Virus record (IMG/VR): IMGVR_UViG_3300047409_000248
Span: 10,180-74,179 of that record
DNA length: 64,000 bases
DNA from: a virus
Reading direction: 5' to 3' (one strand)
The translations under genes and the position numbers were made by a program. The notes under the pieces are model-generated. The model did no database searches, had not been told where the DNA came from, and saw only the letters and a program-made list of their open reading frames with translations. Shown one piece after another: positions 1-64,000 of this stretch; the first letter of the stretch is position 1, and every line of letters starts with the position of its first letter.

Positions 1-56
1 GCTTCGGTGCCATTGCGATATTCAAGGGCCTGAGTAGCGAGAAAAAGAGTGACGCC

Positions 57-242
57 ATGGAGGACAAGAGAATTGAATGGGAGGCCATGGAGCGGCTTCG
101 CTCGATAGATGAGAACACACAAAAGATCGCTGATAACCAAAGGGCTATGCTGGAGAATGTTCGTGGAGCTACGGACCAGATCAGGGGCTTGACGGAACAG
201 ATGAAAGCTCTGGCCGCAGCCATTTGGAACAGGGGCGTATAA
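57..242 (+). CDS. Hypothetical coiled-coil protein
   Basis: 61-aa ORF, TAATG-coupled to the next gene. Confidence 0.55.
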   Translation: MEDKRIEWEAMERLRSIDENTQKIADNQRAMLENVRGATDQIRGLTEQMKALAAAIWNRGV

Positions 243-778
243 TGGCTAATGGTGAAAAAGTCGTGGTCACTAATCCAGACCCGACAGAAGCTGTTAAAGA
301 AGCGTTAACGCTTGCGATTAAAAATTTATCTGACCAAGTTGCCAACCAGTTTGATGCAAATGATAAAGCAGTCATCCTTGCGCGCGATGAACTTGCATCA
401 CAACTTAGCGCGATGATTGTCACTATCGATGGTAAGTTTGCTGCCAACAAGGATTTGGTCGACCAATTGGCCAAAGCCAATGCGGTTGCTCTGACTGCGG
501 CGCTGAGCACTCAGAAGGAAAGTGCCGCCAAGAGCGAGGTGGCGGTTGGAGATATGCTCAAGCAGTTACAGGCTTCGTTCGAGACCGCGAACCGCACCAC
601 GAATGAGAAGATTGACCGGCTGACCTCCAGAATGGATACCGGAGAAGGGCGTGGGTTCGGCACTGTAGAAAGCAAGCATGATCGGTTTGCTGATAAAGGA
701 CAGGCGCTGACTATTGTAGCGATAATAATCGCTGGGGCGGCTCTCGCCTATTCCATCTTTGGACATTTTAAGCCATAG
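242..778 (+). CDS. Coiled-coil protein with C-terminal TM helix (possible lysis-module membrane protein)
   Basis: ATG at 242 overlaps the upstream TAA; long heptad region, then hydrophobic LTIVAIIIAGAALAYSIF. Confidence 0.65.
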   Translation: MANGEKVVVTNPDPTEAVKEALTLAIKNLSDQVANQFDANDKAVILARDELASQLSAMIVTIDGKFAANKDLVDQLAKANAVALTAALSTQKESAAKSEVAVGDMLKQLQASFETANRTTNEKIDRLTSRMDTGEGRGFGTVESKHDRFADKGQALTIVAIIIAGAALAYSIFGHFKP

Positions 779-861
779 AAAAAGACCTTCTTGTCAAGAC
801 TTTAACCTCACTATCTATCATGTTAGCCACCCTTACCTAAATCAGGCAGGGGTTCTTCCTT

Positions 862-1215
862 ATGAAGAAGATCATCATCACCACGATCTTTCTATTACTC
901 ACGTCAGCCGCACAAGCCCAGATCATCTCCCATCCCAGTGGATGCCCTCGCAGGGCATTCTGTGGCTGTGGCGCTGCGGTGGAAGTATTCGGTAGGCCAA
1001 TAAGGGACCTCTGGCTGGCAGCTAACTGGTTCCGCTTCCCAAGAAGCCATCCAGCGCCCGGGATGGCGGCGGTACGGCGCCATCATGTGTTTGTGTTGCG
1101 CCAGCACGTCGCTGGTAACGTCTGGCTGGTCTATGACGCCAATTCAGGTCGGCATCAGACCCGTGTCCACACTCGATCCCTGAGCGGATACGTGGTAGTA
1201 AATCCACGTGGCTAA
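862..1215 (+). CDS. Secreted CHAP/NlpC-like Cys-His peptidase (candidate signal-peptide endolysin)
   Basis: Signal peptide MKKIIITTIFLLLTSAAQA; FCGCG...LWLAANW...PAPGMAAVRRHHVFVL...VYDANSG resembles CHAP catalytic motifs. Confidence 0.55.
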   Translation: MKKIIITTIFLLLTSAAQAQIISHPSGCPRRAFCGCGAAVEVFGRPIRDLWLAANWFRFPRSHPAPGMAAVRRHHVFVLRQHVAGNVWLVYDANSGRHQTRVHTRSLSGYVVVNPRG

Positions 1216-1432
1216 AATCTTTGTATTAATCCTGTTGCTGGGTAGTGATTCAGCACAAGCGGCTGACTTTGAGGAACCAAAAATACCGTCTCGGTTCACA
1301 TGCGCCATCGTCAAGGCGCTATACAAAAAGTACTCAAAGCAATACTCGCAGGTAGATATGGAAAACTACCTGCGAAGTAAGCATATACCGGAAGAGAAGA
1401 TAGAGAGTGCTAGACGGTGCTTGGCGGCGTAA
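1208..1432 (+). CDS. Small secreted hypothetical protein
   Basis: N-terminal hydrophobic signal; overlaps the upstream stop. Confidence 0.5.
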   Translation: MAKIFVLILLLGSDSAQAADFEEPKIPSRFTCAIVKALYKKYSKQYSQVDMENYLRSKHIPEEKIESARRCLAA

Positions 1433-1652
1433 CTGCCGTGGTCAGCGCCGTGTTGTTGGTCTCGATCTGGGTAGCCGCCGCATCGATAGCAGCCTGATCG
1501 TTGGCGGCAAGAGCGGCTACAACGGCAGCCACAGCTTCGGTATTGGCCGCAACAGCGGTATTAAGACGGGTAAGGTCAGCCATGATGATCTCCAAGAGTT
1601 CGCGGTCAGTCCGCCAAAACCATCGGCGGTAAAGCCTGAGGTATCGTACCAT
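1410..1652 (-). CDS. Ala-rich hypothetical phage protein
   Basis: GGAGG RBS upstream; IMADLTRLNTAVAANT coiled coil. Confidence 0.6.
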   Translation of the reverse strand: MVRYLRLYRRWFWRTDRELLEIIMADLTRLNTAVAANTEAVAAVVAALAANDQAAIDAAATQIETNNTALTTAVTPPSTV

Positions 1653-1679
1653 TAGTCCCTCCTGCTGTCAGCTACAACA

Positions 1680-2078
1680 TTATGAACCTGATATAGTTGC
1701 AGCTACAGCTTGGGCGTAATCCAGTTTTCTATCAAGCTCCTTGACGTGACGCTCATGCCCAATAAGTGCGTCATCCTTGGTGGAATAGCGCTCGCAGGAC
1801 ATCTCCTCGCCCATATCACACACACAATTGCCAGCATCGCCCGGCTTTTCCCAACGATGGTCATCGAAGACCATTGTCTCAAACAGGATCGGGGGGCCTT
1901 TTCCTGACCAATTATGGTCAATACCGAGAAAGACGGTCGAAACAAGATAACCATCTCTTTCGTACTGTTTTATGACAGTATTATCATGGTTCTCAAACCA
2001 AGTACCCCATACCCGCAAGGGTACATCTTTTGGGATGCCTTCTTCGTCCAGTATCCAGCGCTTGATACGATCAATCAT
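1680..2078 (-). CDS. Conserved hypothetical phage protein
   Basis: VSTVFLGIDH...PILFETMVF...RYST...A..GH motif, typical of a widespread phage family. Confidence 0.7.
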   Translation of the reverse strand: MIDRIKRWILDEEGIPKDVPLRVWGTWFENHDNTVIKQYERDGYLVSTVFLGIDHNWSGKGPPILFETMVFDDHRWEKPGDAGNCVCDMGEEMSCERYSTKDDALIGHERHVKELDRKLDYAQAVAATISGS

Positions 2079-2277
2079 CGCAAGCCGCCTCCGCCCAGCT
2101 AGCCAGCATCACCGGCAGTCCATACTCTCCATGTAAGTCGGCGGGCTTCCATTCCTCTTCAACCTCAGAGGCTAAATCCTCTTGCATGCGAACAAGCTCG
2201 CCGCAGAACTCCATTAGTTCTCCATAGCTCATCTCCAAGATGAGGGCTGCGATTTTGGCCTTCCTTGATTTATCCAT
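2071..2277 (-). CDS. Hypothetical protein
   Basis: Coupled to both neighbours. Confidence 0.6.
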   Translation of the reverse strand: MDKSRKAKIAALILEMSYGELMEFCGELVRMQEDLASEVEEEWKPADLHGEYGLPVMLASWAEAACDD

Positions 2278-3533
2278 CAGTGCCTTACTCCAAATCCCAT
2301 AGAGCGGACCTTACCGCCCTTACCCTGATTGAATAGCTCGGCAATGGTGTACTCGCGCTTCTCCATGGGGATGGGAAGACTGGCCGCCTTGGCCGCCGCC
2401 TGAGCCTCAGTCAGGTTCAGGGCGCGAGTATGCAGAACCCCAAAGCATCGTCCCGGACGCAGTAGCGCCTGATCTACCCGGGTAAAATCATTCAGGTTGG
2501 TGGTAAACACCAGCTTCTTATTGGGAAGCTTGATCAGGCCGTCCGAGACGTTCAGGAAGCGGGACATCATGTCATTGCCATCCCGCTCCCGGTCAGACAG
2601 GATGGTATCGGCATCCTCGATGATCAGGACATCGCCGTCTTCATCAAACAGGAAGCTCTGGAACACCTTATCGTTACGCATCAGGGCCTCATCATAGATA
2701 ACGTGAGCCGTCAGCTTGTGGTCCACGATCAGATGGCGCAGCAGCGTGGTCTTGCCGGTGCCGGGAGGGCCAGACAGCATCAGGATGCTCTCCGGAGCCG
2801 CCAGATATTCTTCCAGATATTTGGCCGGATCACCCAAGTCCGGGTAGAATTCAGGACGCAGAACGGTCTTATTGGGCGGCAGATGCATATCCCGGGTGAC
2901 AGGACCATGCTGTTCTTGGGTCCACCATTTGATCTGGGATAACTGGGTATTGTCCAGAGAGGACTCGATCTCATTCTGGACGGCCTCAACAGCATCAGGA
3001 TGACCTAGTATCTCTATGCCGATATCATAAACACCAAGAGAAGATTTTCCTCTGCGGATATTGTTGGTGGTGGCTTGAATGAGAATGGGATACTTGTCGT
3101 GCTTGCCGGTCACAATCACATTATGTCCTCCCCACGGCATGACAGCGCGAGCATTCTTAAGAGGCGCCTTCAAGCGCTCAATAATGCTGGCCATGGAATT
3201 TTGCTCTTTATCCAGACACACGCTTACCTTAGCGCTCAGGATATCCGTGGCATTATCCACGATAAACTTCTGAGTGAATTGATGCCAACTGGAGCCATCC
3301 ACGACGGTAGAATGGCCCATATCCATTAGCTTGCCGATATCAGTCACTGACTTTTTCCCTCTTGTGATCTCTGTAATTCCCGCTGAGGCTCTGCCTGCTG
3401 TCCACCAGCCTTGTGGAGCAACGCATTCTTCCAGAAATATTTCTTTATAGTGTTTGTATTCTTCTTCATTCCATACGGACGGAAGAGCACCTATGTTCTC
3501 CGTATCGTCTTCCCACTCATGGTCCTCTTCCAT
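2277..3533 (-). CDS. AAA+ ATPase
   Basis: Walker A GPPGTGKTT, Walker B LIIEDAD, SRH FTTN...VDQALLRPGR. Confidence 0.92.
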   Translation of the reverse strand: MEEDHEWEDDTENIGALPSVWNEEEYKHYKEIFLEECVAPQGWWTAGRASAGITEITRGKKSVTDIGKLMDMGHSTVVDGSSWHQFTQKFIVDNATDILSAKVSVCLDKEQNSMASIIERLKAPLKNARAVMPWGGHNVIVTGKHDKYPILIQATTNNIRRGKSSLGVYDIGIEILGHPDAVEAVQNEIESSLDNTQLSQIKWWTQEQHGPVTRDMHLPPNKTVLRPEFYPDLGDPAKYLEEYLAAPESILMLSGPPGTGKTTLLRHLIVDHKLTAHVIYDEALMRNDKVFQSFLFDEDGDVLIIEDADTILSDRERDGNDMMSRFLNVSDGLIKLPNKKLVFTTNLNDFTRVDQALLRPGRCFGVLHTRALNLTEAQAAAKAASLPIPMEKREYTIAELFNQGKGGKVRSMGFGVRH

Positions 3534-3868
3534 CCTGACGCTCTCGATCCCGGAAATGGCCTACTCTTCCTTAGTTTTACACCCAGATGTTTGGCTTTTT
3601 TATGGTAGATGCGGGATTTTTCCGCAACATCTGCTTTTGTTTTGATCTTGTCGCAGGCTTCGTGAATAGGACGAAGGTTACTCTCACGATTTTCCCCACC
3701 GTTAATCAGCGCAATAGTGTGGTCACACACCCATCGTTTGGCGACAATCTTGATGGTGCAAATGCCACAGATGCCGCCATGGTTAGTAAAAATCCTAATG
3801 CGAACGCGAGGAGGAATGGCCGCGTCATCATTCTTTCCAATCCATTCCTCATCCAGACTTCTGCTCAT
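3491..3868 (-). CDS. HNH endonuclease
   Basis: CGIC...DHTIALINGGENRESNLRPIHEAC; AAGGAG RBS before the ATG at 3868. Confidence 0.88.
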   Translation of the reverse strand: MSRSLDEEWIGKNDDAAIPPRVRIRIFTNHGGICGICTIKIVAKRWVCDHTIALINGGENRESNLRPIHEACDKIKTKADVAEKSRIYHKKAKHLGVKLRKSRPFPGSRASGWKRTMSGKTIRRT

Positions 3869-4055
3869 CGGACTCCTTGCCTGATCGCCAGAGTAATTAG
3901 AAAACAACCCAGCAAAAGATGCCGATGACCCCGATCAGCAGTGGGGTCATGGCGATGAATATCAACCAGTTCTTTAGTGTGCTCATTCACTACCTCGGAC
4001 AGCCGGCCTGATCGCTATTGTGGCATCTCTGCGATGGTCTCATGTGTTTCGCTTT

Positions 4056-4205
4056 CTACTGATGACCGTCGAAGTCGGCCTCTAGCCACCGCATCAAATC
4101 TTCGAAATTGTCGAATGTCTTCGCGGGCGGCTTCTTCGCGGCTTCCAAAAGCTCTTTAACAAAGTCGGGGCCATATTTCTGAGGTTCGTCTTTCTCGCGG
4201 GGCAT
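4056..4205 (-). CDS. Small protein resembling the C-terminal part of RelB/DinJ-type antitoxins
   Basis: AAGGAG RBS; ELLEAAKK...KTFDNFEDLMRWLE. Confidence 0.4.
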   Translation of the reverse strand: MPREKDEPQKYGPDFVKELLEAAKKPPAKTFDNFEDLMRWLEADFDGHQ

Positions 4206-4227
4206 CCCCGGTCTCCTTGCCTGATCG

Positions 4228-4413
4228 CTAGTGCGGGTCCGTTGGGCCAAACCAATCCTCGACCGCCTTCTGGATGGTCATGGCGAGGTCGTGGCAGGCA
4301 TTTTCATGAGCCGTGAAGCCGCCTCGGGCGCTCGAATGCTCGTCAGGCGGAACATCCTTCAGGAAATGTTCGGCTAGTTCGTAGCAGGCTGGATCATAAT
4401 TCTTGGTGCCCAT
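4228..4413 (-). CDS. Hypothetical phage protein
   Basis: YDPACYELAEHFL...LAMTIQKAVEDW; GAAGG RBS. Confidence 0.6.
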   Translation of the reverse strand: MGTKNYDPACYELAEHFLKDVPPDEHSSARGGFTAHENACHDLAMTIQKAVEDWFGPTDPH

Positions 4414-4488
4414 TTTGATACCTTCGCGGATCATCGTTGTTGAAAAGATACGTCTAAGTTTCATTGTTTCGGAGTGTTTGAATGATCG

Positions 4489-4764
4489 CTACATTCCCTT
4501 AGGCTTACGGTATACACAAAGCAGCTTGGGTTTATACCCACGTAATATGCAAAGGTGATCCCGGTTATCTTTTGACCAGCGAAGGCGTGGATCAGTATAA
4601 GACAATATGCCGAAATTCTGTACGATTACACCATCCTTTCCTTCTTCAACTGTTCCATCAGGAACAGGAGAACAATGCTGTTCATCACAGCAAGATAGCT
4701 CATACCATTCATGAGCGGCAGCAGGGCCTCCTAGAAGGATCAGGATCGGAAGGAACCACTTCAT
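4489..4764 (-). CDS. Small secreted Cys-rich protein
   Basis: Signal peptide MKWFLPILILLGGPAAA then HEWYELSCCDEQHC; ATGA-coupled at 4761-4764. Confidence 0.7.
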   Translation of the reverse strand: MKWFLPILILLGGPAAAHEWYELSCCDEQHCSPVPDGTVEEGKDGVIVQNFGILSYTDPRLRWSKDNRDHLCILRGYKPKLLCVYRKPKGM

Positions 4765-5081
4765 TTCTTCTTCCAGAACTTGCTGCGCTTGGTGTATTTG
4801 CGTTTTCCTTTGGTCGAAGTCTTTTCCACCTTGATCTTCTTGACCTTGGTTGGCTTGGCAGTAGGGATGCCGCTTTCTATAAAGCTGCATGCTTTCTCAG
4901 CAACATTAATCAGCGCATCGCCATCGAAACCACGCCGGATGAACTCCACAGTAATGCTTTCGCGTCTGCGAAGCGCTTCGCTATAAACTTGGCCTTCCAG
5001 CCAGTCGATGCGGGATTGAGTTGCTTTCTCATACTGGGCTGCTGTGTATTCGTTTTCTTTCTCTCTTTCGGATTTGGTCAT
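4761..5081 (-). CDS. Hypothetical protein with basic C-terminus
   Basis: ATGA coupling at both ends; KRKYTKRSKFWKKK tail. Confidence 0.65.
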   Translation of the reverse strand: MTKSEREKENEYTAAQYEKATQSRIDWLEGQVYSEALRRRESITVEFIRRGFDGDALINVAEKACSFIESGIPTAKPTKVKKIKVEKTSTKGKRKYTKRSKFWKKK

Positions 5082-5410
5082 AGGCGGCTTTCTGCTCTGT
5101 GTGTTGCTTCCTGAGACATGAGTTCTTGAAAACGCATCCTCAAGAACTCCATTTGAACTTTGTATAAATTAGCTTGTCGTCTGGCTTCCACCATCTTGGT
5201 AACGTGATCTTTCCACTGAGGGGAAGACTTAACCAAGACCTCTGCACGATTTACAGCAAGCTTGATGTTCTCGCTGATCAGCTTGCTTGTCATGTCAGCG
5301 AAGTATGCGCTCTTGGTCTCCTCCAGAAGCGATGCGGCAGCGTCTGCGTCAACCCACAGGTTGGCCGCCGTCCTATATTGTTCCGATATGGGCTGGTTGT
5401 TGCTCATCAA
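5078..5410 (-). CDS. Conserved helical phage protein (recombination region)
   Basis: ISEQYR...WVDADAAASLLEETKSA; ATGA-coupled. Confidence 0.7.
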   Translation of the reverse strand: MMSNNQPISEQYRTAANLWVDADAAASLLEETKSAYFADMTSKLISENIKLAVNRAEVLVKSSPQWKDHVTKMVEARRQANLYKVQMEFLRMRFQELMSQEATHRAESRL

Positions 5411-5874
5411 TCCTTCCGATGAAGTTCCAGATGATGAGGTTTACAAAGCCACCTAACCTCTAACGGTTTAGAATAATCATCATGATGAGCTTCTGCCCTC
5501 TTACCGCATTTCTCACATTGCTGTCTGGAAAGCTTTCCATCACGGATCGCGTTTCCAACTTTTATATGAGCACTCCTCTTATCGCGATTGGCCGCAAGCC
5601 ACTTTTCTTTATCTCGCTTTCTAGCCTGAGTCCATTCAGGATCGATACCGTATTTATTTTTATAATTCGCTCTAACTTTTTTCTTTCTGGAATCAGTGCG
5701 GCCTCGGACGCGATCATACTTATGGATATCTTCCAGATTTAGCTCTCGATGCTTCATAACTCTAGTCTTAACGCAATCCTTGCATTTATTAAGATGGCCA
5801 TCCGCCATCTTCTTGTGGACATAGAAGTCCTCAAGATTTTTAACTATACCGCAAGAGTTGCATTTCTTCTTCAT
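5407..5874 (-). CDS. HNH-type endonuclease with Zn ribbons
   Basis: CxxC...FY...CKDC N-terminus; CEKCG...AHHDDYSKPLEVRWLCKPHH. Confidence 0.85.
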   Translation of the reverse strand: MKKKCNSCGIVKNLEDFYVHKKMADGHLNKCKDCVKTRVMKHRELNLEDIHKYDRVRGRTDSRKKKVRANYKNKYGIDPEWTQARKRDKEKWLAANRDKRSAHIKVGNAIRDGKLSRQQCEKCGKRAEAHHDDYSKPLEVRWLCKPHHLELHRKD

Positions 5875-6194
5875 CTAAACTCTGGAGCGAATGGGATGTC
5901 GTCGCTATCCAAATCGTCTGGTTTACGAGCATCTGGTCTGACTTGTGGCGCTGGCCGCTTGAACTTGTTGACTGCTGGCGTGAACGAACCTCCAGTACCT
6001 GTTCCAGCATCGATCTTGGCCTGACCTCGCTTATCTTCAGATACCTGAAGATACTGGTTGCCAGCCGCTGAAGTCTTTTCCCAGAGAGATATGGCATGTT
6101 TGACGCCATCGATCTCTATAACGCCAGAGAAGACTGGTCCGTTGGGGGCGTCCTTGCTGAACAAGGCGCCACTGATGCGATATTTCCCGGTCAT
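5871..6194 (-). CDS. Single-stranded DNA-binding protein (DUF736-like OB fold)
   Basis: GALF...P.FSG.IEI...ISLW...S..G..YL plus acidic DDLDSDDIPF tail; adjacent to ERF. Confidence 0.75.
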   Translation of the reverse strand: MTGKYRISGALFSKDAPNGPVFSGVIEIDGVKHAISLWEKTSAAGNQYLQVSEDKRGQAKIDAGTGTGGSFTPAVNKFKRPAPQVRPDARKPDDLDSDDIPFAPEFR

Positions 6195-7081
6195 GCTTTG
6201 GTCTCCTCTTTCTTCAGGTCATTGATGGCCTTGATGATGGACATGCTCAGATTGGCAAAGGTCTTGGGAGCATCCTTCTCCATCTGGCCCAGCGCCGTCT
6301 GGTTCAGTTCGCGCCACATCTCAGCCATCTCTGAGTTAGGGCTCTCCTTGATTGACGCGATCAATTCCTTGCCAAAAGATACCCAGTCGCTGCCAGTCTG
6401 GTTGGCGTTCATTCCAATCACAATCTTATACGGCCCCTGAATTGTGGTTATCGCTACTCCGTCACCGGGCGGTTCATTTGTCGGCAAGCCGCTCTTGATT
6501 TTTATACCAGTTGATATCGGGTCTTCTTTCATTACATCAGGCTTTGGAGCAATTGGCTTGCGATCCTGAACCTGATTTATAACATTACCATCTGCGGCGT
6601 TGGCATCGTCATCTTCTTCTGCCGCAATGCCCAAGAGGCTTGTCAGTGAGTACCGGCGCATGAAAGTCAGAGCCGAACCAAATTGTTGGTTGCCGCCACC
6701 ATCAAACAATAGCGGCGTCTGGCAAGCGATCCACTGCCCAGAACCATGCATGAGCCGAGTATCCAGAATGTACGTACCCTCATCCAGCTTCATGATTTGT
6801 GTAAACCACAGACCATTCTCTGTCAGGGGCAATCTGACCATATCGATGATATGGTCCAATGTGGCGTAGCGAAATGAATAACCTTGTCCGCCAGATTTGG
6901 GCGTGACCTTGACTTCCCGGTTTCGCTCCGGAGACCTGATCTTGGCTTGAGCCAAAGCCAGCGCCTGTACAAGCTGTTCGATGTTCTCGGAGCGAGTTGG
7001 ATCAGTCCAGCGGGGTAATACGGATACTTCCATTTTTGGCTCGCTTGGCTTGTAAACCACGTCCGTAAATGCGTCTGACAT
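6191..7081 (-). CDS. erf: ERF-family single-strand annealing protein (start uncertain: 7081 or 7033)
   Basis: FRYATLD...HGSGQW...QQFGSALTFMRRYSLTSLLGIAAEEDDDAN ERF signature. Confidence 0.92.
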   Translation of the reverse strand: MSDAFTDVVYKPSEPKMEVSVLPRWTDPTRSENIEQLVQALALAQAKIRSPERNREVKVTPKSGGQGYSFRYATLDHIIDMVRLPLTENGLWFTQIMKLDEGTYILDTRLMHGSGQWIACQTPLLFDGGGNQQFGSALTFMRRYSLTSLLGIAAEEDDDANAADGNVINQVQDRKPIAPKPDVMKEDPISTGIKIKSGLPTNEPPGDGVAITTIQGPYKIVIGMNANQTGSDWVSFGKELIASIKESPNSEMAEMWRELNQTALGQMEKDAPKTFANLSMSIIKAINDLKKEETKA

Positions 7082-7802
7082 CTGCTGGTACCATCCCCTT
7101 GATTGCTTCAACTGACTTTGCGAATTTCTCAGCATGGCCTCTGTTCAAGAGCCAATCATCTGCTGCTTCAGCATAGGCATTGTTTGTGGTCAAATTAAGT
7201 TCTCGCATTTGTTCGTGCGGGACATAAATCGGCGCTGGTTCGATGATAACCGGCTCCGTCATCATCCAGACGTGGTTCATGAACCTGTTAGCCCGTGCCA
7301 TCAATTCGTCAGCGTAGTCTTTGTCGTAATTGACGTACTCGACATATGGCTCAGCAGCGCCAGCAATGATGGAGATCGCGCACTTGTTGCTCTTGGTGCA
7401 TTCCATCTGCCATGTCATCTGCGGGAAGTAGCGCTGAATAATTGTTTCAGTCTTTTCCCATCCTCCCACATGTTTAGTTTCCACTGGGCATAACAAAACC
7501 GGATCGAACCCGTCCAAGGTAGCGGCAGCCCAGTCATGGTCAGGATGTATAACCACCTCGCCACGGCGAGTAAGAGATACCCCGTGCTTTTTCTCGTACC
7601 AATCAAGGTTCAATCCCTCCGTAACTTCGCCCAATCTCACGGGCCAGTTGTCACTGAAGTCTGGCTCGACATAGCCGGGATCGCCAACCATCTCGCGCCA
7701 GAGGTTCATGATGCGCTCCTTGTCACCAGAGACAAGAGAGCCGATAGAGGAAGCCGTTAGCTTCCCCTGCCTAGCCGCTTTCTGTTCAGGAGTGAGTGCC
7801 AC
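7002..7802 (-). CDS. YqaJ/lambda-Exo-like exonuclease
   Basis: R.GKLTAS...G...E...AATLDG...ETK...YFPQMTWQM motifs; adjacent to ERF. Confidence 0.9.
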   Translation of the reverse strand: MALTPEQKAARQGKLTASSIGSLVSGDKERIMNLWREMVGDPGYVEPDFSDNWPVRLGEVTEGLNLDWYEKKHGVSLTRRGEVVIHPDHDWAAATLDGFDPVLLCPVETKHVGGWEKTETIIQRYFPQMTWQMECTKSNKCAISIIAGAAEPYVEYVNYDKDYADELMARANRFMNHVWMMTEPVIIEPAPIYVPHEQMRELNLTTNNAYAEAADDWLLNRGHAEKFAKSVEAIKGMVPADVRRIYGRGLQAKRAKNGSIRITPLD

Positions 7803-7998
7803 GGATTTTCGTTACCTTATCCATAATATTCTTGGCAAATTGCTCTGCATGATCCACATCCATGCCGAACCACGCCACTTCTGTTCCGAAGTGGACAACG
7901 ATCTTTTCCTGATCAATGCCAACTCTAATTACTAATTCCCCCTCATCATCGTCATTAAGTTTTCCTTGAGGAAAATTACCTGTCGGTCCTGCTTTCAT
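7786..7998 (-). CDS. Conserved hypothetical phage protein
   Basis: GPTGNFPQGKLNDDDEGEL...FGTEVAWFGM. Confidence 0.7.
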   Translation of the reverse strand: MKAGPTGNFPQGKLNDDDEGELVIRVGIDQEKIVVHFGTEVAWFGMDVDHAEQFAKNIMDKVTKIRGTHS

Positions 7999-7999
7999 T

Positions 8000-8566
8000 T
8001 TATGATCTCCCGGATGCAGTTGCGAGTTTTGGTAGTTTGAAATCTTTCTTCTGGCGGTCCCTGATCTTGATCTCCATCAGGAACCAGAGAGCAATATTGG
8101 CGAAGTTAGCTGCCAATTCCAAATAGCCAGCACCCTTGATGGTATCCGTGATAAGGAAAGTCCCATTGAAGAAGAGAAAGAATGTTCTAACGTAGAAGCT
8201 ACCGCGCCCACCGGCCAGTACAAGTCTATTGTAAGCTTCTGGTCCCTTATTCTGGAGGATATATCGAGGCAGTGAGATCAGCGTGCTACATAAGAATACC
8301 ATGGCGCCGATCCACATGCTCTGGCGCTGGATGCATGACAGAACAACAATGGTCATATCCAGAAAGATGAACGTCGCCACGAACATCCCTGTCCAGTCAA
8401 AGACCCAGAGATAGAGATCATTGATCCGGGCGACTAACCAAGCATCAGCCTTTTTGTAAATCTCCATGGCGTCATGCTGCCTTTGACTTCTTGACAAATT
8501 TACCGTTCTCGCGAATGGCTCCACGCCGCCGCGCCATGCCTTCCTTTCGGCCAGCAGCCCGAACAC
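8000..8566 (-). CDS. Multi-pass membrane protein (true start probably near 8467)
   Basis: About four hydrophobic segments. Confidence 0.6.
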   Translation of the reverse strand: MFGLLAERKAWRGGVEPFARTVNLSRSQRQHDAMEIYKKADAWLVARINDLYLWVFDWTGMFVATFIFLDMTIVVLSCIQRQSMWIGAMVFLCSTLISLPRYILQNKGPEAYNRLVLAGGRGSFYVRTFFLFFNGTFLITDTIKGAGYLELAANFANIALWFLMEIKIRDRQKKDFKLPKLATASGRS

Positions 8567-9626
8567 TAGGGAGATCGGAGCGTTCGATCAGACGATTGAT
8601 CTTCTGGCCCTTGTTCATATGATCGACCATCAGACGATAGAGTAGATCAGCCGCCGCTCCACCACCAGCAGAAAGCTTCTGAATAGTGGGATCAGTCAAA
8701 GGAAACGCCTTCAGCTTCAAGCGCTGCTTGGCGTCAATCACCAAACGATTTTTATCCCAGAAGTTTTCATGAAGTGTAAATACCTTGGCAATCATGTTGA
8801 GGAAGTTCGCTCGCAAATGCGTCGTCAGGTCTACATATTTGACGCCTTTGATACCCCAGATTTCATCGATCACTTCATAGAAGCGATAGATGTTATCGCG
8901 CAAAACCTGAATGCCGACTTCATCAGCCACCCGAGCCAGCAATGGTGGGATCAAGGTAACGGAAGTAGTCGGCCCTACAGAAGCAATACCTCTAGATAGG
9001 TGCAGCGCCACCTTGCAGTAGGAAGAGGCCGTCATAAGCTCGTTGCGGCTCATGCGTTGGTTCCAGCAAACACGCCCATAAAGCGCAAAACTGGGATCAT
9101 TGTGCGTGAGGCCATAGAGCGTAAGCAGCCCGTTACTTTCCTCGCGAGCATTGCGAAGAATGATATTGGGAGACATCGCAGTGCGGCGGACATTCAGCAA
9201 CGTAAAGAGTTCCTTCTCACTCTCACGCGTGGTGCTGAAGCGAACTTCGGCGCCAATCCTGATAGAGGCGATATCGTCTGGATTATTGACGGCATACTTG
9301 CGGAGCGCGCTTACCCGCTGGAGACCGTCGATGATATAAACATCATCCTCCAGATAGAACATCTGGCCGCGCGTCGTAAACTTCTCGCCACGCATGCCCA
9401 GCATAATGTCAGGCAGGCGCGTATGGTTCTCTACTGCGGCGTAGATAGATGATTTCTGCTTGTTGGCATGCTCCAGAATTTCCCGCTGGTAATCACCAAC
9501 ACGAAGCTCCAGAAGTGCAGCCAGATCAAGCCAGCCGTGTGCAACAATAGTTCCGTCACCCTTGTCATCCAGAGTAGCGTTCTGGAGGCGAACGGCAACG
9601 ATCTCCCTCTCATGCTTGGCAGCCAT
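8472..9626 (-). CDS. ParB/Srx-fold, DGQHR(DndB)-like protein
   Basis: YQRE...IMLGMR...YIIDGLQR...ELFTLLN...MSPN; AGAGGGAAA RBS. Confidence 0.7.
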   Translation of the reverse strand: MAAKHEREIVAVRLQNATLDDKGDGTIVAHGWLDLAALLELRVGDYQREILEHANKQKSSIYAAVENHTRLPDIMLGMRGEKFTTRGQMFYLEDDVYIIDGLQRVSALRKYAVNNPDDIASIRIGAEVRFSTTRESEKELFTLLNVRRTAMSPNIILRNAREESNGLLTLYGLTHNDPSFALYGRVCWNQRMSRNELMTASSYCKVALHLSRGIASVGPTTSVTLIPPLLARVADEVGIQVLRDNIYRFYEVIDEIWGIKGVKYVDLTTHLRANFLNMIAKVFTLHENFWDKNRLVIDAKQRLKLKAFPLTDPTIQKLSAGGGAAADLLYRLMVDHMNKGQKINRLIERSDLPSVRAAGRKEGMARRRGAIRENGKFVKKSKAA

Positions 9627-9852
9627 AGTGTTTCCCTCTTTGTATAAATCGAATAGCGCTAGCCGATATAGTTACCGCAACTATTCTCTATGCCTGACTG
9701 GGAGCGACCCACTTGGTGCACCAATCTATATCGCAGGGTTAGTGGCGGCGCGTTGGAAAGGAACCGAGCCTTTCTCGGGGAATGTCCTCAGGTTACATTC
9801 CGACTGTCATCTCTCCCGGCTTTTCCTCCCCCGGGACGGCCTTGCGCCAAAC

Positions 9853-10287
9853 TTATTCAGTGCTGAATTCCCGCACGCCTTCTATCAGATGATAGGGCGG
9901 ACGCTTGTTCTTTACCACCTTCTTCTTTCCGTTGGGCGCCTTGGTCTTACTTTGCGTTTTTCCAGAACCACGGTGCGAAGGCTGCATCGGAGATAGCACA
10001 TATACTCCGGGCATGAAATTGGTGCCACGATCAAACGCGACAATCTCCAGCCGCATGCTTTCAGGTGTATGATACCGAAACCACTTGTTCCTCACCTTCA
10101 AATAGGTTCGGCTTTTGTAGACACGAACCGAAGTACATTTCGGTACCTGCCGCAAGCAAGCTCTGGCAGCGGCGCAACTGGAAGGCTCTTTAGACTTTCC
10201 AGCATTGATATCCTGACGGCTGATCTCGATCACAACGCGTGACTTTGCGTCATGAACCGGCATCCCGTCGATCTTCAAATTCTTCAT
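9853..10287 (-). CDS. Hypothetical basic protein
   Basis: AGAGGGAA RBS; DI..G....P.SCA.ARA motif. Confidence 0.7.
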   Translation of the reverse strand: MKNLKIDGMPVHDAKSRVVIEISRQDINAGKSKEPSSCAAARACLRQVPKCTSVRVYKSRTYLKVRNKWFRYHTPESMRLEIVAFDRGTNFMPGVYVLSPMQPSHRGSGKTQSKTKAPNGKKKVVKNKRPPYHLIEGVREFSTE

Positions 10288-10321
10288 CTAATTCCCTCTA
10301 AGTAAGGTTTCGATCCCACAC

Positions 10322-10350
10322 TAAATACACATTGGGTTTGGCATGTCAAG
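10322..10350 (-). promoter_or_regulatory. Sigma70-like promoter
   Basis: Minus strand reads CTTGACA-N16-TATTTA upstream of the gene starting at 10287. Confidence 0.45.
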
Positions 10351-10469
10351 CCCAATTTGGGTTTAAGGGCAATAGCCATCCAGCCAGCATCCTAATTGTA
10401 CAGTAGCGATCAGAAGAAAGAGAATTCCCAGCGCAACAATCAAAGTGCCGCCAAATGTAGTGTTGCGGA

Positions 10470-10856
10470 TCATTTGGGCTTTCCATCTGTCGATGTGTCC
10501 GAGTGGGTACCAGCCCCGCCGAGATCCAACGTCACCGATGGATCACTCTCTCCCGAGGGTAGAGAGCCTATGCGAAGCGGGGCTGATTGTGGTGTCGATG
10601 AGAGCGCAACAGCGACGAGCACCTGTTGCAGGATCATGTCCTTGTAGGCCACATCATTTGTGATGAGCGCGGTTTCTATCCGGGCGAGACAAGCATCATC
10701 TAGCGGTCTTTGGGCATGACCGGCAAACTTCTGTAGGTAATGAGCGGCTTCACCTAGAGCATTTCGAACGTCAGCGCTGGGCATATCCTCTTGCAGATAG
10801 ATCAGCGCCTGCGCCAACTCATTCAGTCTCGCGGTCTCAGGAGAAATCTGGTTCAT
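10470..10856 (-). CDS. Hypothetical protein
   Basis: AAGAGGGAAA RBS; first gene of the leftward unit. Confidence 0.6.
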   Translation of the reverse strand: MNQISPETARLNELAQALIYLQEDMPSADVRNALGEAAHYLQKFAGHAQRPLDDACLARIETALITNDVAYKDMILQQVLVAVALSSTPQSAPLRIGSLPSGESDPSVTLDLGGAGTHSDTSTDGKPK

Positions 10857-10929
10857 TTCATTTCCCTCTTGTGTTGATCGTCAGTATACATTATGGGTAT
10901 TGGTAGAGGCTTGGCAAGAGGATATTAGC

Positions 10930-11127
10930 ATGCGACTTCGCGAATGGATGGATAAGACAAATACGGATGTTCTGAAGTTCGCAGAATTAACCGGATCATC
11001 AGTGCATACTGTAAAGAAGTGGCTGAAGAACCGAGAAAAAGACGGTAGAACACCAAGACCAGCCATGCAGGCCAAGATAAGGGCCGTAACCAAAGGTGAT
11101 GTAATGCCCAATGATTGGGTGGCATAA
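10930..11127 (+). CDS. Cro/XRE-like HTH regulator
   Basis: MRLREWM...FAELTGSSVHTVKKW...RTPRP...I..VTKGDVMPNDW; GAGGA RBS; divergent from the leftward operon. Confidence 0.8.
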   Translation: MRLREWMDKTNTDVLKFAELTGSSVHTVKKWLKNREKDGRTPRPAMQAKIRAVTKGDVMPNDWVA

Positions 11128-11645
11128 TGGCCGCCAAGGGCTCCAAGGGAGTATACTACGGCGATACGCCGTGGAACGAACGCACAATTAGTCATTTGAA
11201 ATTATGGTGGGAACAAGGTTTAACGGCCACTGAGATTTCTATAAAGTTCTCTGAGATGGAGTATTCTATTACCAGAAACGCGGTAATAGGTAAGGCGCAC
11301 AGGATGAGCTTCAAGCAGCCCCCACGGGGTATTTCCCCCAAGGCGCCACGACAGCGCCCCCGGAAGCGGATCATTTTGCCGCCAGCGGACCCGCGCGCCA
11401 AGGTCTGGTCCAGCAAGAAGACCAAACTGCCCACCATCATCCAGACTAATATTCTGGATATGGACAACCCGGGCATCTCGATCATGGAGCTTCGAGATGA
11501 TACCTGCCACGCCATTGTGCGGGACGGTACCTTCAACGCGCTTGCTACATACTGCGGTGTGAAGACGGAAGATAAAAGTTCTTACTGCCCAGCCCATGCT
11601 GAGCTTTTCTATCAGCCGCCTCAGGAACGTTCCCGTAGGCGCTAA
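11127..11645 (+). CDS. gcrA: GcrA-family transcriptional regulator
   Basis: W......L...W..GLTATEI...ITRNAVIGKAHR N-terminus; IMELRDDTC...YCG...SYCPAH...YQP C-terminus. Confidence 0.92.
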   Translation: MAAKGSKGVYYGDTPWNERTISHLKLWWEQGLTATEISIKFSEMEYSITRNAVIGKAHRMSFKQPPRGISPKAPRQRPRKRIILPPADPRAKVWSSKKTKLPTIIQTNILDMDNPGISIMELRDDTCHAIVRDGTFNALATYCGVKTEDKSSYCPAHAELFYQPPQERSRRR

Positions 11646-11722
11646 CGAGGCAGAGAAACGGCGGCTCGTTAATGGGGTTTACTCCGCGTCGTGACAGGTA
11701 GGAAAGACTCCCAACCCATCCT
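11645..11722 (+). ncRNA. Possible C4-antisense-like structured RNA
   Basis: AACGAG/CTCGTT hairpin, then an ATGGGGTT...AACCCAT stem enclosing GTGACA-GG(T)AG-GAAAGA-CTCC, which resembles the C4 3' arm. Confidence 0.3.
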
Positions 11723-11736
11723 CAAAGGAACCATCC

Positions 11737-12201
11737 ATGCCCATTTCTCTCGGCGAGAAGACGACATCCATATTCAGTCAGTTACCGCTGGCATCCCTGA
11801 ACAAACCTAACGGTTTATGCACGTCTATCGTGGATGTGGATACGACTGACTTCGCGCCGGGGTGGTACAGCTTTTCAGGGAATTTCATGATCGCGGTATG
11901 GATTGGCCACGTCATGTACACGCATCACATCGATATCGGAACCAGCCTGACGCCAGAGACTGCGCCAGCGGGCGGGGCTGGATTGGGCAACCACGATCCG
12001 GTTCAAGGCGATGCTGGCCCCGGAGGCAATGCGGTGACACTGCTTAAGCCGGTTGGTACCCGCCTCATCAAGATCGATAACCCGGGCATCCAGCATGTCT
12101 ATCTACGCGCCCAAGTATACCATAACGGCGCTAACATCGATGGCACCAATGCCTGTTATGGGTCTGGCTGCCTGAACTGGCACAAGATCGCGGAACTTTA
12201 A
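11737..12201 (+). CDS. Hypothetical beta-rich protein
   Basis: AAGGA RBS; 154 aa. Confidence 0.6.
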   Translation: MPISLGEKTTSIFSQLPLASLNKPNGLCTSIVDVDTTDFAPGWYSFSGNFMIAVWIGHVMYTHHIDIGTSLTPETAPAGGAGLGNHDPVQGDAGPGGNAVTLLKPVGTRLIKIDNPGIQHVYLRAQVYHNGANIDGTNACYGSGCLNWHKIAEL

Positions 12202-12411
12202 TATAATAGGACGCTCTTCGCCCCTAAGCAGCCTGATTAATTCCATAATTTCTTCTTCATCGCTCATCTGGGTTCCCTCCTTATTTGGAAGCCCAGATTT
12301 GGCATGTCCAGAGATTTAAGTCTGAGCAATATTGCTCAACAGCCCCTACAAATATCAGGAGGCTTGGCAGGAAAGGGCGGCAAGTCATCCACTTGGCTGG
12401 GATGATCCCGG

Positions 12412-12855
12412 CTATTTACTACCTTTGAGGAGTTGAAAGTTGGAACCTTGAATGATCCCTAGCCCTCCCCCGAACAAGGCCCGTTCCGCGACCACCAAGA
12501 TCGCAATTAGAGCAAGTGCTCCAATGACATACTTTATGGGTACAGAGAGATTACCGGGCGCCAAGAAATCTATCACCATGTAGATGATATATAAAACCAC
12601 CATCACTACGATAAGACCGATAGCGAACTCGATTACAGCTACTGGCGTAATGGCCATGACGCCGCCGCCGCCAAATAAAACGCCTTTTATAGCAACCAGA
12701 AAGACCAATAGTGCAGTGCCGCCAACAGCATATCTGGCAATCAGCTTGAAGCGTTCGTCTGGCGCGATGAAGTCCAAGGCGAGAAAAATCAGGTAAACAA
12801 TTATACACAACCCGACTACGGCTATCAGAAAGTCCATCAAGCCTGAGCCTGTCAT
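12412..12855 (-). CDS. Integral membrane protein with internal duplication
   Basis: Two repeats of (D/E)F.I...........Y.I....DF.AP......I.(R/K)Y..G..AL........LFGGG. Confidence 0.8.
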   Translation of the reverse strand: MTGSGLMDFLIAVVGLCIIVYLIFLALDFIAPDERFKLIARYAVGGTALLVFLVAIKGVLFGGGGVMAITPVAVIEFAIGLIVVMVVLYIIYMVIDFLAPGNLSVPIKYVIGALALIAILVVAERALFGGGLGIIQGSNFQLLKGSK

Positions 12856-12896
12856 GGCGCATTCCCTCCGGGGGTGAAACTGTATAACAATACACC

Positions 12897-13277
12897 ATGG
12901 ACCCGAAAAGTTCCCGTATCACTTTGGACCTCTCCCTTCCACCCAGCGTCAACCGTTTGTGGAAGGTCAGCAATGGCAAGCTGTATCGCTCTCCGCAGTA
13001 CATGCAATGGCTCAAGACGGCTGGGGTAGAACTTATCAGCCAAAAGCCCAAACTACCCTGCAAAGCCATCTCTGGCCCTTACAGCATGATCCTGAGATTG
13101 AAGCTAGGCGGCGCTAGCGATCTGGACAATCGCATCAAGGCTGTGTCCGACCTGCTACAGGCGCACCAAATTATTCAGAACGATAATCTTTGTAGAAAGC
13201 TACTTGTGCTTTGGGATGAAAATCTACCAGTAGCGTGCAGGGTGACGATTAGATCAATCCCTAGCCGTATTGACTGA
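12897..13277 (+). CDS. rusA: RusA-family Holliday junction resolvase
   Basis: LPPSVNRLW...DLDNRIKAVSDLL...IIQND. Confidence 0.9.
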   Translation: MDPKSSRITLDLSLPPSVNRLWKVSNGKLYRSPQYMQWLKTAGVELISQKPKLPCKAISGPYSMILRLKLGGASDLDNRIKAVSDLLQAHQIIQNDNLCRKLLVLWDENLPVACRVTIRSIPSRID

Positions 13278-13459
13278 CGCATATCTGTCATGCAGAATTC
13301 GCATATCAGACGAGCGGCTTCAGAAATGAAGCGGCCCCCGGTGCGGAGGGAAATCACACACCGAGGGCCAAACGCAAGTCGCGGGATACGGAAGCGCGCC
13401 CTGCTTACTGGGTAATATACCTAGTCGCATTCCGTTCCACAAGAGAGGATACGGAATGT

Positions 13460-14230
13460 ATGTCTGATATCTCCCAAAAGCTTTTTGAAATCGCCAGCAT
13501 CGATCCGACCAGTTCCATTGGAATTGCTGTCAAGCAGCTTGCTGAGATGCAGGCAAAAGAGGAGCACAGAAAGGCTTCCCAAAGGGAGCGAACTAGGCGC
13601 TGCGTGGCCAAGGCAAACGTTAGCCTAACGGTGTGTGAGCCTAACGTTAGTTTAACGGTGGAGGCTGAAAACACCAATAAAATCAATACAGGAGACCGTT
13701 ATCCTAACGTCGATGAGGTATATATATATAATACTATCCCTAGTAATAGTGTATTAGTAGTAGAAGAAAGTAAGAAAGAAGGAAGTAAGAAGAAGAGAGT
13801 AATATCGCGCGCGCGCGAGGCTGAGTTCCAGATCGAATTCGATGGAACAATCTGGCCAATGTACCCCAACAAGGTTTCAAAAAAAGACTCGCTGAAAGCA
13901 TATTGCGCTGCACGCGAGAAGGTTCCCCTCCAGACCATTGCGGATGGTCTCCAGCGCTACATCTCCACAAAACCAGAATACCAAGATTGGTCGCACCTAG
14001 CGACATGGCTCAACAAGGAGCGATGGGAGGATGTCCAGAATGCCAACAGAGCTAACAAAACCAGAACCATGGCAGTTGCCCATTCGACTAGCGGAAGTGG
14101 CATGTTGGCCGCTCTGGGTAGAGGAGCGGCGCGTGTCCTTGAAGACGGTTTATCGAAACGGAGCGAAGATACCCCCGGCGTTTTTGCCTTCCCACCTATT
14201 GCCCACGCCAGAACAGCGAGCCGAAATTGA
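13460..14230 (+). CDS. Phage replication initiator (O-like)
   Basis: F..IWPMYPNKVSK...YC...HLATWLNKERWED C-terminal domain; internal iterons. Confidence 0.8.
   Translation: MSDISQKLFEIASIDPTSSIGIAVKQLAEMQAKEEHRKASQRERTRRCVAKANVSLTVCEPNVSLTVEAENTNKINTGDRYPNVDEVYIYNTIPSNSVLVVEESKKEGSKKKRVISRAREAEFQIEFDGTIWPMYPNKVSKKDSLKAYCAAREKVPLQTIADGLQRYISTKPEYQDWSHLATWLNKERWEDVQNANRANKTRTMAVAHSTSGSGMLAALGRGAARVLEDGLSKRSEDTPGVFAFPPIAHARTASRN
13616..13760. repeat. Iteron-like repeats plus AT-rich tract (putative replication origin)
   Basis: Three CGTTA-N3-TAACG palindromes (13618, 13645, 13697); the first two lie in an 18-bp near-perfect direct repeat; (TA)n-rich tract at about 13719-13750. Confidence 0.65.
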
Positions 14231-14675
14231 AAAATTCAGACAACATATCCTGACTAGGTTCCCGATGTATCTTGGCCCAGAGAGCGCTGCCAAGACTATG
14301 GCCACTATATCCAAGATGATCATGGTGCTTGCTAGTAAGTCTGGTGGGGATGACGCTATGGAAGCTAGGGGAGAAGCCTACATGATGGCGCTGGAAGATA
14401 TCCAATCATGGGCTGTAGAAGAGGCTGCGCGGAAGTGGTATCGCGGGGAATATGGATCAGAATATGATTATAAGTGGATGCCTGACCCAGCTACAATTCG
14501 ATCTCTTGCCCATCAAGAGGCTTATAAAGTTCGTTCTGCCTTAGTGCTGGCAATCGATATTGGACTCGCCCAACCTCTTTTGGAAGAGCCGGATTACAGC
14601 GATGAATATCGCGCTAAAATGCTTGAGAAGCTTTCTCATCTAAAATTAGATTTAAAGGATAGTGAGATAAACTAA
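14031..14675 (+). CDS. Putative helicase loader/replication accessory protein
   Basis: Follows the initiator; YMMALEDIQSWAVEEAARKW...WMPDPATIR motif of phage replication P-like proteins. Confidence 0.6.
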   Translation: MSRMPTELTKPEPWQLPIRLAEVACWPLWVEERRVSLKTVYRNGAKIPPAFLPSHLLPTPEQRAEIEKFRQHILTRFPMYLGPESAAKTMATISKMIMVLASKSGGDDAMEARGEAYMMALEDIQSWAVEEAARKWYRGEYGSEYDYKWMPDPATIRSLAHQEAYKVRSALVLAIDIGLAQPLLEEPDYSDEYRAKMLEKLSHLKLDLKDSEIN

Positions 14676-14905
14676 TGAAATATTATACAGGACCGATCGA
14701 AGAAGTTCGCCCCGGAGATATATTAACCGCTGAGCGCCAGCTTGAATATCGTGAATATATGGCCAAGAAACATAATATGAAAAATATTAAACTGTGGGGA
14801 CCTAACGAGACCTACAAGGATAGCGGCGCTAGACCTTTCGCCGTTAATATCTCTCCTGCTAAGCCTCTTCCTAAACAACCAGAAGAACCTAACCCGTTTG
14901 AATGA
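14675..14905 (+). CDS. Hypothetical protein
   Basis: TAATG-coupled; ends PEEPNPFE. Confidence 0.55.
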   Translation: MKYYTGPIEEVRPGDILTAERQLEYREYMAKKHNMKNIKLWGPNETYKDSGARPFAVNISPAKPLPKQPEEPNPFE

Positions 14906-15161
14906 ATTCCATGGCGCTGGTGATTTCTTCTTCCGAGAAATCGCTAGGAGTTTCAGCCCGGCCATACCAAGGCCTGTCAATTGTCCAATCTGGAGCTTGA
15001 TACATCACTGTCCAGCCATTACCTAAATCCTCGCAATGCCGCATACTGCCTTCTGGCAGTATGGTATCCAAAGCGTACAATCTCTTTCCATCCTTTGAGA
15101 CTTTGTGTGCATATCTCTGGTTCATGGTAGAAATTCGATTGATGATCCATTCTTCAACCAT
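14889..15161 (-). CDS. Hypothetical protein with acidic C-terminal tag
   Basis: Ends DFSEEEITSAMEFIQTG. Confidence 0.7.
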   Translation of the reverse strand: MVEEWIINRISTMNQRYAHKVSKDGKRLYALDTILPEGSMRHCEDLGNGWTVMYQAPDWTIDRPWYGRAETPSDFSEEEITSAMEFIQTG

Positions 15162-15630
15162 TGATTATCTCCATGGCGCGTTCAATACCTTCTTCGGTAA
15201 AGCCATCATCAGTGATTACTACACCCCATGGAAATACATCATGCGCCGTTAATGCCTTCTCTGAGTTCTCAAATTCAAACATTGTTGGGGTTTCTAATCT
15301 AGTTGCAAACTGATATGGATGATGTCTGTTATTATGACCCGATATCTGTACCTGTGTGAGAACAATCATTCTCCCGCGCGGAGTCATGACTTCCTTATGA
15401 TCCCAATATTGGGTATTGCGAGGAATTTTCTCCCAATCCTCCGGGATATCCCAGATACGATTGGGGTCATTAATATCGCCATAGATGAACACTAGAACCC
15501 AGTGTTTTCGCCCATCCGGTCCCATCACCACATAGCTGCGCTCGATTACTGCGTGGTTTATCCTTTCCATGTTAGAAACAAATGCAGTTTCTTCTGGCGT
15601 GAGATGTATTGGATGTAGGATTGTGCTCAT
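15154..15630 (-). CDS. Hypothetical protein with acidic C-terminal tag
   Basis: Ends GFTEEGIERAMEIING. Confidence 0.7.
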   Translation of the reverse strand: MSTILHPIHLTPEETAFVSNMERINHAVIERSYVVMGPDGRKHWVLVFIYGDINDPNRIWDIPEDWEKIPRNTQYWDHKEVMTPRGRMIVLTQVQISGHNNRHHPYQFATRLETPTMFEFENSEKALTAHDVFPWGVVITDDGFTEEGIERAMEIING

Positions 15631-15694
15631 AACGGCCCCTGTAGTATCCTGCTGCCTAGATAAACCCAGATTGTGTCACTATCAAGGATGATCC

Positions 15695-16198
15695 ATGGGA
15701 GTGCTTCGTAACATAGACGATGAACGGTTCTGCCAACTGGTAGTCTCAGGCCGCGACCCCGCAGATGCCTATACCGACACTGGAGGGCTGTCCAAGAACC
15801 CTAGCTACGCCGCCGATCGCAAGATGCGAAAGCTGGTCATCCGGAAGCGGCTGGAGGAATTACTCGACGTAGGGGCTCGCAAGGCCATGCTGAGCCGGTC
15901 CCAGATACTCCAGAGGATGGTGGAAGATTGGGATTTGTCTCGAAAGCTAGGTCAAATGGCAGCCGCAGCAACAAATGCAAAATTAATAGGGATGGAGACT
16001 CATAAAATGTTCGTTGAACGCAAGGAGATAGGAGGTGCTGGGGATTTTGATCAAAAAACCGCCACAGAGTTGTTAGAGTTTATCAAACATGAGATTTCAG
16101 AGCTTGGCCTTGGCGCTGAAGAGATCAAACAACTTGGTATAAATATTGAACCCAATGTCACCATCTTGCCTCCATTGAAGAAGACTGGTACGGAATGA
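15695..16198 (+). CDS. terS: Terminase small subunit
   Basis: LRN...ERFCQLVVSG....DAY...G...A.R......IRKRLEEL HTH pattern; AAATNAKLIG...MFVERKEIG. Confidence 0.75.
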   Translation: MGVLRNIDDERFCQLVVSGRDPADAYTDTGGLSKNPSYAADRKMRKLVIRKRLEELLDVGARKAMLSRSQILQRMVEDWDLSRKLGQMAAAATNAKLIGMETHKMFVERKEIGGAGDFDQKTATELLEFIKHEISELGLGAEEIKQLGINIEPNVTILPPLKKTGTE

Positions 16199-16737
16199 AA
16201 AAATGCTCATGTTGCCAAATACTTAAACAAGAAGATGAATTTTGGAGAGTTCGTAAAGGCCAACCAAAACTACAGAATAAGTGCAAGGCCTGTGGCACAG
16301 CCATGACGCGAGAATGGCGCCGTAAAAATCCAGAACGCAGCGCCGAACTTAGCATGTGGGCCAAGAAAAACCCAGATAAAGTTCGATCCAAGCTTCTCCT
16401 GAAGCTTTACGGCCTAACTCCCGCTGATTGGGATCGAATGTTGGCTGACCAAGATGGCGGCTGCGCCATTTGCGGCGATAATGAGCCAGCCAGAGGGTTC
16501 CACGTAGATCATTGTCATAAGACTGGGCGCGTCCGTGGCTTGCTCTGCACCAACTGCAATCATGGTATTGGGAACTTTAGTGAGGACCCCAAGACGATCT
16601 TGGAAGCGGCCCGCTATGTCATGAGGGACCAGCTTATCAAGCTAGATGCGCCGGTTCCAATGGATGATAACCAAGCCGCAGAATTCCTGCGAGATATAGA
16701 AGAGGGAAGAGCCATTCCGGTTGTGAAGAGGAACTAG
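16195..16737 (+). CDS. Endonuclease VII-like HNH protein
   Basis: YGLT...ML..Q.G.CAICG...HVDHCHKTGRVRGLLCTNCNHGIG. Confidence 0.92.
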   Translation: MKKCSCCQILKQEDEFWRVRKGQPKLQNKCKACGTAMTREWRRKNPERSAELSMWAKKNPDKVRSKLLLKLYGLTPADWDRMLADQDGGCAICGDNEPARGFHVDHCHKTGRVRGLLCTNCNHGIGNFSEDPKTILEAARYVMRDQLIKLDAPVPMDDNQAAEFLRDIEEGRAIPVVKRN

Positions 16738-17009
16738 CTTTCTATAAATTCTATTGCCTTGGTGATATCTTCCTCGTTGAATTCTTCCTGAGATAATTCA
16801 GCAATTAAATCCTCAGGAAATGTACCATTCCATCTATTCCATTCAGGAGACGCATTATCGGGGTATCGATGCGTGGAATACCATTTATTTATTCCTTCTA
16901 TGGTTACTAAGAACCAACCACGTTTGGTTTTGTACCAAGTCTGTTCTTGGTGGTTCCACGAAGATAAATCCTCTTCTCCCGTCAAATCCCATACGCCTTC
17001 ATAGTTCAT
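16734..17009 (-). CDS. Hypothetical protein with acidic C-terminal tag
   Basis: Ends EFNEEDITKAIEFIES; ATGA-coupled. Confidence 0.7.
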   Translation of the reverse strand: MNYEGVWDLTGEEDLSSWNHQEQTWYKTKRGWFLVTIEGINKWYSTHRYPDNASPEWNRWNGTFPEDLIAELSQEEFNEEDITKAIEFIES

Positions 17010-17374
17010 GATCTTTCCTCCTCTATTTCATCCATGATGATCTGAGCCAACTCGATATCTTCCTCATCGAATTCTGGCGTCATGAAAGATGACGGCGCAA
17101 TGATGTGCGGCGCTATGTAACTATCCCAGAACGTTGGGGGTATTCCCTCCACTTTTGGTTCTCCAACAGCACCACCATCATAGAGTTCAGTGGCCATGTA
17201 TTCGTTAATAGCATTTGGGACATTATGCCTAAAGATGAGACCTTTTTTAGTTAGGTGTATGGAAATATACTCAGATGCGCAGCAAAATATTCTTGCATAT
17301 TCTTCCACGCTTATATCACTCAGCAAATTCCATACCCTCTTCTCATCATCGAATATTGGATGATAGATGCTCAT
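17006..17374 (-). CDS. Hypothetical protein with acidic C-terminal tag
   Basis: AAGAGGGAAA RBS; ends EFDEEDIELAQIIMDEIEEERS. Confidence 0.75.
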   Translation of the reverse strand: MSIYHPIFDDEKRVWNLLSDISVEEYARIFCCASEYISIHLTKKGLIFRHNVPNAINEYMATELYDGGAVGEPKVEGIPPTFWDSYIAPHIIAPSSFMTPEFDEEDIELAQIIMDEIEEERS

Positions 17375-17410
17375 TGTGTTTCCCTCTTGTTGTCCTATAT
17401 GGCCCTTACG

Positions 17411-17887
17411 ATGCCTACAGGAATCAGAACAGCACCTCCCATTTATGGGAGGAAGATATGCGCCAAGTGTGGCGAAGAAAAGCCTATCGAGGATTTCTAT
17501 AGAGAAAGAAATCCTTGCCGGGCTTGCCGCTATAAAGCCTCCAATGCATGGAGATTGAATAATCTAGAAAAAGTAGCGGCTCAAACGCGGGCATGGCACA
17601 AGCGTAATCCGGAACGTAGCAGCGATATGTATCGTCGCCGAAAATATAAAAATTTAGAGTGGGGTGATTTCGACCGGATGCTCAAGGAGCAAGATAGCAA
17701 GTGTGCCATTTGCGGTATAACCGACCCAATGGGGCGTGGAGGTTTCCACATAGATCATTGCCATAAAACAGAAAAGATACGTGCGATACTTTGTCATAAC
17801 TGCAACTTGGGAATAGGTAATCTCCAGCACGACCCGCGTATTTTGCAGGCCGCGCTGGAGTATTTGTTGAAGCATAGCGACGAATGA
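17411..17887 (+). CDS. Endonuclease VII-like HNH protein (start 17399 or 17411)
   Basis: CAKC...CRAC; QDSKCAICG...HIDHCHKTEKIRAILCHNCNLGIG. Confidence 0.9.
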   Translation: MPTGIRTAPPIYGRKICAKCGEEKPIEDFYRERNPCRACRYKASNAWRLNNLEKVAAQTRAWHKRNPERSSDMYRRRKYKNLEWGDFDRMLKEQDSKCAICGITDPMGRGGFHIDHCHKTEKIRAILCHNCNLGIGNLQHDPRILQAALEYLLKHSDE

Positions 17888-17889
17888 TT

Positions 17890-19101
17890 TTACTTGTAAC
17901 TTACTGTCCTGCCATAGGGAGCTTTGGCGCCAGAGTTGGCCCAGTCTACCCAAACTACGGGAAACTCAGGCTGTGGACCAAAACTGGAGGTCATCATGTC
18001 CGTGAGGAAGATGCAGCCGATGACATCGGACATCTCACCAACGGTCTTCATAGCGGTATCGAAGTTAGTCCCACCACCACCACCAGCATTCCAGCCCTTC
18101 AGGTCTTCTGAGGACTTGGCTTCCAGTGTGTTCTGGATGCGGGTATCCACAGAGATAAGCGTGACATGGTTGATCAGGTTCTGATCCAGAAGGCTTGCAG
18201 CCTCCTCGCACATTTCTTGGATCATCTGCTGGCTGACTGAGCCAGAGACATCCAAGCACATGACCAGCTTGAACACCTTGTCATTTCCGTTCCCGGGAAA
18301 ATATTCATCATTCCCAAGGCGGCGCCGGTTGGGCCGTGTCCAAACGCGAGTGGTGTTGGACTTGGCATCGCGAGACATATCCCGGATCAGGTCTTTCCAA
18401 TCGATTTTCTCTTTCGGGAAAAGGTCTTGGATCAGACGCTGAAGATTACCGGGCATGGTACCGGGCGGGGATTTCTCGATAGCTCCCGCGACGGAATTCT
18501 TCCATTGGCGCTCGCCCTGTTCCTGTTCTTGCTCTGATGTCTCGTCAGAGAACATGGAGCCGGGCTTTTCTTGTTCTCCCTCTTGGCCCTCGCCTTCGCC
18601 TTCCCCGTCGCCATCTCCATCCTCAGGCTGGCCTTGACCCTGACCTTTGCCCTTCTGTTTCTGCTTCTGCTTTTCTTGTTTTTCTTCCTGCTGTTGCAGG
18701 AGTTCATAAACAGCCTCAGGTGATAGTTTGCTGAACTTATCATCCCTCAAAGCATCTTCAGGGAGCTTGAAATAGTCTTCCACGACCTTATTGGCCGGGA
18801 AAGAACAGGACTGGTTCCAGCGCTCCTCCTGACGATAGCGACGGCGGGAAACGTGCAACATCGCGCAATGCAGCACCGTCTTGAGCAGGATACCTTCCAG
18901 AAACTTGTCGGCTTCGCCATCTTCCACGAAATCAGGATTGTAAAAGATATCGATGCCGTTGGTCCAGACGGTTTGATGTTTCTTGCTCTCAATGATGTTT
19001 GCACCAAACAGGATTGATGCAAAGAACGGATTGCGCTTAGCCACGCGTTCCCGCGCTATAAGCATTCGTCGCATTGCAGTTGGTTTCAGAATGTTGAACA
19101 T
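17890..19101 (-). CDS. VWA-domain/metallopeptidase-like protein (DUF2201-type), partner of the MoxR AAA
   Basis: NPFF...T.WTNG..I.YNP; acidic/Gly linker; MIDAS DVSGS, GGGGT, FLTD; AGAGGGAAA RBS supports a start at 19101. Confidence 0.9.
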   Translation of the reverse strand: MFNILKPTAMRRMLIARERVAKRNPFFASILFGANIIESKKHQTVWTNGIDIFYNPDFVEDGEADKFLEGILLKTVLHCAMLHVSRRRYRQEERWNQSCSFPANKVVEDYFKLPEDALRDDKFSKLSPEAVYELLQQQEEKQEKQKQKQKGKGQGQGQPEDGDGDGEGEGEGQEGEQEKPGSMFSDETSEQEQEQGERQWKNSVAGAIEKSPPGTMPGNLQRLIQDLFPKEKIDWKDLIRDMSRDAKSNTTRVWTRPNRRRLGNDEYFPGNGNDKVFKLVMCLDVSGSVSQQMIQEMCEEAASLLDQNLINHVTLISVDTRIQNTLEAKSSEDLKGWNAGGGGGTNFDTAMKTVGEMSDVIGCIFLTDMMTSSFGPQPEFPVVWVDWANSGAKAPYGRTVSYK

Positions 19102-19169
19102 TGGTTTCCCTCTTTGAGCGAGATTGCTCAATACTGGAGTGGATTTCACCACTCCAGAGTTTAGCAATC

Positions 19170-20210
19170 TTATTTGCCGCTGCCTTCCAGCAACAACTCC
19201 TTGAGTTGCGGGATATTCGCAAGAGACTTATCCCGGCTCATGGCGTCATGAACGCACATGGAAGCGACATCCGGCAACAGTCTTGCCAGATATTTGGCGA
19301 ACTGCGCCGCGTTCTTGGCCGTCATGTTGCGAGCGATGGTGCCGCCCATCAGATACTGAAAGTGAGCATCTGCGGGAAGCTTGGCCTTGACCGGATCAGC
19401 TAAGATATCCGCGATCTTCGGCAGTCCTGCTGCCAAGCGATCAAGGAAACTCTCGAACTGACGGCTAAAACCCTCGCCCAAGATAGCCAGCGCCGCGTTG
19501 CCCAGAACCGTTTTCAGGGTTTTCTGGTCCAGTCCCAGCGCATCACTATCCTTAAGAACCTTATTGAAGTTCTCAAGACTGCGCGGCGTTGGAAATGCAG
19601 CATGATTGACATCCACCTTATGGACCAACTCAGGACGAAGCTGGAGAAACGCGATCAGGCGCTTGTCCCAGCCCCATTCCTTGGTCTTTTCGATGAAGCC
19701 CGGCTCATCTACTTCCACAAGGATATGCGCCATGCGATTTTCAAGAGGCTTGAGCATCTTGTTATCGCCACCACCATCCTCGCGGGTATTGGAGCCCAGA
19801 ATGATCCGGTTCTGCTTGGGAAGCGGATAGCCGCCGCAAGACCGATCCAGAACCAACTGGTAAGTCATCTGCTGAAGCTGGACGCTGGCATGACCGAATT
19901 CGTCATAGAACATGACGTGCATATTGTCGTCTTCTTCCGGGACGAACGCGGGCCGCGTCCAGTATGTGGCCATCTTCTCGCGGTCAATCAGCGGCATGCC
20001 CGTGCCATCCACAATATCCTTTGTGGAAAGCCTAGTGTCATGCAAACGAGACTGGGGACCAAAATCACTCCTGACCTTGGTCATGATCTCGGTATTGATG
20101 ACCGCAGACTTGCCGACGCCCGTTGGTCCCTTGATCATTACCGGAACGTTGGCGTGGATCAGGGGATACGCGACTTCGGCAAGCTTGGTAATTTTGCACT
20201 TTAACATCAA
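19170..20210 (-). CDS. MoxR-like AAA+ ATPase
   Basis: GPTGVGKS; MFYDEF; YQLVLDR; LENR; FPTPRS. Confidence 0.9.
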   Translation of the reverse strand: MMLKCKITKLAEVAYPLIHANVPVMIKGPTGVGKSAVINTEIMTKVRSDFGPQSRLHDTRLSTKDIVDGTGMPLIDREKMATYWTRPAFVPEEDDNMHVMFYDEFGHASVQLQQMTYQLVLDRSCGGYPLPKQNRIILGSNTREDGGGDNKMLKPLENRMAHILVEVDEPGFIEKTKEWGWDKRLIAFLQLRPELVHKVDVNHAAFPTPRSLENFNKVLKDSDALGLDQKTLKTVLGNAALAILGEGFSRQFESFLDRLAAGLPKIADILADPVKAKLPADAHFQYLMGGTIARNMTAKNAAQFAKYLARLLPDVASMCVHDAMSRDKSLANIPQLKELLLEGSGK

Positions 20211-20271
20211 GGTTTTCCCTCTTGTAGAGCAGGATTGCTCAATAATGGGCTGGGATTAGCCAGCCCATAGT

Positions 20272-20451
20272 TTAGCAAACTGGTATCTTGAGACTTTTAG
20301 AGAAGCCATCGAGCTTTACTATTAGCTCATTGGCTTCTTTATGATAGCCAGCGCAGAAAGACCACCAATTGATCTCTGCGATGGCTTCCGCAATTACTCG
20401 GCGAGTAATCTCTATATCGTCTTGTTGCGGATCGCCTTGACCATAAGCCAT
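20272..20451 (-). CDS. Small hypothetical protein (59 aa, not in ORF track)
   Basis: MAYGQGDPQQDD...; GAGGAGG RBS; its stop lies in the base of an RNA element. Confidence 0.55.
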   Translation of the reverse strand: MAYGQGDPQQDDIEITRRVIAEAIAEINWWSFCAGYHKEANELIVKLDGFSKSLKIPVC

Positions 20452-20619
20452 TTAGTGGCCCTCCTCATTTGGAGATTTGTGTAAACGCGTGACTGAAGCA
20501 ATCAACGCGATTGCCATGCCAAGCGCATACAGGATGAACAAGATTTCCATATTCCCTCTATCTCGCACTTTCTACAAAGCACGTTTATTGGGCGATTTTA
20601 TGGCGCCCAATAGACTTAC

Positions 20620-21540
20620 TCAGAGATCGTATTCTGCTGCTTCTGCAACCATCTCAGACACTTCAAGATCAAGAGTGTCCAATTCCACGACTTTGGCTAG
20701 GATATCTTTGCCGCGAATAATAGCGTCTTTACGGGAATAGGAACTATCCCGCAATTCACTGGCGGTAAGATGTCCCAATCTTGCAATCGACCGCGCTAGC
20801 AGTTTGATGTCTTCACTCTCAGTAATATTCATATCCCTGAGAAGTTCTGATATCTCCCTGCAATTGTTCACAAGACTATCGCGGATCAGCTTGCCATCGG
20901 CTGTTGATTTATAGCTCTCCAACCTATCGACAAATATCCCCACGATTTCCTTGGCGCGGTTTACCATGGTCATGGCGGCCTCTTTCAGCCTCGTTTCAAT
21001 CTCCAGCGACATCTGGCTGGTCGCTTGCGCTACAGCCTCTTTCGCTATGTCAGCCACGAAATGGCCGGTTGAAGGCATTGGCCAATACGTGAGCTTGAAC
21101 CGGAACATATCCTTTGCCTTGTTGGGACTGGGATATTCAGTGCGATCAAACAAATCGCCTAGTTCTCGCTCGCTATCGGCTATCAGTGCAGGATAAACTT
21201 GCAAATACTCATCCCATGCCAAGCGTAATTCGTGCTCAGCATCTGAGATTTTCCTTGTGAATTCATCATGCACCGCGACCGGAAGCAATCTGGTTTTGTC
21301 ATCGCCCCATGGTAGAGAGTATTTGTAAACAATTTCGCGTACCCTCTGCGATGCAGCAACAACGGCTTTGACCTTGGCATGCCTACGGTCGATAAGGAAC
21401 TTGCTGGCTTTTGCGCGCCGGTCATGAAGATTGAACTTTCTTTCCACATATCCGGTTGCTGTCTTGTCGCGCCGTTCACCCAGCAATCCGCCATTTATAA
21501 TGGTCACAGAAACAAGCATTGCAGATTTGGCTAGGTCCAT
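20620..21540 (-). CDS. DUF3150-like protein accompanying AAA/VWA genes
   Basis: LAKSAMLVSVTI...K.L...Y.Y.LPW.D...RLLP...LGDLFDRTEYPS...F. Confidence 0.8.
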   Translation of the reverse strand: MDLAKSAMLVSVTIINGGLLGERRDKTATGYVERKFNLHDRRAKASKFLIDRRHAKVKAVVAASQRVREIVYKYSLPWGDDKTRLLPVAVHDEFTRKISDAEHELRLAWDEYLQVYPALIADSERELGDLFDRTEYPSPNKAKDMFRFKLTYWPMPSTGHFVADIAKEAVAQATSQMSLEIETRLKEAAMTMVNRAKEIVGIFVDRLESYKSTADGKLIRDSLVNNCREISELLRDMNITESEDIKLLARSIARLGHLTASELRDSSYSRKDAIIRGKDILAKVVELDTLDLEVSEMVAEAAEYDL

Positions 21541-21810
21541 TTGAATGTTTCCCTCTTATAGAACGCTCGTTTGGCGCTCATCACTGAGGCTCTAAAGCCT
21601 CAGGACATGAACGTCATTTCTCAACCATGAGAAAGGTGGCTTTCCCATCCGATATTTGGATTATCCCGAGTTTATCGGGATGATCGAATACTTCAGCGCT
21701 ATCTGGGTTGATCCAGGTTCGCTCAAATGCCGTCCAGCTAGCAGCTAGCAATCCTCCGATGAAAGCTAATTCGGCCTCTTTTGTCTCGAAAGACAGTTGA
21801 TAGGCTATCA

Positions 21811-22209
21811 TCAGTGCAGTGTCTTGCCGTCTTTGCGCGGAGATTTCTGCACACCACAATCGCAAATATGATCGTGGCATTGGTCCGCTACCATTCCGAA
21901 ATTATCCTCGCTGATATGGCCCATTTGCGCGGCCATGATCATGAAAGGTCTGATTGCTTCAATGGGCAATCCGATGGCTTTGCGAATTCGCTTTGCCTTG
22001 AAGATGGCATACTTGCCAACCTTAGTCGGAGCTTCGTCCATCTGCTTGGTTTCAGCGAAAAACGGCATGATAAGAAGATACCGCCAGAAGGTTTCCGCGT
22101 TGCTTTCCCATTGCGGGAAAAACTCAGCCAGCTTGCGCTTGCTGAAAGTCACACCATTGACCCTGAAGGCCGCCGATGTCTCGTTACATTCGATGCACAT
22201 GACAGGCAT
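21811..22209 (-). CDS. Hypothetical protein with Cys/His motifs
   Basis: AAGAGGGAG RBS; CIEC...CHDHICDC. Confidence 0.65.
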   Translation of the reverse strand: MPVMCIECNETSAAFRVNGVTFSKRKLAEFFPQWESNAETFWRYLLIMPFFAETKQMDEAPTKVGKYAIFKAKRIRKAIGLPIEAIRPFMIMAAQMGHISEDNFGMVADQCHDHICDCGVQKSPRKDGKTLH

Positions 22210-22485
22210 GGTTAAATCTCCCTCTTGTAGAGCATAATGCTCTATGCTGCGCTACGTGATTTGTACATAGCGCAGTGAAGAACATTAGACATATTCGTGG
22301 AATTGCGTTCCGTATTGCTCCGCGACCTGTTCTTTGGTCAGCGGTGGATTGCGCTTTTCGTGGATCATCTGCTTATAATTGAGCGCATAGTAAGTCACCC
22401 AATTAGCTGCATGTGGATATCCTACCATTTGGAACGGCGTCCTTGGCCGCTTCAGAAGGCGCGATATGGGCGTAGGTTGGCCATT

Positions 22486-22761
22486 TTAATGGCCCTCCTC
22501 AAACGTATCCACAAGCTCAAAACCGGCCTCATCAAGCTCCATCGTCATATATGTTATGGGCTGGTTGATGGTTTCGGCATAAGCTTTGACGGTTTGATCT
22601 GGCGCGCAGAATATTTCATCTGCCGCTGTTTCCAGCAGTTGTTGATTTTTAATGAACCAACCAGCGCCAGCGATTTCAGCCTCATCGCGGTTTTTGGCTT
22701 CCACCTCAATCTCAATTCCGATTGCTGCGGAGGCTTCAAAATGCACTTTAAATTTTGGCAT
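22486..22761 (-). CDS. Hypothetical phage protein
   Basis: MPKFKV...IEVEAKNRDEAEI.A; AAGAGGGAAAA RBS. Confidence 0.7.
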   Translation of the reverse strand: MPKFKVHFEASAAIGIEIEVEAKNRDEAEIAGAGWFIKNQQLLETAADEIFCAPDQTVKAYAETINQPITYMTMELDEAGFELVDTFEEGH

Positions 22762-22999
22762 GGTTTTCCCTCTTATTGAGCGTAATGCTCATCACTGAAG
22801 CCCGTAAGCTTCAGGACATGAGCACTAGATAAAACAGGCTATGATAAAGCCTATACTGCCAAAGCCTATTGTAAGGGTCAGGCAGTCAAAGATTGCAGTG
22901 CGGAATTCCGCTTCTTCCTGCGTCATGATATGAGCCATATCATTCCTGCGGCCCAGAGCGCCATATAGACGCCCCAGAACGCAACCAGATATTTGTCAA

Positions 23000-23194
23000 T
23001 CATGAGCTAACCCATGATGCGCCGCAGGCCAGATAGAATTGCTCCGCGTGAAAGTTGGCATTGGTATCGCCAAGCCGGTCAGCGAAAGCCTTTGCGACTT
23101 TCTGCTTTTCAGCTTGTTCGATGTCCAAGCCATCAATCGTTGCGGCAATCAACTCGAAATGCCGTCGCTGCATTGATGTTTGATGTCTTGCCAT
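23000..23194 (-). CDS. Small conserved phage early protein
   Basis: MQRRHFELIA..I...VA.AFAD.L...N.NF....F..ACG; AAGAGGGAAAA RBS. Confidence 0.75.
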   Translation of the reverse strand: MARHQTSMQRRHFELIAATIDGLDIEQAEKQKVAKAFADRLGDTNANFHAEQFYLACGASWVSS

Positions 23195-23261
23195 GGTGTT
23201 TTCCCTCTTGAAGCTTAAGCGCTTCGTGCTGCACCTATTGCTAGGTGCAGTGTCGAAAAGC

Positions 23262-23510
23262 TTATTCTGCGGCTTGCAATTCACGCGTGCTGCGCTTGAT
23301 GGCAGCCCGAACCGAATTCAACGCTCCGAAAACCTTGGATTTAATTTCCTTGTTTCCGATTGCGTTGGCATGCGGCCAAGCGAGTTCAAGCGCAGTCTTT
23401 GCAGCGCCGAATTCACCGTTGCGGATAAGACGCTCTGCGGTAGAAAGATGCAGGGTCAACGTGACTTTGTGACTGTCGCGCTCTGCATCGTTCAATTGCC
23501 TTTTTGCCAT
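23262..23510 (-). CDS. Helical hypothetical protein
   Basis: AAGAGGGAAA RBS; lies between two RNA elements. Confidence 0.7.
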   Translation of the reverse strand: MAKRQLNDAERDSHKVTLTLHLSTAERLIRNGEFGAAKTALELAWPHANAIGNKEIKSKVFGALNSVRAAIKRSTRELQAAE

Positions 23511-23571
23511 GGTATTTCCCTCTTAGAGCGGAATGCTCTATGACGCTCTCCGTAGAGAGCGCTTAGAACAC

Positions 23572-23751
23572 TCAATCAGCGTCGTCAGTCTTGAGCGGGG
23601 AAGCGTAGTAATATTGTTCGTTCTTTGCGTACAGGAACGCTCCGAGCTTGACGACTTTAACGCCGCCGCGCTTAAGCGCCACTTCCATCGTATCGCCTTC
23701 AGCCATACGAATAGGAGATTTAACCGCCCAAACCTTTGCAAATTGTGCCAT
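23572..23751 (-). CDS. Small hypothetical protein (59 aa, not in ORF track)
   Basis: MAQFAKVWAVKSPIRMAEGDTMEVALKRGG...; AGAGGGAAAA RBS; bounded by two RNA elements. Confidence 0.7.
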   Translation of the reverse strand: MAQFAKVWAVKSPIRMAEGDTMEVALKRGGVKVVKLGAFLYAKNEQYYYASPLKTDDAD

Positions 23752-23823
23752 GTGTTTTCCCTCTCTTGAAGCAAAATGCTTCGTGCTGGAGAGTGGTTAA
23801 GCTCTCCAGTGTCGAAACACTCG

Positions 23824-24333
23824 CTAAAGACAAGCGCCAGCTTTGATCCGGAAGCGAGCGGAACTAAATCCGCCAGATACAGGGTCAGTGATTACCAGTT
23901 GACCGTCCTGGCGAAGCATCCAATTTCCGCTGTGCAAATCGCCGCTAAGATTGTTACGGCGAAGTTCAGCGACATATTCAACGATATCCGTTGCTTCGCA
24001 TTGGCCGCGATTAAAGATATTATTGAAGACACGCGCTTGTGCTGTTCTAGCACCATGTTCGTATTTGAGTTCACTCATGGTGCAGATAAGGCGTTCCATG
24101 ATAGCCACGTAAAACTCATCATGGAATTTCAGGCTGTAGACCTTGGGAGCGAATTTCCCAGCGTGGCCGTTATTCGTGGCCCATTGGATATAGGAAGGCC
24201 ATTCGTCCAGTTCCCCAACCTTAATCACCTTATCGAAGGCGTTAGGAATGGAGTAAACCTTGGAATAAAGGCCGCTCCCTATCTGGAGACATCCAAGCTC
24301 TGCCAGTCTTGCCTGATATTCGCGTTGGTTCAT
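23824..24333 (-). CDS. Minimal Ser/Thr protein kinase-like protein
   Basis: IGSGLYSKVY (Gly loop), VIK, MERL, DLHSGN (catalytic loop), VITDP. Confidence 0.85.
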   Translation of the reverse strand: MNQREYQARLAELGCLQIGSGLYSKVYSIPNAFDKVIKVGELDEWPSYIQWATNNGHAGKFAPKVYSLKFHDEFYVAIMERLICTMSELKYEHGARTAQARVFNNIFNRGQCEATDIVEYVAELRRNNLSGDLHSGNWMLRQDGQLVITDPVSGGFSSARFRIKAGACL

Positions 24334-24421
24334 GGTGGTTTCCCTCTCTATGGCAGTTGAAAATTGCCTAACCGGCTAGACTAAACGCCTAGCCGAAATA
24401 ATGTGCTGAGGTATTCTAATA

Positions 24422-24637
24422 CTAAGCTCCGATACGCCATATGTCAGAAGTGACATTATGGTGGTCGATTGCGCCGCATGATTTAAGCCCGGCTTTCACC
24501 GGGATACGAAAATCGTTTGGCCTTGTTTTCCATGTCTGAGTTTTGCCATTGCGGCGGCATTTCCAATAGTTCCCGTTGCCCATACGGGCATAAAGCGAAC
24601 CATTGTCCAATGCCGTTTCAAGTGCTTCCTTTGTCAT
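24422..24637 (-). CDS. Small conserved phage protein, first gene of the putative early operon
   Basis: W.CRRNGKTQTWKTRP.DFRIPVK.GL motif; AAGAGGGA RBS. Confidence 0.75.
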   Translation of the reverse strand: MTKEALETALDNGSLYARMGNGNYWKCRRNGKTQTWKTRPNDFRIPVKAGLKSCGAIDHHNVTSDIWRIGA

Positions 24638-25354
24638 GGTATGTAATCCCTCTTTCGGCTAAATTGCCTAATAGCTAAAGAGGCTTAGCAGGGTAGGAAG
24701 TCGGAAAATGAATTCCGGCTAACCACACTGCCAAGCCTCTAAAGCCAAAAAGCCAGCTTTCTAGGGCTAGCTGGTAGTAGAGAGAAAAGGGTATGGAACA
24801 GCTTGTTACGGCTGTTCCCCATGTTGCCAAGTGCAATGCTTGGTATCATCCCCCCATGCCAACCTGCTCAATGAGACTTACGGCGCGATCCGGGGATAGG
24901 TAGCTTATGACGACCAGACGATGCTGGCGCTACTGTCCCGCCTTGCTAGGCAATGGAAAGAGGAGTTTTAGGCGTTCTAGCCCGATTTTTATCCCCGCCA
25001 TGGTTACTCTCGCTCCGCTACACGGGAACGCTATGCCCCTATCGCGTAAGCTACCCTAGCCATAGTCCAGAAAGGGAAATTGCTCGCAAGTATTGCCTAA
25101 TGAGGGCTGGATCGCTGGAGGTTGTCTGTCCCTCCTTGGACGGCATATGGCGCTTGCTACGCCTGCCGGGACTAGGGCCTAATCGACCTAGTGGCTGAAT
25201 GCGCTCTATCAAATCTCCATCTCGTTAACCTGAGATAAAGATACGCCTTTGTAGCAATCCAGTTAGTGGGTTAGACGCATGGCTGGTATGCGCTGAGATC
25301 ATAACGCTTGCTAAGTGTAGCTAATCAATGCATTATTGCATGGCAGGTATGCAC

Positions 25355-25666
25355 ATGACGCAGCAATGCTCTAATTGCCAATCAATCCACGATGCATCTG
25401 GGCGCTACTGTAAGCCTTGCCGAGCGGCTTATATGCGAAATTATCGCCGCATCAATCCTGCCAAGCCATCGCACGAGCAACGCTCTAAAGCCATCTGTAG
25501 GGCTACCGCTAACGTCTACAAACGTAGAGGCAAGATAACCCTAGAACCATGTGAGCATTGCCTAGCTGATAAAGTCGAAATGCATCATGACGACTATACC
25601 AAGCCCCTAGTCGTCAGGTTCCTATGTGTCCCATGCCATAGGGCGCTGCATTATCCCGGACCATGA
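25355..25666 (+). CDS. HNH-like Zn-ribbon protein
   Basis: CSNC...CKPC; CEHC...MHHDDYTKPLVVRFLCVPCH; paralogue of 5407..5874. Confidence 0.75.
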   Translation: MTQQCSNCQSIHDASGRYCKPCRAAYMRNYRRINPAKPSHEQRSKAICRATANVYKRRGKITLEPCEHCLADKVEMHHDDYTKPLVVRFLCVPCHRALHYPGP

Positions 25667-25699
25667 ATAACGGGCGAAAGGGTAAGGCAATCGACCTCC

Positions 25700-26000
25700 C
25701 TCGCGTTGTTCCACGTGTAACCCACATGCACATGCGAGTCATTCGCATATAGCCACATGCGAACCACTAGCAACAAGCCTCATGCCAATGAGATATGCAC
25801 ATAGCGCATAGACCCATGCGTGCTAAGCATATGATATTCCACAAGTTCCCACCCCCTCCCCCATGCATAGCAGCTAGCTCATCCAGATAAGAACAGTTCG
25901 CATCAAGCCTCATGCCAAGCACCTATGCACTACAGCATTGCACCTATGCGCCCATAGGAGGGCTAGTCGATAATGATAGTCATTCGCAAAAGGGTACCTT
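25700..26000. repeat. Non-coding region with short direct repeats
   Basis: CAAGCCTCATGCCAA at 25774 and 25904; AGTCATTCGCA at 25737 and 25978; many CATG/GCAT/CATA motifs. Confidence 0.6.
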
Positions 26001-26158
26001 GGGGTCGGCCAACCCGCCTATAGGATCGCCCCGCCCAGTCGGAGCCTTCTCGGCCATTCGACCTTTATGTAAAATTTTATAGAAGACCCTTCTTGTATCG
26101 TAAGCGGTGTAAGCATATCCTGTAAGGATTGTAAGTACTGCATGTAAGGGAGCGTAAT

Positions 26159-26521
26159 ATGGATACTGAGACCATTAGAATGGCTATAGCTAGGGTGAGG
26201 CGTGGCTCTACTAACCGTGATGTTTTGGACGTTTGTGATTTTGCGGAAAAATGTTTGGGCTCGAAACCCAAGTTGTCCGAGCTTGAGCGTAAGGAGAAGG
26301 AGCGGGAGTATATGAAGGGGTATCGAGCTAGGCTGAGAATGAAGAGGCTGGCCAAGGAGGGGGATCGTATTGAGCAACGATCCTTGGTCAGGGCGGTGAA
26401 GGATGGGAAGCTGGAGACGATAGACCGGATACGGCGGATGGTGGCGGACCAGCAGGCGCTGGCATCGGTTCCCCGGTTCCCCAAGGATGAGGACGATCCC
26501 AATCCATTTGAGGAGGGTTAG
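26159..26521 (+). CDS. Hypothetical basic protein
   Basis: GGGAG RBS; REYMKGYRAR; ends PNPFEEG. Confidence 0.65.
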   Translation: MDTETIRMAIARVRRGSTNRDVLDVCDFAEKCLGSKPKLSELERKEKEREYMKGYRARLRMKRLAKEGDRIEQRSLVRAVKDGKLETIDRIRRMVADQQALASVPRFPKDEDDPNPFEEG

Positions 26522-26712
26522 ATGGCGACGGTAAAGAAGGGGATACTGAGCAGGGCTCAGGAATGGTGGAAGCATTTGAGGGGGACCAAGCGTCCTTTCT
26601 GGAAGAGGGAGAGGAAGGCGGCGAAGCGGGATATTTCCAAAAGACTGTCTGAATAAGAACACAATCTGTACCTAGAGTGTGATCGGGTTAGGCCACATTA
26701 GAGAGGAGGTGT

Positions 26713-27003
26713 GTGATGAAGATCACAACGACGTTTAATGATCTGGTTCAGGCCAATGCCGAGTGTGCGGGTATTATTGTGAAGCAGATGGAAGAGATTG
26801 AGAGTCTGAGGGATGCTCTTCGGATGATCGTGGAGTGGAGTAAGGCATACCCGTTGAGTGTATTCCCGGAACCTGACTTGATAAAGGCCAGCGCTCTACT
26901 AGAGGCTGGCGGGCAGACGTTGGATGCCATTAGTGCCCATGCGATGCGGCATGTGGTGGAGGGTGTGGGGGAGATCGCCAAGGGAGCCCTGAAGGAGGTT
27001 TGA
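26713..27003 (+). CDS. Hypothetical phage protein
   Basis: GAGGAGG RBS; WSKAYPLSVFPEPD...TLDAISA.AMRHV motif. Confidence 0.7.
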   Translation: MMKITTTFNDLVQANAECAGIIVKQMEEIESLRDALRMIVEWSKAYPLSVFPEPDLIKASALLEAGGQTLDAISAHAMRHVVEGVGEIAKGALKEV

Positions 27004-27179
27004 GATGATCCATGATGTGGATGACCAGATGGAGATGGAGCGGGCTTTGCGGGAGTGGCAGGCTGCGCGGAGGGCGATCTTTGTTTTTCCGATGACGACG
27101 CCTGCCAGCCCTGAACAACTCAGGCTATGGGAGCGGCTGGGGAATGCGGAAGATGCTCTGATGAAGATTGAGGTCTGAG

Positions 27180-27470
27180 ATGGCAAACCAGCACATCCGA
27201 TCAGAAACCTTCCTGCGCTGGGGCGATATACTGGATCGGGCTTATCGGTTGGATAACCACGATGAGGTCTTGGCCGAATTTAACCACCGCATTAGTGCCA
27301 TTGATCTCCAAGGAGGTCATCCACGGGATGCCAGTGACGAGCGATACGCATTGTGTACCCGTGTGATGCAGGAGGTGATGGGAGAGAAGGAAGTTGAGGT
27401 AACGCTGGATGCCCAAGCAGACGAGTATGAGGAGTGCATGCGTGCACAGGAACTGATGGAAACTCTCTGA
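27180..27470 (+). CDS. Hypothetical protein with acidic C-terminal tag
   Basis: Ends QADEYEECMRAQELMETL. Confidence 0.7.
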   Translation: MANQHIRSETFLRWGDILDRAYRLDNHDEVLAEFNHRISAIDLQGGHPRDASDERYALCTRVMQEVMGEKEVEVTLDAQADEYEECMRAQELMETL

Positions 27471-27820
27471 TGGCAAAGATGGCAAATCTGAATACATTTA
27501 CAGGCATCATTGAGCATATCAGGCCATACATTCGGCATGAAGCGGAAGCCACTGGCGTCTTTATGAATACCCAGATTAATTATTGCGATGACACGTTATT
27601 TCTGAGTGCTGTCTACGAGAAAAATGAGAACCACAGCATCCTCCTTACCAGAGAGGAGGTAGAGCAACGGCGCTGGATGCCTCTGGTCGAGGAAAGAGTG
27701 CGCGCTGCCATCCAAGCGGTCAAGCCTGACATCTCTCTTTCCTGCCAAGCCGACGAATACGAGGAGACCATGAAAGCAGAAGAGATCATAGAAGAGTTAA
27801 CGCCGGTCGGGGCCAAATAA
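27470..27820 (+). CDS. Hypothetical protein with acidic C-terminal tag
   Basis: TGATG-coupled; ends QADEYEETMKAEEIIEELTPVGAK. Confidence 0.7.
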   Translation: MAKMANLNTFTGIIEHIRPYIRHEAEATGVFMNTQINYCDDTLFLSAVYEKNENHSILLTREEVEQRRWMPLVEERVRAAIQAVKPDISLSCQADEYEETMKAEEIIEELTPVGAK

Positions 27821-28032
27821 TGAGCCGCATATCCAAAAAGAAAGAACGGTCTTGGCGACTTCGCAAGAAGCGTTGGAAACTCCAGCCCAAGGATTACGAC
27901 AGGCGAGACGATACGATGGCTATCGTGGCTGCCGATCTGGCTGATTGGCAATGGAAGGCTCTCCCTGAAGAGAGCAAGGAGATTTACCGCGCCAGAGCGG
28001 AAAAGGCCTTTTCTGTCTTCTCCTCAAAATAG
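27820..28032 (+). CDS. Small basic protein (HMG-box-like C-terminus)
   Basis: WKALPEESKEIYRARAEK. Confidence 0.55.
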   Translation: MSRISKKKERSWRLRKKRWKLQPKDYDRRDDTMAIVAADLADWQWKALPEESKEIYRARAEKAFSVFSSK

Positions 28033-28084
28033 ACTTAATTGAGTGTGATCTGATATTCACAAACATAAAGAGGGAAAACACTAC

Positions 28085-28636
28085 ATGGCTAACGAACCCA
28101 AGATCGGTCAGTTGCTGACCAGCCATCTCGCTGACCGAGATGCAATCCATATCGCGGTGGCGCCCGTGATCGCAGCGGAAGAACTGCGTCCGGGACAGCA
28201 CGTTGGCTTTGTCAAAGACGGAGACACTACTGTTGTTGGTCCGAACGCCAACTCTCTTATTGGCATCATCGATCCATATCTGGATGAGATCGTTCATCCC
28301 GGTGCAGCCTGCTGGCTGTTCCTGTATCCGCAGACGATTACCTCGCTGCGCCATAACTGGACGCATCCAGCCTTTGGCGAAAAGAAGCCCGTCATTTCAA
28401 GTTCTGAAAGGTGGCTTAGAGACTTCGCCGATGAAGTTGATGCTGACTATGATGAAATGATGCATGTTGCGTCTACTCATTGTACCGGCAATAAAGACCG
28501 TTGGCCTGACTACTTAATTGATGGCGGCAAATGGGAAGGCACGAGCACACCAGAAGAATTCTGGACGCATTTCACTGCCGTAACCGGCAAGACGCCAACC
28601 GATGGCCCGACTGGCATATTTTCCTGTGGCTGCTAA
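28085..28636 (+). CDS. Conserved hypothetical phage protein
   Basis: RDAIHIAVAPV...GIIDPYL...WLFLYPQTITSLRHNWTHPAF; AGAGGGAAAA RBS. Confidence 0.8.
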   Translation: MANEPKIGQLLTSHLADRDAIHIAVAPVIAAEELRPGQHVGFVKDGDTTVVGPNANSLIGIIDPYLDEIVHPGAACWLFLYPQTITSLRHNWTHPAFGEKKPVISSSERWLRDFADEVDADYDEMMHVASTHCTGNKDRWPDYLIDGGKWEGTSTPEEFWTHFTAVTGKTPTDGPTGIFSCGC

Positions 28637-28663
28637 GCCATTGGCACCAAAGGATCATCTTCT

Positions 28664-28885
28664 ATTAATTATAGCAAACCGTTCCAGACCAAGGAAGGTT
28701 GGGATGAATTCAATCGGCGCGTGGCATTGCTGCATAACTTTGCCACCCCGGGCCAAGCCTCCGGTATTATGCGTGAAGTTCAGATATGGGAAAACAACTT
28801 CACGGGCTCTTACCTGCAAGAACAGGAATACAACGAGATCATGAAGGCCAATGAGCTTTACATGAAACTGTGCGAGAAAGATTGA
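28664..28885 (+). CDS. Unlisted ORF with acidic C-terminal tag (non-canonical start or frameshift)
   Basis: Open frame 28637-28885 ending QEQEYNEIMKANELYMKLCEKD; ATT at 28664 follows AAGGA; first GTG at 28721. Confidence 0.5.
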   Translation: MNYSKPFQTKEGWDEFNRRVALLHNFATPGQASGIMREVQIWENNFTGSYLQEQEYNEIMKANELYMKLCEKD

Positions 28886-28895
28886 GGGAAAGACA

Positions 28896-29159
28896 ATGGA
28901 CGAGTTCGACAGACTAGGTTTCAACCAGTTGCCTCCATCCGGCAAGACAGCCCTTGATCAGATGAAGGCATTGATCGATGACAGCGCAGGGCCAGCCGAT
29001 GTTGGCGTAGCTGTTTCCTTGGGGCTGGGGTATCTTCTGGCTGTCTCCAATGAGCCGGAAGATATCCTCAAGGTAACGATCATGACCGCTATGAAGGTCA
29101 AGCAGATCATGGAGGCCGGGATAGAAAAGGATCGCTCCGATGCCCAATGGTCCAACTGA
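28896..29159 (+). CDS. Hypothetical protein
   Basis: GAGGGAAA RBS. Confidence 0.6.
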   Translation: MDEFDRLGFNQLPPSGKTALDQMKALIDDSAGPADVGVAVSLGLGYLLAVSNEPEDILKVTIMTAMKVKQIMEAGIEKDRSDAQWSN

Positions 29160-29406
29160 CCGTCATGAACAATACGACAGCACTCAGGATTTACTGAAAC
29201 GTATTAAGGCGCAGAGTTCTTACCAACAAAAGCAGGATCGCATCCTGCAAGATATCGCTCATGAGAAGCGTCTCAGAGTTTTAGAGGCCGAAGCTATAGC
29301 TGTAGTGGACAGGAAGCTATCCGAAGTCGAGAGGGAATACTTGGAGACCATCAAGGCCCAAGAGATCATGGATCAGATCGATGAAAACCGCAAAAGAGAT
29401 GCTTGA
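29140..29406 (+). CDS. Coiled-coil protein with acidic C-terminal tag
   Basis: Ends REYLETIKAQEIMDQIDENRKRDA. Confidence 0.65.
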   Translation: MPNGPTDRHEQYDSTQDLLKRIKAQSSYQQKQDRILQDIAHEKRLRVLEAEAIAVVDRKLSEVEREYLETIKAQEIMDQIDENRKRDA

Positions 29407-29713
29407 TAGCGTTGCCGGGTTTGCCCTGAAGATGGAGTGGATTATAGGAACCTCTCTGGTGATTTTCTGGTTCACCATCGCGGTTGTCGGGTTCGCTTTT
29501 GTATTTGAATATTTCCATAGCAGGTCCCTTCAGCGCCATCGGGCGATACTGGAGGATGAGTACGAGCGAGCGCTTATCTATCATAAAGCCCGGGAGAAAG
29601 AAAAAGAACTGGAGCAACGCCAAGCCATTCTGGAAGAGACTGACAGGGAATACATGGACGCAATACGAGCGCAGGAAATTATAGAAGAGTTGGAAAAGGG
29701 AAACATCAAATGA
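29381..29713 (+). CDS. Single-TM protein with acidic C-terminal tag
   Basis: TM helix WIIGTSLVIFWFTIAVVGFAFVF; ends REYMDAIRAQEIIEELEKGNIK. Confidence 0.7.
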   Translation: MKTAKEMLDSVAGFALKMEWIIGTSLVIFWFTIAVVGFAFVFEYFHSRSLQRHRAILEDEYERALIYHKAREKEKELEQRQAILEETDREYMDAIRAQEIIEELEKGNIK

Positions 29714-30222
29714 GCTATGGCGAGTTCTTTCTCTATATCACTGCTGGCGCCTTCTGGGGCATCGTCGGTTTTACAAATGGCCGCAACCTGTATCGGCGCT
29801 GGAAAGCCCCGCGCCAAATGTCCAAGCTGGATGATATGATCTCCAGACTTAAGCAGGAAGCCCAAGAGGCTATGGAGGCGATGAAGATAGAGATCAAGCA
29901 GACCCCTTCCACTCCAGAGACCCACGTCCTGTCATGGCGCTACAAGGGCGAGCTACAGCAGGTCAAGATCGTTATCGACCCGGCTCTGGATACCGCCATT
30001 GAAGGCAGCAGGGAAGAGTTTGAGCAATTGGTTAAAGAGGGTGATGCCGGGAAGCTTCAGGACCTTCTGGATGGTCTGGCCAGCAACGATGCCAAGGATA
30101 GGATTTCCGCTCAGGACATCTTCGTGTTTTCCAGAAAGGCTGTTGAGCAAATGAAGATGGCCGATATGTCCCCGGACGATATCGTCACCAAAATACTGAA
30201 AGCCTCTGGGAGGATGGATTAA
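29710..30222 (+). CDS. N-terminally membrane-anchored hypothetical protein
   Basis: ATGA-coupled; hydrophobic N-terminus. Confidence 0.65.
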   Translation: MSYGEFFLYITAGAFWGIVGFTNGRNLYRRWKAPRQMSKLDDMISRLKQEAQEAMEAMKIEIKQTPSTPETHVLSWRYKGELQQVKIVIDPALDTAIEGSREEFEQLVKEGDAGKLQDLLDGLASNDAKDRISAQDIFVFSRKAVEQMKMADMSPDDIVTKILKASGRMD

Positions 30223-30713
30223 TGGGCTGGTTTACCTTTGCCGATGAGGCAGTAGCCAAGCTGTTCCAGCAGCATAAGCAGGAATGCATTGACCGAAAAC
30301 CCAAAACAGATACTCTCCAGCCAGATCAACCGGCTGGAGATACTTCCATGGCAACAGTTACGATGACGACCAATCTTACTCCCTACGCCGCAAATACCGG
30401 AGTCGTAGCGCTCCCCAGCAATAGCGGTCCTTATTATACTTATACGCCTGCTGGCCAGCTTGGCGCTGGCCAATATGTTGGCGCCGCGAATGCTGTCTAC
30501 GCCTACGGTAATTCTCCACAATACGTGACCGCTGCTTATCCGGCCGGTGGTCTTCATGGCATGGCGTGGCCTATCGCAACTCTTGCCAACAACGGACAAT
30601 GGTTTGAAGCGGCTCAATTGGGTGCCCAGCCGATCCAACCAGTAGATCGTTCCGAATTCTCCGAAGAGGAAATCTCTCAGGCAGAAAAACTGATGGAGGA
30701 ACTGAGTGCCTAG
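30222..30713 (+). CDS. Low-complexity Tyr/Ala/Gly protein with acidic C-terminal tag
   Basis: Ends EFSEEEISQAEKLMEELSA. Confidence 0.7.
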   Translation: MGWFTFADEAVAKLFQQHKQECIDRKPKTDTLQPDQPAGDTSMATVTMTTNLTPYAANTGVVALPSNSGPYYTYTPAGQLGAGQYVGAANAVYAYGNSPQYVTAAYPAGGLHGMAWPIATLANNGQWFEAAQLGAQPIQPVDRSEFSEEEISQAEKLMEELSA

Positions 30714-31173
30714 AGGGCGCCCCAAAGGCCCTATCATGGCCAATGAATTCCAGAACCTGTCCCAGCGGCTTCGTTGGCTGCGGCAGAACCAGAAGCCATA
30801 CATGACCCAAGAGCAGCTAGCCTATGCGTCCGGGGTTAGCGTGCAGTTCATCCGGCTTTACGAGACGGGCGGTCAAATCCACATGGGGACAGAAACCATC
30901 CAGAAGCTGGCCTCTGCCCTTGGATGCCGCTTCTCTATTCGTCTGAAGAGACTAAGCAGTCGAGAGACAATGGAGTTCCCGGCTCCAAGTGCATCTTTGC
31001 CATCCGTCCCAAAACGGAAGGGTAAAATTTCGGTGCAAGCCCGAACGCAGGCCGAATTACGCGAATGTTCTCCTTGGACAGTTTTTCACCAGCGGAAACA
31101 GGAGCGGTTACGTAAATCGAGCGCCGGAACTGAAGGTTCGCTGCCTGCGAAGGTGAAGAAGAGGGCCGGGTAG
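30706..31173 (+). CDS. XRE-family HTH regulator
   Basis: LRWLR...MTQEQLAYASGVSVQFIRLYETG...TIQKLASALG; 3' part overlaps pseI in antisense. Confidence 0.8.
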   Translation: MPRGRPKGPIMANEFQNLSQRLRWLRQNQKPYMTQEQLAYASGVSVQFIRLYETGGQIHMGTETIQKLASALGCRFSIRLKRLSSRETMEFPAPSASLPSVPKRKGKISVQARTQAELRECSPWTVFHQRKQERLRKSSAGTEGSLPAKVKKRAG

Positions 31174-31987
31174 CCTCCCATGCTTCCCTGCACGCCGTTA
31201 CAAGAGCCCCAAACTCCATAGGCTCCAGACTAAAATGGCTATCTGGGCCGCCAGCACTGCGGCTAAGGCAGAGGTGCTTCTCGACAATGCAGGCACCAAA
31301 AGCGATAGCAGCAGCAGAGACCCCGACACCAAGAGTATGATCTGATATTCCAACAACATGTCTTCCTCCCAGAAGACTACTCAACTGTCCCAACCTTGGT
31401 AGGTTGGACTGACTGGCGCTGGCCGGATAAGCACTGATGCAGTGCAATAAGGCTACATCAGGATTTGCGGAAAATCTATTGATGGTATTCAGTGCATCTC
31501 GGATTTCCTGAGAGCCCCCCATTCCAGTAGATAGGATGATTGGTCTGTCAGTTTCTGCCGTAGCTTGGATGAGCGGCAGATCAGTAAGCTCAAAACTCGC
31601 GATCTTGTAAGCAGAAACATTGAGCCTTTGCAGCAAGTCAATTGCGGTCTCATCGAATACCGACGCGAACACCTCGATCTTTCTAACAGACCTAGCGTAA
31701 TCGAAAATTCTCTCAAACCACTCTGGGGGAGTATGAGCCTCCCGATAGAGATCGTATAAAGTCCTTCCCTTCCATGGACCGTCCTTGATAAGGAAATCAT
31801 CTCTGTCACTCTTCATGGTAATTGTATCAGGCGTGTAACACTGAAGTTTGACCGCATCAGCGCCATTAAAATAGGCATTATCAATCAGGCGATATACGTT
31901 ATTGATGTCACCATTATGATTGCCAGAAAGCTCAGCAATCATATAGGGCGACTGATCCGGCCCTATCTCTCTGGTGCCGATCCTCAT
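30935..31987 (-). CDS. pseI: Pseudaminic acid synthase (NeuB family)
   Basis: IAELSGNHNG, GADAVKLQ.Y, KIASFE, STGM, LLHCISAYP, GISDHT, VEKH, C-terminal SAF domain RRSIY. Confidence 0.93.
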   Translation of the reverse strand: MRIGTREIGPDQSPYMIAELSGNHNGDINNVYRLIDNAYFNGADAVKLQCYTPDTITMKSDRDDFLIKDGPWKGRTLYDLYREAHTPPEWFERIFDYARSVRKIEVFASVFDETAIDLLQRLNVSAYKIASFELTDLPLIQATAETDRPIILSTGMGGSQEIRDALNTINRFSANPDVALLHCISAYPASASQSNLPRLGQLSSLLGGRHVVGISDHTLGVGVSAAAIAFGACIVEKHLCLSRSAGGPDSHFSLEPMEFGALVTACREAWEATRPSSSPSQAANLQFRRSIYVTAPVSAGEKLSKENIRVIRPAFGLAPKFYPSVLGRMAKMHLEPGTPLSLDCLVSSDE

Positions 31988-32199
31988 TTCTTCTCCAGAT
32001 CGCGCGGGATATAATCCTCTGTGGCCATGGCTCGCATCAGGCGGGATATTTCGAGGTCCATGACGAGTATCTTCCCCATGACTTCCTTGGTGGATTTTGG
32101 ATCAGCCCTCATGGCAATCCGAAGTATCTCCATCCAGTTGTTGTTATTGTATGACCTGACACGTTCGATCTGGTCCAGAAGATGCTCATCAGTGATCAC
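31984..32199 (-). CDS. Small hypothetical protein of the sugar cluster
   Basis: LDQIERVRS.NNNNWMEILRIA motif; coupled to neighbours. Confidence 0.65.
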   Translation of the reverse strand: MITDEHLLDQIERVRSYNNNNWMEILRIAMRADPKSTKEVMGKILVMDLEISRLMRAMATEDYIPRDLEKK

Positions 32200-33310
32200 T
32201 TAATCTCCTCCTCAATTCATCTAGATGTTCCAGCTTGATATCATAGGAGCATGTCTCGATCAGCATCAGCTTGCCGAGACTGCGATAGACATCGGTATCC
32301 AGAAGCTCCATCTGGCGCTGCGGAGTAAGCCACTTGTTGCTAACCGTCATGGTCAGCAGGTTACCATGATAGCCAAGCGAAACCGGGATGGGATTTCTAG
32401 CCCTAATCCAATCTACTATGGTGGAAGGATTGTATTCCTCACTGGGATCAACCAGCATCGAGAAGGCGTAATAGGTATGGTCGCAGCCCGCTCTGGGCTT
32501 GGGAACACCGAGAAATTCAAATCTGGAAAATATCTCAGCAAGATGGCTGGCAATCAGTTGCCTGCTGGCAACGATGCGGGGAAGTTTCTTGAGTTGTTCT
32601 CGCCCTACGGCTGCGGTCAGTTCTGTCATGCGAAGATTAAGCCCGGGAGTTTCCTGATGACGGCACTCACCATGATTGATGGCGTCATGTAGCTTCATAA
32701 GGAGATCGCCATCCTTGGTCATTACCATGCCGCCCTCTCCGGTCTGGATATGCTTGTGTACGTTCAGGGAGAACACGCCCATATGGCCGATGGTGCCGGT
32801 AAACTCCCCGTCCTCGCGCGCCATGATCGCCTGAGCGTTATCCTCAATCAGGATAATACCGCGACTGTCACACATGGAACGCAACTGCTTGAGCTTGGCT
32901 GGATGGCCGAACATATTGGTGGCGATCACGGCTTTGGTGTTTTCCGTAATCTGCCTGCCGACATCATTGGGATCAAGGCAGAACGTTTCGGGTTCGATAT
33001 CCGCCAGAATGATCGTGGCTCCCAGCACCGCAGGCGCACAGGCGGTTGCTGACATCGTGAAGTAGGGAACGATCACTTCATCCATCGGCCCTACACCAGC
33101 CGCCATACAGGCTGCCAGCAAACCAGACGTGGCTGAATTACAGGAGACGGCATATCCGCCAAAGGCGCTTTCCCATTCAGCCTCGAATAATGTTACCTCC
33201 GCGCCTGCCTTGCTGCTGCTTGCTACAAAGCCTGACAGGTTGCCGCTGCGGATCACCCGCAAGACGGCCTCTTCTTCCTCTTTGCCGATGGTCAAAAACT
33301 TCTGGATCAT
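32189..33310 (-). CDS. DegT/DnrJ-family sugar aminotransferase (PseC-like)
   Basis: NSATSGL, IEDNAQA, FSLNVHKHIQTGEGGM (PLP lysine). Confidence 0.92.
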   Translation of the reverse strand: MIQKFLTIGKEEEEAVLRVIRSGNLSGFVASSSKAGAEVTLFEAEWESAFGGYAVSCNSATSGLLAACMAAGVGPMDEVIVPYFTMSATACAPAVLGATIILADIEPETFCLDPNDVGRQITENTKAVIATNMFGHPAKLKQLRSMCDSRGIILIEDNAQAIMAREDGEFTGTIGHMGVFSLNVHKHIQTGEGGMVMTKDGDLLMKLHDAINHGECRHQETPGLNLRMTELTAAVGREQLKKLPRIVASRQLIASHLAEIFSRFEFLGVPKPRAGCDHTYYAFSMLVDPSEEYNPSTIVDWIRARNPIPVSLGYHGNLLTMTVSNKWLTPQRQMELLDTDVYRSLGKLMLIETCSYDIKLEHLDELRRRLSDH

Positions 33311-33441
33311 TTCTTTTTCTTTTCTTCCAGCTTATCGATTAGAGATAATATGACTGCGCTCTCAGCCGCCCTCAACTCTTTGAGAACCTCTATCCTCCCC
33401 TTGAGTGACCTGATAATCTTTTTGTAAGTTTTCTTCTTCAT
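33307..33441 (-). CDS. Small basic protein (44 aa, not in ORF track)
   Basis: MKKKTYKKIIRSLKG...; ATGA overlaps at both ends link pseB and the aminotransferase. Confidence 0.6.
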   Translation of the reverse strand: MKKKTYKKIIRSLKGRIEVLKELRAAESAVILSLIDKLEEKKKK

Positions 33442-34355
33442 AGGTAGGTCCGCAATTGCTCTATGGTCAGGAATTTGGTGTTGGTGTCGCTGGAGTACCG
33501 GAAACCCGGCTTGACGTTGTTGCTGATATCCGGGTTCAGGATGTATCGATCATGAGCTTCCAGCGCCAAGTAGCTCTCCTCCTCCGTCATCAGTACCTCA
33601 TGCAGCTTCTCGCCCGGCCTGATGCCAACGATCTTCATGCCGAGATCAGGCGCCATCGCGGTTGCCAGATCAACCACGCGCATGGAGGGAAGCTTGGGGA
33701 TGAATATCTCACGGCCCTTCATCATCGAGAGGGATGAAAGGACAAGTTCTACCGCCTGATCCATCGTCATCCAGAAGCGTGTCATGCGAGGGTCCGTGAT
33801 CGGTAGTTCCTGCTTTAGCCTACTAAGCCGGTCAAATAGAGGAACCACAGAACCCCTAGAACCAACAACGTTCCCATAACGGCAGACAGAATAATTACAT
33901 CGTCCAGCACTGACATTATTTGCGGCGACAAGGATTTTTTCTGCGGCGAGTTTAGTCGCTCCGTAAAGGTTAAGCGGTGATACAGCTTTGTCAGTAGACA
34001 AGCCGATAACACGGTCCACACCAGCAGCAAGACTAGCCCGACAGACATTTTCGGCTCCATGGATATTGGTCAGCACGCACTCGAACGGATTATATTCCGC
34101 AATCGGCACCACCTTCATGGCAGCCGCATGGATTACAGTATCGATCCCGTTCATGGCCATTTGAAGGCGTGGCTGGTCGCGGACATCGCCAATGAAGAAG
34201 CGCAGGCGCTGATCATCGAACTTCCGCGCCATATCCTCCTGAAGATGCTCTCCGCGCGAGTATATGACGATGCGATCCGCCAGCTTGTCATCCAGCAGCC
34301 GCTTGGTGAATGCCTGCCCAAACGATCCAGAACCTCCCGTAATAAGAACCCTCAC
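33438..34355 (-). CDS. pseB: UDP-GlcNAc 4,6-dehydratase (inverting)
   Basis: GGSGSFG, RFFIGDVRD, HAAAMK.VP.AEYNPFE, STDKA, YGATK, RYGNVVGSRGSVVP, GIRPGEKLHE. Confidence 0.95.
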   Translation of the reverse strand: MRVLITGGSGSFGQAFTKRLLDDKLADRIVIYSRGEHLQEDMARKFDDQRLRFFIGDVRDQPRLQMAMNGIDTVIHAAAMKVVPIAEYNPFECVLTNIHGAENVCRASLAAGVDRVIGLSTDKAVSPLNLYGATKLAAEKILVAANNVSAGRCNYSVCRYGNVVGSRGSVVPLFDRLSRLKQELPITDPRMTRFWMTMDQAVELVLSSLSMMKGREIFIPKLPSMRVVDLATAMAPDLGMKIVGIRPGEKLHEVLMTEEESYLALEAHDRYILNPDISNNVKPGFRYSSDTNTKFLTIEQLRTYL

Positions 34356-34696
34356 TTAACCTCCAAAATCTCTACGCCAGCTTTTCGGGCCTTATTGATC
34401 ATATCAGCGGTGCCGTTTCCGCCCGGGAAGGCGACTACCAAATCAGGGCCCCACGTCAGCATATGTGCATTTCGTATTGGACCTGCGGCTAGTCCATGCG
34501 TATCCCAGTCAGCGTAACTTACGTATCTGGTAATTTCGGGCTTGGTCTTGGCCCAATCACTGGCAAAGGTATCAACTCCTTTGGCGCCACCATGAATGAG
34601 ATCAGTAAACTTATGGATGGAATGCAGGGCATCCAGCGCCTTCGATACTTGCGCTGGACTCCTGAAGTTCCTGCCACCACAGACCAGAACTCTCAT
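34352..34696 (-). CDS. SLOG/DUF2493 (YspA-like) protein
   Basis: RVLVCGGRNF, IHGGAKGVD, AAGPIRN, AFPGGNGTADM. Confidence 0.9.
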   Translation of the reverse strand: MRVLVCGGRNFRSPAQVSKALDALHSIHKFTDLIHGGAKGVDTFASDWAKTKPEITRYVSYADWDTHGLAAGPIRNAHMLTWGPDLVVAFPGGNGTADMINKARKAGVEILEVK

Positions 34697-34896
34697 TTGT
34701 GCTCTTTTACCAAACCAAGGAAATCAAGAAGTTGATGGCGTCCATCGGCACGCTTAGTGTGCTCTTGCGCCTTGGCAACAGTAGCATCTGCTTTGGCTTT
34801 GGTATTTTGCATGGACGCAAAGGTGAGGAAGCCTACGGCCCCTACCATAGTTACAAAGCCCGCGATCCAAACAATCATTGTCCTGCGATCCATCAC
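34693..34896 (-). CDS. Small membrane protein
   Basis: One N-terminal TM helix; coupled to neighbours. Confidence 0.6.
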   Translation of the reverse strand: MMDRRTMIVWIAGFVTMVGAVGFLTFASMQNTKAKADATVAKAQEHTKRADGRHQLLDFLGLVKEHK

Positions 34897-36875
34897 CTAA
34901 CTCCCTTGGCTGCAACCAGACCACCATCCAGATGTTCTAGGATGTCAGAGCCTACGGCTTCTTCGATCTTCTTGAGGGCTTCGTGCCATCCGCCGATGAT
35001 GCGTAGAAATTCAGACTGCCTGTGGACAGCACTTAGATTATGGCTTCCGATAATCAACACACCAGCCTTAGCCATCTCCTGAATGAACAGGGTCTGGATG
35101 CCATTGTTCTTGAACTTGATGCGATTGAGTTCTGGTAGCCCATAAAGACTGATGAAGTCTTCAAGGCCATAATCGCCGATGATCTTGTTCAAAACCGACC
35201 GCAAATTAATGCCATCTAATTGAAGCTTTTCATGAACCAAATCCCGCTCCAGCTTCTCAATGGTGGCGATAGCTGCTGCGATGGAAAGCGTCTCGCCAAA
35301 GAAAGTCCCGGAATAACTAATCTCTGGCATATGCTTCATATACTTCTCCAGACCAACCAGCGCCGATATGGGCATGCCGTTAGCCATGGATTTGCCGAAA
35401 CATGCCAGATCAGGAATGACGCCCAGCGAAGCCTGTAGACCACCCAGACCACACCTGAAGCCGGTAATGATCTCATCGAAGATCAGGATGATGCCACGAT
35501 CAGTGCAATCAAGCCTCATTTGCTTCAATTCCTGTGGAGAATAGAATTCAGGCTCCACAATGCAGGCAGCAATCTCACCTGAAGGAGTTATCTGATCAAA
35601 GGTACAGCTATTGGCCTTGACCCCATCCGGGATGCCATTATTGCGTATGGTATGAGCCATACTCCAATCGTGCCAGCCGTGATAGCCTCCCACCATGACC
35701 TTATCGCGCCTCGTCACATGCCGAGCCAGTCTTACTGCTGCTGTAGTGACATCAGAGCCGTTCTTGCCGAACTTCACCATCTCAGCACAGGGGATATGCT
35801 TAGTCAGGATGGAGGCAAGTTTTTCCTCCAGTGGTGTCGCAAGACTAAAACTAATACCAGAATTAAGCTGATGCCTAATAGCTCCGTCCACGTCTGGGTC
35901 ACGATACCCAAGTATGTTAGGCAGAAGGGCACCGACGCAATCAACATAATCATTACCATCCACATCAAATACATAGGCCCCATCTCCATGGGTAACGAAC
36001 AGTGGCGCTGCGCCCTCCGGGAACATCAGCTTGCTCTTGCTGAAAGTTTGAGTTCCGAGAGGTATTAAGCTCTCAGCAGCGCTCAGCAATGCCTTGGAGT
36101 TCGAGTAGGATCGCTTGACACTACCCTCGCCAGCTAGCGCTTCATAGAAGCGTTCGTTGCGGGAGTATTTCGCGTTGATCTTTCTAATCCACGGCTCCTT
36201 ATCAAGGATTGACAGGATTTGTAGATAGCTGGGTGGCGTGCCGCTATCCCCAAGCATCTTCGCGACTTCCCGAACGAAGTCATAATCCTCCGGACTATCG
36301 AGAACCCATCTCTCCCGAACCAGATCAGGAACGCCGCAGACAAGGTTAGCCGCCAGAAAACGATAACGGTTTCGGACCATAAATCGCGTAACAGTATCCC
36401 GATCAGTTGGCCGCACTGCTTCACGATTTGCCGCCTCCAGAGCATCTTTGGTGAACACTTCCACATCAAGGCCATCCGGGTAAGTGGGAGGATCAGTGTT
36501 AGTAGCATAGTCAGCATTCCTCATAGTGCGAAGCCGAATGACTTCACCGATAACGGCTGGATCAAGGAAAGGGCAATCAGCGGTCAGGCGCACGATGATA
36601 TCGGCACCAGTAGCACTCAATGCCGCCAGATAGCGCGAGAGTACATCCGTCTCGCTGCCTCTGACGACATTGATACCGCGTTTGGATGCCCACTGAGCAA
36701 TGGCATCATCCTGAGGGAGGGTGGAAGTCGCGACAACCACCTCATCCACGCCCGGGGCACGGCGGGCAGCTTCTACCACCCATTCAATGGTCGGTCTACC
36801 CGCAATGTCCATCAATACCTTGCCCGGCAGACGGGTTGATCCCATGCGGGCCTGAACTACAGCTACGGTCTTCAT
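34893..36875 (-). CDS. SpsF/PseF-like cytidylyltransferase fused to class III (GSA-like) aminotransferase
   Basis: QARMGSTRLPGKV, GSETDVLSRY, RLTADCP; then QTFSKS, KNGSD.T, YHGW, FDEIITGFR, FGKSMANG. Confidence 0.93.
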   Translation of the reverse strand: MKTVAVVQARMGSTRLPGKVLMDIAGRPTIEWVVEAARRAPGVDEVVVATSTLPQDDAIAQWASKRGINVVRGSETDVLSRYLAALSATGADIIVRLTADCPFLDPAVIGEVIRLRTMRNADYATNTDPPTYPDGLDVEVFTKDALEAANREAVRPTDRDTVTRFMVRNRYRFLAANLVCGVPDLVRERWVLDSPEDYDFVREVAKMLGDSGTPPSYLQILSILDKEPWIRKINAKYSRNERFYEALAGEGSVKRSYSNSKALLSAAESLIPLGTQTFSKSKLMFPEGAAPLFVTHGDGAYVFDVDGNDYVDCVGALLPNILGYRDPDVDGAIRHQLNSGISFSLATPLEEKLASILTKHIPCAEMVKFGKNGSDVTTAAVRLARHVTRRDKVMVGGYHGWHDWSMAHTIRNNGIPDGVKANSCTFDQITPSGEIAACIVEPEFYSPQELKQMRLDCTDRGIILIFDEIITGFRCGLGGLQASLGVIPDLACFGKSMANGMPISALVGLEKYMKHMPEISYSGTFFGETLSIAAAIATIEKLERDLVHEKLQLDGINLRSVLNKIIGDYGLEDFISLYGLPELNRIKFKNNGIQTLFIQEMAKAGVLIIGSHNLSAVHRQSEFLRIIGGWHEALKKIEEAVGSDILEHLDGGLVAAKGVR

Positions 36876-37705
36876 TCTAATCCTGCTTTCTGTCTCGCTT
36901 GCATCACAATTTCCAGTGCGGCTACTCCATCAGCGCCATCAGCCAATGGTCCGGGATCACCACCATCAACGGCCCGAAGGAATGCGCTCATCTCATCAAG
37001 GTAGACCTGATCCCAATTATCCTTGGTCAGGCTGTATCTTGCAGATTTATTCGAACCGATTATTTCAAACTGGCGTATCTCAGGATCGGTGATATAATCC
37101 GCTGCAATCTGAACATTCATCTCATGCTCAATGGACGAAGCTTCGATCAGGCAAGATATATCCTGCCCTTTGTTCATAACAGCAAGGCACTCACTAACAT
37201 GCAGATTACCTAGCAGATATCTTGCGATATCAATCTCATGAGAAGCCCAGTTTCGGATCACCCCATCCCTGAGATATTCCGGCTTTTCGTTTTTTTGCCT
37301 GACCTCAAATGAGGCGTGCTCCAGCCTGCCAAAATATCCTCGTTCTATCTTTTTCTTGGCTTCCTGAACCACCGGATGGAAACGGCACATGAAGCCAGTT
37401 GCAACAACCAGATCAGGCTTTGCCCTTCTGGCGCCCATGATTAGTCCAGCGATAAAGGGCGGGCTATCAAATCCAATAGGCTTCTCAACAAGTACGTGCT
37501 TACGAGCGCCAAGGACATCTATAAGGTCTGAGGCATGCGCCTTGGTGGGAGACGCAATGATCACAGCATCAGCTTCATGGATGACATCTACTCGCCGCAT
37601 GGATAGCTGCTCAGGGTCATAGGCGATAACCTGATGACCCAGCAGCATCAGGTTGCGGGCGTGTCTTGTGCCGATGGAGCCGAGTCCGAGAATTCCGACA
37701 AGCAT
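36872..37705 (-). CDS. Gfo/Idh/MocA NAD-dependent oxidoreductase
   Basis: GLGSIG, IASPT..H, HVLVEKP, RFHP, SHEID. Confidence 0.92.
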   Translation of the reverse strand: MLVGILGLGSIGTRHARNLMLLGHQVIAYDPEQLSMRRVDVIHEADAVIIASPTKAHASDLIDVLGARKHVLVEKPIGFDSPPFIAGLIMGARRAKPDLVVATGFMCRFHPVVQEAKKKIERGYFGRLEHASFEVRQKNEKPEYLRDGVIRNWASHEIDIARYLLGNLHVSECLAVMNKGQDISCLIEASSIEHEMNVQIAADYITDPEIRQFEIIGSNKSARYSLTKDNWDQVYLDEMSAFLRAVDGGDPGPLADGADGVAALEIVMQARQKAGLE

Positions 37706-38325
37706 GGAAATGCAGCCTTCTGATCTTTCTTGAGAAGCCAGACAGCGGTGCCGTCCGGCATGGCGTTCTTTGCAACAAGCTTATAGGCAGGATTGGCTAG
37801 CCAGAGTTGGCTCCAGTCCATTTTATATGTGAGCAATCCATCTACATGCTTGTTTGGGACAGAATGAGGAAACTCTGGGTCAAAATCATGAATAATGATG
37901 TAGCCGCCATCTTGCAGGATATTGTTGCCTTGGGTCGCGATCTCGAAATGCTCTTCGGGATCACAAACATAAAGGCAAAAACCATAGATGATTAAGCTAA
38001 ATGCATTTGCTTGATATGGATGACCAGTGACGGTCCCACGATCTATATGAATATTTGGGAAGCGGGCCTGTCCATTTGAGATCGCCACAGCGGATGGATC
38101 AAGCCCACAGCACTCCCAGCCATAATAATTTCTAAGATTTTCTAATCTCCAGCCATTAGAACAGCCAAACTCAAGGACACCTCTGCCATGAGATGGCAGC
38201 ACGCTCTGCTTCATTATGGCGAAGACTGGATCATGAGCTTCTTCGTCCTGCATCTTCCAGAAGTTACGGTTGAACCAAGCGTCTCCTTCGCCCTCTGCAA
38301 AGATATCTTCCTGCTTGCCCATCAC
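37648..38325 (-). CDS. Class I SAM-dependent methyltransferase (Pse-associated methylase-like)
   Basis: EGEGDAWFNRN, VLEFGCSNG, GLDPS, GFCLY. Confidence 0.88.
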   Translation of the reverse strand: MMGKQEDIFAEGEGDAWFNRNFWKMQDEEAHDPVFAIMKQSVLPSHGRGVLEFGCSNGWRLENLRNYYGWECCGLDPSAVAISNGQARFPNIHIDRGTVTGHPYQANAFSLIIYGFCLYVCDPEEHFEIATQGNNILQDGGYIIIHDFDPEFPHSVPNKHVDGLLTYKMDWSQLWLANPAYKLVAKNAMPDGTAVWLLKKDQKAAFPCLSEFSDSAPSAQDTPAT

Positions 38326-39134
38326 GTTTTCTCCGGAATGTTCTCCAGAATGATCATATAGTTTGGAGAACAGGCGTAATGATCACCCATGTTAGGCAAT
38401 TTTGAGGCAATTTCATTGATGGGGTGATCATAGGATGGCTCTTTGCCCTCAAGGGCAGCTAGTTTGGCATAAACTACCCTTGAGAGCAGATAGTAGAGGT
38501 TTCCGATGTTCTCCGACATCACCAAGGAGAAGAGTTTGCCGATGTTGTCGGCTATAAACGTGGAGAATTCCTTCTCTGGAAGGTAAAAGTTGTGCCAGCG
38601 CTGTTCAATCGGCGGCAAATCGACCATTTCACGGACCTTGTTGAGCTTATTGAGCCCATCCGTGATGTTTTCGACCAAAATCAGGTTGCCATCCTTCTCC
38701 AGAAGCTTCCGCATCTGCAAAATGCCGAGTTTTTGCTCTTCCCAGTTGGCCAGATTGATCAAACAGCGCGTGCTGATCACTGCACCGAAGCGCAATTGTT
38801 GTAAATTGGGATGCCGAGAGATCGAAAGCACGTCACCAACGAAAAAAGTCACGTTAGAAACGCCAGCGGCAGCCTTCTTGGCCTCTTCGATCATCTTTTC
38901 GGAGTAATCAACGCCGATCACGATGGCTGTAGGATTGGCCTTGGCGATCTCCAGCGTAGAGAAGCCGTTACCGCACCCGACATCTAGGATGGTATCTGGC
39001 TCCATAAGCTTCAGGACTTCCAGAATGCGCTTGATCTCGACGTTGACGCGGTAGAAATGATCCGGCGCCGTAGCCAGATCACTCTCGCCATGCTGTTCAG
39101 CCTGTTCGTCCCAGAACGTCTTTACATCAGTCAT
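38322..39134 (-). CDS. Class I SAM-dependent methyltransferase
   Basis: ILDVGCGNG, GVDYSEKMI, RCLINL. Confidence 0.92.
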   Translation of the reverse strand: MTDVKTFWDEQAEQHGESDLATAPDHFYRVNVEIKRILEVLKLMEPDTILDVGCGNGFSTLEIAKANPTAIVIGVDYSEKMIEEAKKAAAGVSNVTFFVGDVLSISRHPNLQQLRFGAVISTRCLINLANWEEQKLGILQMRKLLEKDGNLILVENITDGLNKLNKVREMVDLPPIEQRWHNFYLPEKEFSTFIADNIGKLFSLVMSENIGNLYYLLSRVVYAKLAALEGKEPSYDHPINEIASKLPNMGDHYACSPNYMIILENIPEKT

Positions 39135-39640
39135 AGAAGCCTTCCAAATCTAAAGAGTGGATACCTGATACCGCCCTCATCCATGAAATGATCATGGATA
39201 TGAGCCTCCATGGGCATCTGCATCTTTGCAAAGAGTATGACCATGCCGGTGTTTAGAGGGTGGCAGCCGCCTTCTATCTTCTGAACGCCATTAACTCCCA
39301 GCCAATCCATGATGCCTTGCCAAGCCTCTGCGCCGTATCCCTTGCGCCATTCAGACTTTTCACCAAGCATGATGCCGATCTCAGCCCTCTTGTGAGGCCA
39401 ACAGATGTTTGTGGAGATGCTGCCAATAGGAGTGCCGTCGTCAAACTTCTGGATTTCCCACAGATGATCAGAGTAGCCATCGAAAGACTCGAAATATTTC
39501 TTCTGGCTATTCTTGGTATGATTAAGGAACCGCTGTTCGCTAAATTCAACAACATAAGGGTCAGTAAGCCATCGAAGATAATGATCAAATCCGGATGGAT
39601 CAGTTAACTTCAATCGAGCCGTTATCAGGACCGGAGTCAC
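39131..39640 (-). CDS. GNAT N-acyltransferase (RimJ/RimL, PseH-like)
   Basis: YLRWL.DP.V..FSEQR, AEIGIMLGEKSEWRKGYG.EAW. Confidence 0.88.
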   Translation of the reverse strand: MTPVLITARLKLTDPSGFDHYLRWLTDPYVVEFSEQRFLNHTKNSQKKYFESFDGYSDHLWEIQKFDDGTPIGSISTNICWPHKRAEIGIMLGEKSEWRKGYGAEAWQGIMDWLGVNGVQKIEGGCHPLNTGMVILFAKMQMPMEAHIHDHFMDEGGIRYPLFRFGRLL

Positions 39641-39819
39641 TTCTTGACCCTCTTTGCTTCCGGAGGGGTCATCTCGATAGCGTGCTCTGTCAGCGTGAGC
39701 ATGCCTTCCAACAGCACCATCATGTGCTTGGAATTGGCATCGAACTCGCCAAGCTTCTTCCGCTCCAGATGCGTATCTGAGATAGAATGATAGAGTTCAA
39801 TCAGGTCTTTGCGCTTCAT
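39637..39819 (-). CDS. Hypothetical protein
   Basis: ATGA-coupled. Confidence 0.55.
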   Translation of the reverse strand: MKRKDLIELYHSISDTHLERKKLGEFDANSKHMMVLLEGMLTLTEHAIEMTPPEAKRVKK

Positions 39820-40079
39820 GCCTTCACCTTGTTTGTCTTGAGCATGGCAGTGAATATTGAAATATCGGTCTTGACCGCAGGCTTGAACCTAGATCGGTGC
39901 CACCAGCCTTCCACACCACCAACCTTCAGGAAGATTTCCCGATACCCCTCTCGGATATCGATAATGCGGTAAGCTTGCCCTTTGACGAGATACTTTCCTG
40001 CTTCTCCCCCGCATGGAGTTGGTTCTTTGTTTTCCCGATCTGTCTTTATGCAGATCACTTCCTGCCCGACCTGAAACAT
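39816..40079 (-). CDS. Conserved hypothetical phage protein (SH3-like)
   Basis: MFQVGQEVICI...RFKP...TDISIFTAML; AAGGAG RBS. Confidence 0.7.
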   Translation of the reverse strand: MFQVGQEVICIKTDRENKEPTPCGGEAGKYLVKGQAYRIIDIREGYREIFLKVGGVEGWWHRSRFKPAVKTDISIFTAMLKTNKVKA

Positions 40080-40108
40080 CGTCATCTCCTTCGTCCACCC
40101 AGAACGTA

Positions 40109-40140
40109 TTGACACATTGCGGCGCAATTATGTTATCAAG
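40109..40140 (+). promoter_or_regulatory. Sigma70-like promoter for terL (possibly leaderless)
   Basis: TTGACA at 40109 and an AT-rich -10 region at about 40129-40139; ATG at 40146 with no obvious SD. Confidence 0.45.
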
Positions 40141-40145
40141 TCCAT

Positions 40146-41750
40146 ATGGACCAAGCTAAAATTGCTCAAATAGCCAAGGCGACCGCCAAGCTTCGTGAGA
40201 AAATGGAAGCGGCGGCTTATGAAAAGAGCCTGATCAGTTTCGTTGATTATGTCTGGCCAGTGGTTGAACCGGCCATCCCATTCGTCAAAGGCTGGGCCAT
40301 CTCGGCAATTGCCGAACATCTGGAAGCCGTTACCCATGGCGAGATCAAGCGCCTCCTGATCAACGTCCCGCCCGGCTTCTCCAAGTCATTATTAACAGAT
40401 GTGTTCTGGCCCGCATGGGAGTGGGGACCGCAAAACAAGCCATGGTATAGATATGTCTGCGCTGCATATTCCAACCATTTGACAGAACGAGACAATATGC
40501 GGTGCAGAAACGTGGTGATGAGTGATCGTTACCAGCGGCTCTGGAGTTCTCGTTTCAAGATTTCCAACGATCAGTTCACCAAGGTCAAATTCGCCAATGA
40601 CCAGACCGGCTGGAAGCTGGCTACTTCGGTCGGAGGTATCGGTGTCGGTGAACGCGGAGACAGGTTCATCATCGATGACGCCAACAATACCATGATGATG
40701 GAGTCAGAAGCCGTCCGCGCCAACGTCAATATGTGGTTTACGGAAGTCGTCCCTGATCGCCTCAATAACCCGTCAAAGTCGGCAATTGTCGTTATTCAAC
40801 AGAGGCTTCATGAGGAAGATGTCTCTGGTGTGGCTATCTCCAAGGAACTTGGATACACGCATCTGATGATCCCGATGCGATATGAGCCGAGTCGCCATTG
40901 CGTCACTGTTCTTGGTAAAAATCATGTTGGCGAAGATATCCAATGGGAGGACCCCCGCGTAGAAGAGAACGAACTGGCGTGGCCGGAACGGTTCCCTGAT
41001 GAGGTCTGCGACCAGCTAGAGCACGCCAAAGGCCCCTACGCTTGGGCGGGCCAGTACCAGCAGACCCCAGAACCCCGTGGCGGCGCCATTATCAAGCGGG
41101 ACTGGTGGCAGCTATGGGAAGAAAAGAGTTATCCCCGGGTAGAATTCATTCTGGCTTCGCTGGACAGCGCCTATACTGAAAAAGAGGAAAATGACCCTTC
41201 TGCCATGACGTTTTGGGGGGTTTTCCGGGATGAAATCGGCAATCCCAAGGCTATGTTGCTTCATGCTTGGGAAGAGCGCTTGGCCCTGAATGACCTTGTT
41301 CAGCGGGTTATTGAAAGCTGTACGGTTGATCAGCGCAAATTAACCACTGGTTATCCCCGATATCGGGTCGATAAGCTCCTGATTGAGAGCAAAGCCAGCG
41401 GCATCTCGGTTTCTCAGGAAATCCGGCGTCTGGTTGGTTTTACAGGACAATTAGGCATCGAATTGGTTAACCCTACTCGACAAGGCGATAAGGTCGCTCG
41501 CGCCCATAGTATCGTGCATTTATTCTCGGAAGGTATGATTTACGCTCCGGACCGGGAATGGGCCGATAAAGTCATCGATCAATGTGCTTCTTTTCCTAAG
41601 GGCTCCCATGACGATTTGGTTGACTCGACAACCATGGCCCTCAGGTACTTGAGGGAAATGGGTTTTGTACTCAGGAAAGATGAGTATCAATTTGAGGTGG
41701 ATGAAAAGATGGCTTATAAGCGGATACAACAAGCACTCTACCCCGTGTAG
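40146..41750 (+). CDS. terL: Terminase large subunit
   Basis: INVPPGFSKS, IIDD, IQQRLHEED, GQYQQ.P, SLDSAY, IESKASG, FPKGSHDDLVDS. Confidence 0.97.
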   Translation: MDQAKIAQIAKATAKLREKMEAAAYEKSLISFVDYVWPVVEPAIPFVKGWAISAIAEHLEAVTHGEIKRLLINVPPGFSKSLLTDVFWPAWEWGPQNKPWYRYVCAAYSNHLTERDNMRCRNVVMSDRYQRLWSSRFKISNDQFTKVKFANDQTGWKLATSVGGIGVGERGDRFIIDDANNTMMMESEAVRANVNMWFTEVVPDRLNNPSKSAIVVIQQRLHEEDVSGVAISKELGYTHLMIPMRYEPSRHCVTVLGKNHVGEDIQWEDPRVEENELAWPERFPDEVCDQLEHAKGPYAWAGQYQQTPEPRGGAIIKRDWWQLWEEKSYPRVEFILASLDSAYTEKEENDPSAMTFWGVFRDEIGNPKAMLLHAWEERLALNDLVQRVIESCTVDQRKLTTGYPRYRVDKLLIESKASGISVSQEIRRLVGFTGQLGIELVNPTRQGDKVARAHSIVHLFSEGMIYAPDREWADKVIDQCASFPKGSHDDLVDSTTMALRYLREMGFVLRKDEYQFEVDEKMAYKRIQQALYPV

Positions 41751-41775
41751 GTCAGCTTGTAGGGGTACACTATAG

Positions 41776-44430
41776 ATGGCGGCTGGTCTTACCAATCTTG
41801 ATCCAATCGATGTAACGGGTTCTCCCCCGTCTAATCCCTTTTCCAAGCCGCAAACTGTTGAATTAAATCAGCCTGATAACGTGGTGTCTATGAACGGGGG
41901 CGTCCAGCAGGTAAAAAATCCTGATGGCTCCGTTACCTTTGACTTTAGTCCTAAGGTTGCTCCCTCCGAAGACGACAAGGACGATTTCTACCGTAATCTG
42001 GCCGACGATATCGAGGAGGGAGAGCTTGATCGTATCTCCGCTGAACTGCTGGATGGCATCCAGATCGATATTCAGTCCCGTAGAGAATGGCTGGATACCG
42101 GGGCTCGCGGCATAGAATTACTTGGTTTTAAACTGGAAATCCCGACCGGCGAGGCTACCGGAGAGGGCATTTCCAAGGTCCGACACCCTCTTCTGGCTGA
42201 CGCTGTACTGAGGTTCCAAGCTAATGCCCGTGGCGAGCTACTTCCTTCTGGAGGCCCGGTAAAGGTCCGAAATGACACTACTTTGGGTCCTAAGTCCCCT
42301 CTCCAGCAAACGCCACCGCCACAACCTCCTCCGCAGCCGCCTCAAATGGGCCATAATGGTGGTCCACCGATGGGTGGTCCCGGGGCCGCACCTCCGGGGC
42401 CGTCCGCAGGAGGCCCGCCGCCTCAACCCCCACCGACAATGGCAGGTGGGCCTCCTGCACCCAATCAGTCCCCGGGCATGCAAAACCCAGCCCTAAATGC
42501 GGCTGGGCCACAAACTGCCCCTGCTCCGGGGGCACCTCCTCCTACTGGCATGATGCAGCCGCCAGCGCCTGCTATTCCGGATGGCCAGAATGATCCTGCC
42601 GATGAGATGGCGCAGGCTCTGGAGACGGACTTCAATCATTACCTGACAGCGGTAGCTACCGAATACGTGCCTGACACGGATCGGATGCTATTCTGGGTGG
42701 GCGCGCGAGGACAAGGGTTCAAGAAGGTCTACAACTGTCCTTTGAGAAATCGTCCGGTTTCAGAAAGCGTGGACGCTGAAAATCTGGTGGTGAATAATGC
42801 CACGACGGATTTGGATAATTGTGGACGCATCACGCACATTATCAAGATGCGTCCCTCTACATTGAAGAGGATGCAATTAGTCGGCGCCTACCGCGACATC
42901 GATCTCGTCTCAGCCCCAGCCTACGTACCCCCGACGCCAGTTGACCAAGCCAAGAACGAAATATCAGGCATCACTCCTCAGGCTCAAAAACCGCAAGACG
43001 CTGAGCATGAAATCTATGAGTGCTATTGCGAACTGGATATCTCGGGTTTCGAGCATAAGAATAAGGGGAAGATAACGGGATTAGCCGTTCCTTATGTGGT
43101 GACAGTCCACAAGGAGAGCCGCAAGGTTCTACAGGTTCGCAGGAACTGGGAAGAAAAAGACAAGCTCTGCATTGCCAAGCAATACTTCGTCAGCTTTCCC
43201 TTCGTTAATGCCACTGGCTTCTATGGTATTGGTCTTATTAACATTCTAGGTAATACGACTGCTGCGCTGACAGCGGCTTGGCGTGAATGTCTGGATGCCG
43301 GGATGTTCGCCAATTTCCCCGGCTTTGTGTTCCAGAAACAGTTTGGGCGCCAGCTAACCAACAACTTCCGCGTCTCCCCCGGTGGCGGCATTGGGCTTGA
43401 TACAGGCGGCATGCCAATCAACCAAGCCGTCATGCCACTTCCCTATAAGGATATCGGCGCAGCCTTTGCTGCCTTCATCCAGCACATGGAGGAAGTCGGT
43501 CAACGGGTAGGTGGCGCTGCGGATATCAGCATTGGCGAAGGCAAACAGGATGCGCCTGTCGGGACTACGCTAGCGCTGATCGAACAAGCCACCAAGGTTA
43601 TGGATGCAGTGCACAAACGATTGCATGCCTCTCAGGCCAAGGAATTCATGCTGCTAAAGGATCGTTTCAAGGAGGACCCGGAAGCGTTCTGGCGGTTTAA
43701 CAATCACCCCGCGATGCCTTGGAAGAAGTCTCAGTTCCTGAAAGCCCTTAATGACTGCAATCTTGTTCCGGTGGCTGATCCGAATAACCCGACCAGCATG
43801 CATCGGATTGCAAAGGGTGCGGTTATTCAAGCCTTGGCCTCTGCCAAACCGCAACTATACGATCCGATTGCTGTCGATGTACGCACCATGCGTATTGCTG
43901 GCATTGATCCGCAGGGGCTATTCCGTCCAACGCCTGCCGCGCCGCCTCCCGATCCGGGGATGATAGCCGCACAAGCCAAGATGCAGGCTAACCAGATGCA
44001 GCAGCAGGCCCAGATGGCCCAGATGCAGCTTAAGCAGCAAATCCAGCAGATGCAGTCTCAGGACAAGGCGGCTGATCGTGAAAGCCGCGAGCGCGTCGAA
44101 CAGATGAAGATCGTGCTGGAGCGCCTGAAGATCATCGAAGAGCGCATCATCCATGGCGATCAGGAACAGGGCGGCGATCACGACGCTCTGGCCAAGGCTG
44201 CCGAGCTAATCATGCAACAGCACCAGCACAACAGCCAGCTTCAGCATGACCAACAGTCCCAGCATACTCAACTAGCCGTGGACGATGCCCAGCATCGTCG
44301 GGAACTGGAGCATGAGCGCCAGATGGCCCTGCTTGATCATGGAACCAAGGTTCATATCGCTGGACTGAATAACGAAGCCAAGATCGAAGCCGTTAAAGCA
44401 AGACCAAAGCCGACATCAAAGGGGAACTGA
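41776..44430 (+). CDS. Portal protein
   Basis: Follows TerL; SRREW, HPLLADAVLRFQANARGELLP..GPVK, GFYGIGLI, APVGTTLALIEQ; long Q-rich coiled-coil C-terminus. Confidence 0.93.
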   Translation: MAAGLTNLDPIDVTGSPPSNPFSKPQTVELNQPDNVVSMNGGVQQVKNPDGSVTFDFSPKVAPSEDDKDDFYRNLADDIEEGELDRISAELLDGIQIDIQSRREWLDTGARGIELLGFKLEIPTGEATGEGISKVRHPLLADAVLRFQANARGELLPSGGPVKVRNDTTLGPKSPLQQTPPPQPPPQPPQMGHNGGPPMGGPGAAPPGPSAGGPPPQPPPTMAGGPPAPNQSPGMQNPALNAAGPQTAPAPGAPPPTGMMQPPAPAIPDGQNDPADEMAQALETDFNHYLTAVATEYVPDTDRMLFWVGARGQGFKKVYNCPLRNRPVSESVDAENLVVNNATTDLDNCGRITHIIKMRPSTLKRMQLVGAYRDIDLVSAPAYVPPTPVDQAKNEISGITPQAQKPQDAEHEIYECYCELDISGFEHKNKGKITGLAVPYVVTVHKESRKVLQVRRNWEEKDKLCIAKQYFVSFPFVNATGFYGIGLINILGNTTAALTAAWRECLDAGMFANFPGFVFQKQFGRQLTNNFRVSPGGGIGLDTGGMPINQAVMPLPYKDIGAAFAAFIQHMEEVGQRVGGAADISIGEGKQDAPVGTTLALIEQATKVMDAVHKRLHASQAKEFMLLKDRFKEDPEAFWRFNNHPAMPWKKSQFLKALNDCNLVPVADPNNPTSMHRIAKGAVIQALASAKPQLYDPIAVDVRTMRIAGIDPQGLFRPTPAAPPPDPGMIAAQAKMQANQMQQQAQMAQMQLKQQIQQMQSQDKAADRESRERVEQMKIVLERLKIIEERIIHGDQEQGGDHDALAKAAELIMQQHQHNSQLQHDQQSQHTQLAVDDAQHRRELEHERQMALLDHGTKVHIAGLNNEAKIEAVKARPKPTSKGN

Positions 44431-44431
44431 G

Positions 44432-44671
44432 ATGCCTGAAGTTAAGGAAGTTGTAGGGACCAATCTGTTACTTTATACAAAGTTTGAGCCAAAGTTCCAA
44501 ATAGGTGATACAGTTAGGCTGAAAAGTGGCAGTCCCTTGATGACTGTCGTGGCATGTGACAACACAGAAGTTCAGGTTCATTGGTATGTTGGCGATCAGC
44601 TAAATGGTGCCAACCACCCTATTCAAGCAGTAAAGGGAGCGGGGCGGAAGAGTCACCATGTTAACGGCTGA
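44432..44671 (+). CDS. YodC/DUF2158-family protein
   Basis: FQIGDTVRLKSGSPLMTV...V.W. Confidence 0.85.
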   Translation: MPEVKEVVGTNLLLYTKFEPKFQIGDTVRLKSGSPLMTVVACDNTEVQVHWYVGDQLNGANHPIQAVKGAGRKSHHVNG

Positions 44672-45137
44672 TATAGCTAGGAAGATTTGGTCTTACGATA
44701 CTGACACGGGTTTCTTCTTTTGGAAGGAGAGTCCTAAGTATGATGTTTTGGTTGGTACTAGGGCTGGGTATTTTGACGGTAAATACTGGCGCTTAGCTTA
44801 CAGAGGTAAGCGCTATAAAGCCTCTCGCGTTGCATGGTTATACACTACTGGTGAGTGGCCAAAAGATCAGATCGACCACATCAATGGTGATAAACTAGAT
44901 GATCGTATTATAAACTTACGGAATGCTACCAACGCCCAAAACTGCAAAAATAGAAATTTAAGGTCTGATAATACATTGGGGGTTAAAGGCGTGCATCAAA
45001 CCAAACGTGGGTTTGTTGCTCAAGTTGTGGTAAACGGTGTTCACGTCTTGAATAAGACCTTTGGAACGCTAGAAGCAGCCCAAGAAGCCTATATCCGCAC
45101 AGCGCGTGCGGCTCATGGCGAATACGCAAGGGTATAG
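44658..45137 (+). CDS. HNH homing endonuclease with AP2-like domain
   Basis: RVAWLY.TGEWP...IDHINGDKLDDRIINLR.AT..QN; NTLGVKGV; A.AAHGEYA. Confidence 0.92.
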   Translation: MLTADIARKIWSYDTDTGFFFWKESPKYDVLVGTRAGYFDGKYWRLAYRGKRYKASRVAWLYTTGEWPKDQIDHINGDKLDDRIINLRNATNAQNCKNRNLRSDNTLGVKGVHQTKRGFVAQVVVNGVHVLNKTFGTLEAAQEAYIRTARAAHGEYARV

Positions 45138-45141
45138 GAAA

Positions 45142-45609
45142 ATGCATCCATTCAAATCTCAGGCTGAAAGCTCGAACAAGAGCAAGCGGTCTTCCATCAA
45201 CGCCCCTGCCAAGACACTGCCTTACTTGGCAATGAACGGAGCCTATAAGGACGTTAAGTCCTCCACGGGCAATCTCCAGCAGCATAAAGACCAGAACGCA
45301 GCGCCGGGCATGAAGCGTGGCGGGCGTCTGGATAAGGGCAAGCGCGGTAAATCAAAGATTGTGCGTGATCTGGTTCAGGCTACTCCTCCCTCGCCGGAAG
45401 ATATGATCACTGCACAAGCTGGGGCGGGGGGTCTTTCCCCACCTTCCGCTCCAGCATCTCCTATGCCTCCTCCCCAGATGCCGATGCGGAAGAGCGGCGG
45501 CGCTGTTAAGAAGGCCGATGGCGGCTCCGTCAAACTTGGTAAGTATCCCATTGATGCAGGCGCCATGACCGGCGTGGCCCGTGTGGAGCTACAAAAAAAG
45601 TCTAAATAA
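45142..45609 (+). CDS. Basic low-complexity virion-associated protein with KxxGG motifs
   Basis: MKRGG, RKSGG, KADGG. Confidence 0.7.
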   Translation: MHPFKSQAESSNKSKRSSINAPAKTLPYLAMNGAYKDVKSSTGNLQQHKDQNAAPGMKRGGRLDKGKRGKSKIVRDLVQATPPSPEDMITAQAGAGGLSPPSAPASPMPPPQMPMRKSGGAVKKADGGSVKLGKYPIDAGAMTGVARVELQKKSK

Positions 45610-45794
45610 TGGATACGCTATTCGAGAGGGAGCTTGCCAAGCGTTTGGCTGAAGTAAAGCAAGGTAAAACAGATAGCTTTACACAAACTGTCTTGACACA
45701 AGACGAGTATCACCGGCAAATGGGATACTTTCAGTGTCTCCGCGATATCGAAGCATTGTGCGAAGAAATCAGGAGCGACCTACGCAAAGGATGA
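45609..45794 (+). CDS. Small conserved head-module protein
   Basis: DEY...MG....L pattern upstream of GroES. Confidence 0.7.
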   Translation: MDTLFERELAKRLAEVKQGKTDSFTQTVLTQDEYHRQMGYFQCLRDIEALCEEIRSDLRKG

Positions 45795-45803
45795 GGTATT
45801 CTA

Positions 45804-46220
45804 ATGGGGAAAATTGAGGCAGTGCCGACCTTCCGGATGCTGGACCACGTTAGCGATCCGATCAAAGCCGAGATCATCAAGGACGTAGGTGACATCTCCG
45901 AAGTGGAGGTCATGTATAACTACGTTCTGCTTGGTATCTACGTCCGCCCAGAGAAAACCCAGTCTGGTCTCTATCTGGCTGATACCACTCGCAAAGAGGA
46001 CGTTTATCAGGGCAAGACTGGATTGGTCCTGAAGGTTGGCCCGACCGCCTTCGTTGATGGCCCTGACATGGATTTCGCTGGCCAGACTGTACAGGTCGGT
46101 GACTGGATCGTGCTTCGCCCCGGTGACGGCTGGCAGGTAAAGGTTGGCAAGCGCGATTGCCGCATGGTCCCGGATACCAGCATCAAGCTGAAGGTCCCCA
46201 AGCCCGACATGATTTATTGA
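45804..46220 (+). CDS. GroES-like co-chaperonin
   Basis: EKTQSGLYL...GLVLKVGPTA...VGDW...R...D. Confidence 0.88.
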   Translation: MGKIEAVPTFRMLDHVSDPIKAEIIKDVGDISEVEVMYNYVLLGIYVRPEKTQSGLYLADTTRKEDVYQGKTGLVLKVGPTAFVDGPDMDFAGQTVQVGDWIVLRPGDGWQVKVGKRDCRMVPDTSIKLKVPKPDMIY

Positions 46221-46227
46221 GGTCGAT

Positions 46228-47304
46228 ATGCCCAGACTTAAGCCCCCGCCGAACCAGAAAGAAGACCCCAAGACGCTTGAGGTAGAACTTGAGCCTGATG
46301 GGACAGTTGTTCTGGATGAGAACGAAGAGAACATTCAGGAATTAGCTACCGATACCGATGAGCAAAAGGCTGCCAAGCGAGATGCAGCCCGGGAATATCG
46401 CCAGAAGAAGAAGGAAGATGAGGAAGCGCTAGCTGCCTCCAATTCCGATCTCAAGAGGCAGCTTGACGAAATGAAGGCTGCGGTAGAGGAAAGCCGCAAG
46501 CAAACTCAAGCCGCTCAAACCCGCCAAGCCGAACTTGATGCTAAGATCAGGGAACGTGAGCAAGAAAATCATCAATATCTCTCCCGCGCCGAAGAAGCTG
46601 AGTATCAGTCTGTCCTTACTGCCATGGCAGCCGCTGAAGGAGAGGCTGAAAGCAGCAACCGCGATCTCGAAGCCGCCCTTACTGATGGAGATCATAAAAA
46701 GGCCGCCGATGCACAACGCCGCATCGCAAGGGCAGAGGCCAAGCTGGTTCAGCTTGAAGAAGGCAAGGATATTCTAGAGCGGCGCAAGTCTCAGGCAGCA
46801 GCAAGGGCAGAAGAAGCCCGTAAAAATCCTCCTGCACCGCAAAATCTATCAGTAGAACAACAGATTGACGCCGTTAATGCCCTCCTGCCAAGCCAGAAGG
46901 CGTGGCTCAAGGAACATTCTGACTCTTGGACCGACCAGCGCAAGAATATGCGTCTTCAGGGTGCTCATGTAGAAGCTGAAGATAAAGGTCTCCAGCCCGG
47001 CACCAAAGGATACTTTGAGTATCTGGAAGAGCGTCTTGGCTACAAGAAGCCTGATCCGACAAATGATGACGATGATGACGATGATGGTCCGGATCAAAAC
47101 AAGCGTCGTCAGGAACGGAGAACTCTTGTGTCAGCGCCAGTTTCCAGAGACGCAAAAGACAATAGCGGCAAGTCCAAAACCAAGATCACGCTTAGTGAAA
47201 AGCAGCTTGAGGCTGCCCAAATCGCTGGTGTCGATCCGCAGACCTATGCCCGCAACCTGATGAAGCTGAATGCCATGAAAGAGGATGGTTATTATGACAA
47301 CTGA
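46228..47304 (+). CDS. Capsid scaffolding protein (putative)
   Basis: Acidic coiled coil; C-terminal ITLSEKQ.EAA...GV....YAR motif; lies between portal and capsid genes. Confidence 0.8.
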   Translation: MPRLKPPPNQKEDPKTLEVELEPDGTVVLDENEENIQELATDTDEQKAAKRDAAREYRQKKKEDEEALAASNSDLKRQLDEMKAAVEESRKQTQAAQTRQAELDAKIREREQENHQYLSRAEEAEYQSVLTAMAAAEGEAESSNRDLEAALTDGDHKKAADAQRRIARAEAKLVQLEEGKDILERRKSQAAARAEEARKNPPAPQNLSVEQQIDAVNALLPSQKAWLKEHSDSWTDQRKNMRLQGAHVEAEDKGLQPGTKGYFEYLEERLGYKKPDPTNDDDDDDDGPDQNKRRQERRTLVSAPVSRDAKDNSGKSKTKITLSEKQLEAAQIAGVDPQTYARNLMKLNAMKEDGYYDN

Positions 47305-47830
47305 ACCAAAGAAGCGTGGCCGTCCTGCTGGCTCTGTCAATAAAGCCAAACCCGCCCCGGTACGGGCCAATTCACGCCTTCCCAGCGATTTCGTCTACAC
47401 TCTTGATGAAGATGATGATCGTCTGAATGGCCCCATTAATAGCGGTGAAGCAAAAATCCCGGATGGCATGAGCTATCAGTGGGTTACGGACAGCATTTTT
47501 GGCCAGCTTCAGCCGCAGCGCCGTTCTCGTTTCGAACGCAAGGGCTGGATGCCTGTCCCCGCTGAGCGCCATGATGGCGTCTGGACCCCGCGCGGCGCCA
47601 AGGGTGAGATCAACGTGGATGGTCTGGTTCTTATGGAGCGCCCGGCTGAATACACCAAGATGGCTCACGATCATGACAAGCGTAAAGCCCGCGAACAAGT
47701 GCTGATTAAGGAACAGCAGCTTCGTGGCGGCGATGTCGGCGTTACGCTGGATGGACGGCATCAGAGCGCCCTGAATAGCAATCGCATCAGCAAGAGTTAT
47801 GAACCGCTTCTACAGGTCCCGGATGAATGA
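47294..47830 (+). CDS. Conserved head-module protein
   Basis: PDGMSYQW...GW.PVPA..H...GLVLMERP. Confidence 0.75.
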   Translation: MTTEPKKRGRPAGSVNKAKPAPVRANSRLPSDFVYTLDEDDDRLNGPINSGEAKIPDGMSYQWVTDSIFGQLQPQRRSRFERKGWMPVPAERHDGVWTPRGAKGEINVDGLVLMERPAEYTKMAHDHDKRKAREQVLIKEQQLRGGDVGVTLDGRHQSALNSNRISKSYEPLLQVPDE

Positions 47831-48006
47831 AACTTGACGACAATTTAATTATGTCGTAAGTGTGTCGATATTAAGCCTTTGATAAGGCGAGCGTGCCGCT
47901 CAAACCTACCCATCACGCGCCGTGATGGCTTCTGTCAGTCAAGCAGAGCTTGCTGGCTTCACACAAAGCAGGATGGTCCTGCCGAGTATGAAAAGGAGCT
48001 ATCACT

Positions 48007-48609
48007 ATGGCAAATATCGCTGCCCCCTTTGGTTTTCGTCAGCTTCGCCGCCTCGATGGTGGCGCTCCGACTGCTGGCTTTGAGACCGTTACCATTCTTT
48101 CCTCGGATACCAACCTGTACTTCACGGGTGATCCGGTCGCGTCTGCCACCGATGGCAACATTACCCTCCCCACGTCTGGCGCTGTCCAGATCAGGGGCAT
48201 CTTCATGGGCTGCGAATATTACAACGCGTCCGTGAACCGCATCGTCTTTGGCGCCTATTTCCCGGGTAACGTCAGCGCTGGCAACATCATCACCGGCTGG
48301 GTCTGTACCGATCCGGATATGCTCTATATCGCCCAGTGCTCCACCAACGCAGTTGTTGGCTCCAGCCGCAAAAACGAGAACATCGCCTTCAGCGTAGCCA
48401 CTTCTTCGCTGGGTAATACCCTGAGCGGTGTTTCGGCAGTCAGTCTCTCTACCGACATTGGAACCAGTTCTTCGTATCCTTTCAGGATTTACGACTTCTA
48501 TTCCAACTACGCACCTCCCGGCACCAACGGAACAGACAACACGTCAGCCGGTCAAATTCTGGTTGTCGCTCCGAATAACTTCGACCGCAACAACCTCGTC
48601 GGCGTCTAA
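48007..48609 (+). CDS. Capsid decoration/minor capsid protein
   Basis: MANIAAPFGFR...GD.V...GIFMGCEY...DP; AAGGAG RBS; precedes the major capsid gene. Confidence 0.75.
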   Translation: MANIAAPFGFRQLRRLDGGAPTAGFETVTILSSDTNLYFTGDPVASATDGNITLPTSGAVQIRGIFMGCEYYNASVNRIVFGAYFPGNVSAGNIITGWVCTDPDMLYIAQCSTNAVVGSSRKNENIAFSVATSSLGNTLSGVSAVSLSTDIGTSSSYPFRIYDFYSNYAPPGTNGTDNTSAGQILVVAPNNFDRNNLVGV

Positions 48610-48631
48610 CGGACCTTAGGAGTAGACCACT

Positions 48632-49546
48632 ATGCCCGTCGCACTCGCTCAAATTCGTGATCTACTCATTCCCGGTCTCTGGGGGGTCAGTGGCAAGTAC
48701 GATCAGATCGAACGCCAGTGGCCCAAGATTTTCAAGCAGACCAACTCACAGATGGCTGTGGAGCGACGTGCTTCCATGCGCTATCTTGGTCTGGCCCAGT
48801 TGAAGCAGGAAGGTGGTCCCACCTCCTTCGACAACGCGGCGGGCGAGCGATACGTCTACAACCAAGAGCATCAGGAAATTGGTCTGGGTTACGCGATTAC
48901 CCGCAAGGCCATTGATGACAACCTCTACAAGTCAGAGTTTGGCCCGTCCAACGACGGCTTGATGTTCTCCTTCGCCCAGACGGAGGAAATCTACGGCGCC
49001 AACGTCCTGAACAGCGGCACCACCTTCAACGCCTCGGTAGGCGGCGACGGTAAGGCACTGTTCGATCCGGCCCATCCTATTGATGGCTCCACGATTTCTA
49101 ACAAGCCTTCTGTGGACGTGGACCTGAACGAAACTTCGCTTCTGAATGCCGGCATCCAGATCAGGTCTACTTGGCGAGATAACGCTGGCCTGAAGATTTA
49201 TGCTCGCGGCAAGAAGCTTGTTATCCCGGTAGGGCTTGAGCCGGTCGCCATCCGCCTGTTCCGCAGCGAACTTCGCCCCGGCACGGCAACCAATGATGTC
49301 AATGCCATCATGGGCATGAACGATAGCTTCAAGGAAGGCTATATCGTCAATGACTATCTGACTTCCAACTTTGCGTGGTTCCTTGTCACCAACGTTGACG
49401 GCCTGATCTTCATGAACCGCAAGCCTTATGAAATGGATATGTCGGTGGAATTCACCACCGATAACCTTCTGGTCAAGGGCTACCAGCGTTATAGCTTCGG
49501 CTATTATGACTGGCGCGCAATCTGGGGCACGTTCCCGACTTCGTAA
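48632..49546 (+). CDS. Major capsid protein (HK97 fold)
   Basis: LIPGL...K.EG....FD...H..IGLGYAITRKAIDDNLY...GGDGKALF...HP...RYSFG..DWR. Confidence 0.93.
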   Translation: MPVALAQIRDLLIPGLWGVSGKYDQIERQWPKIFKQTNSQMAVERRASMRYLGLAQLKQEGGPTSFDNAAGERYVYNQEHQEIGLGYAITRKAIDDNLYKSEFGPSNDGLMFSFAQTEEIYGANVLNSGTTFNASVGGDGKALFDPAHPIDGSTISNKPSVDVDLNETSLLNAGIQIRSTWRDNAGLKIYARGKKLVIPVGLEPVAIRLFRSELRPGTATNDVNAIMGMNDSFKEGYIVNDYLTSNFAWFLVTNVDGLIFMNRKPYEMDMSVEFTTDNLLVKGYQRYSFGYYDWRAIWGTFPTS

Positions 49547-49559
49547 AGGATAAAACCAG

Positions 49560-49700
49560 ATGATTTCGGTCTTTAACACTCTGCCGGTGATTGGTGCAGT
49601 TCAGGCGGTATCGTTTAATACCACGATTACCAGAGCGACCACGACTACGGCAGAGACGCTTAACGAATGCATCTGGATGCTACAGGCTGGTGGATATTAA
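49560..49700 (+). CDS. Small protein (46 aa, not in ORF track)
   Basis: AAGGA RBS; fills the gap after the major capsid gene. Confidence 0.5.
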   Translation: MISVFNTLPVIGAVQAVSFNTTITRATTTTAETLNECIWMLQAGGY

Positions 49701-49712
49701 GGAAACGAGACT

Positions 49713-50039
49713 ATGGCACAATCGGTAACTCTTTCTTCGGTCGGCACTGCCACCATTATCCTTAACCCGGTGTATAAAAGCACCAGTGTTATGCTTACTG
49801 GCGGCGGAAGCTCAGCGGGAACTGTCCAGATCGAGATGACCTTGGATGATCCCACCATCGCTGGTGGACCTTCTTTATCTTGGGGTCTACTTAGCTCTGG
49901 CACGGCGATGCTGTCTTCTAACGTGTCCTCACTGGTTTATACCGTGCTGTCGCCAATTGGCGGGGTTCGCATCAACTCGTCAGCAAACGGCGGTCTCGGC
50001 ACGTGGACGCTGAAGGCCCTTCAGGCGGTTACGGCTTAA
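49713..50039 (+). CDS. Ser/Thr-rich virion structural protein
   Basis: Beta-rich, in the head-tail module. Confidence 0.7.
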   Translation: MAQSVTLSSVGTATIILNPVYKSTSVMLTGGGSSAGTVQIEMTLDDPTIAGGPSLSWGLLSSGTAMLSSNVSSLVYTVLSPIGGVRINSSANGGLGTWTLKALQAVTA

Positions 50040-50049
50040 GGAGATAGAG

Positions 50050-50298
50050 ATGGCTAATCGTCATAAGGCTAGCGGCGGCAAGGTATCGGGCGGCATCAGC
50101 AAAGCTCAGGTTGATTACGGCAATCCTGACGTGCTCAAGGAAGCCAAGGCCAAGAAACGTGGCGGTTCCTGCGGCAAGGCGATGGGTGGCAAGTCCAAAG
50201 GCCGTCTGGATAAATATGCACGCGGCGGCAAGGTGGGTGGTGATTGCACCAAATCCCCTTTTACGTCGGCATACGTCAAGACGAACGGGGACGCGTAG
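50050..50298 (+). CDS. Small basic Gly/Lys-rich protein with KxxGG repeats
   Basis: KASGG, KKRGG, KAMGG, YARGG; AAGGAG RBS. Confidence 0.75.
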   Translation: MANRHKASGGKVSGGISKAQVDYGNPDVLKEAKAKKRGGSCGKAMGGKSKGRLDKYARGGKVGGDCTKSPFTSAYVKTNGDA

Positions 50299-50477
50299 AA
50301 AAGGCTGGCGGCGGCTGGATCAAAGGCACCGTCAAACATCCCGGCGCTTTCACTGCATCTGCCAACAAGGCTGGTAAATCGGTTCATGAGTATGCTGAAG
50401 AAAAGAAGCATGCATCCGGGACCTTAGGCAGGCGCGCAAGACTGGCTCTTACTTTTGAAGGCATGCATAAGAAGTAA
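50244..50477 (+). CDS. Small basic phage domain (WI...KHPGA...GRRARLA), possibly reached by -1 frameshift
   Basis: Recognisable domain but only a weak TTG start; C CCT TTT slippery heptamer at 50256-50262. Confidence 0.55.
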   Translation: MHQIPFYVGIRQDERGRVEKAGGGWIKGTVKHPGAFTASANKAGKSVHEYAEEKKHASGTLGRRARLALTFEGMHKK

Positions 50478-50827
50478 TGGGCAACCCGGTCTACATCTCG
50501 ATCACTTCCTCCAGCAGCGCTCCTACGCGCGCTGTAAACCTTGATACGTCCCAATCTCCGTTCAATGTCTCTGTCGGCGTTGTCTTTGGCTCTACCAGCC
50601 TGACAGCCGCTTATGGCGTTGAGTTCACCATGGATGACCGGCAATATCTGGATGCTATCGGCTCAACGAGAGCACTTAGCTGGCTGCCGGATGCCAACCT
50701 GCCTGCTGGAACGTCTTCTGGTGCTACCTCCAACTATATGTTTCCAGTAGCCGCTGTCCGATGCACTGTGACCTCGCTTTCATCCAGCTATGTGGTCTTT
50801 CAGGTCATACAGGGCGGTAGAGCGTAA
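50477..50827 (+). CDS. Virion structural protein
   Basis: D....PFNVSVG...Y.VE.T.DD...FPVAAVR. Confidence 0.75.
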   Translation: MGNPVYISITSSSSAPTRAVNLDTSQSPFNVSVGVVFGSTSLTAAYGVEFTMDDRQYLDAIGSTRALSWLPDANLPAGTSSGATSNYMFPVAAVRCTVTSLSSSYVVFQVIQGGRA

Positions 50828-50839
50828 CAAGGGGGCGCC

Positions 50840-51331
50840 ATGGCTGTCTCCTTAGACGCAAAAGGCAAAGTCGGCGGTGGCGTTACCTTAACCGGATATA
50901 CAGTTCAACTTGGTGGTTTGGGGCTCACCCTCACCAGTGAGGGCGTAAGCCTGATCCCGGTCAATGCGGCTTGGTTTGGCCCCAGCGGCACCCTAAGCCT
51001 TTCCAATACTCTGGTGAATGTTCTCTCCAGTGTCGGCACTGTGGTTGGTACACTTTCTGTGTCTGGCGGCTCTACCCGGGCGTATACGTTTACACTGGTG
51101 AATGATCCCAGTGCCTTCTTCTCTGTCGGCGGGTCGACACTTTCTGTGAGCGCAGCGCTGAGTGTGGGTACGGACACAATAACGGTTCGTGCCAGCGATA
51201 CTGGAACGTCCGTCATCAATGGCGCGTTTGCTATTACGATATTCAGCACCGCATCAGGAGCGACTGGCTCTTTGTCCTTCAATAATGTAAATAACTCTAT
51301 GTATTTCCCATTACTGGGAGGCATAGGCTAA
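50840..51331 (+). CDS. Virion protein with cadherin/Ig-like domain
   Basis: GTVVGTLSV...YTFTLV...FSV.G.TL...ITVRASD; ends FNNVNNSMYFPLL. Confidence 0.7.
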   Translation: MAVSLDAKGKVGGGVTLTGYTVQLGGLGLTLTSEGVSLIPVNAAWFGPSGTLSLSNTLVNVLSSVGTVVGTLSVSGGSTRAYTFTLVNDPSAFFSVGGSTLSVSAALSVGTDTITVRASDTGTSVINGAFAITIFSTASGATGSLSFNNVNNSMYFPLLGGIG

Positions 51332-51495
51332 TGGCCAGTATCTCTCTGGTGGTTAATTCCAGTATTGGCACTATCACCTTCTCGGCTAGTGGGACGTTTA
51401 TTCTTATCCCGTTGCCTAAAACTACTAATACCATGGGGATGCGATTTAACTTGGCAAGTAACTCGATGTACATTCCTCTGATGAGGCTAGGATAG
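51331..51495 (+). CDS. Small virion protein (54 aa, not in ORF track)
   Basis: TAATG-coupled; ends FNLASNSMYIPLM like the upstream gene. Confidence 0.65.
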   Translation: MASISLVVNSSIGTITFSASGTFILIPLPKTTNTMGMRFNLASNSMYIPLMRLG

Positions 51496-51499
51496 AAAA

Positions 51500-52939
51500 A
51501 TGGCCGACAATATCACTGTCTTAAATTCTACCGGAGGTACCTTCACACTCCGTATGACGGATGTTGGCGGCGGTATCCTTACCAACAACTCCATCCCGAC
51601 CAGCACGTCTGGTTCGCCTATGTCGGTGCAGGCTGGCGCTGCGGTAACTTCCACGGCGCAAGGCGCTGCGGTGGTGGTGATCTCCTCGCTTTCTCCAAAG
51701 CATCTTGTAGAACCATCTTCAGCCATTCAGGTCACGTTGACCAGTAATACGGTGGCGGTTTCCTCTGCTACCGTAACTCTCTCTTCTGTGGCCACGATTA
51801 CTCCATCTTCCGTTCTAACCATTACCCCGTCCAGCAATCTGACTGTTGGCAGCGTTTCTTCCGGGGCTGTATCCCTGATATCGGGCGCCAATACGGCTAA
51901 TATCGTTGCAGGCGCCAGCGCCGTTACCTCCACCATGAGCGCCTTGGTAGTGGCCTTGTCTACGCTGGGCAACTTCAGTGTAACAACCAGCAGCCAAATC
52001 CAGATAACCAATGGCACCGCAACGGCCAACGTAGTCGCTGGCTCCAGTGCCGTGACTTCGACCATGAGCGCTCTTGTTGTGGCGCTGTCCACTCTTGGTA
52101 ACTTCTCGGTCACGACCAGCAGTCAAGTCGGTATTATTGGCGGCACGGCTGGCGCCAATACGGCTACTGTGGTTGCAGGCTCCAGCGCTGTCACTTCTAC
52201 CATGGCGGCCCTTGTGGTAGCCATCTCTACGCTGGGTACTGGTCAGAGCATCAGCACGATTACGTCGATGACTTCTGGCACGGTGGTTATTTCCAACGGC
52301 GCCAATCTTGCTAACGTTCTGGCTGGATCTTCTACTGTAACCTCCACCATGGCATCCTTGGTGGTTGCGCTTTCTTCCAATGGCGCAGGTATTATTGCCA
52401 CGGGCACGCCAACCACTCCATCGTCTCAGTATATTTCGGCGGTGGTGGTTGGGGATTTGCTAACTGGCGCCGCTAATTCTTCTGCCAGCAACCCGGTTGC
52501 TATCGGCGGTATCTATAACTCTACTAATCCAACCAGTGTTACCTCTGGTCAGCGTGTTCAGGCTTGGATGGATAAATCCGGCAAGCAAATCGCTGTAGGC
52601 GCCTTGCGTGCTCTCAAAGGGACGCAATCAACCATCATCTCATGTGCTACGACTGAGACAAACATTACTGCTACCAGTTCTGGCGGCAATCTGATCGATA
52701 TTTACGGCCTGATGGTCGCCAATGGCAGCACTGGTCAGGTCCAGACAGTTACCATCAAGGATAGCTCTGGCGGCACGGTACGTGGCACGGTGATAGTCCC
52801 CTCTCTGGACACAAGAGGCTTTATGCTTGCGGTTGACTCAGCTTGGGTTCAATCGGCTTCCAGCCAAGCTTGGACCGCGACCCTAAGCAACTCCAGCGGA
52901 GTGGTTTCCATCACCACCATGTATGTTACCAACGTCTAA
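51500..52939 (+). CDS. Ser/Thr-rich fibre-like virion protein with tandem repeats
   Basis: Four ~40-aa repeats of A(N/T)(I/V)(V/L)AG.S(A/T)VTSTM..LVVA(L/I)S. Confidence 0.8.
   Translation: MADNITVLNSTGGTFTLRMTDVGGGILTNNSIPTSTSGSPMSVQAGAAVTSTAQGAAVVVISSLSPKHLVEPSSAIQVTLTSNTVAVSSATVTLSSVATITPSSVLTITPSSNLTVGSVSSGAVSLISGANTANIVAGASAVTSTMSALVVALSTLGNFSVTTSSQIQITNGTATANVVAGSSAVTSTMSALVVALSTLGNFSVTTSSQVGIIGGTAGANTATVVAGSSAVTSTMAALVVAISTLGTGQSISTITSMTSGTVVISNGANLANVLAGSSTVTSTMASLVVALSSNGAGIIATGTPTTPSSQYISAVVVGDLLTGAANSSASNPVAIGGIYNSTNPTSVTSGQRVQAWMDKSGKQIAVGALRALKGTQSTIISCATTETNITATSSGGNLIDIYGLMVANGSTGQVQTVTIKDSSGGTVRGTVIVPSLDTRGFMLAVDSAWVQSASSQAWTATLSNSSGVVSITTMYVTNV
51885..52390 (+). repeat. Intragenic tandem repeat (4 copies, about 120-130 bp)
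   Basis: Repeated ACCATGAGCGC/ACCATGGC units encoding VTSTMSALVVALSTLGNFSVTTSSQ, with synonymous divergence. Confidence 0.85.
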
Positions 52940-52951
52940 TGGAATTAAAAA

Positions 52952-53644
52952 ATGCTCATGGGAATGATAGATGGCAAGGTGACTGTTGCCAGCGCCGGTG
53001 GCGGCGCTGCTGTTTTGGCTGTTGGCGGAACTAACTCTGGGGGTATTACTGCGGCACCTTGGACTGCTGGCACGTTTTCATTTTCTCCCGGCCTTGCTGT
53101 TGTAGGATTGGTTACTGGGCGTAGCGGCGGTTTTGCAAATATATCTGGCGTTACCATTAGTGGCATTGCGGCAAGCAGCATTGGAGGAGGGACGGCTACC
53201 AACGAATTTACAGTATCACTCTGGCAAGCGGCTGTTTCAAGCGCTGGAACCGTTGTCGTTACCAGTACTGGGGCAAGCATAAGCAATACATGCATTTGCG
53301 CGTGGTCACTGACTGGATTGGGGAGCAATACCGCTACCCAGCTTATCAGCGCTGATAATTACACTTCTCCTCACAACGATCCCCAATCCTTGGGCGCCTT
53401 GACAGTCAATACTGGAGGTGTTGGCGTCGTCTTTATCGGCGCAGACTTCAAGAGTAGCGCAGTTAATCCCACGATTTGGGCAAATGCCACTAGAGACTCC
53501 ACTACTGAAAACAGTGATGGCAACTTCTCCATAGCTGGCGCCCATGTGACTGGTGCTAGCACAGCCGTCATTACAGCTACCGCAACTTCGACTGGTTCTG
53601 CCGATTGGAATTTCAACGGTATGCAAGCAGCCTCTTGGGCTTAA
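52952..53644 (+). CDS. Ser/Thr/Gly-rich virion accessory protein
   Basis: Beta-rich, very few charged residues; in the fibre cluster. Confidence 0.7.
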   Translation: MLMGMIDGKVTVASAGGGAAVLAVGGTNSGGITAAPWTAGTFSFSPGLAVVGLVTGRSGGFANISGVTISGIAASSIGGGTATNEFTVSLWQAAVSSAGTVVVTSTGASISNTCICAWSLTGLGSNTATQLISADNYTSPHNDPQSLGALTVNTGGVGVVFIGADFKSSAVNPTIWANATRDSTTENSDGNFSIAGAHVTGASTAVITATATSTGSADWNFNGMQAASWA

Positions 53645-53649
53645 TGTAA

Positions 53650-56283
53650 ATGGCAGGCTTCCTCCTATTAGGTTCCGCAGCAGGATCAGGCGCATCTGGC
53701 GCCATCTCGCAACAAAATCTTCCTATCGGCGGCATCGGTCTGACGCGCGGTATGACGATGGCGGCAGATGGCACGCTACTGACGTGGAACGATAGCACCG
53801 GACCATATAAGAACACCACGGCGCTAATTCCCGGGAGCAATAGCGCACCCTTTACAGCTTGGACGCAAATCATCCGTGGCGGCACTGTCGGTGGCGCTGG
53901 AGGTACAAATTTTCCATCAAGTTGGTTGCAGGCGCCCACAGGCTATCTTGGGCAGGGCTGCGTAGAGATCGCGACGGTCTACGGCAATTCCAATTTCATG
54001 ATGGCGATGATCAACGGAGTGGCTGGTCACCCGACCACGAACCTGTTCAAGTCGACCGATGGTGGCGTGACGTGGACGCTGACGAACTTCCCGACCAATT
54101 CGCGCAACGCCAATGATTTCACCTTTCCGGGCCACTACGCGCAGAGCATCTGCATCGACCCTAACAACAACAATATTGCGTGGGTGACAGGCGACACGAA
54201 CACTCAGGTGACGCTGGATGGCGGTACGACGTGGAACACTTGCGCAAGCCTGCCTGCGGCGCAGTGCTATGCGATGGCTTATGATCCAACAACGCCCAAT
54301 CGTCTTGTCGTGGGATCGGTCGGCAATGGGCTCTACGTCTCGACAAACGCCAACCTCGGCACGTCAGCTACATTCACGCACATTGCTAGCTCTACCGCCA
54401 ACCCCGGCGAGGGGCGCTTCGGATCGGACGGCACCTATTTCTGCACCAATGGCTCGACGACGAATGGTGTCTGGCGGCTTACTTCGGCGAATGTATTTTC
54501 GCAAATCCTCTCCGGTATCGGGACCGATGCCAATACTGTAGCGGTTGATCCAAACAATCCGGCGAGGGTGTTTACTTGGATAAGCGGAGGCTCGCCGTTC
54601 GGCGACGGCCCGCTGGTCATGAACACAACTGCGGCTAACTCGGGGTCTCCTTCGTGGGTTGGCCAGTCAGTCAAGGCGATGTCTGCCACGCCTGACGCTA
54701 CGCACGTCGCCAACTCATTCAACAACGTCAACGGTACTGGCGGTTTTGGCAATACTTTTTTGTCATGCACTACAGGCTTATGGTTCGATCCGTGGACGAC
54801 AACATCTGCGACAAGCATCAATTTGAGTGGCTTGGCGGCTGGTGGCGCTACCGGCTCTATTGTAGTTACCGCATCCATTCCAAACATCACAACTGGTCGC
54901 CAGCTTCGTTGCACCAATACTGGCACGCCGGGAAATTACTTCATCTTCAATGTCACGTCATACAGTGGAACGTCTCTGCAAGGAACGATCATCAGCACAG
55001 CACAGGGCGGCTATCTTGGCGGCCCGATAGGTGGCAGCGGCACCTTCAGCGCTTGGACGATCAGCGCCGAGCGCGTCTACATGAGCAGTGGTCCCGGTGG
55101 CGGCCCCACCTATGTCGACGGTTTTGTTTCCGGCACGCAAAGTGTTGGCTCATGCACCTTCGGTCTTGAAGGTGCATCGGTATATGACGCAGTGTGGCCG
55201 GTGGGTGGCAATCCAATATTGGCCTGTCAAGACCGTGGTATATTCCCAGTCCAGTTAAATCCGTGGAATTCCGGAGCCGGTGTTATAAGCCAGTGGGGTT
55301 TCGGTGCGTACAATGGACTTTTTCAAGCCACCACCATCGCTGTCAGCCCGAGCGATCCGCTGTTTTGGATTTCTGGAGGGTTCTCCGGGTTCTTAAAGAA
55401 CTCAAATACCCCAGCCACCCACGCATGGACTTCAACGACCCAACCCGCTGGCAATACTGGCGTGGTAGCGTGCGGCAATTCCAATGTATTCATCAGCACT
55501 GGAACCTCTGCATCTTCCACGCAATCCATGTACTACTCGCAGAACGGCGGTACTTCGTGGACCATTATGCCAGCGCCAGCGCCAACCTCCGGTTGGACTT
55601 GGCAAGACCCATTCATCACGTCGCATTCACTTGATCTGGATACGACTACGACTGGGCCGTTTGTCTTCTACGCATGGAATGCGGGAGATGGCTTCGTCTA
55701 TCAGATTTCGCTTCCTACTGCTGGCAGTCCAACCGTCACTCAGAAGGCACAGTTAACTAATGGCACTACCAAAATCCCCGGTCCCGGTCTTACATTTAAA
55801 TGTGTCCGGGGAAACGCTGGCCATCTATTCTGGAGCGCTGGAGAGGTCGATAGTTCGACCACCGTTGCTCAGATTTTTGCAAATCACCCAAACGGCGGCA
55901 CGACAGCCGGTAACTTTACCCGGCTTCAGTTCTCGTCAAATAGTGGGGGGACGTTTACTACCCTATCCACAACGCAAGAGGTAATCACTTTTGGTCTTGG
56001 TGCTCCATCCACAGATGCGGGAACAAGCGGATATCCGACAATATTTGCTGTTGGCTGGTGCGGTGGTGGACAATATGGCCTTTATCGCTGCATTAATTTT
56101 AATCCAGCCAGCCTTGGCTCTGAGACTTGGACGCTACTCAGCAATTATATTGGAACTTACGGTATCGGCTTGCCGGTTTGTGTCGCTGGCGATCCAAATC
56201 AAGAGGGCCGTTGCATTGTTGGGACGAACGGAAATGGCGCTGCCATCTTCCAGCAATCAGGGAAAACCAATAGCTGGTTCTAA
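53650..56283 (+). CDS. BNR/Asp-box beta-propeller protein (GH74/sialidase-like fold), putative receptor-binding protein or depolymerase
   Basis: Asp boxes KSTDGGVTW, VTLDGGTTW, YSQNGGTSW, FSSNSGGTF; IDPNN, VDPNNP, GDPNQ.GR..VGTNG.G. Confidence 0.75.
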   Translation: MAGFLLLGSAAGSGASGAISQQNLPIGGIGLTRGMTMAADGTLLTWNDSTGPYKNTTALIPGSNSAPFTAWTQIIRGGTVGGAGGTNFPSSWLQAPTGYLGQGCVEIATVYGNSNFMMAMINGVAGHPTTNLFKSTDGGVTWTLTNFPTNSRNANDFTFPGHYAQSICIDPNNNNIAWVTGDTNTQVTLDGGTTWNTCASLPAAQCYAMAYDPTTPNRLVVGSVGNGLYVSTNANLGTSATFTHIASSTANPGEGRFGSDGTYFCTNGSTTNGVWRLTSANVFSQILSGIGTDANTVAVDPNNPARVFTWISGGSPFGDGPLVMNTTAANSGSPSWVGQSVKAMSATPDATHVANSFNNVNGTGGFGNTFLSCTTGLWFDPWTTTSATSINLSGLAAGGATGSIVVTASIPNITTGRQLRCTNTGTPGNYFIFNVTSYSGTSLQGTIISTAQGGYLGGPIGGSGTFSAWTISAERVYMSSGPGGGPTYVDGFVSGTQSVGSCTFGLEGASVYDAVWPVGGNPILACQDRGIFPVQLNPWNSGAGVISQWGFGAYNGLFQATTIAVSPSDPLFWISGGFSGFLKNSNTPATHAWTSTTQPAGNTGVVACGNSNVFISTGTSASSTQSMYYSQNGGTSWTIMPAPAPTSGWTWQDPFITSHSLDLDTTTTGPFVFYAWNAGDGFVYQISLPTAGSPTVTQKAQLTNGTTKIPGPGLTFKCVRGNAGHLFWSAGEVDSSTTVAQIFANHPNGGTTAGNFTRLQFSSNSGGTFTTLSTTQEVITFGLGAPSTDAGTSGYPTIFAVGWCGGGQYGLYRCINFNPASLGSETWTLLSNYIGTYGIGLPVCVAGDPNQEGRCIVGTNGNGAAIFQQSGKTNSWF

Positions 56284-56347
56284 AACCCATATTGTAATTT
56301 GCATAAAGGCTGATAGAGTCCCGCTATCTTAAACGGGGAGGAAACCC

Positions 56348-57196
56348 TTGGACCAGCAAGTAAAACTCACGCCTCGCAATACCGATCTCATGAAGGAAAA
56401 GGCTGCAATCAGCCCGAAACCAATCCTGTCTATACCCCCCTCCCCCACCATTATAGAGCCGGAACCCAAAGTGGGTGAAGAAGCTCCCAAGGCTCCCGAA
56501 ATCGCCCCGGCGCCATTGAAAGTAGCTATTCTGGGTACGGCGCCGTCTTCCCGGGATAAAGCTCCATATAATGATCCGTCTTGGCAGATTTGGTCCTGCT
56601 CTCCCGGTAATATGGGAGTGCCACGCGTGGATGTATGGTTTGAAATCCATAACAACCTGCTGCTGCCAGAGAATATATCCTATGGCGGCCCTTATATTGA
56701 ATGGCTAAAGCAGCAGAAATTCCCGATTTATATGCAGGATAACTCGCTGGTCCCGAATGCCATTGCGTTGCCTAAGGATGAGCTTGTCGGGATGTTCGGC
56801 AAGTATTTCTTCACGTCCAGCTTCGCTTGGATGATGGCTATGGCCATGAAGATGGGCGCCAGCGAGATCGCCCTGTTTGGCGTCGATATGGCCTCCAAGA
56901 ACGAATACATCTTGCAGCGCCCGGGTGGTCATTATTTCATGCAACTGGCGGCTACCAGAGGTATCCGGGTTACGGTACCTTTTGAGAGCGACCTAGCCCA
57001 GCATCCCGGCTTATATGGTTATGACCAAAATACCCCATTCGGCAGGAAGATGCTGGTTCGGGAGCAGGAAATCCAAGCTCGCGTAGCTGCCATGAAGGGA
57101 GATCGGGATAAGCTCAACCAAAGCATCACCTATCTGGAGGGAGCCTTGGAAGACCTTGATTATGTGAAGTCAATTTGGGGTGGCTTACAGACTTAG
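56348..57196 (+). CDS. Putative nonulosonic acid (sialyl/pseudaminyl) transferase, Cst-II (GT42)/Maf-like fold
   Basis: KVAILGTAPS and FTSSFAWMMAMAMKMGASEIALFGVDM parallel the Cst-II motifs KVIIAGNGPS and TSG.YM..VA.ALGYKEIYLSGIDF. Confidence 0.6.
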   Translation: MDQQVKLTPRNTDLMKEKAAISPKPILSIPPSPTIIEPEPKVGEEAPKAPEIAPAPLKVAILGTAPSSRDKAPYNDPSWQIWSCSPGNMGVPRVDVWFEIHNNLLLPENISYGGPYIEWLKQQKFPIYMQDNSLVPNAIALPKDELVGMFGKYFFTSSFAWMMAMAMKMGASEIALFGVDMASKNEYILQRPGGHYFMQLAATRGIRVTVPFESDLAQHPGLYGYDQNTPFGRKMLVREQEIQARVAAMKGDRDKLNQSITYLEGALEDLDYVKSIWGGLQT

Positions 57197-57247
57197 TTCT
57201 GTTATGGTCTGACCGGGGAACAGAGGGAGGCAATAGAGGGTTTTCTA

Positions 57248-57946
57248 TTGCCTACTTATAGCGGAACCACCGACTTTGCATTGAGCAATGGCGATGCGAT
57301 TATCGCCGCTTATGCTCGTTTGCAAATACCCCGCACTGCCCTCTTGTCTGAACATTATGCCGATGCGATCAAGGAGGCCAATTTCCTCCTGTCCGAGATC
57401 GCCAACAAGCAACCCAATCTGTGGACCTCTGAACAGACCATCGTGCCTCTAGTCCCGGGTACGGCTACCTATACCCTTTCTGCCAGCAATATCATGATCC
57501 TGTCGGCTTTTATCCGGACCACCAGCGGTACGGATACCAATGACCGCATCATCAGCCCGATCAGCACCACGGAATATGCCTCCTATACCAATAAGGCCGC
57601 TCAGGGTTTCCCCACGGTTTATTGGTTTGACCGGCAGATTATCCCGCAATTAACCCTCTGGTATGTCCCTGACAGCACCCAGACGTACAATCTGTATTTG
57701 CAGATCGTTAATCAAATTCAGGATGCCCAGCTTGCAAACGGGCAAAATCCGCAAATCCCCTATCGGTTCTATGACCTGTTTGTTGCTGGTTTGTCCTACA
57801 GGCTTTCCAAGATTTATAAGCCCGAACTCGAACAGCTTCGTAAGGGCGATTATATGGAAGCTTGGCAGGTAGCTGCCACGCAAGACGTGGAAAATGTTGA
57901 ACTTTATATCAGGCCATCCCTTAATGGTTATTATGGGAGCTACTGA
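57248..57946 (+). CDS. Head-to-tail adaptor (tail tubular protein A-like)
   Basis: SGT..F...N.LLS..AN...NLW...EY....NK..QG.PT..WFDR...P.RF. Confidence 0.8.
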   Translation: MPTYSGTTDFALSNGDAIIAAYARLQIPRTALLSEHYADAIKEANFLLSEIANKQPNLWTSEQTIVPLVPGTATYTLSASNIMILSAFIRTTSGTDTNDRIISPISTTEYASYTNKAAQGFPTVYWFDRQIIPQLTLWYVPDSTQTYNLYLQIVNQIQDAQLANGQNPQIPYRFYDLFVAGLSYRLSKIYKPELEQLRKGDYMEAWQVAATQDVENVELYIRPSLNGYYGSY

Positions 57947-58323
57947 TGGGATTTAATGGCCGAGCCAGAATAAGTGCAACGCAACCCCGGGCCAAGGGCA
58001 TCTGCGACCGTTGCGGCCTCATGTATTCGCTGTCTGATCTTCAGTACCAATTCCAGTGGGCTGGCACGGGTCTGGTTAATCTCCAGTTGCGGGTGTGCAG
58101 AGGATGCATGGACATCCCGCAAATTCAATTCAAGAGTTTTGTCCTGCCGCCCGATCCGCTGCCGGTAGATAACCCGCGCATTGAGTATTACGGCATTGAA
58201 GTAACAAGCTTCCTCATGAGTGAGGAGGGACCAAGTTTGTTAATGGAAAGTGGTTCAGCCCTTTTGTGGGAGATCAATGACACACCCAATAATGACCCCA
58301 ACTTACCAGTGTTGATACCCTAA
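57946..58323 (+). CDS. Conserved Zn-finger virion-module protein
   Basis: A.GICDRCG...L..Q..W...LRVC..C.D.PQ. Confidence 0.75.
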   Translation: MGFNGRARISATQPRAKGICDRCGLMYSLSDLQYQFQWAGTGLVNLQLRVCRGCMDIPQIQFKSFVLPPDPLPVDNPRIEYYGIEVTSFLMSEEGPSLLMESGSALLWEINDTPNNDPNLPVLIP

Positions 58324-60777
58324 ATGCCTATATCAACCAGCGCCTTACCCGGGACCACCATTCTTAACCTGCCGATTACCGTCTCTTTGGATGGTACCGA
58401 ATACATTCCTATTGTGCAGGGCGGCACGACCAAGCGCACCCAGACAGGCTCTGTCAGCAATATCCTGAGTAATCTCCCTCTGGTTTTGACAACCAGCGCC
58501 CCTGTTGGCTATTCCAACTCACGTAAGCTTGCTGGCCAGACCGGCGTGGTATCCATCACGGATGGAGGCGCCAGCAGCAATGTTACGGTCGGATTGCTCT
58601 CCAGTGGGCTGTCCGTGCTTGGCAATACCAGCACCACGGCTGGATCGGCAGCGGGCGCTATCACTGGCACCACAGATCAGGTTTTGCGGGTTAGCAGTGC
58701 TGGTACGGCTCTTGGATTTGGCCAAGTTAATATGGCCTCATCCAATGCTGTATCCAATGTTCTTGGTACAAATTTCGGTGGTACGGGTAGTTCTGCCTTT
58801 ACGCCCTATCAGTTGATCATTGGTGGATCGATCAGTTCAGCGCCATTCCAATCGGTCACGGCGGGCACTTCTGGATTTACACTGATCTATACTTCCTCAA
58901 TAGCAGCGCCAACTTGGCAGTCCGCTCCCGGCTTTGTGCAGGCTGTGGCTGGAAATATAGCGATCTACACTTCCACCAATTCGGTTGGCGGTAGCGCCTA
59001 TATCAACGGCAGTTCTGGTTCCCTCACTCTAGGTCTGGCGTCATCTGCTACTGGAAAGCTTCTTCTGGCTTCCAGCGCTGGCGGCACCACAACCATACAG
59101 CCGACTTCAGCTACGGTTACGATTACGGCTCCGTCTGCCACCACTACGCTGGTTGGTCAGGATACCGTCGATACCCTTACTGGTAAGACGTTTAATACGG
59201 CTGGCAGCAGCAACCATCTGCTGATCAATGGCACGTCCATTACTGCCATTACTGGTTCTGGCAATACGGTTGTCCTGAACTCCACGCCAACGATCTCATC
59301 GGCGGCTATTTCTGGTGGCCAAGTAAACGCATTGTCTTCCTTCGGACTGAGGACAACTGGCGCTGCGTTTGACTTGGTTATTGGTTCTACTGAGACACTT
59401 ACTGCATCCAGAAACCTGAACATCCGCGTAGGCGATGCTAACAGGAATTTGGTTCTGAGTGGAGACTTCACCGTAGCCTCCTCGTTCCCGATTGCTATTA
59501 CTTCAACCGCCGCATCCAGTCTTTCCGTTCCTGTCACTGGCACATTGGCTACGCTGGCTGGCGCCGAGACTTTTACCAACAAAATATACGATACCAACCT
59601 CAATACATTCAAGATTGCTGGCACCCCTGTAGTCACGATGTCCAATATGCTGGACATCATCGGCTCTTCGCAGGGAGCGATAATTTATCGAAGCTCCACC
59701 GCTTGGACAGCGCTAACGGCTGGCACCAGCGCACAGACTTTGATTGGTGGCTCCGCTCCACAATGGGGGAGCATCGCTGGCTCTGGTACCGTTACGAATA
59801 TTTCGTTTGGCAGCGTGCTGTTTTCTACTAACGGCACGTCCATTACTTCTTCTGGTACCATTTCGGTTAATGCTACGCTTAATCCTACTGGTAGGCTCAC
59901 TTTCTCTACTGGCAATCCCGTGATGACGGCGACTGTCACTGCCTCTAGTATCGTGTTCTATACTCCATATGTCGGCAATCTGGTCCCGGTTTATAACGGC
60001 ACGCAATTCATTCCAACCGCCTTTACCGAACTTTCTCAGAACTCGACTGATATAGTCAAGTCACCATCAGCCGCCGCTGCTAATACTGTATATGACGTAT
60101 TCGTGTGGAATGATGCCGGTACATTACGATGCACCAGAGGCTCTAGTTGGGCTACGTCCACTACACGTGCTTCTTCTGGAGCACTCAGTCGCATCAATGG
60201 TGTTCTGACCAACACCAGCGCCATCACTAACGGTCCCGGCGCTGGACTTGGTACATATGTTGGTACCATAGCAACCAGCACTGGCGCTGCGACATTTGAC
60301 TGGATATTGGGTGCGGCGGCCTCAGGAGGCACAGCAGCCTCGCTCCAATGCTGGAATATGTACAATCGGGTTGATATTACAACTCAGGTGACGGATAGCG
60401 GGGTCCCGTATACATATACCAGCGCAACAACCCGTCAGGCGCGAGCTAGCGCAGGAAATCAAGTTTCATTCGTGATCGGTCAATCCGAGGATGGAATGGA
60501 AGCGTCCTATGGCGTTAGAGGCACCCTCTTAAATGCCGCGTCTGCCTTGGCTGTATGGTCAATAGGTCTTGATAGTATCGTGGCTGCTACAGCCTCCCCC
60601 GGCATTATGAATAATGTTGCAGCGGTTTCGCTATCTTATGGATTTAATAATAATGTGTATGTCAGGGTTGGTATTGGCAGTCATTTTATAGCTGCATTAG
60701 AGGCTAGCGATGGAACAAACGCTAATACATTTAACAGCGGGTCTACAAATATACTCATGTTCAAGATGAGAATGTAA
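58324..60777 (+). CDS. Ser/Thr-rich tail fibre protein
   Basis: ILNLP....L.G.E.IPIVQGG.T N-terminus; GGTG repeats; QTLTNK-like units; C-terminal P.GRLT...G.PV domain. Confidence 0.82.
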   Translation: MPISTSALPGTTILNLPITVSLDGTEYIPIVQGGTTKRTQTGSVSNILSNLPLVLTTSAPVGYSNSRKLAGQTGVVSITDGGASSNVTVGLLSSGLSVLGNTSTTAGSAAGAITGTTDQVLRVSSAGTALGFGQVNMASSNAVSNVLGTNFGGTGSSAFTPYQLIIGGSISSAPFQSVTAGTSGFTLIYTSSIAAPTWQSAPGFVQAVAGNIAIYTSTNSVGGSAYINGSSGSLTLGLASSATGKLLLASSAGGTTTIQPTSATVTITAPSATTTLVGQDTVDTLTGKTFNTAGSSNHLLINGTSITAITGSGNTVVLNSTPTISSAAISGGQVNALSSFGLRTTGAAFDLVIGSTETLTASRNLNIRVGDANRNLVLSGDFTVASSFPIAITSTAASSLSVPVTGTLATLAGAETFTNKIYDTNLNTFKIAGTPVVTMSNMLDIIGSSQGAIIYRSSTAWTALTAGTSAQTLIGGSAPQWGSIAGSGTVTNISFGSVLFSTNGTSITSSGTISVNATLNPTGRLTFSTGNPVMTATVTASSIVFYTPYVGNLVPVYNGTQFIPTAFTELSQNSTDIVKSPSAAAANTVYDVFVWNDAGTLRCTRGSSWATSTTRASSGALSRINGVLTNTSAITNGPGAGLGTYVGTIATSTGAATFDWILGAAASGGTAASLQCWNMYNRVDITTQVTDSGVPYTYTSATTRQARASAGNQVSFVIGQSEDGMEASYGVRGTLLNAASALAVWSIGLDSIVAATASPGIMNNVAAVSLSYGFNNNVYVRVGIGSHFIAALEASDGTNANTFNSGSTNILMFKMRM

Positions 60778-61490
60778 TGGCATATACTTACGATAGCTAC
60801 ACTCAGGCGCTCTGCACGTTGATGGTGACTTCGACGGCTGATACCAATTTTGTAACTATCGAACCGTCCATCATCGATTATGCCGAACAGCGCATCTATC
60901 GTGAGCTTGATCTCCAGATCACTCAGGTAACGGTCCCTTCTCAATTGAGCGCCAATAGCCGCGATCTGGCGCTGCCTTCTTCAGCCGGGACGTTCATCGT
61001 TACAGACTACATCAATGTCTACACCCCTGCTGGGGCGACTTCTTCCAATGGAACGCGCAATATGGTGGTGCCAGCTTCGCGCGAGACCATCGATATGCTT
61101 TGGCCTTCCGGGATTGTCGGCAGCACGCTACCGCAGATGTTCGCCATGGTTAACCCAACGGATGCTATCTTCGGTCCAGCACCAGATCAGGCCTATAATA
61201 TCGATGTTGTCGGAACGATCAGGCCAACGCCGCTCTCTTCCAATAACACCACAACCATCCTGACCACTTATCTGCCAGACTTGTTCATGGCGGCATCCAT
61301 GATATTCGCATCAGGATATATGAGAAACTTCGGCTCCCAAGCCGATAACCCGCAGATGTCTCAGTCTTGGGAAGGTCAGTATCAATTACTGAAGGCATCT
61401 GCCGATAGTGAAGCGGCTCGTCAGGTTTATGCTGGCTGGGGCTGGACTGCCCAGAGCGTCAGCCAGACTGCTAATGTAAAGAGAACCTAA
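60777..61490 (+). CDS. Head-tail adaptor/tail tubular protein
   Basis: IIDYAEQRIYRELDL...GPAPD..Y...LS..N.TT.L....PDL...AS. Confidence 0.8.
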   Translation: MAYTYDSYTQALCTLMVTSTADTNFVTIEPSIIDYAEQRIYRELDLQITQVTVPSQLSANSRDLALPSSAGTFIVTDYINVYTPAGATSSNGTRNMVVPASRETIDMLWPSGIVGSTLPQMFAMVNPTDAIFGPAPDQAYNIDVVGTIRPTPLSSNNTTTILTTYLPDLFMAASMIFASGYMRNFGSQADNPQMSQSWEGQYQLLKASADSEAARQVYAGWGWTAQSVSQTANVKRT

Positions 61491-61493
61491 CCC

Positions 61494-63521
61494 ATGCCGA
61501 TGGCATCAGTCAGGCTAAGGCCCGGCGTCAACACCCTGAAGACGCTTTCGGATAACGAGGCTGGCGTTTCTCAGTCCAATCTTGTGCGTTACCAGCAGGG
61601 CATGATCCAGAAGCAGGGTGGCTGGTCGCTCTATTATCCCGTCGCCATCGGTAGCACAGTTAAGGAAGTCTATGCTTGGCAGGGACTGACCGGGAATAAG
61701 AACCTAGCAGTTGGCGCAACTCAATCTCTTAGCGTCATCACCAATGGTTCTAATACTGATATAACACCTCAGTCGGACACGACAAATCCGGTACCTAATT
61801 TCTCTATCTCATCTGGCAGCAATATCGTTACTATTCAGGATGCTGGTTCCAGCGCATCGATCTATACATCTATCTATCTGAACACACCGATATCTCTTGG
61901 TGGACAGTTACTCAATGGTTCCTATCAGGTTAATTCGGTTCTCGCTTCCAGCGCCTATACGATCTTGGCTGCCAATGTCTCTTCTGCGACGGTAGTTTCA
62001 AGCGGCATCCTCCCGATCTTTACAACAATTGCCTTGAGTGCCGTAGTGGACGTTGTATTGCCTAATAATGGTTTTCAGGCTATCCCGGGCGTCTTCCAGC
62101 AATTCATCGCTCCCACCGCTGTTGGTGGAGTTACCATTCAGGGCGCTTATCAGGTCGCCACGATTGTCAACTCCAGCGAGTTCACGATCAATACCCCACT
62201 GCAAGCTACTTCCAATGATACCAAGACCATGAACGGCGGTCTGGCTCAGATACAATATACCTATACACTCGGTCCTCCTGCCTTGTCTGGATTTGGTGTT
62301 GGTGGATTTGGGCTTGGTGGTTTCGGCACAGGTACAGCTACGCCTCCAGTCGCAGGAACTCCGATTACAGCAACAGACTGGACGCTGGCTAACTGGGGCG
62401 AATTGTTGCTAGCTTGCCCGTTTGATGGAGCGATCTATTTCTGGTCGCCGAACGCCGGTTTCCTCAATACTCAGATCATTCCCACCGCCCCGCACTTCAA
62501 TGGCGGCATCTTTGTCTCCATGCCGCAGCAGATACTGGTGGCATGGGCTTCGACGCAGGCCACTGGTGTTCAGGACCCACTACAAGTGCGCTGGTCGGAT
62601 GCACTGGATTACACCAACTGGACGCCGACTTCGCAGAACTCTGCTGGTGATTTCAGAATACCTACGGGCTCACTGATTGTTGGAGGACTTCAATCGGCTC
62701 AACAGGGCATCATCTGGACCGATATCGATGTCTGGGTGATGCAGTACGTTGGCCAGCCATTGGTCTTCAGCTTCAATAGAGTTGGTTCCGGATGCGGTCT
62801 GGTTGGTATGCATGCCGCTGGAGTTCTTGGCGGGAATGTATACTGGATGGGGCAGTCCAATTTCTTCATCCTGAGCAATAGTGGCGTACAGGCTATCCCG
62901 TGCCCGATCTGGAACGCTGCCTTCCAGAACATCGATACCGCAAATCTGAGAAAAGTCCGCTGCGCTCCCAACAGCCTCTATAACGAAATATCTTGGTATA
63001 TCCCGATTACAGGCGGTTCTGGCGAGAACCAGTTGATGATCCGCCTCAATGTGGCTGAAAACGAGTGGGATTATAGCGTTCAAGGGCGCTCAGCATGGAC
63101 TGATGTCACGATTGTTGGAAATCCTATTGGCGCCGATCTTGAGGGCATGATCTTCCAGCATGAGATCGGATATAATGACTCCACGGTAGCCATGGACTCT
63201 TCGTTCCAGACTGGCTACTGGGCCATCAGCGACGGCAACGATCTGGCATTCGTGGATTGGGTGGTCCCGGATATGCAGTTCTCGACCTACAACCAACTGC
63301 AAAGCCTGCCTGCTGATCTGACGTTGACGTTCTTTGCGGTGGATTATCCCGGGGATACGCCCCGCTCCTATGGGCCATATCCCTATAATCAATCCACACA
63401 GTTCATTAATACCCGGCTTCGTGGTAGGCTGATGAGCGTCAAGGTAGAAAGCTCTGATCTGGGAAGCTTCTGGCGCCTTGGCAGGCTCCGATATCGTTAT
63501 GCCGCCGATGGAAGACGCTGA
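61494..63521 (+). CDS. Tail nozzle/stabilisation protein (P22 gp10/T7 tubular B-like)
   Basis: RPGVN...VR.....QK.GGW; W.L.NWGE.L; VRWSD; GSGCGL; WRLG.LR....DGRR. Confidence 0.85.
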   Translation: MPMASVRLRPGVNTLKTLSDNEAGVSQSNLVRYQQGMIQKQGGWSLYYPVAIGSTVKEVYAWQGLTGNKNLAVGATQSLSVITNGSNTDITPQSDTTNPVPNFSISSGSNIVTIQDAGSSASIYTSIYLNTPISLGGQLLNGSYQVNSVLASSAYTILAANVSSATVVSSGILPIFTTIALSAVVDVVLPNNGFQAIPGVFQQFIAPTAVGGVTIQGAYQVATIVNSSEFTINTPLQATSNDTKTMNGGLAQIQYTYTLGPPALSGFGVGGFGLGGFGTGTATPPVAGTPITATDWTLANWGELLLACPFDGAIYFWSPNAGFLNTQIIPTAPHFNGGIFVSMPQQILVAWASTQATGVQDPLQVRWSDALDYTNWTPTSQNSAGDFRIPTGSLIVGGLQSAQQGIIWTDIDVWVMQYVGQPLVFSFNRVGSGCGLVGMHAAGVLGGNVYWMGQSNFFILSNSGVQAIPCPIWNAAFQNIDTANLRKVRCAPNSLYNEISWYIPITGGSGENQLMIRLNVAENEWDYSVQGRSAWTDVTIVGNPIGADLEGMIFQHEIGYNDSTVAMDSSFQTGYWAISDGNDLAFVDWVVPDMQFSTYNQLQSLPADLTLTFFAVDYPGDTPRSYGPYPYNQSTQFINTRLRGRLMSVKVESSDLGSFWRLGRLRYRYAADGRR

Positions 63522-63739
63522 TGGCCAGTCTGGATGATCTACTCTCGGCAATGAAGAACGGCGTTATTGCCATCAATAACCTTAACGCCACGATGGCCCA
63601 GATATTCCCGGGGGCCACTGCTGTATCGACTACAGCGCCATCTTCTGTTGGCGCTATCACGTTTAGTTCTAGTCAGGTTAAGGGATTTATCTCTGTAGTT
63701 ACCTCGTCAGGGGCTACATACAAGATGGCGTTATACTGA
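63521..63739 (+). CDS. Small virion protein
   Basis: MASLDDLLS..KNGVIAINNL; coupled to neighbours. Confidence 0.7.
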   Translation: MASLDDLLSAMKNGVIAINNLNATMAQIFPGATAVSTTAPSSVGAITFSSSQVKGFISVVTSSGATYKMALY

Positions 63740-64000
63740 TGCCGCTGATCAAATCAGGAAGCAAACCAGCCATCTCTTCCAATATCCGGGAGATGATGAA
63801 AGCTGGACATCCACAGGATCAGGCTGTGGCGGCTGCACTTTCTACCGCTCGCAAGTATGGCAAAGCGGCTGGTGGTGGCATCAAGATTGGTGGCAAGAAG
63901 GTTCCCTACCAGATCGGCGGTAATTCCTCCAAGAAGCCTTGGAAGGGCTACAAGTATGGTGGGATTGTTAGAAAGGCTGAAGGTGGTGAGACTGACGTAG
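63739..64000 (+). CDS. Partial ORF: basic protein with KxxGG motifs (probable internal virion protein)
   Basis: MPLIKSGSKPAISSNIREMMKAGHPQDQAVAAALSTARK, then KAAGG, YKYGG, KAEGG; runs off the window. Confidence 0.7.
   Translation, partial: MPLIKSGSKPAISSNIREMMKAGHPQDQAVAAALSTARKYGKAAGGGIKIGGKKVPYQIGGNSSKKPWKGYKYGGIVRKAEGGETDV

Follow-up and report, generated by a model that had tools for sequence, protein, structure and literature searches.

Why should small proteins of one uncultured soil phage, encoded on both strands and otherwise dissimilar, end in the same acidic stretch of sequence? The window analyzed here, a 64,000-nucleotide stretch of viral DNA, covers most of a 74-kb soil phage contig whose host is probably an alphaproteobacterium, and it contains 10 small ORFs with an acidic ending of type A (F-x-E-E-x-I-x-x-A-x-E-h-h) or type B (E-Y-x-E-x-M-x-A-x-E-I-M), each lying 2-11 residues before the stop (Table 1). 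The strict type-A pattern matched five ORF ends in the window, at 2-8 residues before the stop, and also an internal site at 7278-7316, which is a chance match; the strict type-B pattern likewise matched five ORF ends, at 3-11 residues before the stop. The original prediction that about 10 small proteins share an acidic C-terminal ending was borne out, all ten being present at the genes that it named.

Table 1. Genes carrying the C-terminal tag, and the gene pair proposed as a candidate reader, with positions in the window.
Position	Strand	Gene	Tag and its position	Evidence
14889..15161	-	type-A tagged gene, 90 aa	FSEEEITSAMEFI at 14901-14939, 3 residues before stop	HMM E 6e-6; ortholog in G001
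15154..15630	-	type-A tagged gene, 158 aa	FTEEGIERAMEII at 15163-15201	pattern, HMM; P0002-P0004 homologs retain tail
16734..17009	-	type-A tagged gene, 91 aa	FNEEDITKAIEFI at 16743-16781	pattern, HMM; orthologs in G001, G002
17006..17374	-	type-A tagged gene, 122 aa	FDEEDIELAQIIM at 17033-17071	pattern, HMM
17890..19167	-	peptidase-like (DUF2201_N) + vWA protein; candidate tag reader		PF13203 at 3e-31; PF09967 at 2.4e-21
19170..20210	-	AAA+ ATPase, probably MoxR-like; candidate tag reader		PHROG 1297 at 4e-64
27168..27470	+	type-B tagged gene, 100 aa; alternative start ATG at 27180	YEECMRAQELM at 27426-27458	HMM E 2e-7
27434..27820	+	type-B tagged gene, 128 aa from GTG	YEETMKAEEII at 27758-27790	pattern, HMM
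28721..28885	+	type-B tagged gene, 54 aa (orthologs 90-104 aa)	YNEIMKANELY at 28829-28861	pattern, HMM
29140..29406	+	type-B tagged gene, 88 aa; body charged, putatively coiled-coil	YLETIKAQEIM at 29338-29370	pattern, HMM
29381..29713	+	type-B tagged gene, 110 aa, N-terminal TM segment	YMDAIRAQEII at 29651-29683	pattern, HMM; ortholog P0031
30222..30713	+	type-A tagged gene, 163 aa, Tyr-rich low-complexity body	FSEEEISQAEKLM at 30657-30695	pattern, HMM

Profile HMMs seeded with the 10 window tails and run for one iteration retrieved 48 tagged ORFs from this phage and four relatives (10, 12, 5, 9, and 12 per genome). In 47 of these, the motif ends at most 15 residues from the stop; over the whole set, 0-19 variable residues follow it. 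At least five further weak copies exist besides the 48. No tag-HMM match was obtained at E<=1 among reversed and shuffled versions of 6,885 ORFs, and none was found in 291 kb of unrelated phage contigs or in the nearest GenBank phage. The enrichment over shuffled sequence and the recurrence in related phages expected from the original prediction were thus both found, at 48 tagged ORFs against 0 and across five genomes, and the tag is real and restricted to one clade of soil phages. Tagged genes make up about one in ten genes of these phages, almost none has a known function, and no published description of such a shared C-terminal tag was found. For the gene at 27434..27820, the real start is more likely the ATG at 27470, giving a protein of 116 aa, which is also the length of P0005; in the 29381..29713 protein, basic residues follow the TM segment and place the tag in the cytoplasm.

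Type-B tails carry an invariant Tyr (31 of 31) and a near invariant Ala and E-I-M, and the net charge is about -4 per tag. Types A and B have the A-x-E-h-h end in common and give a few HMM cross-matches at E<1, but hhalign does not join the two; the common core originally claimed is therefore better viewed as two stylistically similar classes than as a proven single motif. The residue at type-A position 4 differs by lineage: in G000-G002, 10 of 11 tags have E there, and in G003-G004, 7 of 7 have L or I. This dialect spans non-orthologous proteins.

The bodies to which the tag is attached differ, as was originally claimed: the 48 tagged proteins form 42 BLAST clusters by body, and hhalign gives at most 14% probability for bodies alone, against up to 93% over about 25 columns when the tails are included. 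SLOG, TM, low-complexity, and beta-rich bodies all carry the tag, which is preceded by a Pro-enriched stretch, and an N-terminal TM segment is present in six of the 48 proteins. The tail is better conserved than the body in 5/5 ortholog families. For example, the 30222..30713 gene, whose synteny is kept in every clade member, shows a tail identity of 0.97 versus 0.60 for the body, and the 17006..17374 gene, the first after the vWA gene and on the same strand, shares 36% body identity and a nearly identical tail with its G001 ortholog. The tag outlasts the attached bodies. It is of note that P0004 is a chimera, with a body like that of the 15154..15630 gene and a tail like that of the 14889 gene. 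In G000 and L022, as in nearly all of the best 150 of 14,733 homologs (E<=0.001), the SLOG/YspA domain stops at about residue 130, whereas in G004, P0057, and about 12 soil loci it is followed by an extension and the tag. Because one SLOG-domain protein is tagged in some lineages and untagged in others, the tag is portable, and it can be added to a pre-existing domain. An AlphaFold model of P0026, a tagged SLOG protein, has a pLDDT of 92, with a dip to 66 at the linker and a helix at residues 150-166 at about 80; this last value, reached without alignment depth, suggests that the tail helix might pack on the body. In the P0008 family and some other small helical proteins, the tag prolongs a body helix.

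At the codon level, the tag carries about 1.1, 1.4, and 0.3 bits of information at positions 1, 2, and 3, pairwise identity is 0.69 at positions 1+2 versus 0.33 at position 3, and amino acid replacements are conservative. Conservation at positions 1 and 2, with position 3 being random, shows that selection acts at the peptide level, and it is by selection on the peptide that the tag is maintained. These same data bear on the idea that the conservation is a by-product of nucleotide signals at gene ends, be it a Shine-Dalgarno sequence, the next coupled start, or an RNA element. Such a signal would be in keeping with the same-strand ORF that starts -56 to +31 nt from the stop after 40 of the 48 tagged genes, with GGAGG-like strings within M-E-E/G codons, and with a mild enrichment of GAG at type-B position 13 (13 of 20 versus a 47% background). 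However, third codon positions and conservative replacements speak against it, GAA is the usual Glu codon in the rest of the tag, and the next start lies -41 to +34 nt from the motif end in no fixed register. A nucleotide signal accounts for at most positions 12-14 of type B and, as an explanation of the tag, is largely refuted, leaving it a negligible probability. Protein-level selection and graftability together make the tag look like an address label for one partner. Our preferred reading, tentative and falling a little short of an even chance, is that the shared ending is a portable docking helix ("address tag") and that all tagged proteins are read by one partner. On this proposal, about 15-22 residues, comprising a hydrophobic or Pro-Met position, an acidic-aromatic start, and a short acidic amphipathic helix, would be presented at the end of a linker by many unrelated, fast-evolving small non-structural proteins, and one common reader would recognize them all, so that a changing set of accessory proteins could be managed collectively by the phage. 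The prediction of a modular signal carried by varied cargo gains support from the tail conservation, the peptide-level selection, the Pro-enriched linker, and the presence or absence on SLOG proteins in different lineages; its single hub stays conditional.

That hub might belong to the host, as would a protease or protease adaptor, RNA polymerase, a sigma factor, or a hub for replication or segregation, and the bodies would then bring varied targets or activities to it, a minority possibility that we rate about as likely as reading by the phage's own AAA+/vWA pair. The layout of body, linker, and terminal docking peptide resembles that of SspB/ClpX adaptors, tagged genes are grouped in non-structural arrays of the kind usual for host-takeover genes, the lineage dialect could follow different hosts, and the phage relies on host transcription and encodes a GcrA-like regulator. 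On the other hand, two stringent tag patterns found no host protein with the tag or a tag-like sequence in 185,579 species genomes, and the residues past the motif vary, unlike those of ssrA-type degrons. An ssrA-like degron with conserved last residues such as -AA was rejected since no stop-anchored residue enrichment was seen, the ten window proteins ending in -TG, -NG, -ES, -RS, -SA, -TL, -AK, -KD, -DA, and -IK. Mimicry of the PopZ N-terminal client-binding helix, (S/T)MEEILASIRRII, was also rejected: with an HMM of 75 distinct alphaproteobacterial sequences, no tagged C terminus was among the best matches, and controls scored about the same as the tags. It is unlikely, to a somewhat greater degree than a host hub, that there is no common reader at all and that the tagged genes, being an old, fast-diverging paralogous family or having borrowed one helix by recombination, encode proteins that each use the conserved last helix for their own fold or for self-association into dimers or oligomers. 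The small genes do stand in tandem co-directional arrays, a faint body signal links 16734-17009 with 17006-17374 (hhalign 14% for the bodies and 87% over 83 columns with tails), and the predicted P0026 tail helix would fit such a role; yet the SLOG domain is complete and folds without the tag in thousands of homologs, TM, low-complexity, and beta-rich bodies are also tagged, and a charge of about -4 disfavors self-association. The Tyr, Ala, and E-I-M kept across unrelated bodies while synonymous sites are saturated also exceed what a generic zipper needs. Much less probable again is a packaging signal that, through capsid, scaffold, or portal, would bring the proteins into the procapsid for delivery to the next cell. 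A capsid does offer many identical sites for many clients, and encapsulin cargo also bears terminal targeting peptides. Such peptides are known for T4 internal proteins as well (PMC3012670). The procapsid or portal hub originally suggested is nevertheless disfavored by the TM segments, by the placement of the tagged genes in arrays shared with genes for recombination and regulation, a long way from the structural module, and by the lack of a similar end on any structural or scaffold-like protein.

Returning to a docking helix with one reader, the best single candidate would be the probable MoxR-type AAA+ ATPase of the phage together with its vWA partner, a possibility that we hold to be doubtful. 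The ATPase is 63-82% identical in G001-G004 and has no solved relative by sequence. It aligns over positions 1-139 of 139 of Pfam AAA_5, though at an E of 0.13, which falls short of the cut-off, and it matches AAA_7 at 9e-4; a homolog in phage nACB1 is MoxR-like in the depositors' annotation, and the MoxR class is weakly supported. The partner also matches VWA_2 (E 7.9e-5), and its MIDAS site is intact (DxSGS, GGGGT, and TD conserved in all five genomes), whereas its peptidase HExxH is degenerate, the Glu being lost in 5/5 tag-bearing phages and in 0/5 tagless or other phages. The two genes abut at 19167/19170, and tagged genes lie directly downstream of the pair, on the same strand, in 5/5 genomes. 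This gene order gives circumstantial support to the suggestion that an AAA+ ATPase is the hub, although for the ATPase jointly with its vWA partner. Most type-B genes of this phage are in an operon other than that of the pair. Moreover, four N4-like phages encode a homologous pair but lack any common tail, which shows that such a pair can do without tags. According to a published model, a vWA domain captures a client peptide, and the MoxR ATPase then remodels the client (PMC7159879, PMC9976466). Here, an acidic residue of the tag would be bound at the MIDAS site, perhaps with help from the non-catalytic peptidase groove in holding the helix; remodeling, assembly, or release of the client by the ATPase would follow. 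The fuller proposal, in which the AAA+/pseudo-peptidase-vWA pair reads the tags and the ATPase then folds, assembles, delivers, or releases fast-changing small host-takeover proteins, is slightly more doubtful than the candidacy of the pair itself.

A common tag would be a single experimental handle on the whole set of tagged proteins, since one bait peptide could expose the handling machine. Should the MoxR/vWA pair be the reader, these phages would exemplify a widespread phage system, as yet undescribed, of the chaperone-client or adaptor-library kind; this would also be a first concrete role for a pair common in phages, whose help in virion assembly has so far been a guess, and a new way for phages to organize accessory proteins. 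Being short, portable, and specific, the tag could also become a tool for protein recruitment in alphaproteobacteria.

Terminal peptides that bring proteins to a common partner are known from other systems. In T7, the DNA polymerase is the docking partner of the acidic C-terminal tails of gp2.5 and gp4, and the C-terminal tip of bacterial SSB is comparable; as here, an acidic C-terminal peptide with an aromatic residue occurs on different proteins, and there it is read by one partner. Those tails are unstructured, need a terminal aromatic residue with a free carboxylate, and occur on two or three replication proteins, whereas in the present case a helix of 15-22 residues, with 0-19 variable residues after it, is carried by at least 10 proteins of unknown function. 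A tail of the SSB-tip or T7 type was rejected because the motif is not at the very end and the last residues differ. The C-terminal ClpX-binding peptide of SspB is basic and ends a body and flexible linker in one adaptor; the order of body, linker, and short C-terminal docking peptide (docking being predicted here) is alike, but our tag is acidic, unrelated in sequence, and borne by a library of proteins instead of one adaptor. Microcompartment encapsulation peptides form an amphipathic helix after a poorly conserved linker, and encapsulins use cargo-loading peptides; like these, the tag is terminal, amphipathic, placed after a Pro-enriched linker, and portable between proteins. No microcompartment or encapsulin shell gene was found in this phage, in which the capsid is the only HK97-fold shell. 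The T4 capsid targeting sequence, also a short terminal peptide common to unrelated phage proteins and there a sorting signal, is N-terminal, cut off by the prohead protease, and found on head-packaged proteins (PMC3012670), whereas the present tag is C-terminal (47/48), partly on membrane proteins (6/48 with TM), and comes from non-structural arrays outside the structural module, so a T4-type targeting sequence was rejected. A MoxR/metallopeptidase-vWA pair of group 2.2 jumbo phages has been proposed to act in virion assembly with proteolysis (PMC7159879, PMC9976466, PMC13036017, PMC7824862), unlike which the peptidase motif here is without its Glu. Like NorQ-NorD, CbbQ-CbbO, and RavA-ViaA, the present pair is an AAA+ ATPase encoded next to a vWA protein, here peptidase-like and with its MIDAS site intact; unlike the MoxR/vWA pairs described, it is accompanied by at least 10 unrelated candidate clients with one common tag.

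All ten endings that the original prediction had singled out as one shared acidic C-terminal helix, carried by small proteins of the window in two variants (types A and B), were found where it had placed them. In a six-frame translation of the contig, the strict type-A pattern (aromatic-x-acid-acid-x-[ILMV]-x-x-A-x-x-h-h) occurs at five ORF ends and at one internal site, the strict type-B pattern occurs at five ORF ends and nowhere else, and all ten motif copies lie 2-11 residues before the stop codon. HMMs seeded with the five tails of each type, taken through one iteration and searched against 6,885 ORFs from the window phage (G000) and four related IMG/VR genomes (G001-G004), identified 48 tagged ORFs (10, 12, 5, 9, and 12 per genome), and in 47 of these the motif end lies at most 15 residues before the stop; reversing or shuffling the 6,885 ORFs left zero matches at E ≤ 1. 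At least five weaker copies were added by ortholog comparison and by clustering C-tails de novo. With its threshold setting, this clustering returned the tag cluster for G001, G003, and G004 and missed it in G000, whose largest cluster consisted of noise. No tag was present in the nearest GenBank phage (MW202675) or in unrelated phage contigs carrying SLOG genes (291 kb). We conclude that the tag is real, specific, and selected; no description of a shared tag on phage early proteins was found in the literature searched.

Type-A tags follow the consensus [DE]-F-[ST]-x-[DE]-E-I-x-x-A-x-E-[IFL]-[IM] and type-B tags E-Y-x-[ED]-x-[MIL]-x-A-x-E-[IL]-M-[ED]-x-L, the Tyr being found in 31 of 31 type-B tails. 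The proposal of one common motif held in part: an A-x-E-h-h end is common to both types, with a few cross-hits, but hhalign did not join them, and they are treated here as two classes. The tag has a mean net charge of -4.1 and is preceded, 5-7 residues upstream, by a hydrophobic or Pro-Met position; Pro makes up 7.9% of the 15 residues preceding the tag versus 3.8% of the bodies. Six of the 48 tagged proteins have an N-terminal transmembrane (TM) segment; in the TM-bearing tagged protein of the window the tag is predicted to be cytoplasmic, because basic residues come after the TM segment. At type-A position 4, 10 of 11 tags of G000-G002 have Glu and all seven tags of G003-G004 have Leu or Ile, a lineage dialect that spans non-orthologous proteins. 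One ORF of G003 (38698-39243; L003 15104-15736) has an internal type-A-like tag plus another at the C terminus and probably arose when two tagged genes fused.

A Shine-Dalgarno or other RNA element could be proposed as the cause of this conservation, as the starts of many downstream genes lie inside the tag or just past it and GGAGG-like strings occur within the M-E-E/G codons. However, information in the aligned tag codons is 1.1, 1.4, and 0.3 bits at positions 1, 2, and 3, pairwise identity falls from 0.69 at positions 1 and 2 to 0.33 at position 3, the tag Glu codons are mostly GAA (with a GAG lean only at type-B position 13, 13/20 versus a 47% background), and the distance from the motif end to the next start varies from -41 to +34 nt. 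Because of the codon usage and the variable placement of the next start, translational coupling could account for at most two to three tag positions, and a Shine-Dalgarno or RNA element is rejected as the cause except for a small contribution at type-B positions 12-14.

The prediction of a modular signal on varied cargo was supported by the bodies, which fall into 42 BLAST clusters among the 48 tail-less proteins. In hhalign comparisons of seven ortholog families, bodies alone reached at most 14% probability and families with their tails up to 93%, across about 25 columns. Pfam and PHROGs assigned no family to the ten window proteins, and among all 48 the sole confident domain was SLOG/YspA (PF10686, 2e-13). 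This case is decisive for portability: the SLOG/YspA orthologs in the window and in L022, a 15-kb fragment of the same clade, stop at the domain end with no extension, as do nearly all of the best 150 of 14,733 homologs (E ≤ 0.001), whereas an extension with a terminal type-B tag is found in P0026 of G004, in P0057 (41% identical), and at roughly a dozen loci from soil metagenomes. P0026 is modeled confidently by AlphaFold (pLDDT 92), with the extension rendered as one strand, a dip to 66, and a helix at residues 150-166 at about 80, and this predicted tag helix may rest on the body. For the 158-aa type-A protein the model (pLDDT 47) was too low to use, and an ESM Atlas search with one tail was uninformative because any structure matches a single helix. 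A further protein, P0004, combines the body of the 158-aa protein with a tail exactly matching that of the 90-aa one. Tag conservation exceeded body conservation in five of five ortholog families (0.97/0.60, 0.94/0.71, 0.95/0.60, 0.65/0.42, and 0.68/0.63).

The window covers bases 10180-74179 of one contig (74,179 bp), of which a soil metagenome run was the best holder; none of the holders listed was an RNA dataset. The contig also carries a capsid gene (83-91% conserved) and a nonulosonic-acid sugar operon (Table). Because a GcrA-family regulator is present and the closest terminases are those of phages of Roseobacter, Paracoccus, Rhizobium, and Erythrobacter, the host is probably an alphaproteobacterium. 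The AAA ATPase is 63-82% identical between the contig and G001-G004, and pattern scans of IMG/VR for further clade genomes yielded just these four and L022. Tail-profile searches of 5.8 billion proteins matched only metagenomic proteins of the clade, and stringent back-translated patterns in IMG/VR were likewise restricted to it. In 185,579 species genomes these patterns gave scattered internal chance matches only, with no prophage copy and no tagged host protein. A promoter and terminator scan gave counts not above those of shuffled sequence.

Features of the window discussed in the text
Feature	Coordinates	Strand	Remarks
GcrA-family cell-cycle regulator homolog	11115-11645	+	Core gene; Pfam PF07750, 5.6e-23; kept in 5/5 genomes
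90-aa tagged protein	14889-15161
158-aa type-A protein	15154-15630
Endonuclease VII/HNH gene	16195-16737	+	Interrupts minus-strand type-A array; 4-nt tail-to-tail overlap with tagged gene
Endonuclease VII/HNH gene	17255-17887	+	Interrupts minus-strand type-A array
Peptidase-like-vWA protein	17890-19167	-
AAA+ ATPase	19170-20210	-
306-aa protein	20620-21540	-	No family; directly upstream of AAA+/vWA pair in 5/5 genomes
170-aa protein	29710-30222	+	N-terminal TM segment; kept in G001-G003, L022, and several soil loci
Low-complexity type-A protein	30222-30713	+	At equivalent place in every clade member
SLOG/YspA protein, untagged	34352-34696	-	In sugar operon; PF10686
Large terminase	40146-41750
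Large protein, putative portal	41776-44430		Basis: position and size

Residues 41-140 of the low-complexity type-A protein contain one charged and 12 aromatic residues (nine Tyr) in an A/G/T/P/N/Q background, a composition of prion-like low complexity. The body length of its orthologs is hypervariable and their tail is 97% identical; the protein could be a scaffold for a condensate. The gene of the 170-aa protein overlaps, by start and stop codons, those of the type-B TM protein upstream and the low-complexity protein downstream. The two Endonuclease VII/HNH genes are probably mobile insertions, since no counterpart of either was found in G001-G003.

The tag is most simply explained by one common binding surface, because it is identical on unrelated bodies despite saturated synonymous sites, shifts in concert between lineages, and is graftable. 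Among the hubs originally envisaged, capsid packaging is disfavored, as some tagged proteins bear TM segments, the positions of the tagged genes argue against it, and every structural protein lacks a similar end. Reading by a host hub is about as likely as reading by the AAA+/vWA pair, and one form of the idea, in which the tag would mimic the N-terminal helix of PopZ, was tested and rejected. The AAA+ ATPase and peptidase-like-vWA pair is our first-ranked candidate reader: in five of five genomes one to seven tagged genes come after it in the same orientation, although, as the IMG/VR pattern scans added only L022 to the clade, the rule that the tag implies the pair rests on these five. Against the pair, most type-B genes of the window phage lie in another, divergent operon, its ATPase is assigned to the MoxR class by weak profile matches, and four N4-like phages have a homologous pair and no shared tail, which also contradicts a general link between pair and tag. 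The 306-aa protein, which has a homolog at one edge of soil locus L190, may form part of the module as a third member. None of these three proteins is related by sequence to a solved structure.

In each of the five tag-bearing genomes the vWA domain has an intact MIDAS motif and the N-terminal domain has lost the Glu of HExxH (KTVLH, HSVLH, HTVLH, ECVMH, and EVIMH), so that the clade protein may be a pseudo-peptidase; HExxH is retained in the four N4-like phages and in Vibrio jumbo phage 2.275.O. Just downstream of its AAA/vWA pair, the Vibrio phage (MG592671; L163 23802-24975) encodes three adjacent proteins with the ending [ED][DQ]YP[ED]V.ADL[VI]L, tag-like in style, which may be plain paralogs. 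A MoxR/metallopeptidase-vWA pair has also been described from jumbo phages, where its role in virion assembly is a proposal only (PMC7824862). In the published model of MoxR pairs, the vWA domain captures a client peptide at the MIDAS site and the ATPase acts afterwards (PMC7159879), NorQ-NorD being an example of such client capture (PMC9976466, PMC13036017).

Follow-up and report, generated by a model that had tools for sequence, protein, structure and literature searches.

Covarying two-state RNA hairpins between the genes of a soil phage operon and their likeness to T7 RNase III processing sites

The early mRNA of phage T7 is cut by RNase III at hairpins comparable to those described here, the sites R0.3, R0.5, R1, R1.1 and R1.3, and the T7 gp0.7 kinase stimulates that enzyme. 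Repeated, similar intercistronic hairpins also occur in the early mRNA of the Bacillus phages SP82 and SPO1, where they are processed by the host Bs-RNase III; we know of no alternative-pairing feature in those sites. Hairpins at the 5' end are known to shield mRNAs from RNase E. Other repeated intergenic elements of phages include the PeSLs of T4-type phages, in which a terminator-type stem-loop is followed by a sigma-70-like promoter (PMC2839356, PMC4122927), and the SAS elements of Cluster K mycobacteriophages, about half of which follow an inverted repeat whose spacer is variable (PMC3203893).

We analysed a window of 64,000 nucleotides (positions 10,180 to 74,179 of IMG/VR record IMGVR_UViG_3300047409_000248) from the 74-kb genome of an uncultivated soil phage known from a soil metagenome alone. 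A leftward operon of small genes lies at 19.1-24.75 kb of the window on the minus strand, the strand on which all features below are given, and the host RNA polymerase probably transcribes it into a polycistronic mRNA. The original prediction placed hairpins in the junctions of this operon, each ending at an AGAGGGA ribosome-binding site (RBS), and both points were borne out. All 11 gaps of at least 60 nt between same-strand ORFs from 24.75 down to 19.1 kb (J1 to J11) contain a strong hairpin that is far more stable than dinucleotide-shuffled sequence (z -3.0 to -7.5); none of 200 shuffles equalled its folding energy at nine junctions, and one or two did at the remaining two. AGAGGGA closes every one of the 11 gaps, with the start codon 5-9 nt further on. 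The window has 27 occurrences of this motif, compared with an expectation of 8.1, and 11 of the 27 are inside the operon. Where the stop codon of one operon gene overlaps the start codon of the next, as happens at some joins, there is no element.

The elements had been taken for a single family of about 11. That description holds for eight junctions, which score 33-68 bits with our covariance model R1 and constitute the main family, with J9 being of another sequence type and J1 and J2 of a third. The R1 seed excluded four of the eight window copies (J4, J7, J10 and J11). J3 (23756..23823; 68.5 bits, z -5.8) is of the UUUCG-ACA / CA-CGAAGC / GCUUC type, and J5 (23199..23264; 64.3 bits, z -6.3) has the same flanks around another upper stem with a GCAA loop. 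J4 (23513..23574; 41.4 bits, z -6.2) is of the UUCUA / UAGAGC / GCUCUA type with a UACG loop, J6 (22765..22828; 59.4 bits, z -5.5) of the CUCAU / AUGAGC / GCUCA type, and J7 (22217..22288; 46.9 bits, z -6.2) has an 11-bp upper stem. J8 (21548..21617; 53.0 bits, z -3.9) is followed by the gene of a 306-aa protein (20620..21540) that is DUF3150-like by language-model features only and has no Pfam, PHROG or PDB match. J10 (20214..20281; 33.1 bits, z -4.2) is followed by that of a MoxR-type AAA ATPase (19170..20204; phrog_1297, E 1e-63; tblastn matches annotated N4 gp24-like). J11 (19105..19170; 39.9 bits, z -7.5) precedes a vWA-type gene coding for a 403-aa protein (17890..19101; phrog_1314, E 5e-76), the last gene after an element.

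The lower stem was found where it had been predicted but is longer than first described, at 9-10 bp, and contains the upstream stop codon in most copies. Its conserved arms are GUUYNN and NNRAGC. It is separated from the upper stem by a 3x2 internal loop, most commonly ACA/CA (about half of the elements), and the upper stem is 8-10 bp long in 89 of 101 elements, with a range of 7-12 bp. The 3' arm of the lower stem is reused in an alternative 5-bp hairpin with a downstream arm, GCUYN, immediately ahead of AGAGGGAAA-ATG. An ORF ends at most 12 nt from the lower stem in 85 of the 101 elements, and in 62 of these 85 the stop codon begins at position -5 or -4 relative to the lower-stem GUU. The next ORF starts 10-25 nt past the alternative arm in most elements; the region from hairpin to RBS is only 15-30 nt long, and the leader downstream of the element is uniform among copies.

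J9 (20560..20622; z -3.8) has the same two-state layout with another sequence: its weak lower stem has a 3' arm that doubles as the 5' arm of a 7-8 bp pre-RBS hairpin, and comparison with the orthologous junction of locus L001 reveals a compensatory change (UAUUGGGCG/CGCCCAAUA against UAUGGGGCG/CGCCCCAUA). J1 and J2, neither of which is matched by R1, consist of a hairpin followed by TTAGGCAATTT. J1 (24660..24753; MFE -51.3 kcal/mol, z -7.4) forms a long hairpin with imperfect pairing, after which come TTAGGCAATTTAGCC and the RBS of the operon's first gene (24422-24637); the TTAGGCAATTT tail ahead of the first gene is common to J1 and loci L001 and L003. Directly upstream of J1 is a terminator-like hairpin with a U-run (24751..24772; 7-bp stem, TTTTTGG tail). 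J2 (24345..24424; z -3.0) combines a 10-bp hairpin with a TTAGGCAATTTTCAACTGCC mini-hairpin ahead of the RBS of a kinase-like gene.

The two-state nature of the main family, also part of the original prediction, was corroborated with the covariance model: all three helices are supported by covariation. In the 101 distinct sequences, pairing reaches 99% in the upper stem, with double changes at eight of eight pairs and 91 distinct upper arms, and 93% in the lower stem, with double changes at six of nine pairs; shifting the lower-stem partner columns as a control lowered pairing to 33-49%. The alternative hairpin, which was left out of the structure of the model, is paired at five positions in >90% of sequences; two of these positions covary, and five different helix sequences occur. 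Thus, the lower-stem 3' arm can pair with either of two partners but not with both at once, and it covaries with each. The stem pairs quoted as examples in the prediction were correct. At the J10 position, five orthologous junctions have five unrelated upper stems, each fully paired. A U.G pair kept in 87 of 101 sequences and the excess of UNCG or GNRA loops (34 of 49 tetraloops) point to RNA of the sense strand; G.U pairs outnumber A.C in upper stems by 18 to 4. The predicted GCAA and UACG loops were both seen, together with UUCG, and all are over-represented. The family elements are real, selected, sense-strand RNA structures.

In 83 of 91 elements, stability predictions favour the full hairpin over the small one (median difference -4.7 kcal/mol); the alternative would therefore need a trigger, namely removal or occupation of the 5' arm. 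Of the 101 hypothetical 3' products starting just past the upper stem, 64 have the small hairpin from nt 3 onwards.

In the 74-kb genome, R1 finds its eight copies all on the gene strand at 19.1-23.8 kb, and none elsewhere. Altogether the model yielded 159 matches (101 distinct) in about 27 IMG/VR contigs, and Bradyrhizobium genomes contain single clusters as well. Five records of related phages, 62-100% complete, have 9-11 copies apiece, on one strand and within 6-8 kb. Of the searches proposed with the prediction, those of Rfam and of GenBank phages gave nothing similar: the whole window has no match to Rfam 15, self-cleaving ribozymes included, at gathering thresholds, and blastn of the elements found none in GenBank phages. 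The sole Rfam match up to E = 1 at 18-27 kb, mir-449 at J1, was judged spurious (33.9 bits against a threshold of 60.4). The elements thus belong to no described RNA family. They are not intrinsic terminators either: a scan for a G+C-rich hairpin with a U-tract reported none of the eight family elements, the nearest same-strand terminator-like site being that upstream of J1.

Folded in the same way, the T7 sites R0.3, R0.5, R1.1 and R1.3 have lower stems of 5-7 bp, an asymmetric internal loop and upper stems of 9-12 bp, and the likeness to T7 internal-loop hairpins that had been proposed is upheld in size and layout. Like them, the phage elements are intercistronic and belong to the sense strand of an early transcript that is polycistronic (by prediction here), and they have two stems split by a small asymmetric internal loop with a comparable total size. 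Apical tetraloops occur in both, and the stop codon can fall in the lower stem, as in R0.5. The operon also encodes a gp0.7-like kinase domain, in a 169-aa protein (23824..24333; phrog_15752, E 1.1e-17) that has 29% identity with residues 66-216 of T7 gp0.7 (BLASTP, E 2e-9) and no Pfam match. By eye, there is no sequence similarity between the T7 sites and the phage elements. Conservation between sites is in the upper stem in T7 and in the lower stem here, where the upper stem is hypervariable; no counterpart of the downstream arm re-pairing with the 3' arm was seen in the T7 sites as folded. Unlike the T7 sites, the phage elements are confined to one operon. Those of SP82/SPO1 differ by their unrelated sequences and Gram-positive host.

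Our elements share with PeSLs a repeated composite intergenic motif ending in a Shine-Dalgarno (SD) sequence and start codon, and a location between small variable early genes that is linked to insertions, deletions and gene replacements among relatives (PMC2839356, PMC4122927). We do not assign them to the PeSLs. The association with cassette gain and loss is present, but the sigma-70-like -35/-10 hexamers downstream of the stem-loop are absent, and unlike PeSLs the phage elements have a two-tier covarying hairpin with alternative pairing. A sigma-70 promoter scan of 17.0-28.5 kb placed no site inside any element. SAS elements are likewise short conserved RBS motifs before a subset of genes, in one orientation and of unknown function, with other sequences and in phages of another host phylum (PMC3203893). 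The ESAS inverted repeats have conserved 17-bp consensus half-sites scattered genome-wide (PMC3203893), in contrast with the freely varying upper stem, one-operon cluster and mutually exclusive second helix found here.

By analogy with T7, the elements most likely mark mRNA processing sites of the RNase III type, each a cis-acting module whose new 5' end refolds, a reading that we put forward tentatively. The genome encodes neither RNase III nor a T7-type RNA polymerase, and hence host enzymes would act. Each junction would fold during transcription into the two-tier hairpin of lower stem, 3x2 internal loop and upper stem, the last frequently ending in a UNCG or GNRA tetraloop. Host RNase III might then cut at or beside the internal loop, leaving the upper hairpin on the upstream mRNA as a barrier to 3' exonucleases. 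The freed 3' arm (NNRAGC) would pair with the conserved downstream arm (GCUYN) into the 5-bp hairpin, ~3 nt from the new monophosphate 5' end and immediately ahead of AGAGGGAAA-ATG, and this hairpin may protect the downstream mRNA against 5'-end-dependent decay. Several observations count against RNase III. The helix, 17-20 bp in total, would rank among the shorter substrates of this enzyme, upper stems differ in length (7-12 bp), and the gp0.7-like kinase is absent from all related loci bearing elements. RNase III has little sequence requirement, yet the elements keep their lower stem, internal loop and AGC...GCU in contigs with diverged ATPases, which, subject to the search bias given below, hints at a sequence-specific partner or gene conversion.

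The fixed register of the stop codon in the lower stem suits a ribosome-driven switch equally well. A ribosome terminating within the lower stem would unwind the 5' arm, and the 3' arm would capture the downstream arm, for which weak pairing with the SD sequence is possible in the closed state; upstream translation would thereby open the next RBS or bring it close, coupling the genes across 65-80 nt without cleavage. The hairpin does place stop codon and RBS spatially close, and both helices covary. The SD core is predicted to be unpaired with a mean probability of 0.39 in the closed and 0.52 in the alternative state; this probability is lower in the closed state by >0.2 in 28 of 75 elements and higher in seven. 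However, this effect is small and inconsistent, several window elements showing none or the reverse sign, and the spacer between alternative arm and SD is frequently too short for pairing. Moreover, T7 RNase III sites embed the stop codon too, so that the register does not discriminate, and the closed state, being more stable, should re-form once the ribosome departs. We thus find such a switch unlikely.

The elements could also be passive insulators or stabilisers. Uncut hairpins would stop 3' exonucleases once endonucleases have cleaved the mRNA at random and would keep distant cassettes from pairing with one another, and the small hairpin with its purine-rich leader would standardise translation initiation. 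Very stable hairpins with UNCG or GNRA caps, the uniform leader and the unrelated genes on the flanks agree with this. Left unexplained are the conserved internal loop and the covariation of the downstream arm with a 3' arm that has its partner in the closed, more stable state; a hairpin would not be expected to be kept if it never formed, which makes this explanation quite doubtful.

An operator for a dedicated phage or host RNA-binding protein (an antiterminator, translational regulator or sequence-specific endoribonuclease), for which the conserved lower stem and internal loop would be the recognition site and the variable upper stem only a scaffold, seems improbable to us. It would fit the occurrence in one operon per genome and the conservation of lower stem, ACA/CA loop and AGC...GCU in contigs whose ATPases are only 27-30% identical, a point on which the exact-motif search that supplied the distant contigs introduces a bias. 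However, no candidate protein co-occurs with the elements. The DUF3150-like, ATPase and vWA genes are kept together in element-bearing contigs, but their products have no RNA-related signature, and none of these neighbours is found in the 8 kb seen around the Bradyrhizobium cluster. Several lower-stem sequence types also coexist within a single genome.

The elements had further been proposed as recombination points for gene cassettes, which is compatible with their genomic context as a correlation only. In the five related phages, gene content upstream of a conserved core differs in each and shared families come in different orders; several intergenome blastn matches are limited to an element or have an element at their start, and the adjacent genes are not homologous. 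The elements are thus islands of homology between unrelated gene cassettes. A DNA-level linker whose conserved flanks serve as short homologies, as in T4-type PeSLs, with the RNA structure incidental, is nevertheless highly improbable: it needs conserved sequence rather than 99% pairing with 91 different upper stems, it leaves the sense-strand U.G pair, RNA-type tetraloops and covarying alternative arm unexplained, and the genome has no integrase (PF00589, matched in all control genomes). Integron attC sites were rejected on similar grounds, the lower-stem arms of the main family being GUUYNN / NNRAGC and not RYYYAAC / GTTRRRY, with no IntI-type tyrosine recombinase; GTTAGGC occurs in the window at J2 only. 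Cassette shuffling is more likely a by-product. If the elements are RNase III-type processing sites, refolding of the 5' end would provide the same leader for every cassette.

The window covers positions 10180-74179 of a viral record of 74,179 bp, which was assembled from a soil metagenome. The sequencing runs listed in a search for this DNA were soil-metagenome DNA runs, with one the probable source, and no RNA run was among them. The leftward operon (minus strand, ~24.75 to 17.9 kb of the window) comprises ~16 ORFs, mostly small. Its second gene codes for a 169-aa protein (23824-24333, minus strand) that resembles the kinase domain of gp0.7 (phrog_15752, E 1e-17), with 29% identity over 157 aa to that domain of the T7 protein (E 2e-9). 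It consists of the kinase domain alone, the C-terminal shut-off domain of T7 gp0.7 being missing. On the same strand, the operon also encodes a MoxR-type ATPase similar to N4 gp24, a 403-aa protein (phrog_1314) taken to be vWA/N4 gp25-like and a DUF3150-like protein for which PDB, Pfam and PHROG searches gave no match. In part of the gene pairs, the stop codon overlaps the next start codon. The remaining 11 junctions span 60-125 nt and end with AGAGGGA, with the start codon 5-9 nt beyond.

All 11 of these junctions (J1 to J11, 19.1-24.75 kb) form hairpins whose predicted stability far exceeds that of their dinucleotide shuffles (z-scores -3.0 to -7.5), in agreement with the original prediction of about 11 hairpins in the early operon, whose example pairs and coordinates are correct. 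That the 11 hairpins are of one kind holds only in part. Eight of them (J3, J4, J5, J6, J7, J8, J10 and J11) share a common architecture, J9 has the family layout with a different sequence, and J1 and J2 are made of a hairpin and a TTAGGCAATTT tail. A sub-threshold match of the J1 hairpin to mir-449 was dismissed as chance. In the family, the upstream stop codon opens the 5' strand of a lower stem of 9-10 bp, longer than originally predicted. An internal loop with 3 nt on its 5' side and 2 nt on its 3' side follows, and then an upper stem, of 8-11 bp in the window. Past the 3' arm of the lower stem (NNRAGC), a spacer of 4-8 nt leads to a downstream arm, GCUYN, complementary to the same 3' arm, and a few bases further comes AGAGGGAAA.

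We built a covariance model of the element (R1) from a seed of 33 copies in consistent register. In 35 sources, namely the window plus 34 loci that were fetched, R1 gave 159 matches, 101 of them distinct, in ~27 contigs. A MAFFT alignment of all types did not keep internal-loop variants of 2 nt and 3 nt in register, and we used a subset alignment and a model-based alignment instead. In the 101 distinct sequences, which come from detectors that favour pairing, the upper stem is 99.1% paired, with double-sided changes at all eight pairs and 91 different 5' arms; for the lower stem, pairing is 93.4%, with double changes at six of its nine pairs. Pairing was 33-49% in a control in which the partner columns were slid, and the subset alignment, made by MAFFT only and not fitted to the structure, gave the same covariation outcome. 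Many copies are paralogues, and the covariation cells are therefore not independent events. Ahead of the ATPase gene, the upper stems of the five orthologous junctions are unrelated to one another and each fully paired, which argues against common descent as the source of the pairing.

Because the model treats the downstream arm as unpaired, the alignment of this arm is free of pairing bias. Five positions of the downstream arm pair with the 3' arm in >90% of the sequences, and two of these covary (15 and 21 double changes), which bears out the proposal that the 3' arm can pair downstream instead. The alternative helix takes at least five sequences (GAAGC/GCUUC, UGAGC/GCUCA, AGAGC/GCUCU, GGAGC/GCUCC and GGAAC/GUUCC). 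Covariation was thus found in the upper stem, the lower stem and the alternative helix, as expected from the initial observation that stem sequences change while pairing is kept. The lower stem and the alternative helix are mutually exclusive, since the 3' arm is common to both, and a U.G pair is kept in the lower stem where the alternative helix has G-C. With each helix enforced in turn, the closed hairpin is predicted to be more stable in 83 of 91 elements (median difference -4.7 kcal/mol), and the alternative is therefore expected only when the 5' arm is cut off or held.

The structure is under selection in the sense-strand RNA. At one lower-stem position, 87 of the 101 sequences have U.G, which corresponds to a C.A mismatch on the opposite strand. 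The upper stems contain 18 G.U against 4 A.C, and the sole recurrent A.C involves the third base of the UGA stop codon. Among 49 tetraloops, 22 are UNCG and 12 are GNRA (chance expectation ~5%); these 34 loops are of the two types first noted as GCAA and UACG. R1 scores on the reverse strand are far lower.

Four related IMG/VR contigs, found via the ATPase (63-82% amino-acid identity), have the same element in their junctions. An exact-pattern scan for the commonest flanks yielded 30 stretches in viral contigs and four in three Bradyrhizobium genomes. R1 detected eight elements in the phage's own genome, four of them outside the seed, with no further match, and 9-11 copies in each of five related whole records, on one strand and within a span of 6-8 kb. 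In a 9.9-Mb genome of Bradyrhizobium elkanii, the five copies are all clustered within 3 kb, and R1 matches occur in only 2 of the 151 genomes sampled from that bacterial family, so that a host-wide repeat was rejected. This distribution across records and genomes indicates a phage and prophage element of one operon. Relatives of the model were sought in Rfam and in phage genomes, as first proposed. Megablast and blastn searches of GenBank phages (50,697 records) with the operon and one element gave no meaningful match, and Rfam gave no accepted match for 18-27 kb at E up to 1 or for the whole window at gathering thresholds. That this RNA motif family is new and real is well supported.

On the B. 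elkanii WSM2783 scaffold (L039), the five family elements lie between small hypothetical ORFs at 4677-7781 (minus strand) and adjoin a gene for an AAA_25 (RepA-like) and HTH protein. Their leader past the alternative arm is UUCAAAAGGG or UUCAAAUGGG, not AGAGGGAAA. The L039 sequence is also present in IMG/VR as a 72-kb viral region (L007). In another related locus (L002), three junctions (2800-2860, 4790-4860 and 8300-8375) harbour an additional hairpin, placed after the alternative arm and before the RBS. One of these three hairpins is terminator-like, with a U-run after it (CATGAGAA...TTCTCATG CTTTTTC).

Elsewhere in the window, AGAGGGAAA precedes genes devoid of the hairpin element (28069 on the plus strand; 17387, 10869, 10299 and 9639 on the minus strand). 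These non-operon genes use the same extended purine-rich RBS motif (AAGAGGGAAA) as the operon; the RBS motif and the hairpin are thus separable. Good sigma-70-like hexamers (TTGACA...; TTGCCA-N17-TATACT) are found ahead of two of these genes (10230-10300 and 10800-10870, minus strand), which suggests that the phage relies on the host RNA polymerase. A 1.4-kb region (24760-26150) separates the leftward operon from the rightward genes, which start at 26159, and has no convincing ORFs on either strand. Within it, TTGGCATGAGGCTTG occurs twice in identical form, at 25774-25788 and, 130 nt away, at 25904-25918 (both minus strand; 0.02 expected), and near 26090-26150 there are about five CTTAC(A) repeats with ~10-nt spacing, at a place matched in a related locus (L001, ~900-960) by GCGTTAC repeats. 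The repeats in the window may be promoter sites, operator sites or an origin. Sugar-modification genes are located at 30935-39640 (minus strand), and a 373-aa ORF (32189-33310, minus strand) has an aminotransferase PHROG match. A 660-aa ORF (34893-36875, minus strand) was rejected as a DNA polymerase, as it has a class III aminotransferase-like domain.

Folded in the same manner, the early RNase III sites of T7 have a lower stem of 5-7 bp, an asymmetric internal loop, an upper stem of 9-12 bp and a small loop, and the stop codon is inside the lower stem in R0.5. The elements described here have no sequence in common with those sites, and the conservation is reversed, with a conserved lower stem and a variable upper stem; the alternative helix is an added feature. 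They may nevertheless work alike. T7 sites are cut on the 3' side of the internal loop. A cut at the same place would make the upper hairpin the 3' end of the upstream product, and the released 3' arm would refold into a small hairpin near the new 5' end and protect the downstream mRNA. In the hypothetical downstream product, this hairpin is 3 nt from the 5' end in 64 of 101 sequences and at most 4 nt in 93, and work on mRNA decay in Escherichia coli has established that a 5'-proximal hairpin protects against RNase E. Given the T7-like plan and the position of the hairpin after the predicted cut, we tentatively rank this 'cut, refold, protect' scheme first; the structures are observed, and the cut is what we infer from them. 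The phage genome encodes no RNase III (PF00636), tyrosine recombinase (PF00589) or tRNA genes. T7-type RNA polymerase (PF00940) gave no match either, a weak blank as the controls were also silent. In a scan, the elements were neither terminator-like nor promoter-like.

Instead of cleavage, the trigger could be a terminating ribosome. In 62 of 85 elements the stop codon keeps a fixed register, and the SD core is predicted to be more open in the alternative state (0.52 vs 0.39), but this difference is weak and inconsistent. Recognition by a dedicated binding protein would explain the conservation of the lower-stem sequence, which extends to contigs with ATPases only 27-30% identical. However, no partner gene co-occurs with the element, and the gp0.7-like kinase is present in this phage only, among the element-bearing relatives examined. 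The proposed role as recombination points for cassettes fits the mosaic gene order, and some inter-genome matches span an element alone, but a DNA-level role leaves the RNA-specific features unexplained. Recombination would more probably be a secondary effect, in line with what has been proposed for PeSLs in T4-type phages (PMC4122927). A purely passive hairpin would leave the conserved alternative arm unexplained. The likeness of the ATPase and vWA genes to N4 gp24 and gp25 raised the idea of N4-type DNA hairpin promoters. This was rejected because no RNA-polymerase family came out of a PHROG scan that covered the largest ORFs, none of the ORFs alone is as large as a virion RNAP and the loops are variable (4-10 nt), with one element per gene.

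The function is most likely of a known kind, with a single design feature that is new. It is rather doubtful that the element is a portable, self-contained intercistronic module (stop-codon context, processing hairpin, refolding 5' cap-like hairpin and standard RBS) acting as a triggered one-way RNA switch, flipped from the closed state to the small 5' hairpin by nuclease cleavage or a terminating ribosome. Being common to diverged soil phages and Bradyrhizobium prophages, such a module would also enable the exchange and immediate expression of unrelated cassettes, and would parallel, at the level of RNA, the cassette systems of integrons or PeSLs. PeSLs have a promoter, which these elements lack, and the SAS/ESAS motifs of mycobacteriophages (PMC3203893) differ from them in sequence, clustering and covariation.

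If confirmed, the elements would constitute a new structured RNA family outside Rfam, with >100 distinct copies in soil phages not yet cultivated and in prophages of rhizobia. Punctuation of mRNA in the style of T7 would then extend to a phage lineage unrelated to it. The novelty of the elements is the conserved second helix, which would cap the monophosphate 5' end left by processing and thus suggests a route for processed cistrons to escape 5'-end-dependent decay. The element could find use in alphaproteobacteria as a compact natural insulator that separates cistrons, and its link with cassette mosaicism is relevant to the way in which phages shuffle early host-takeover genes.
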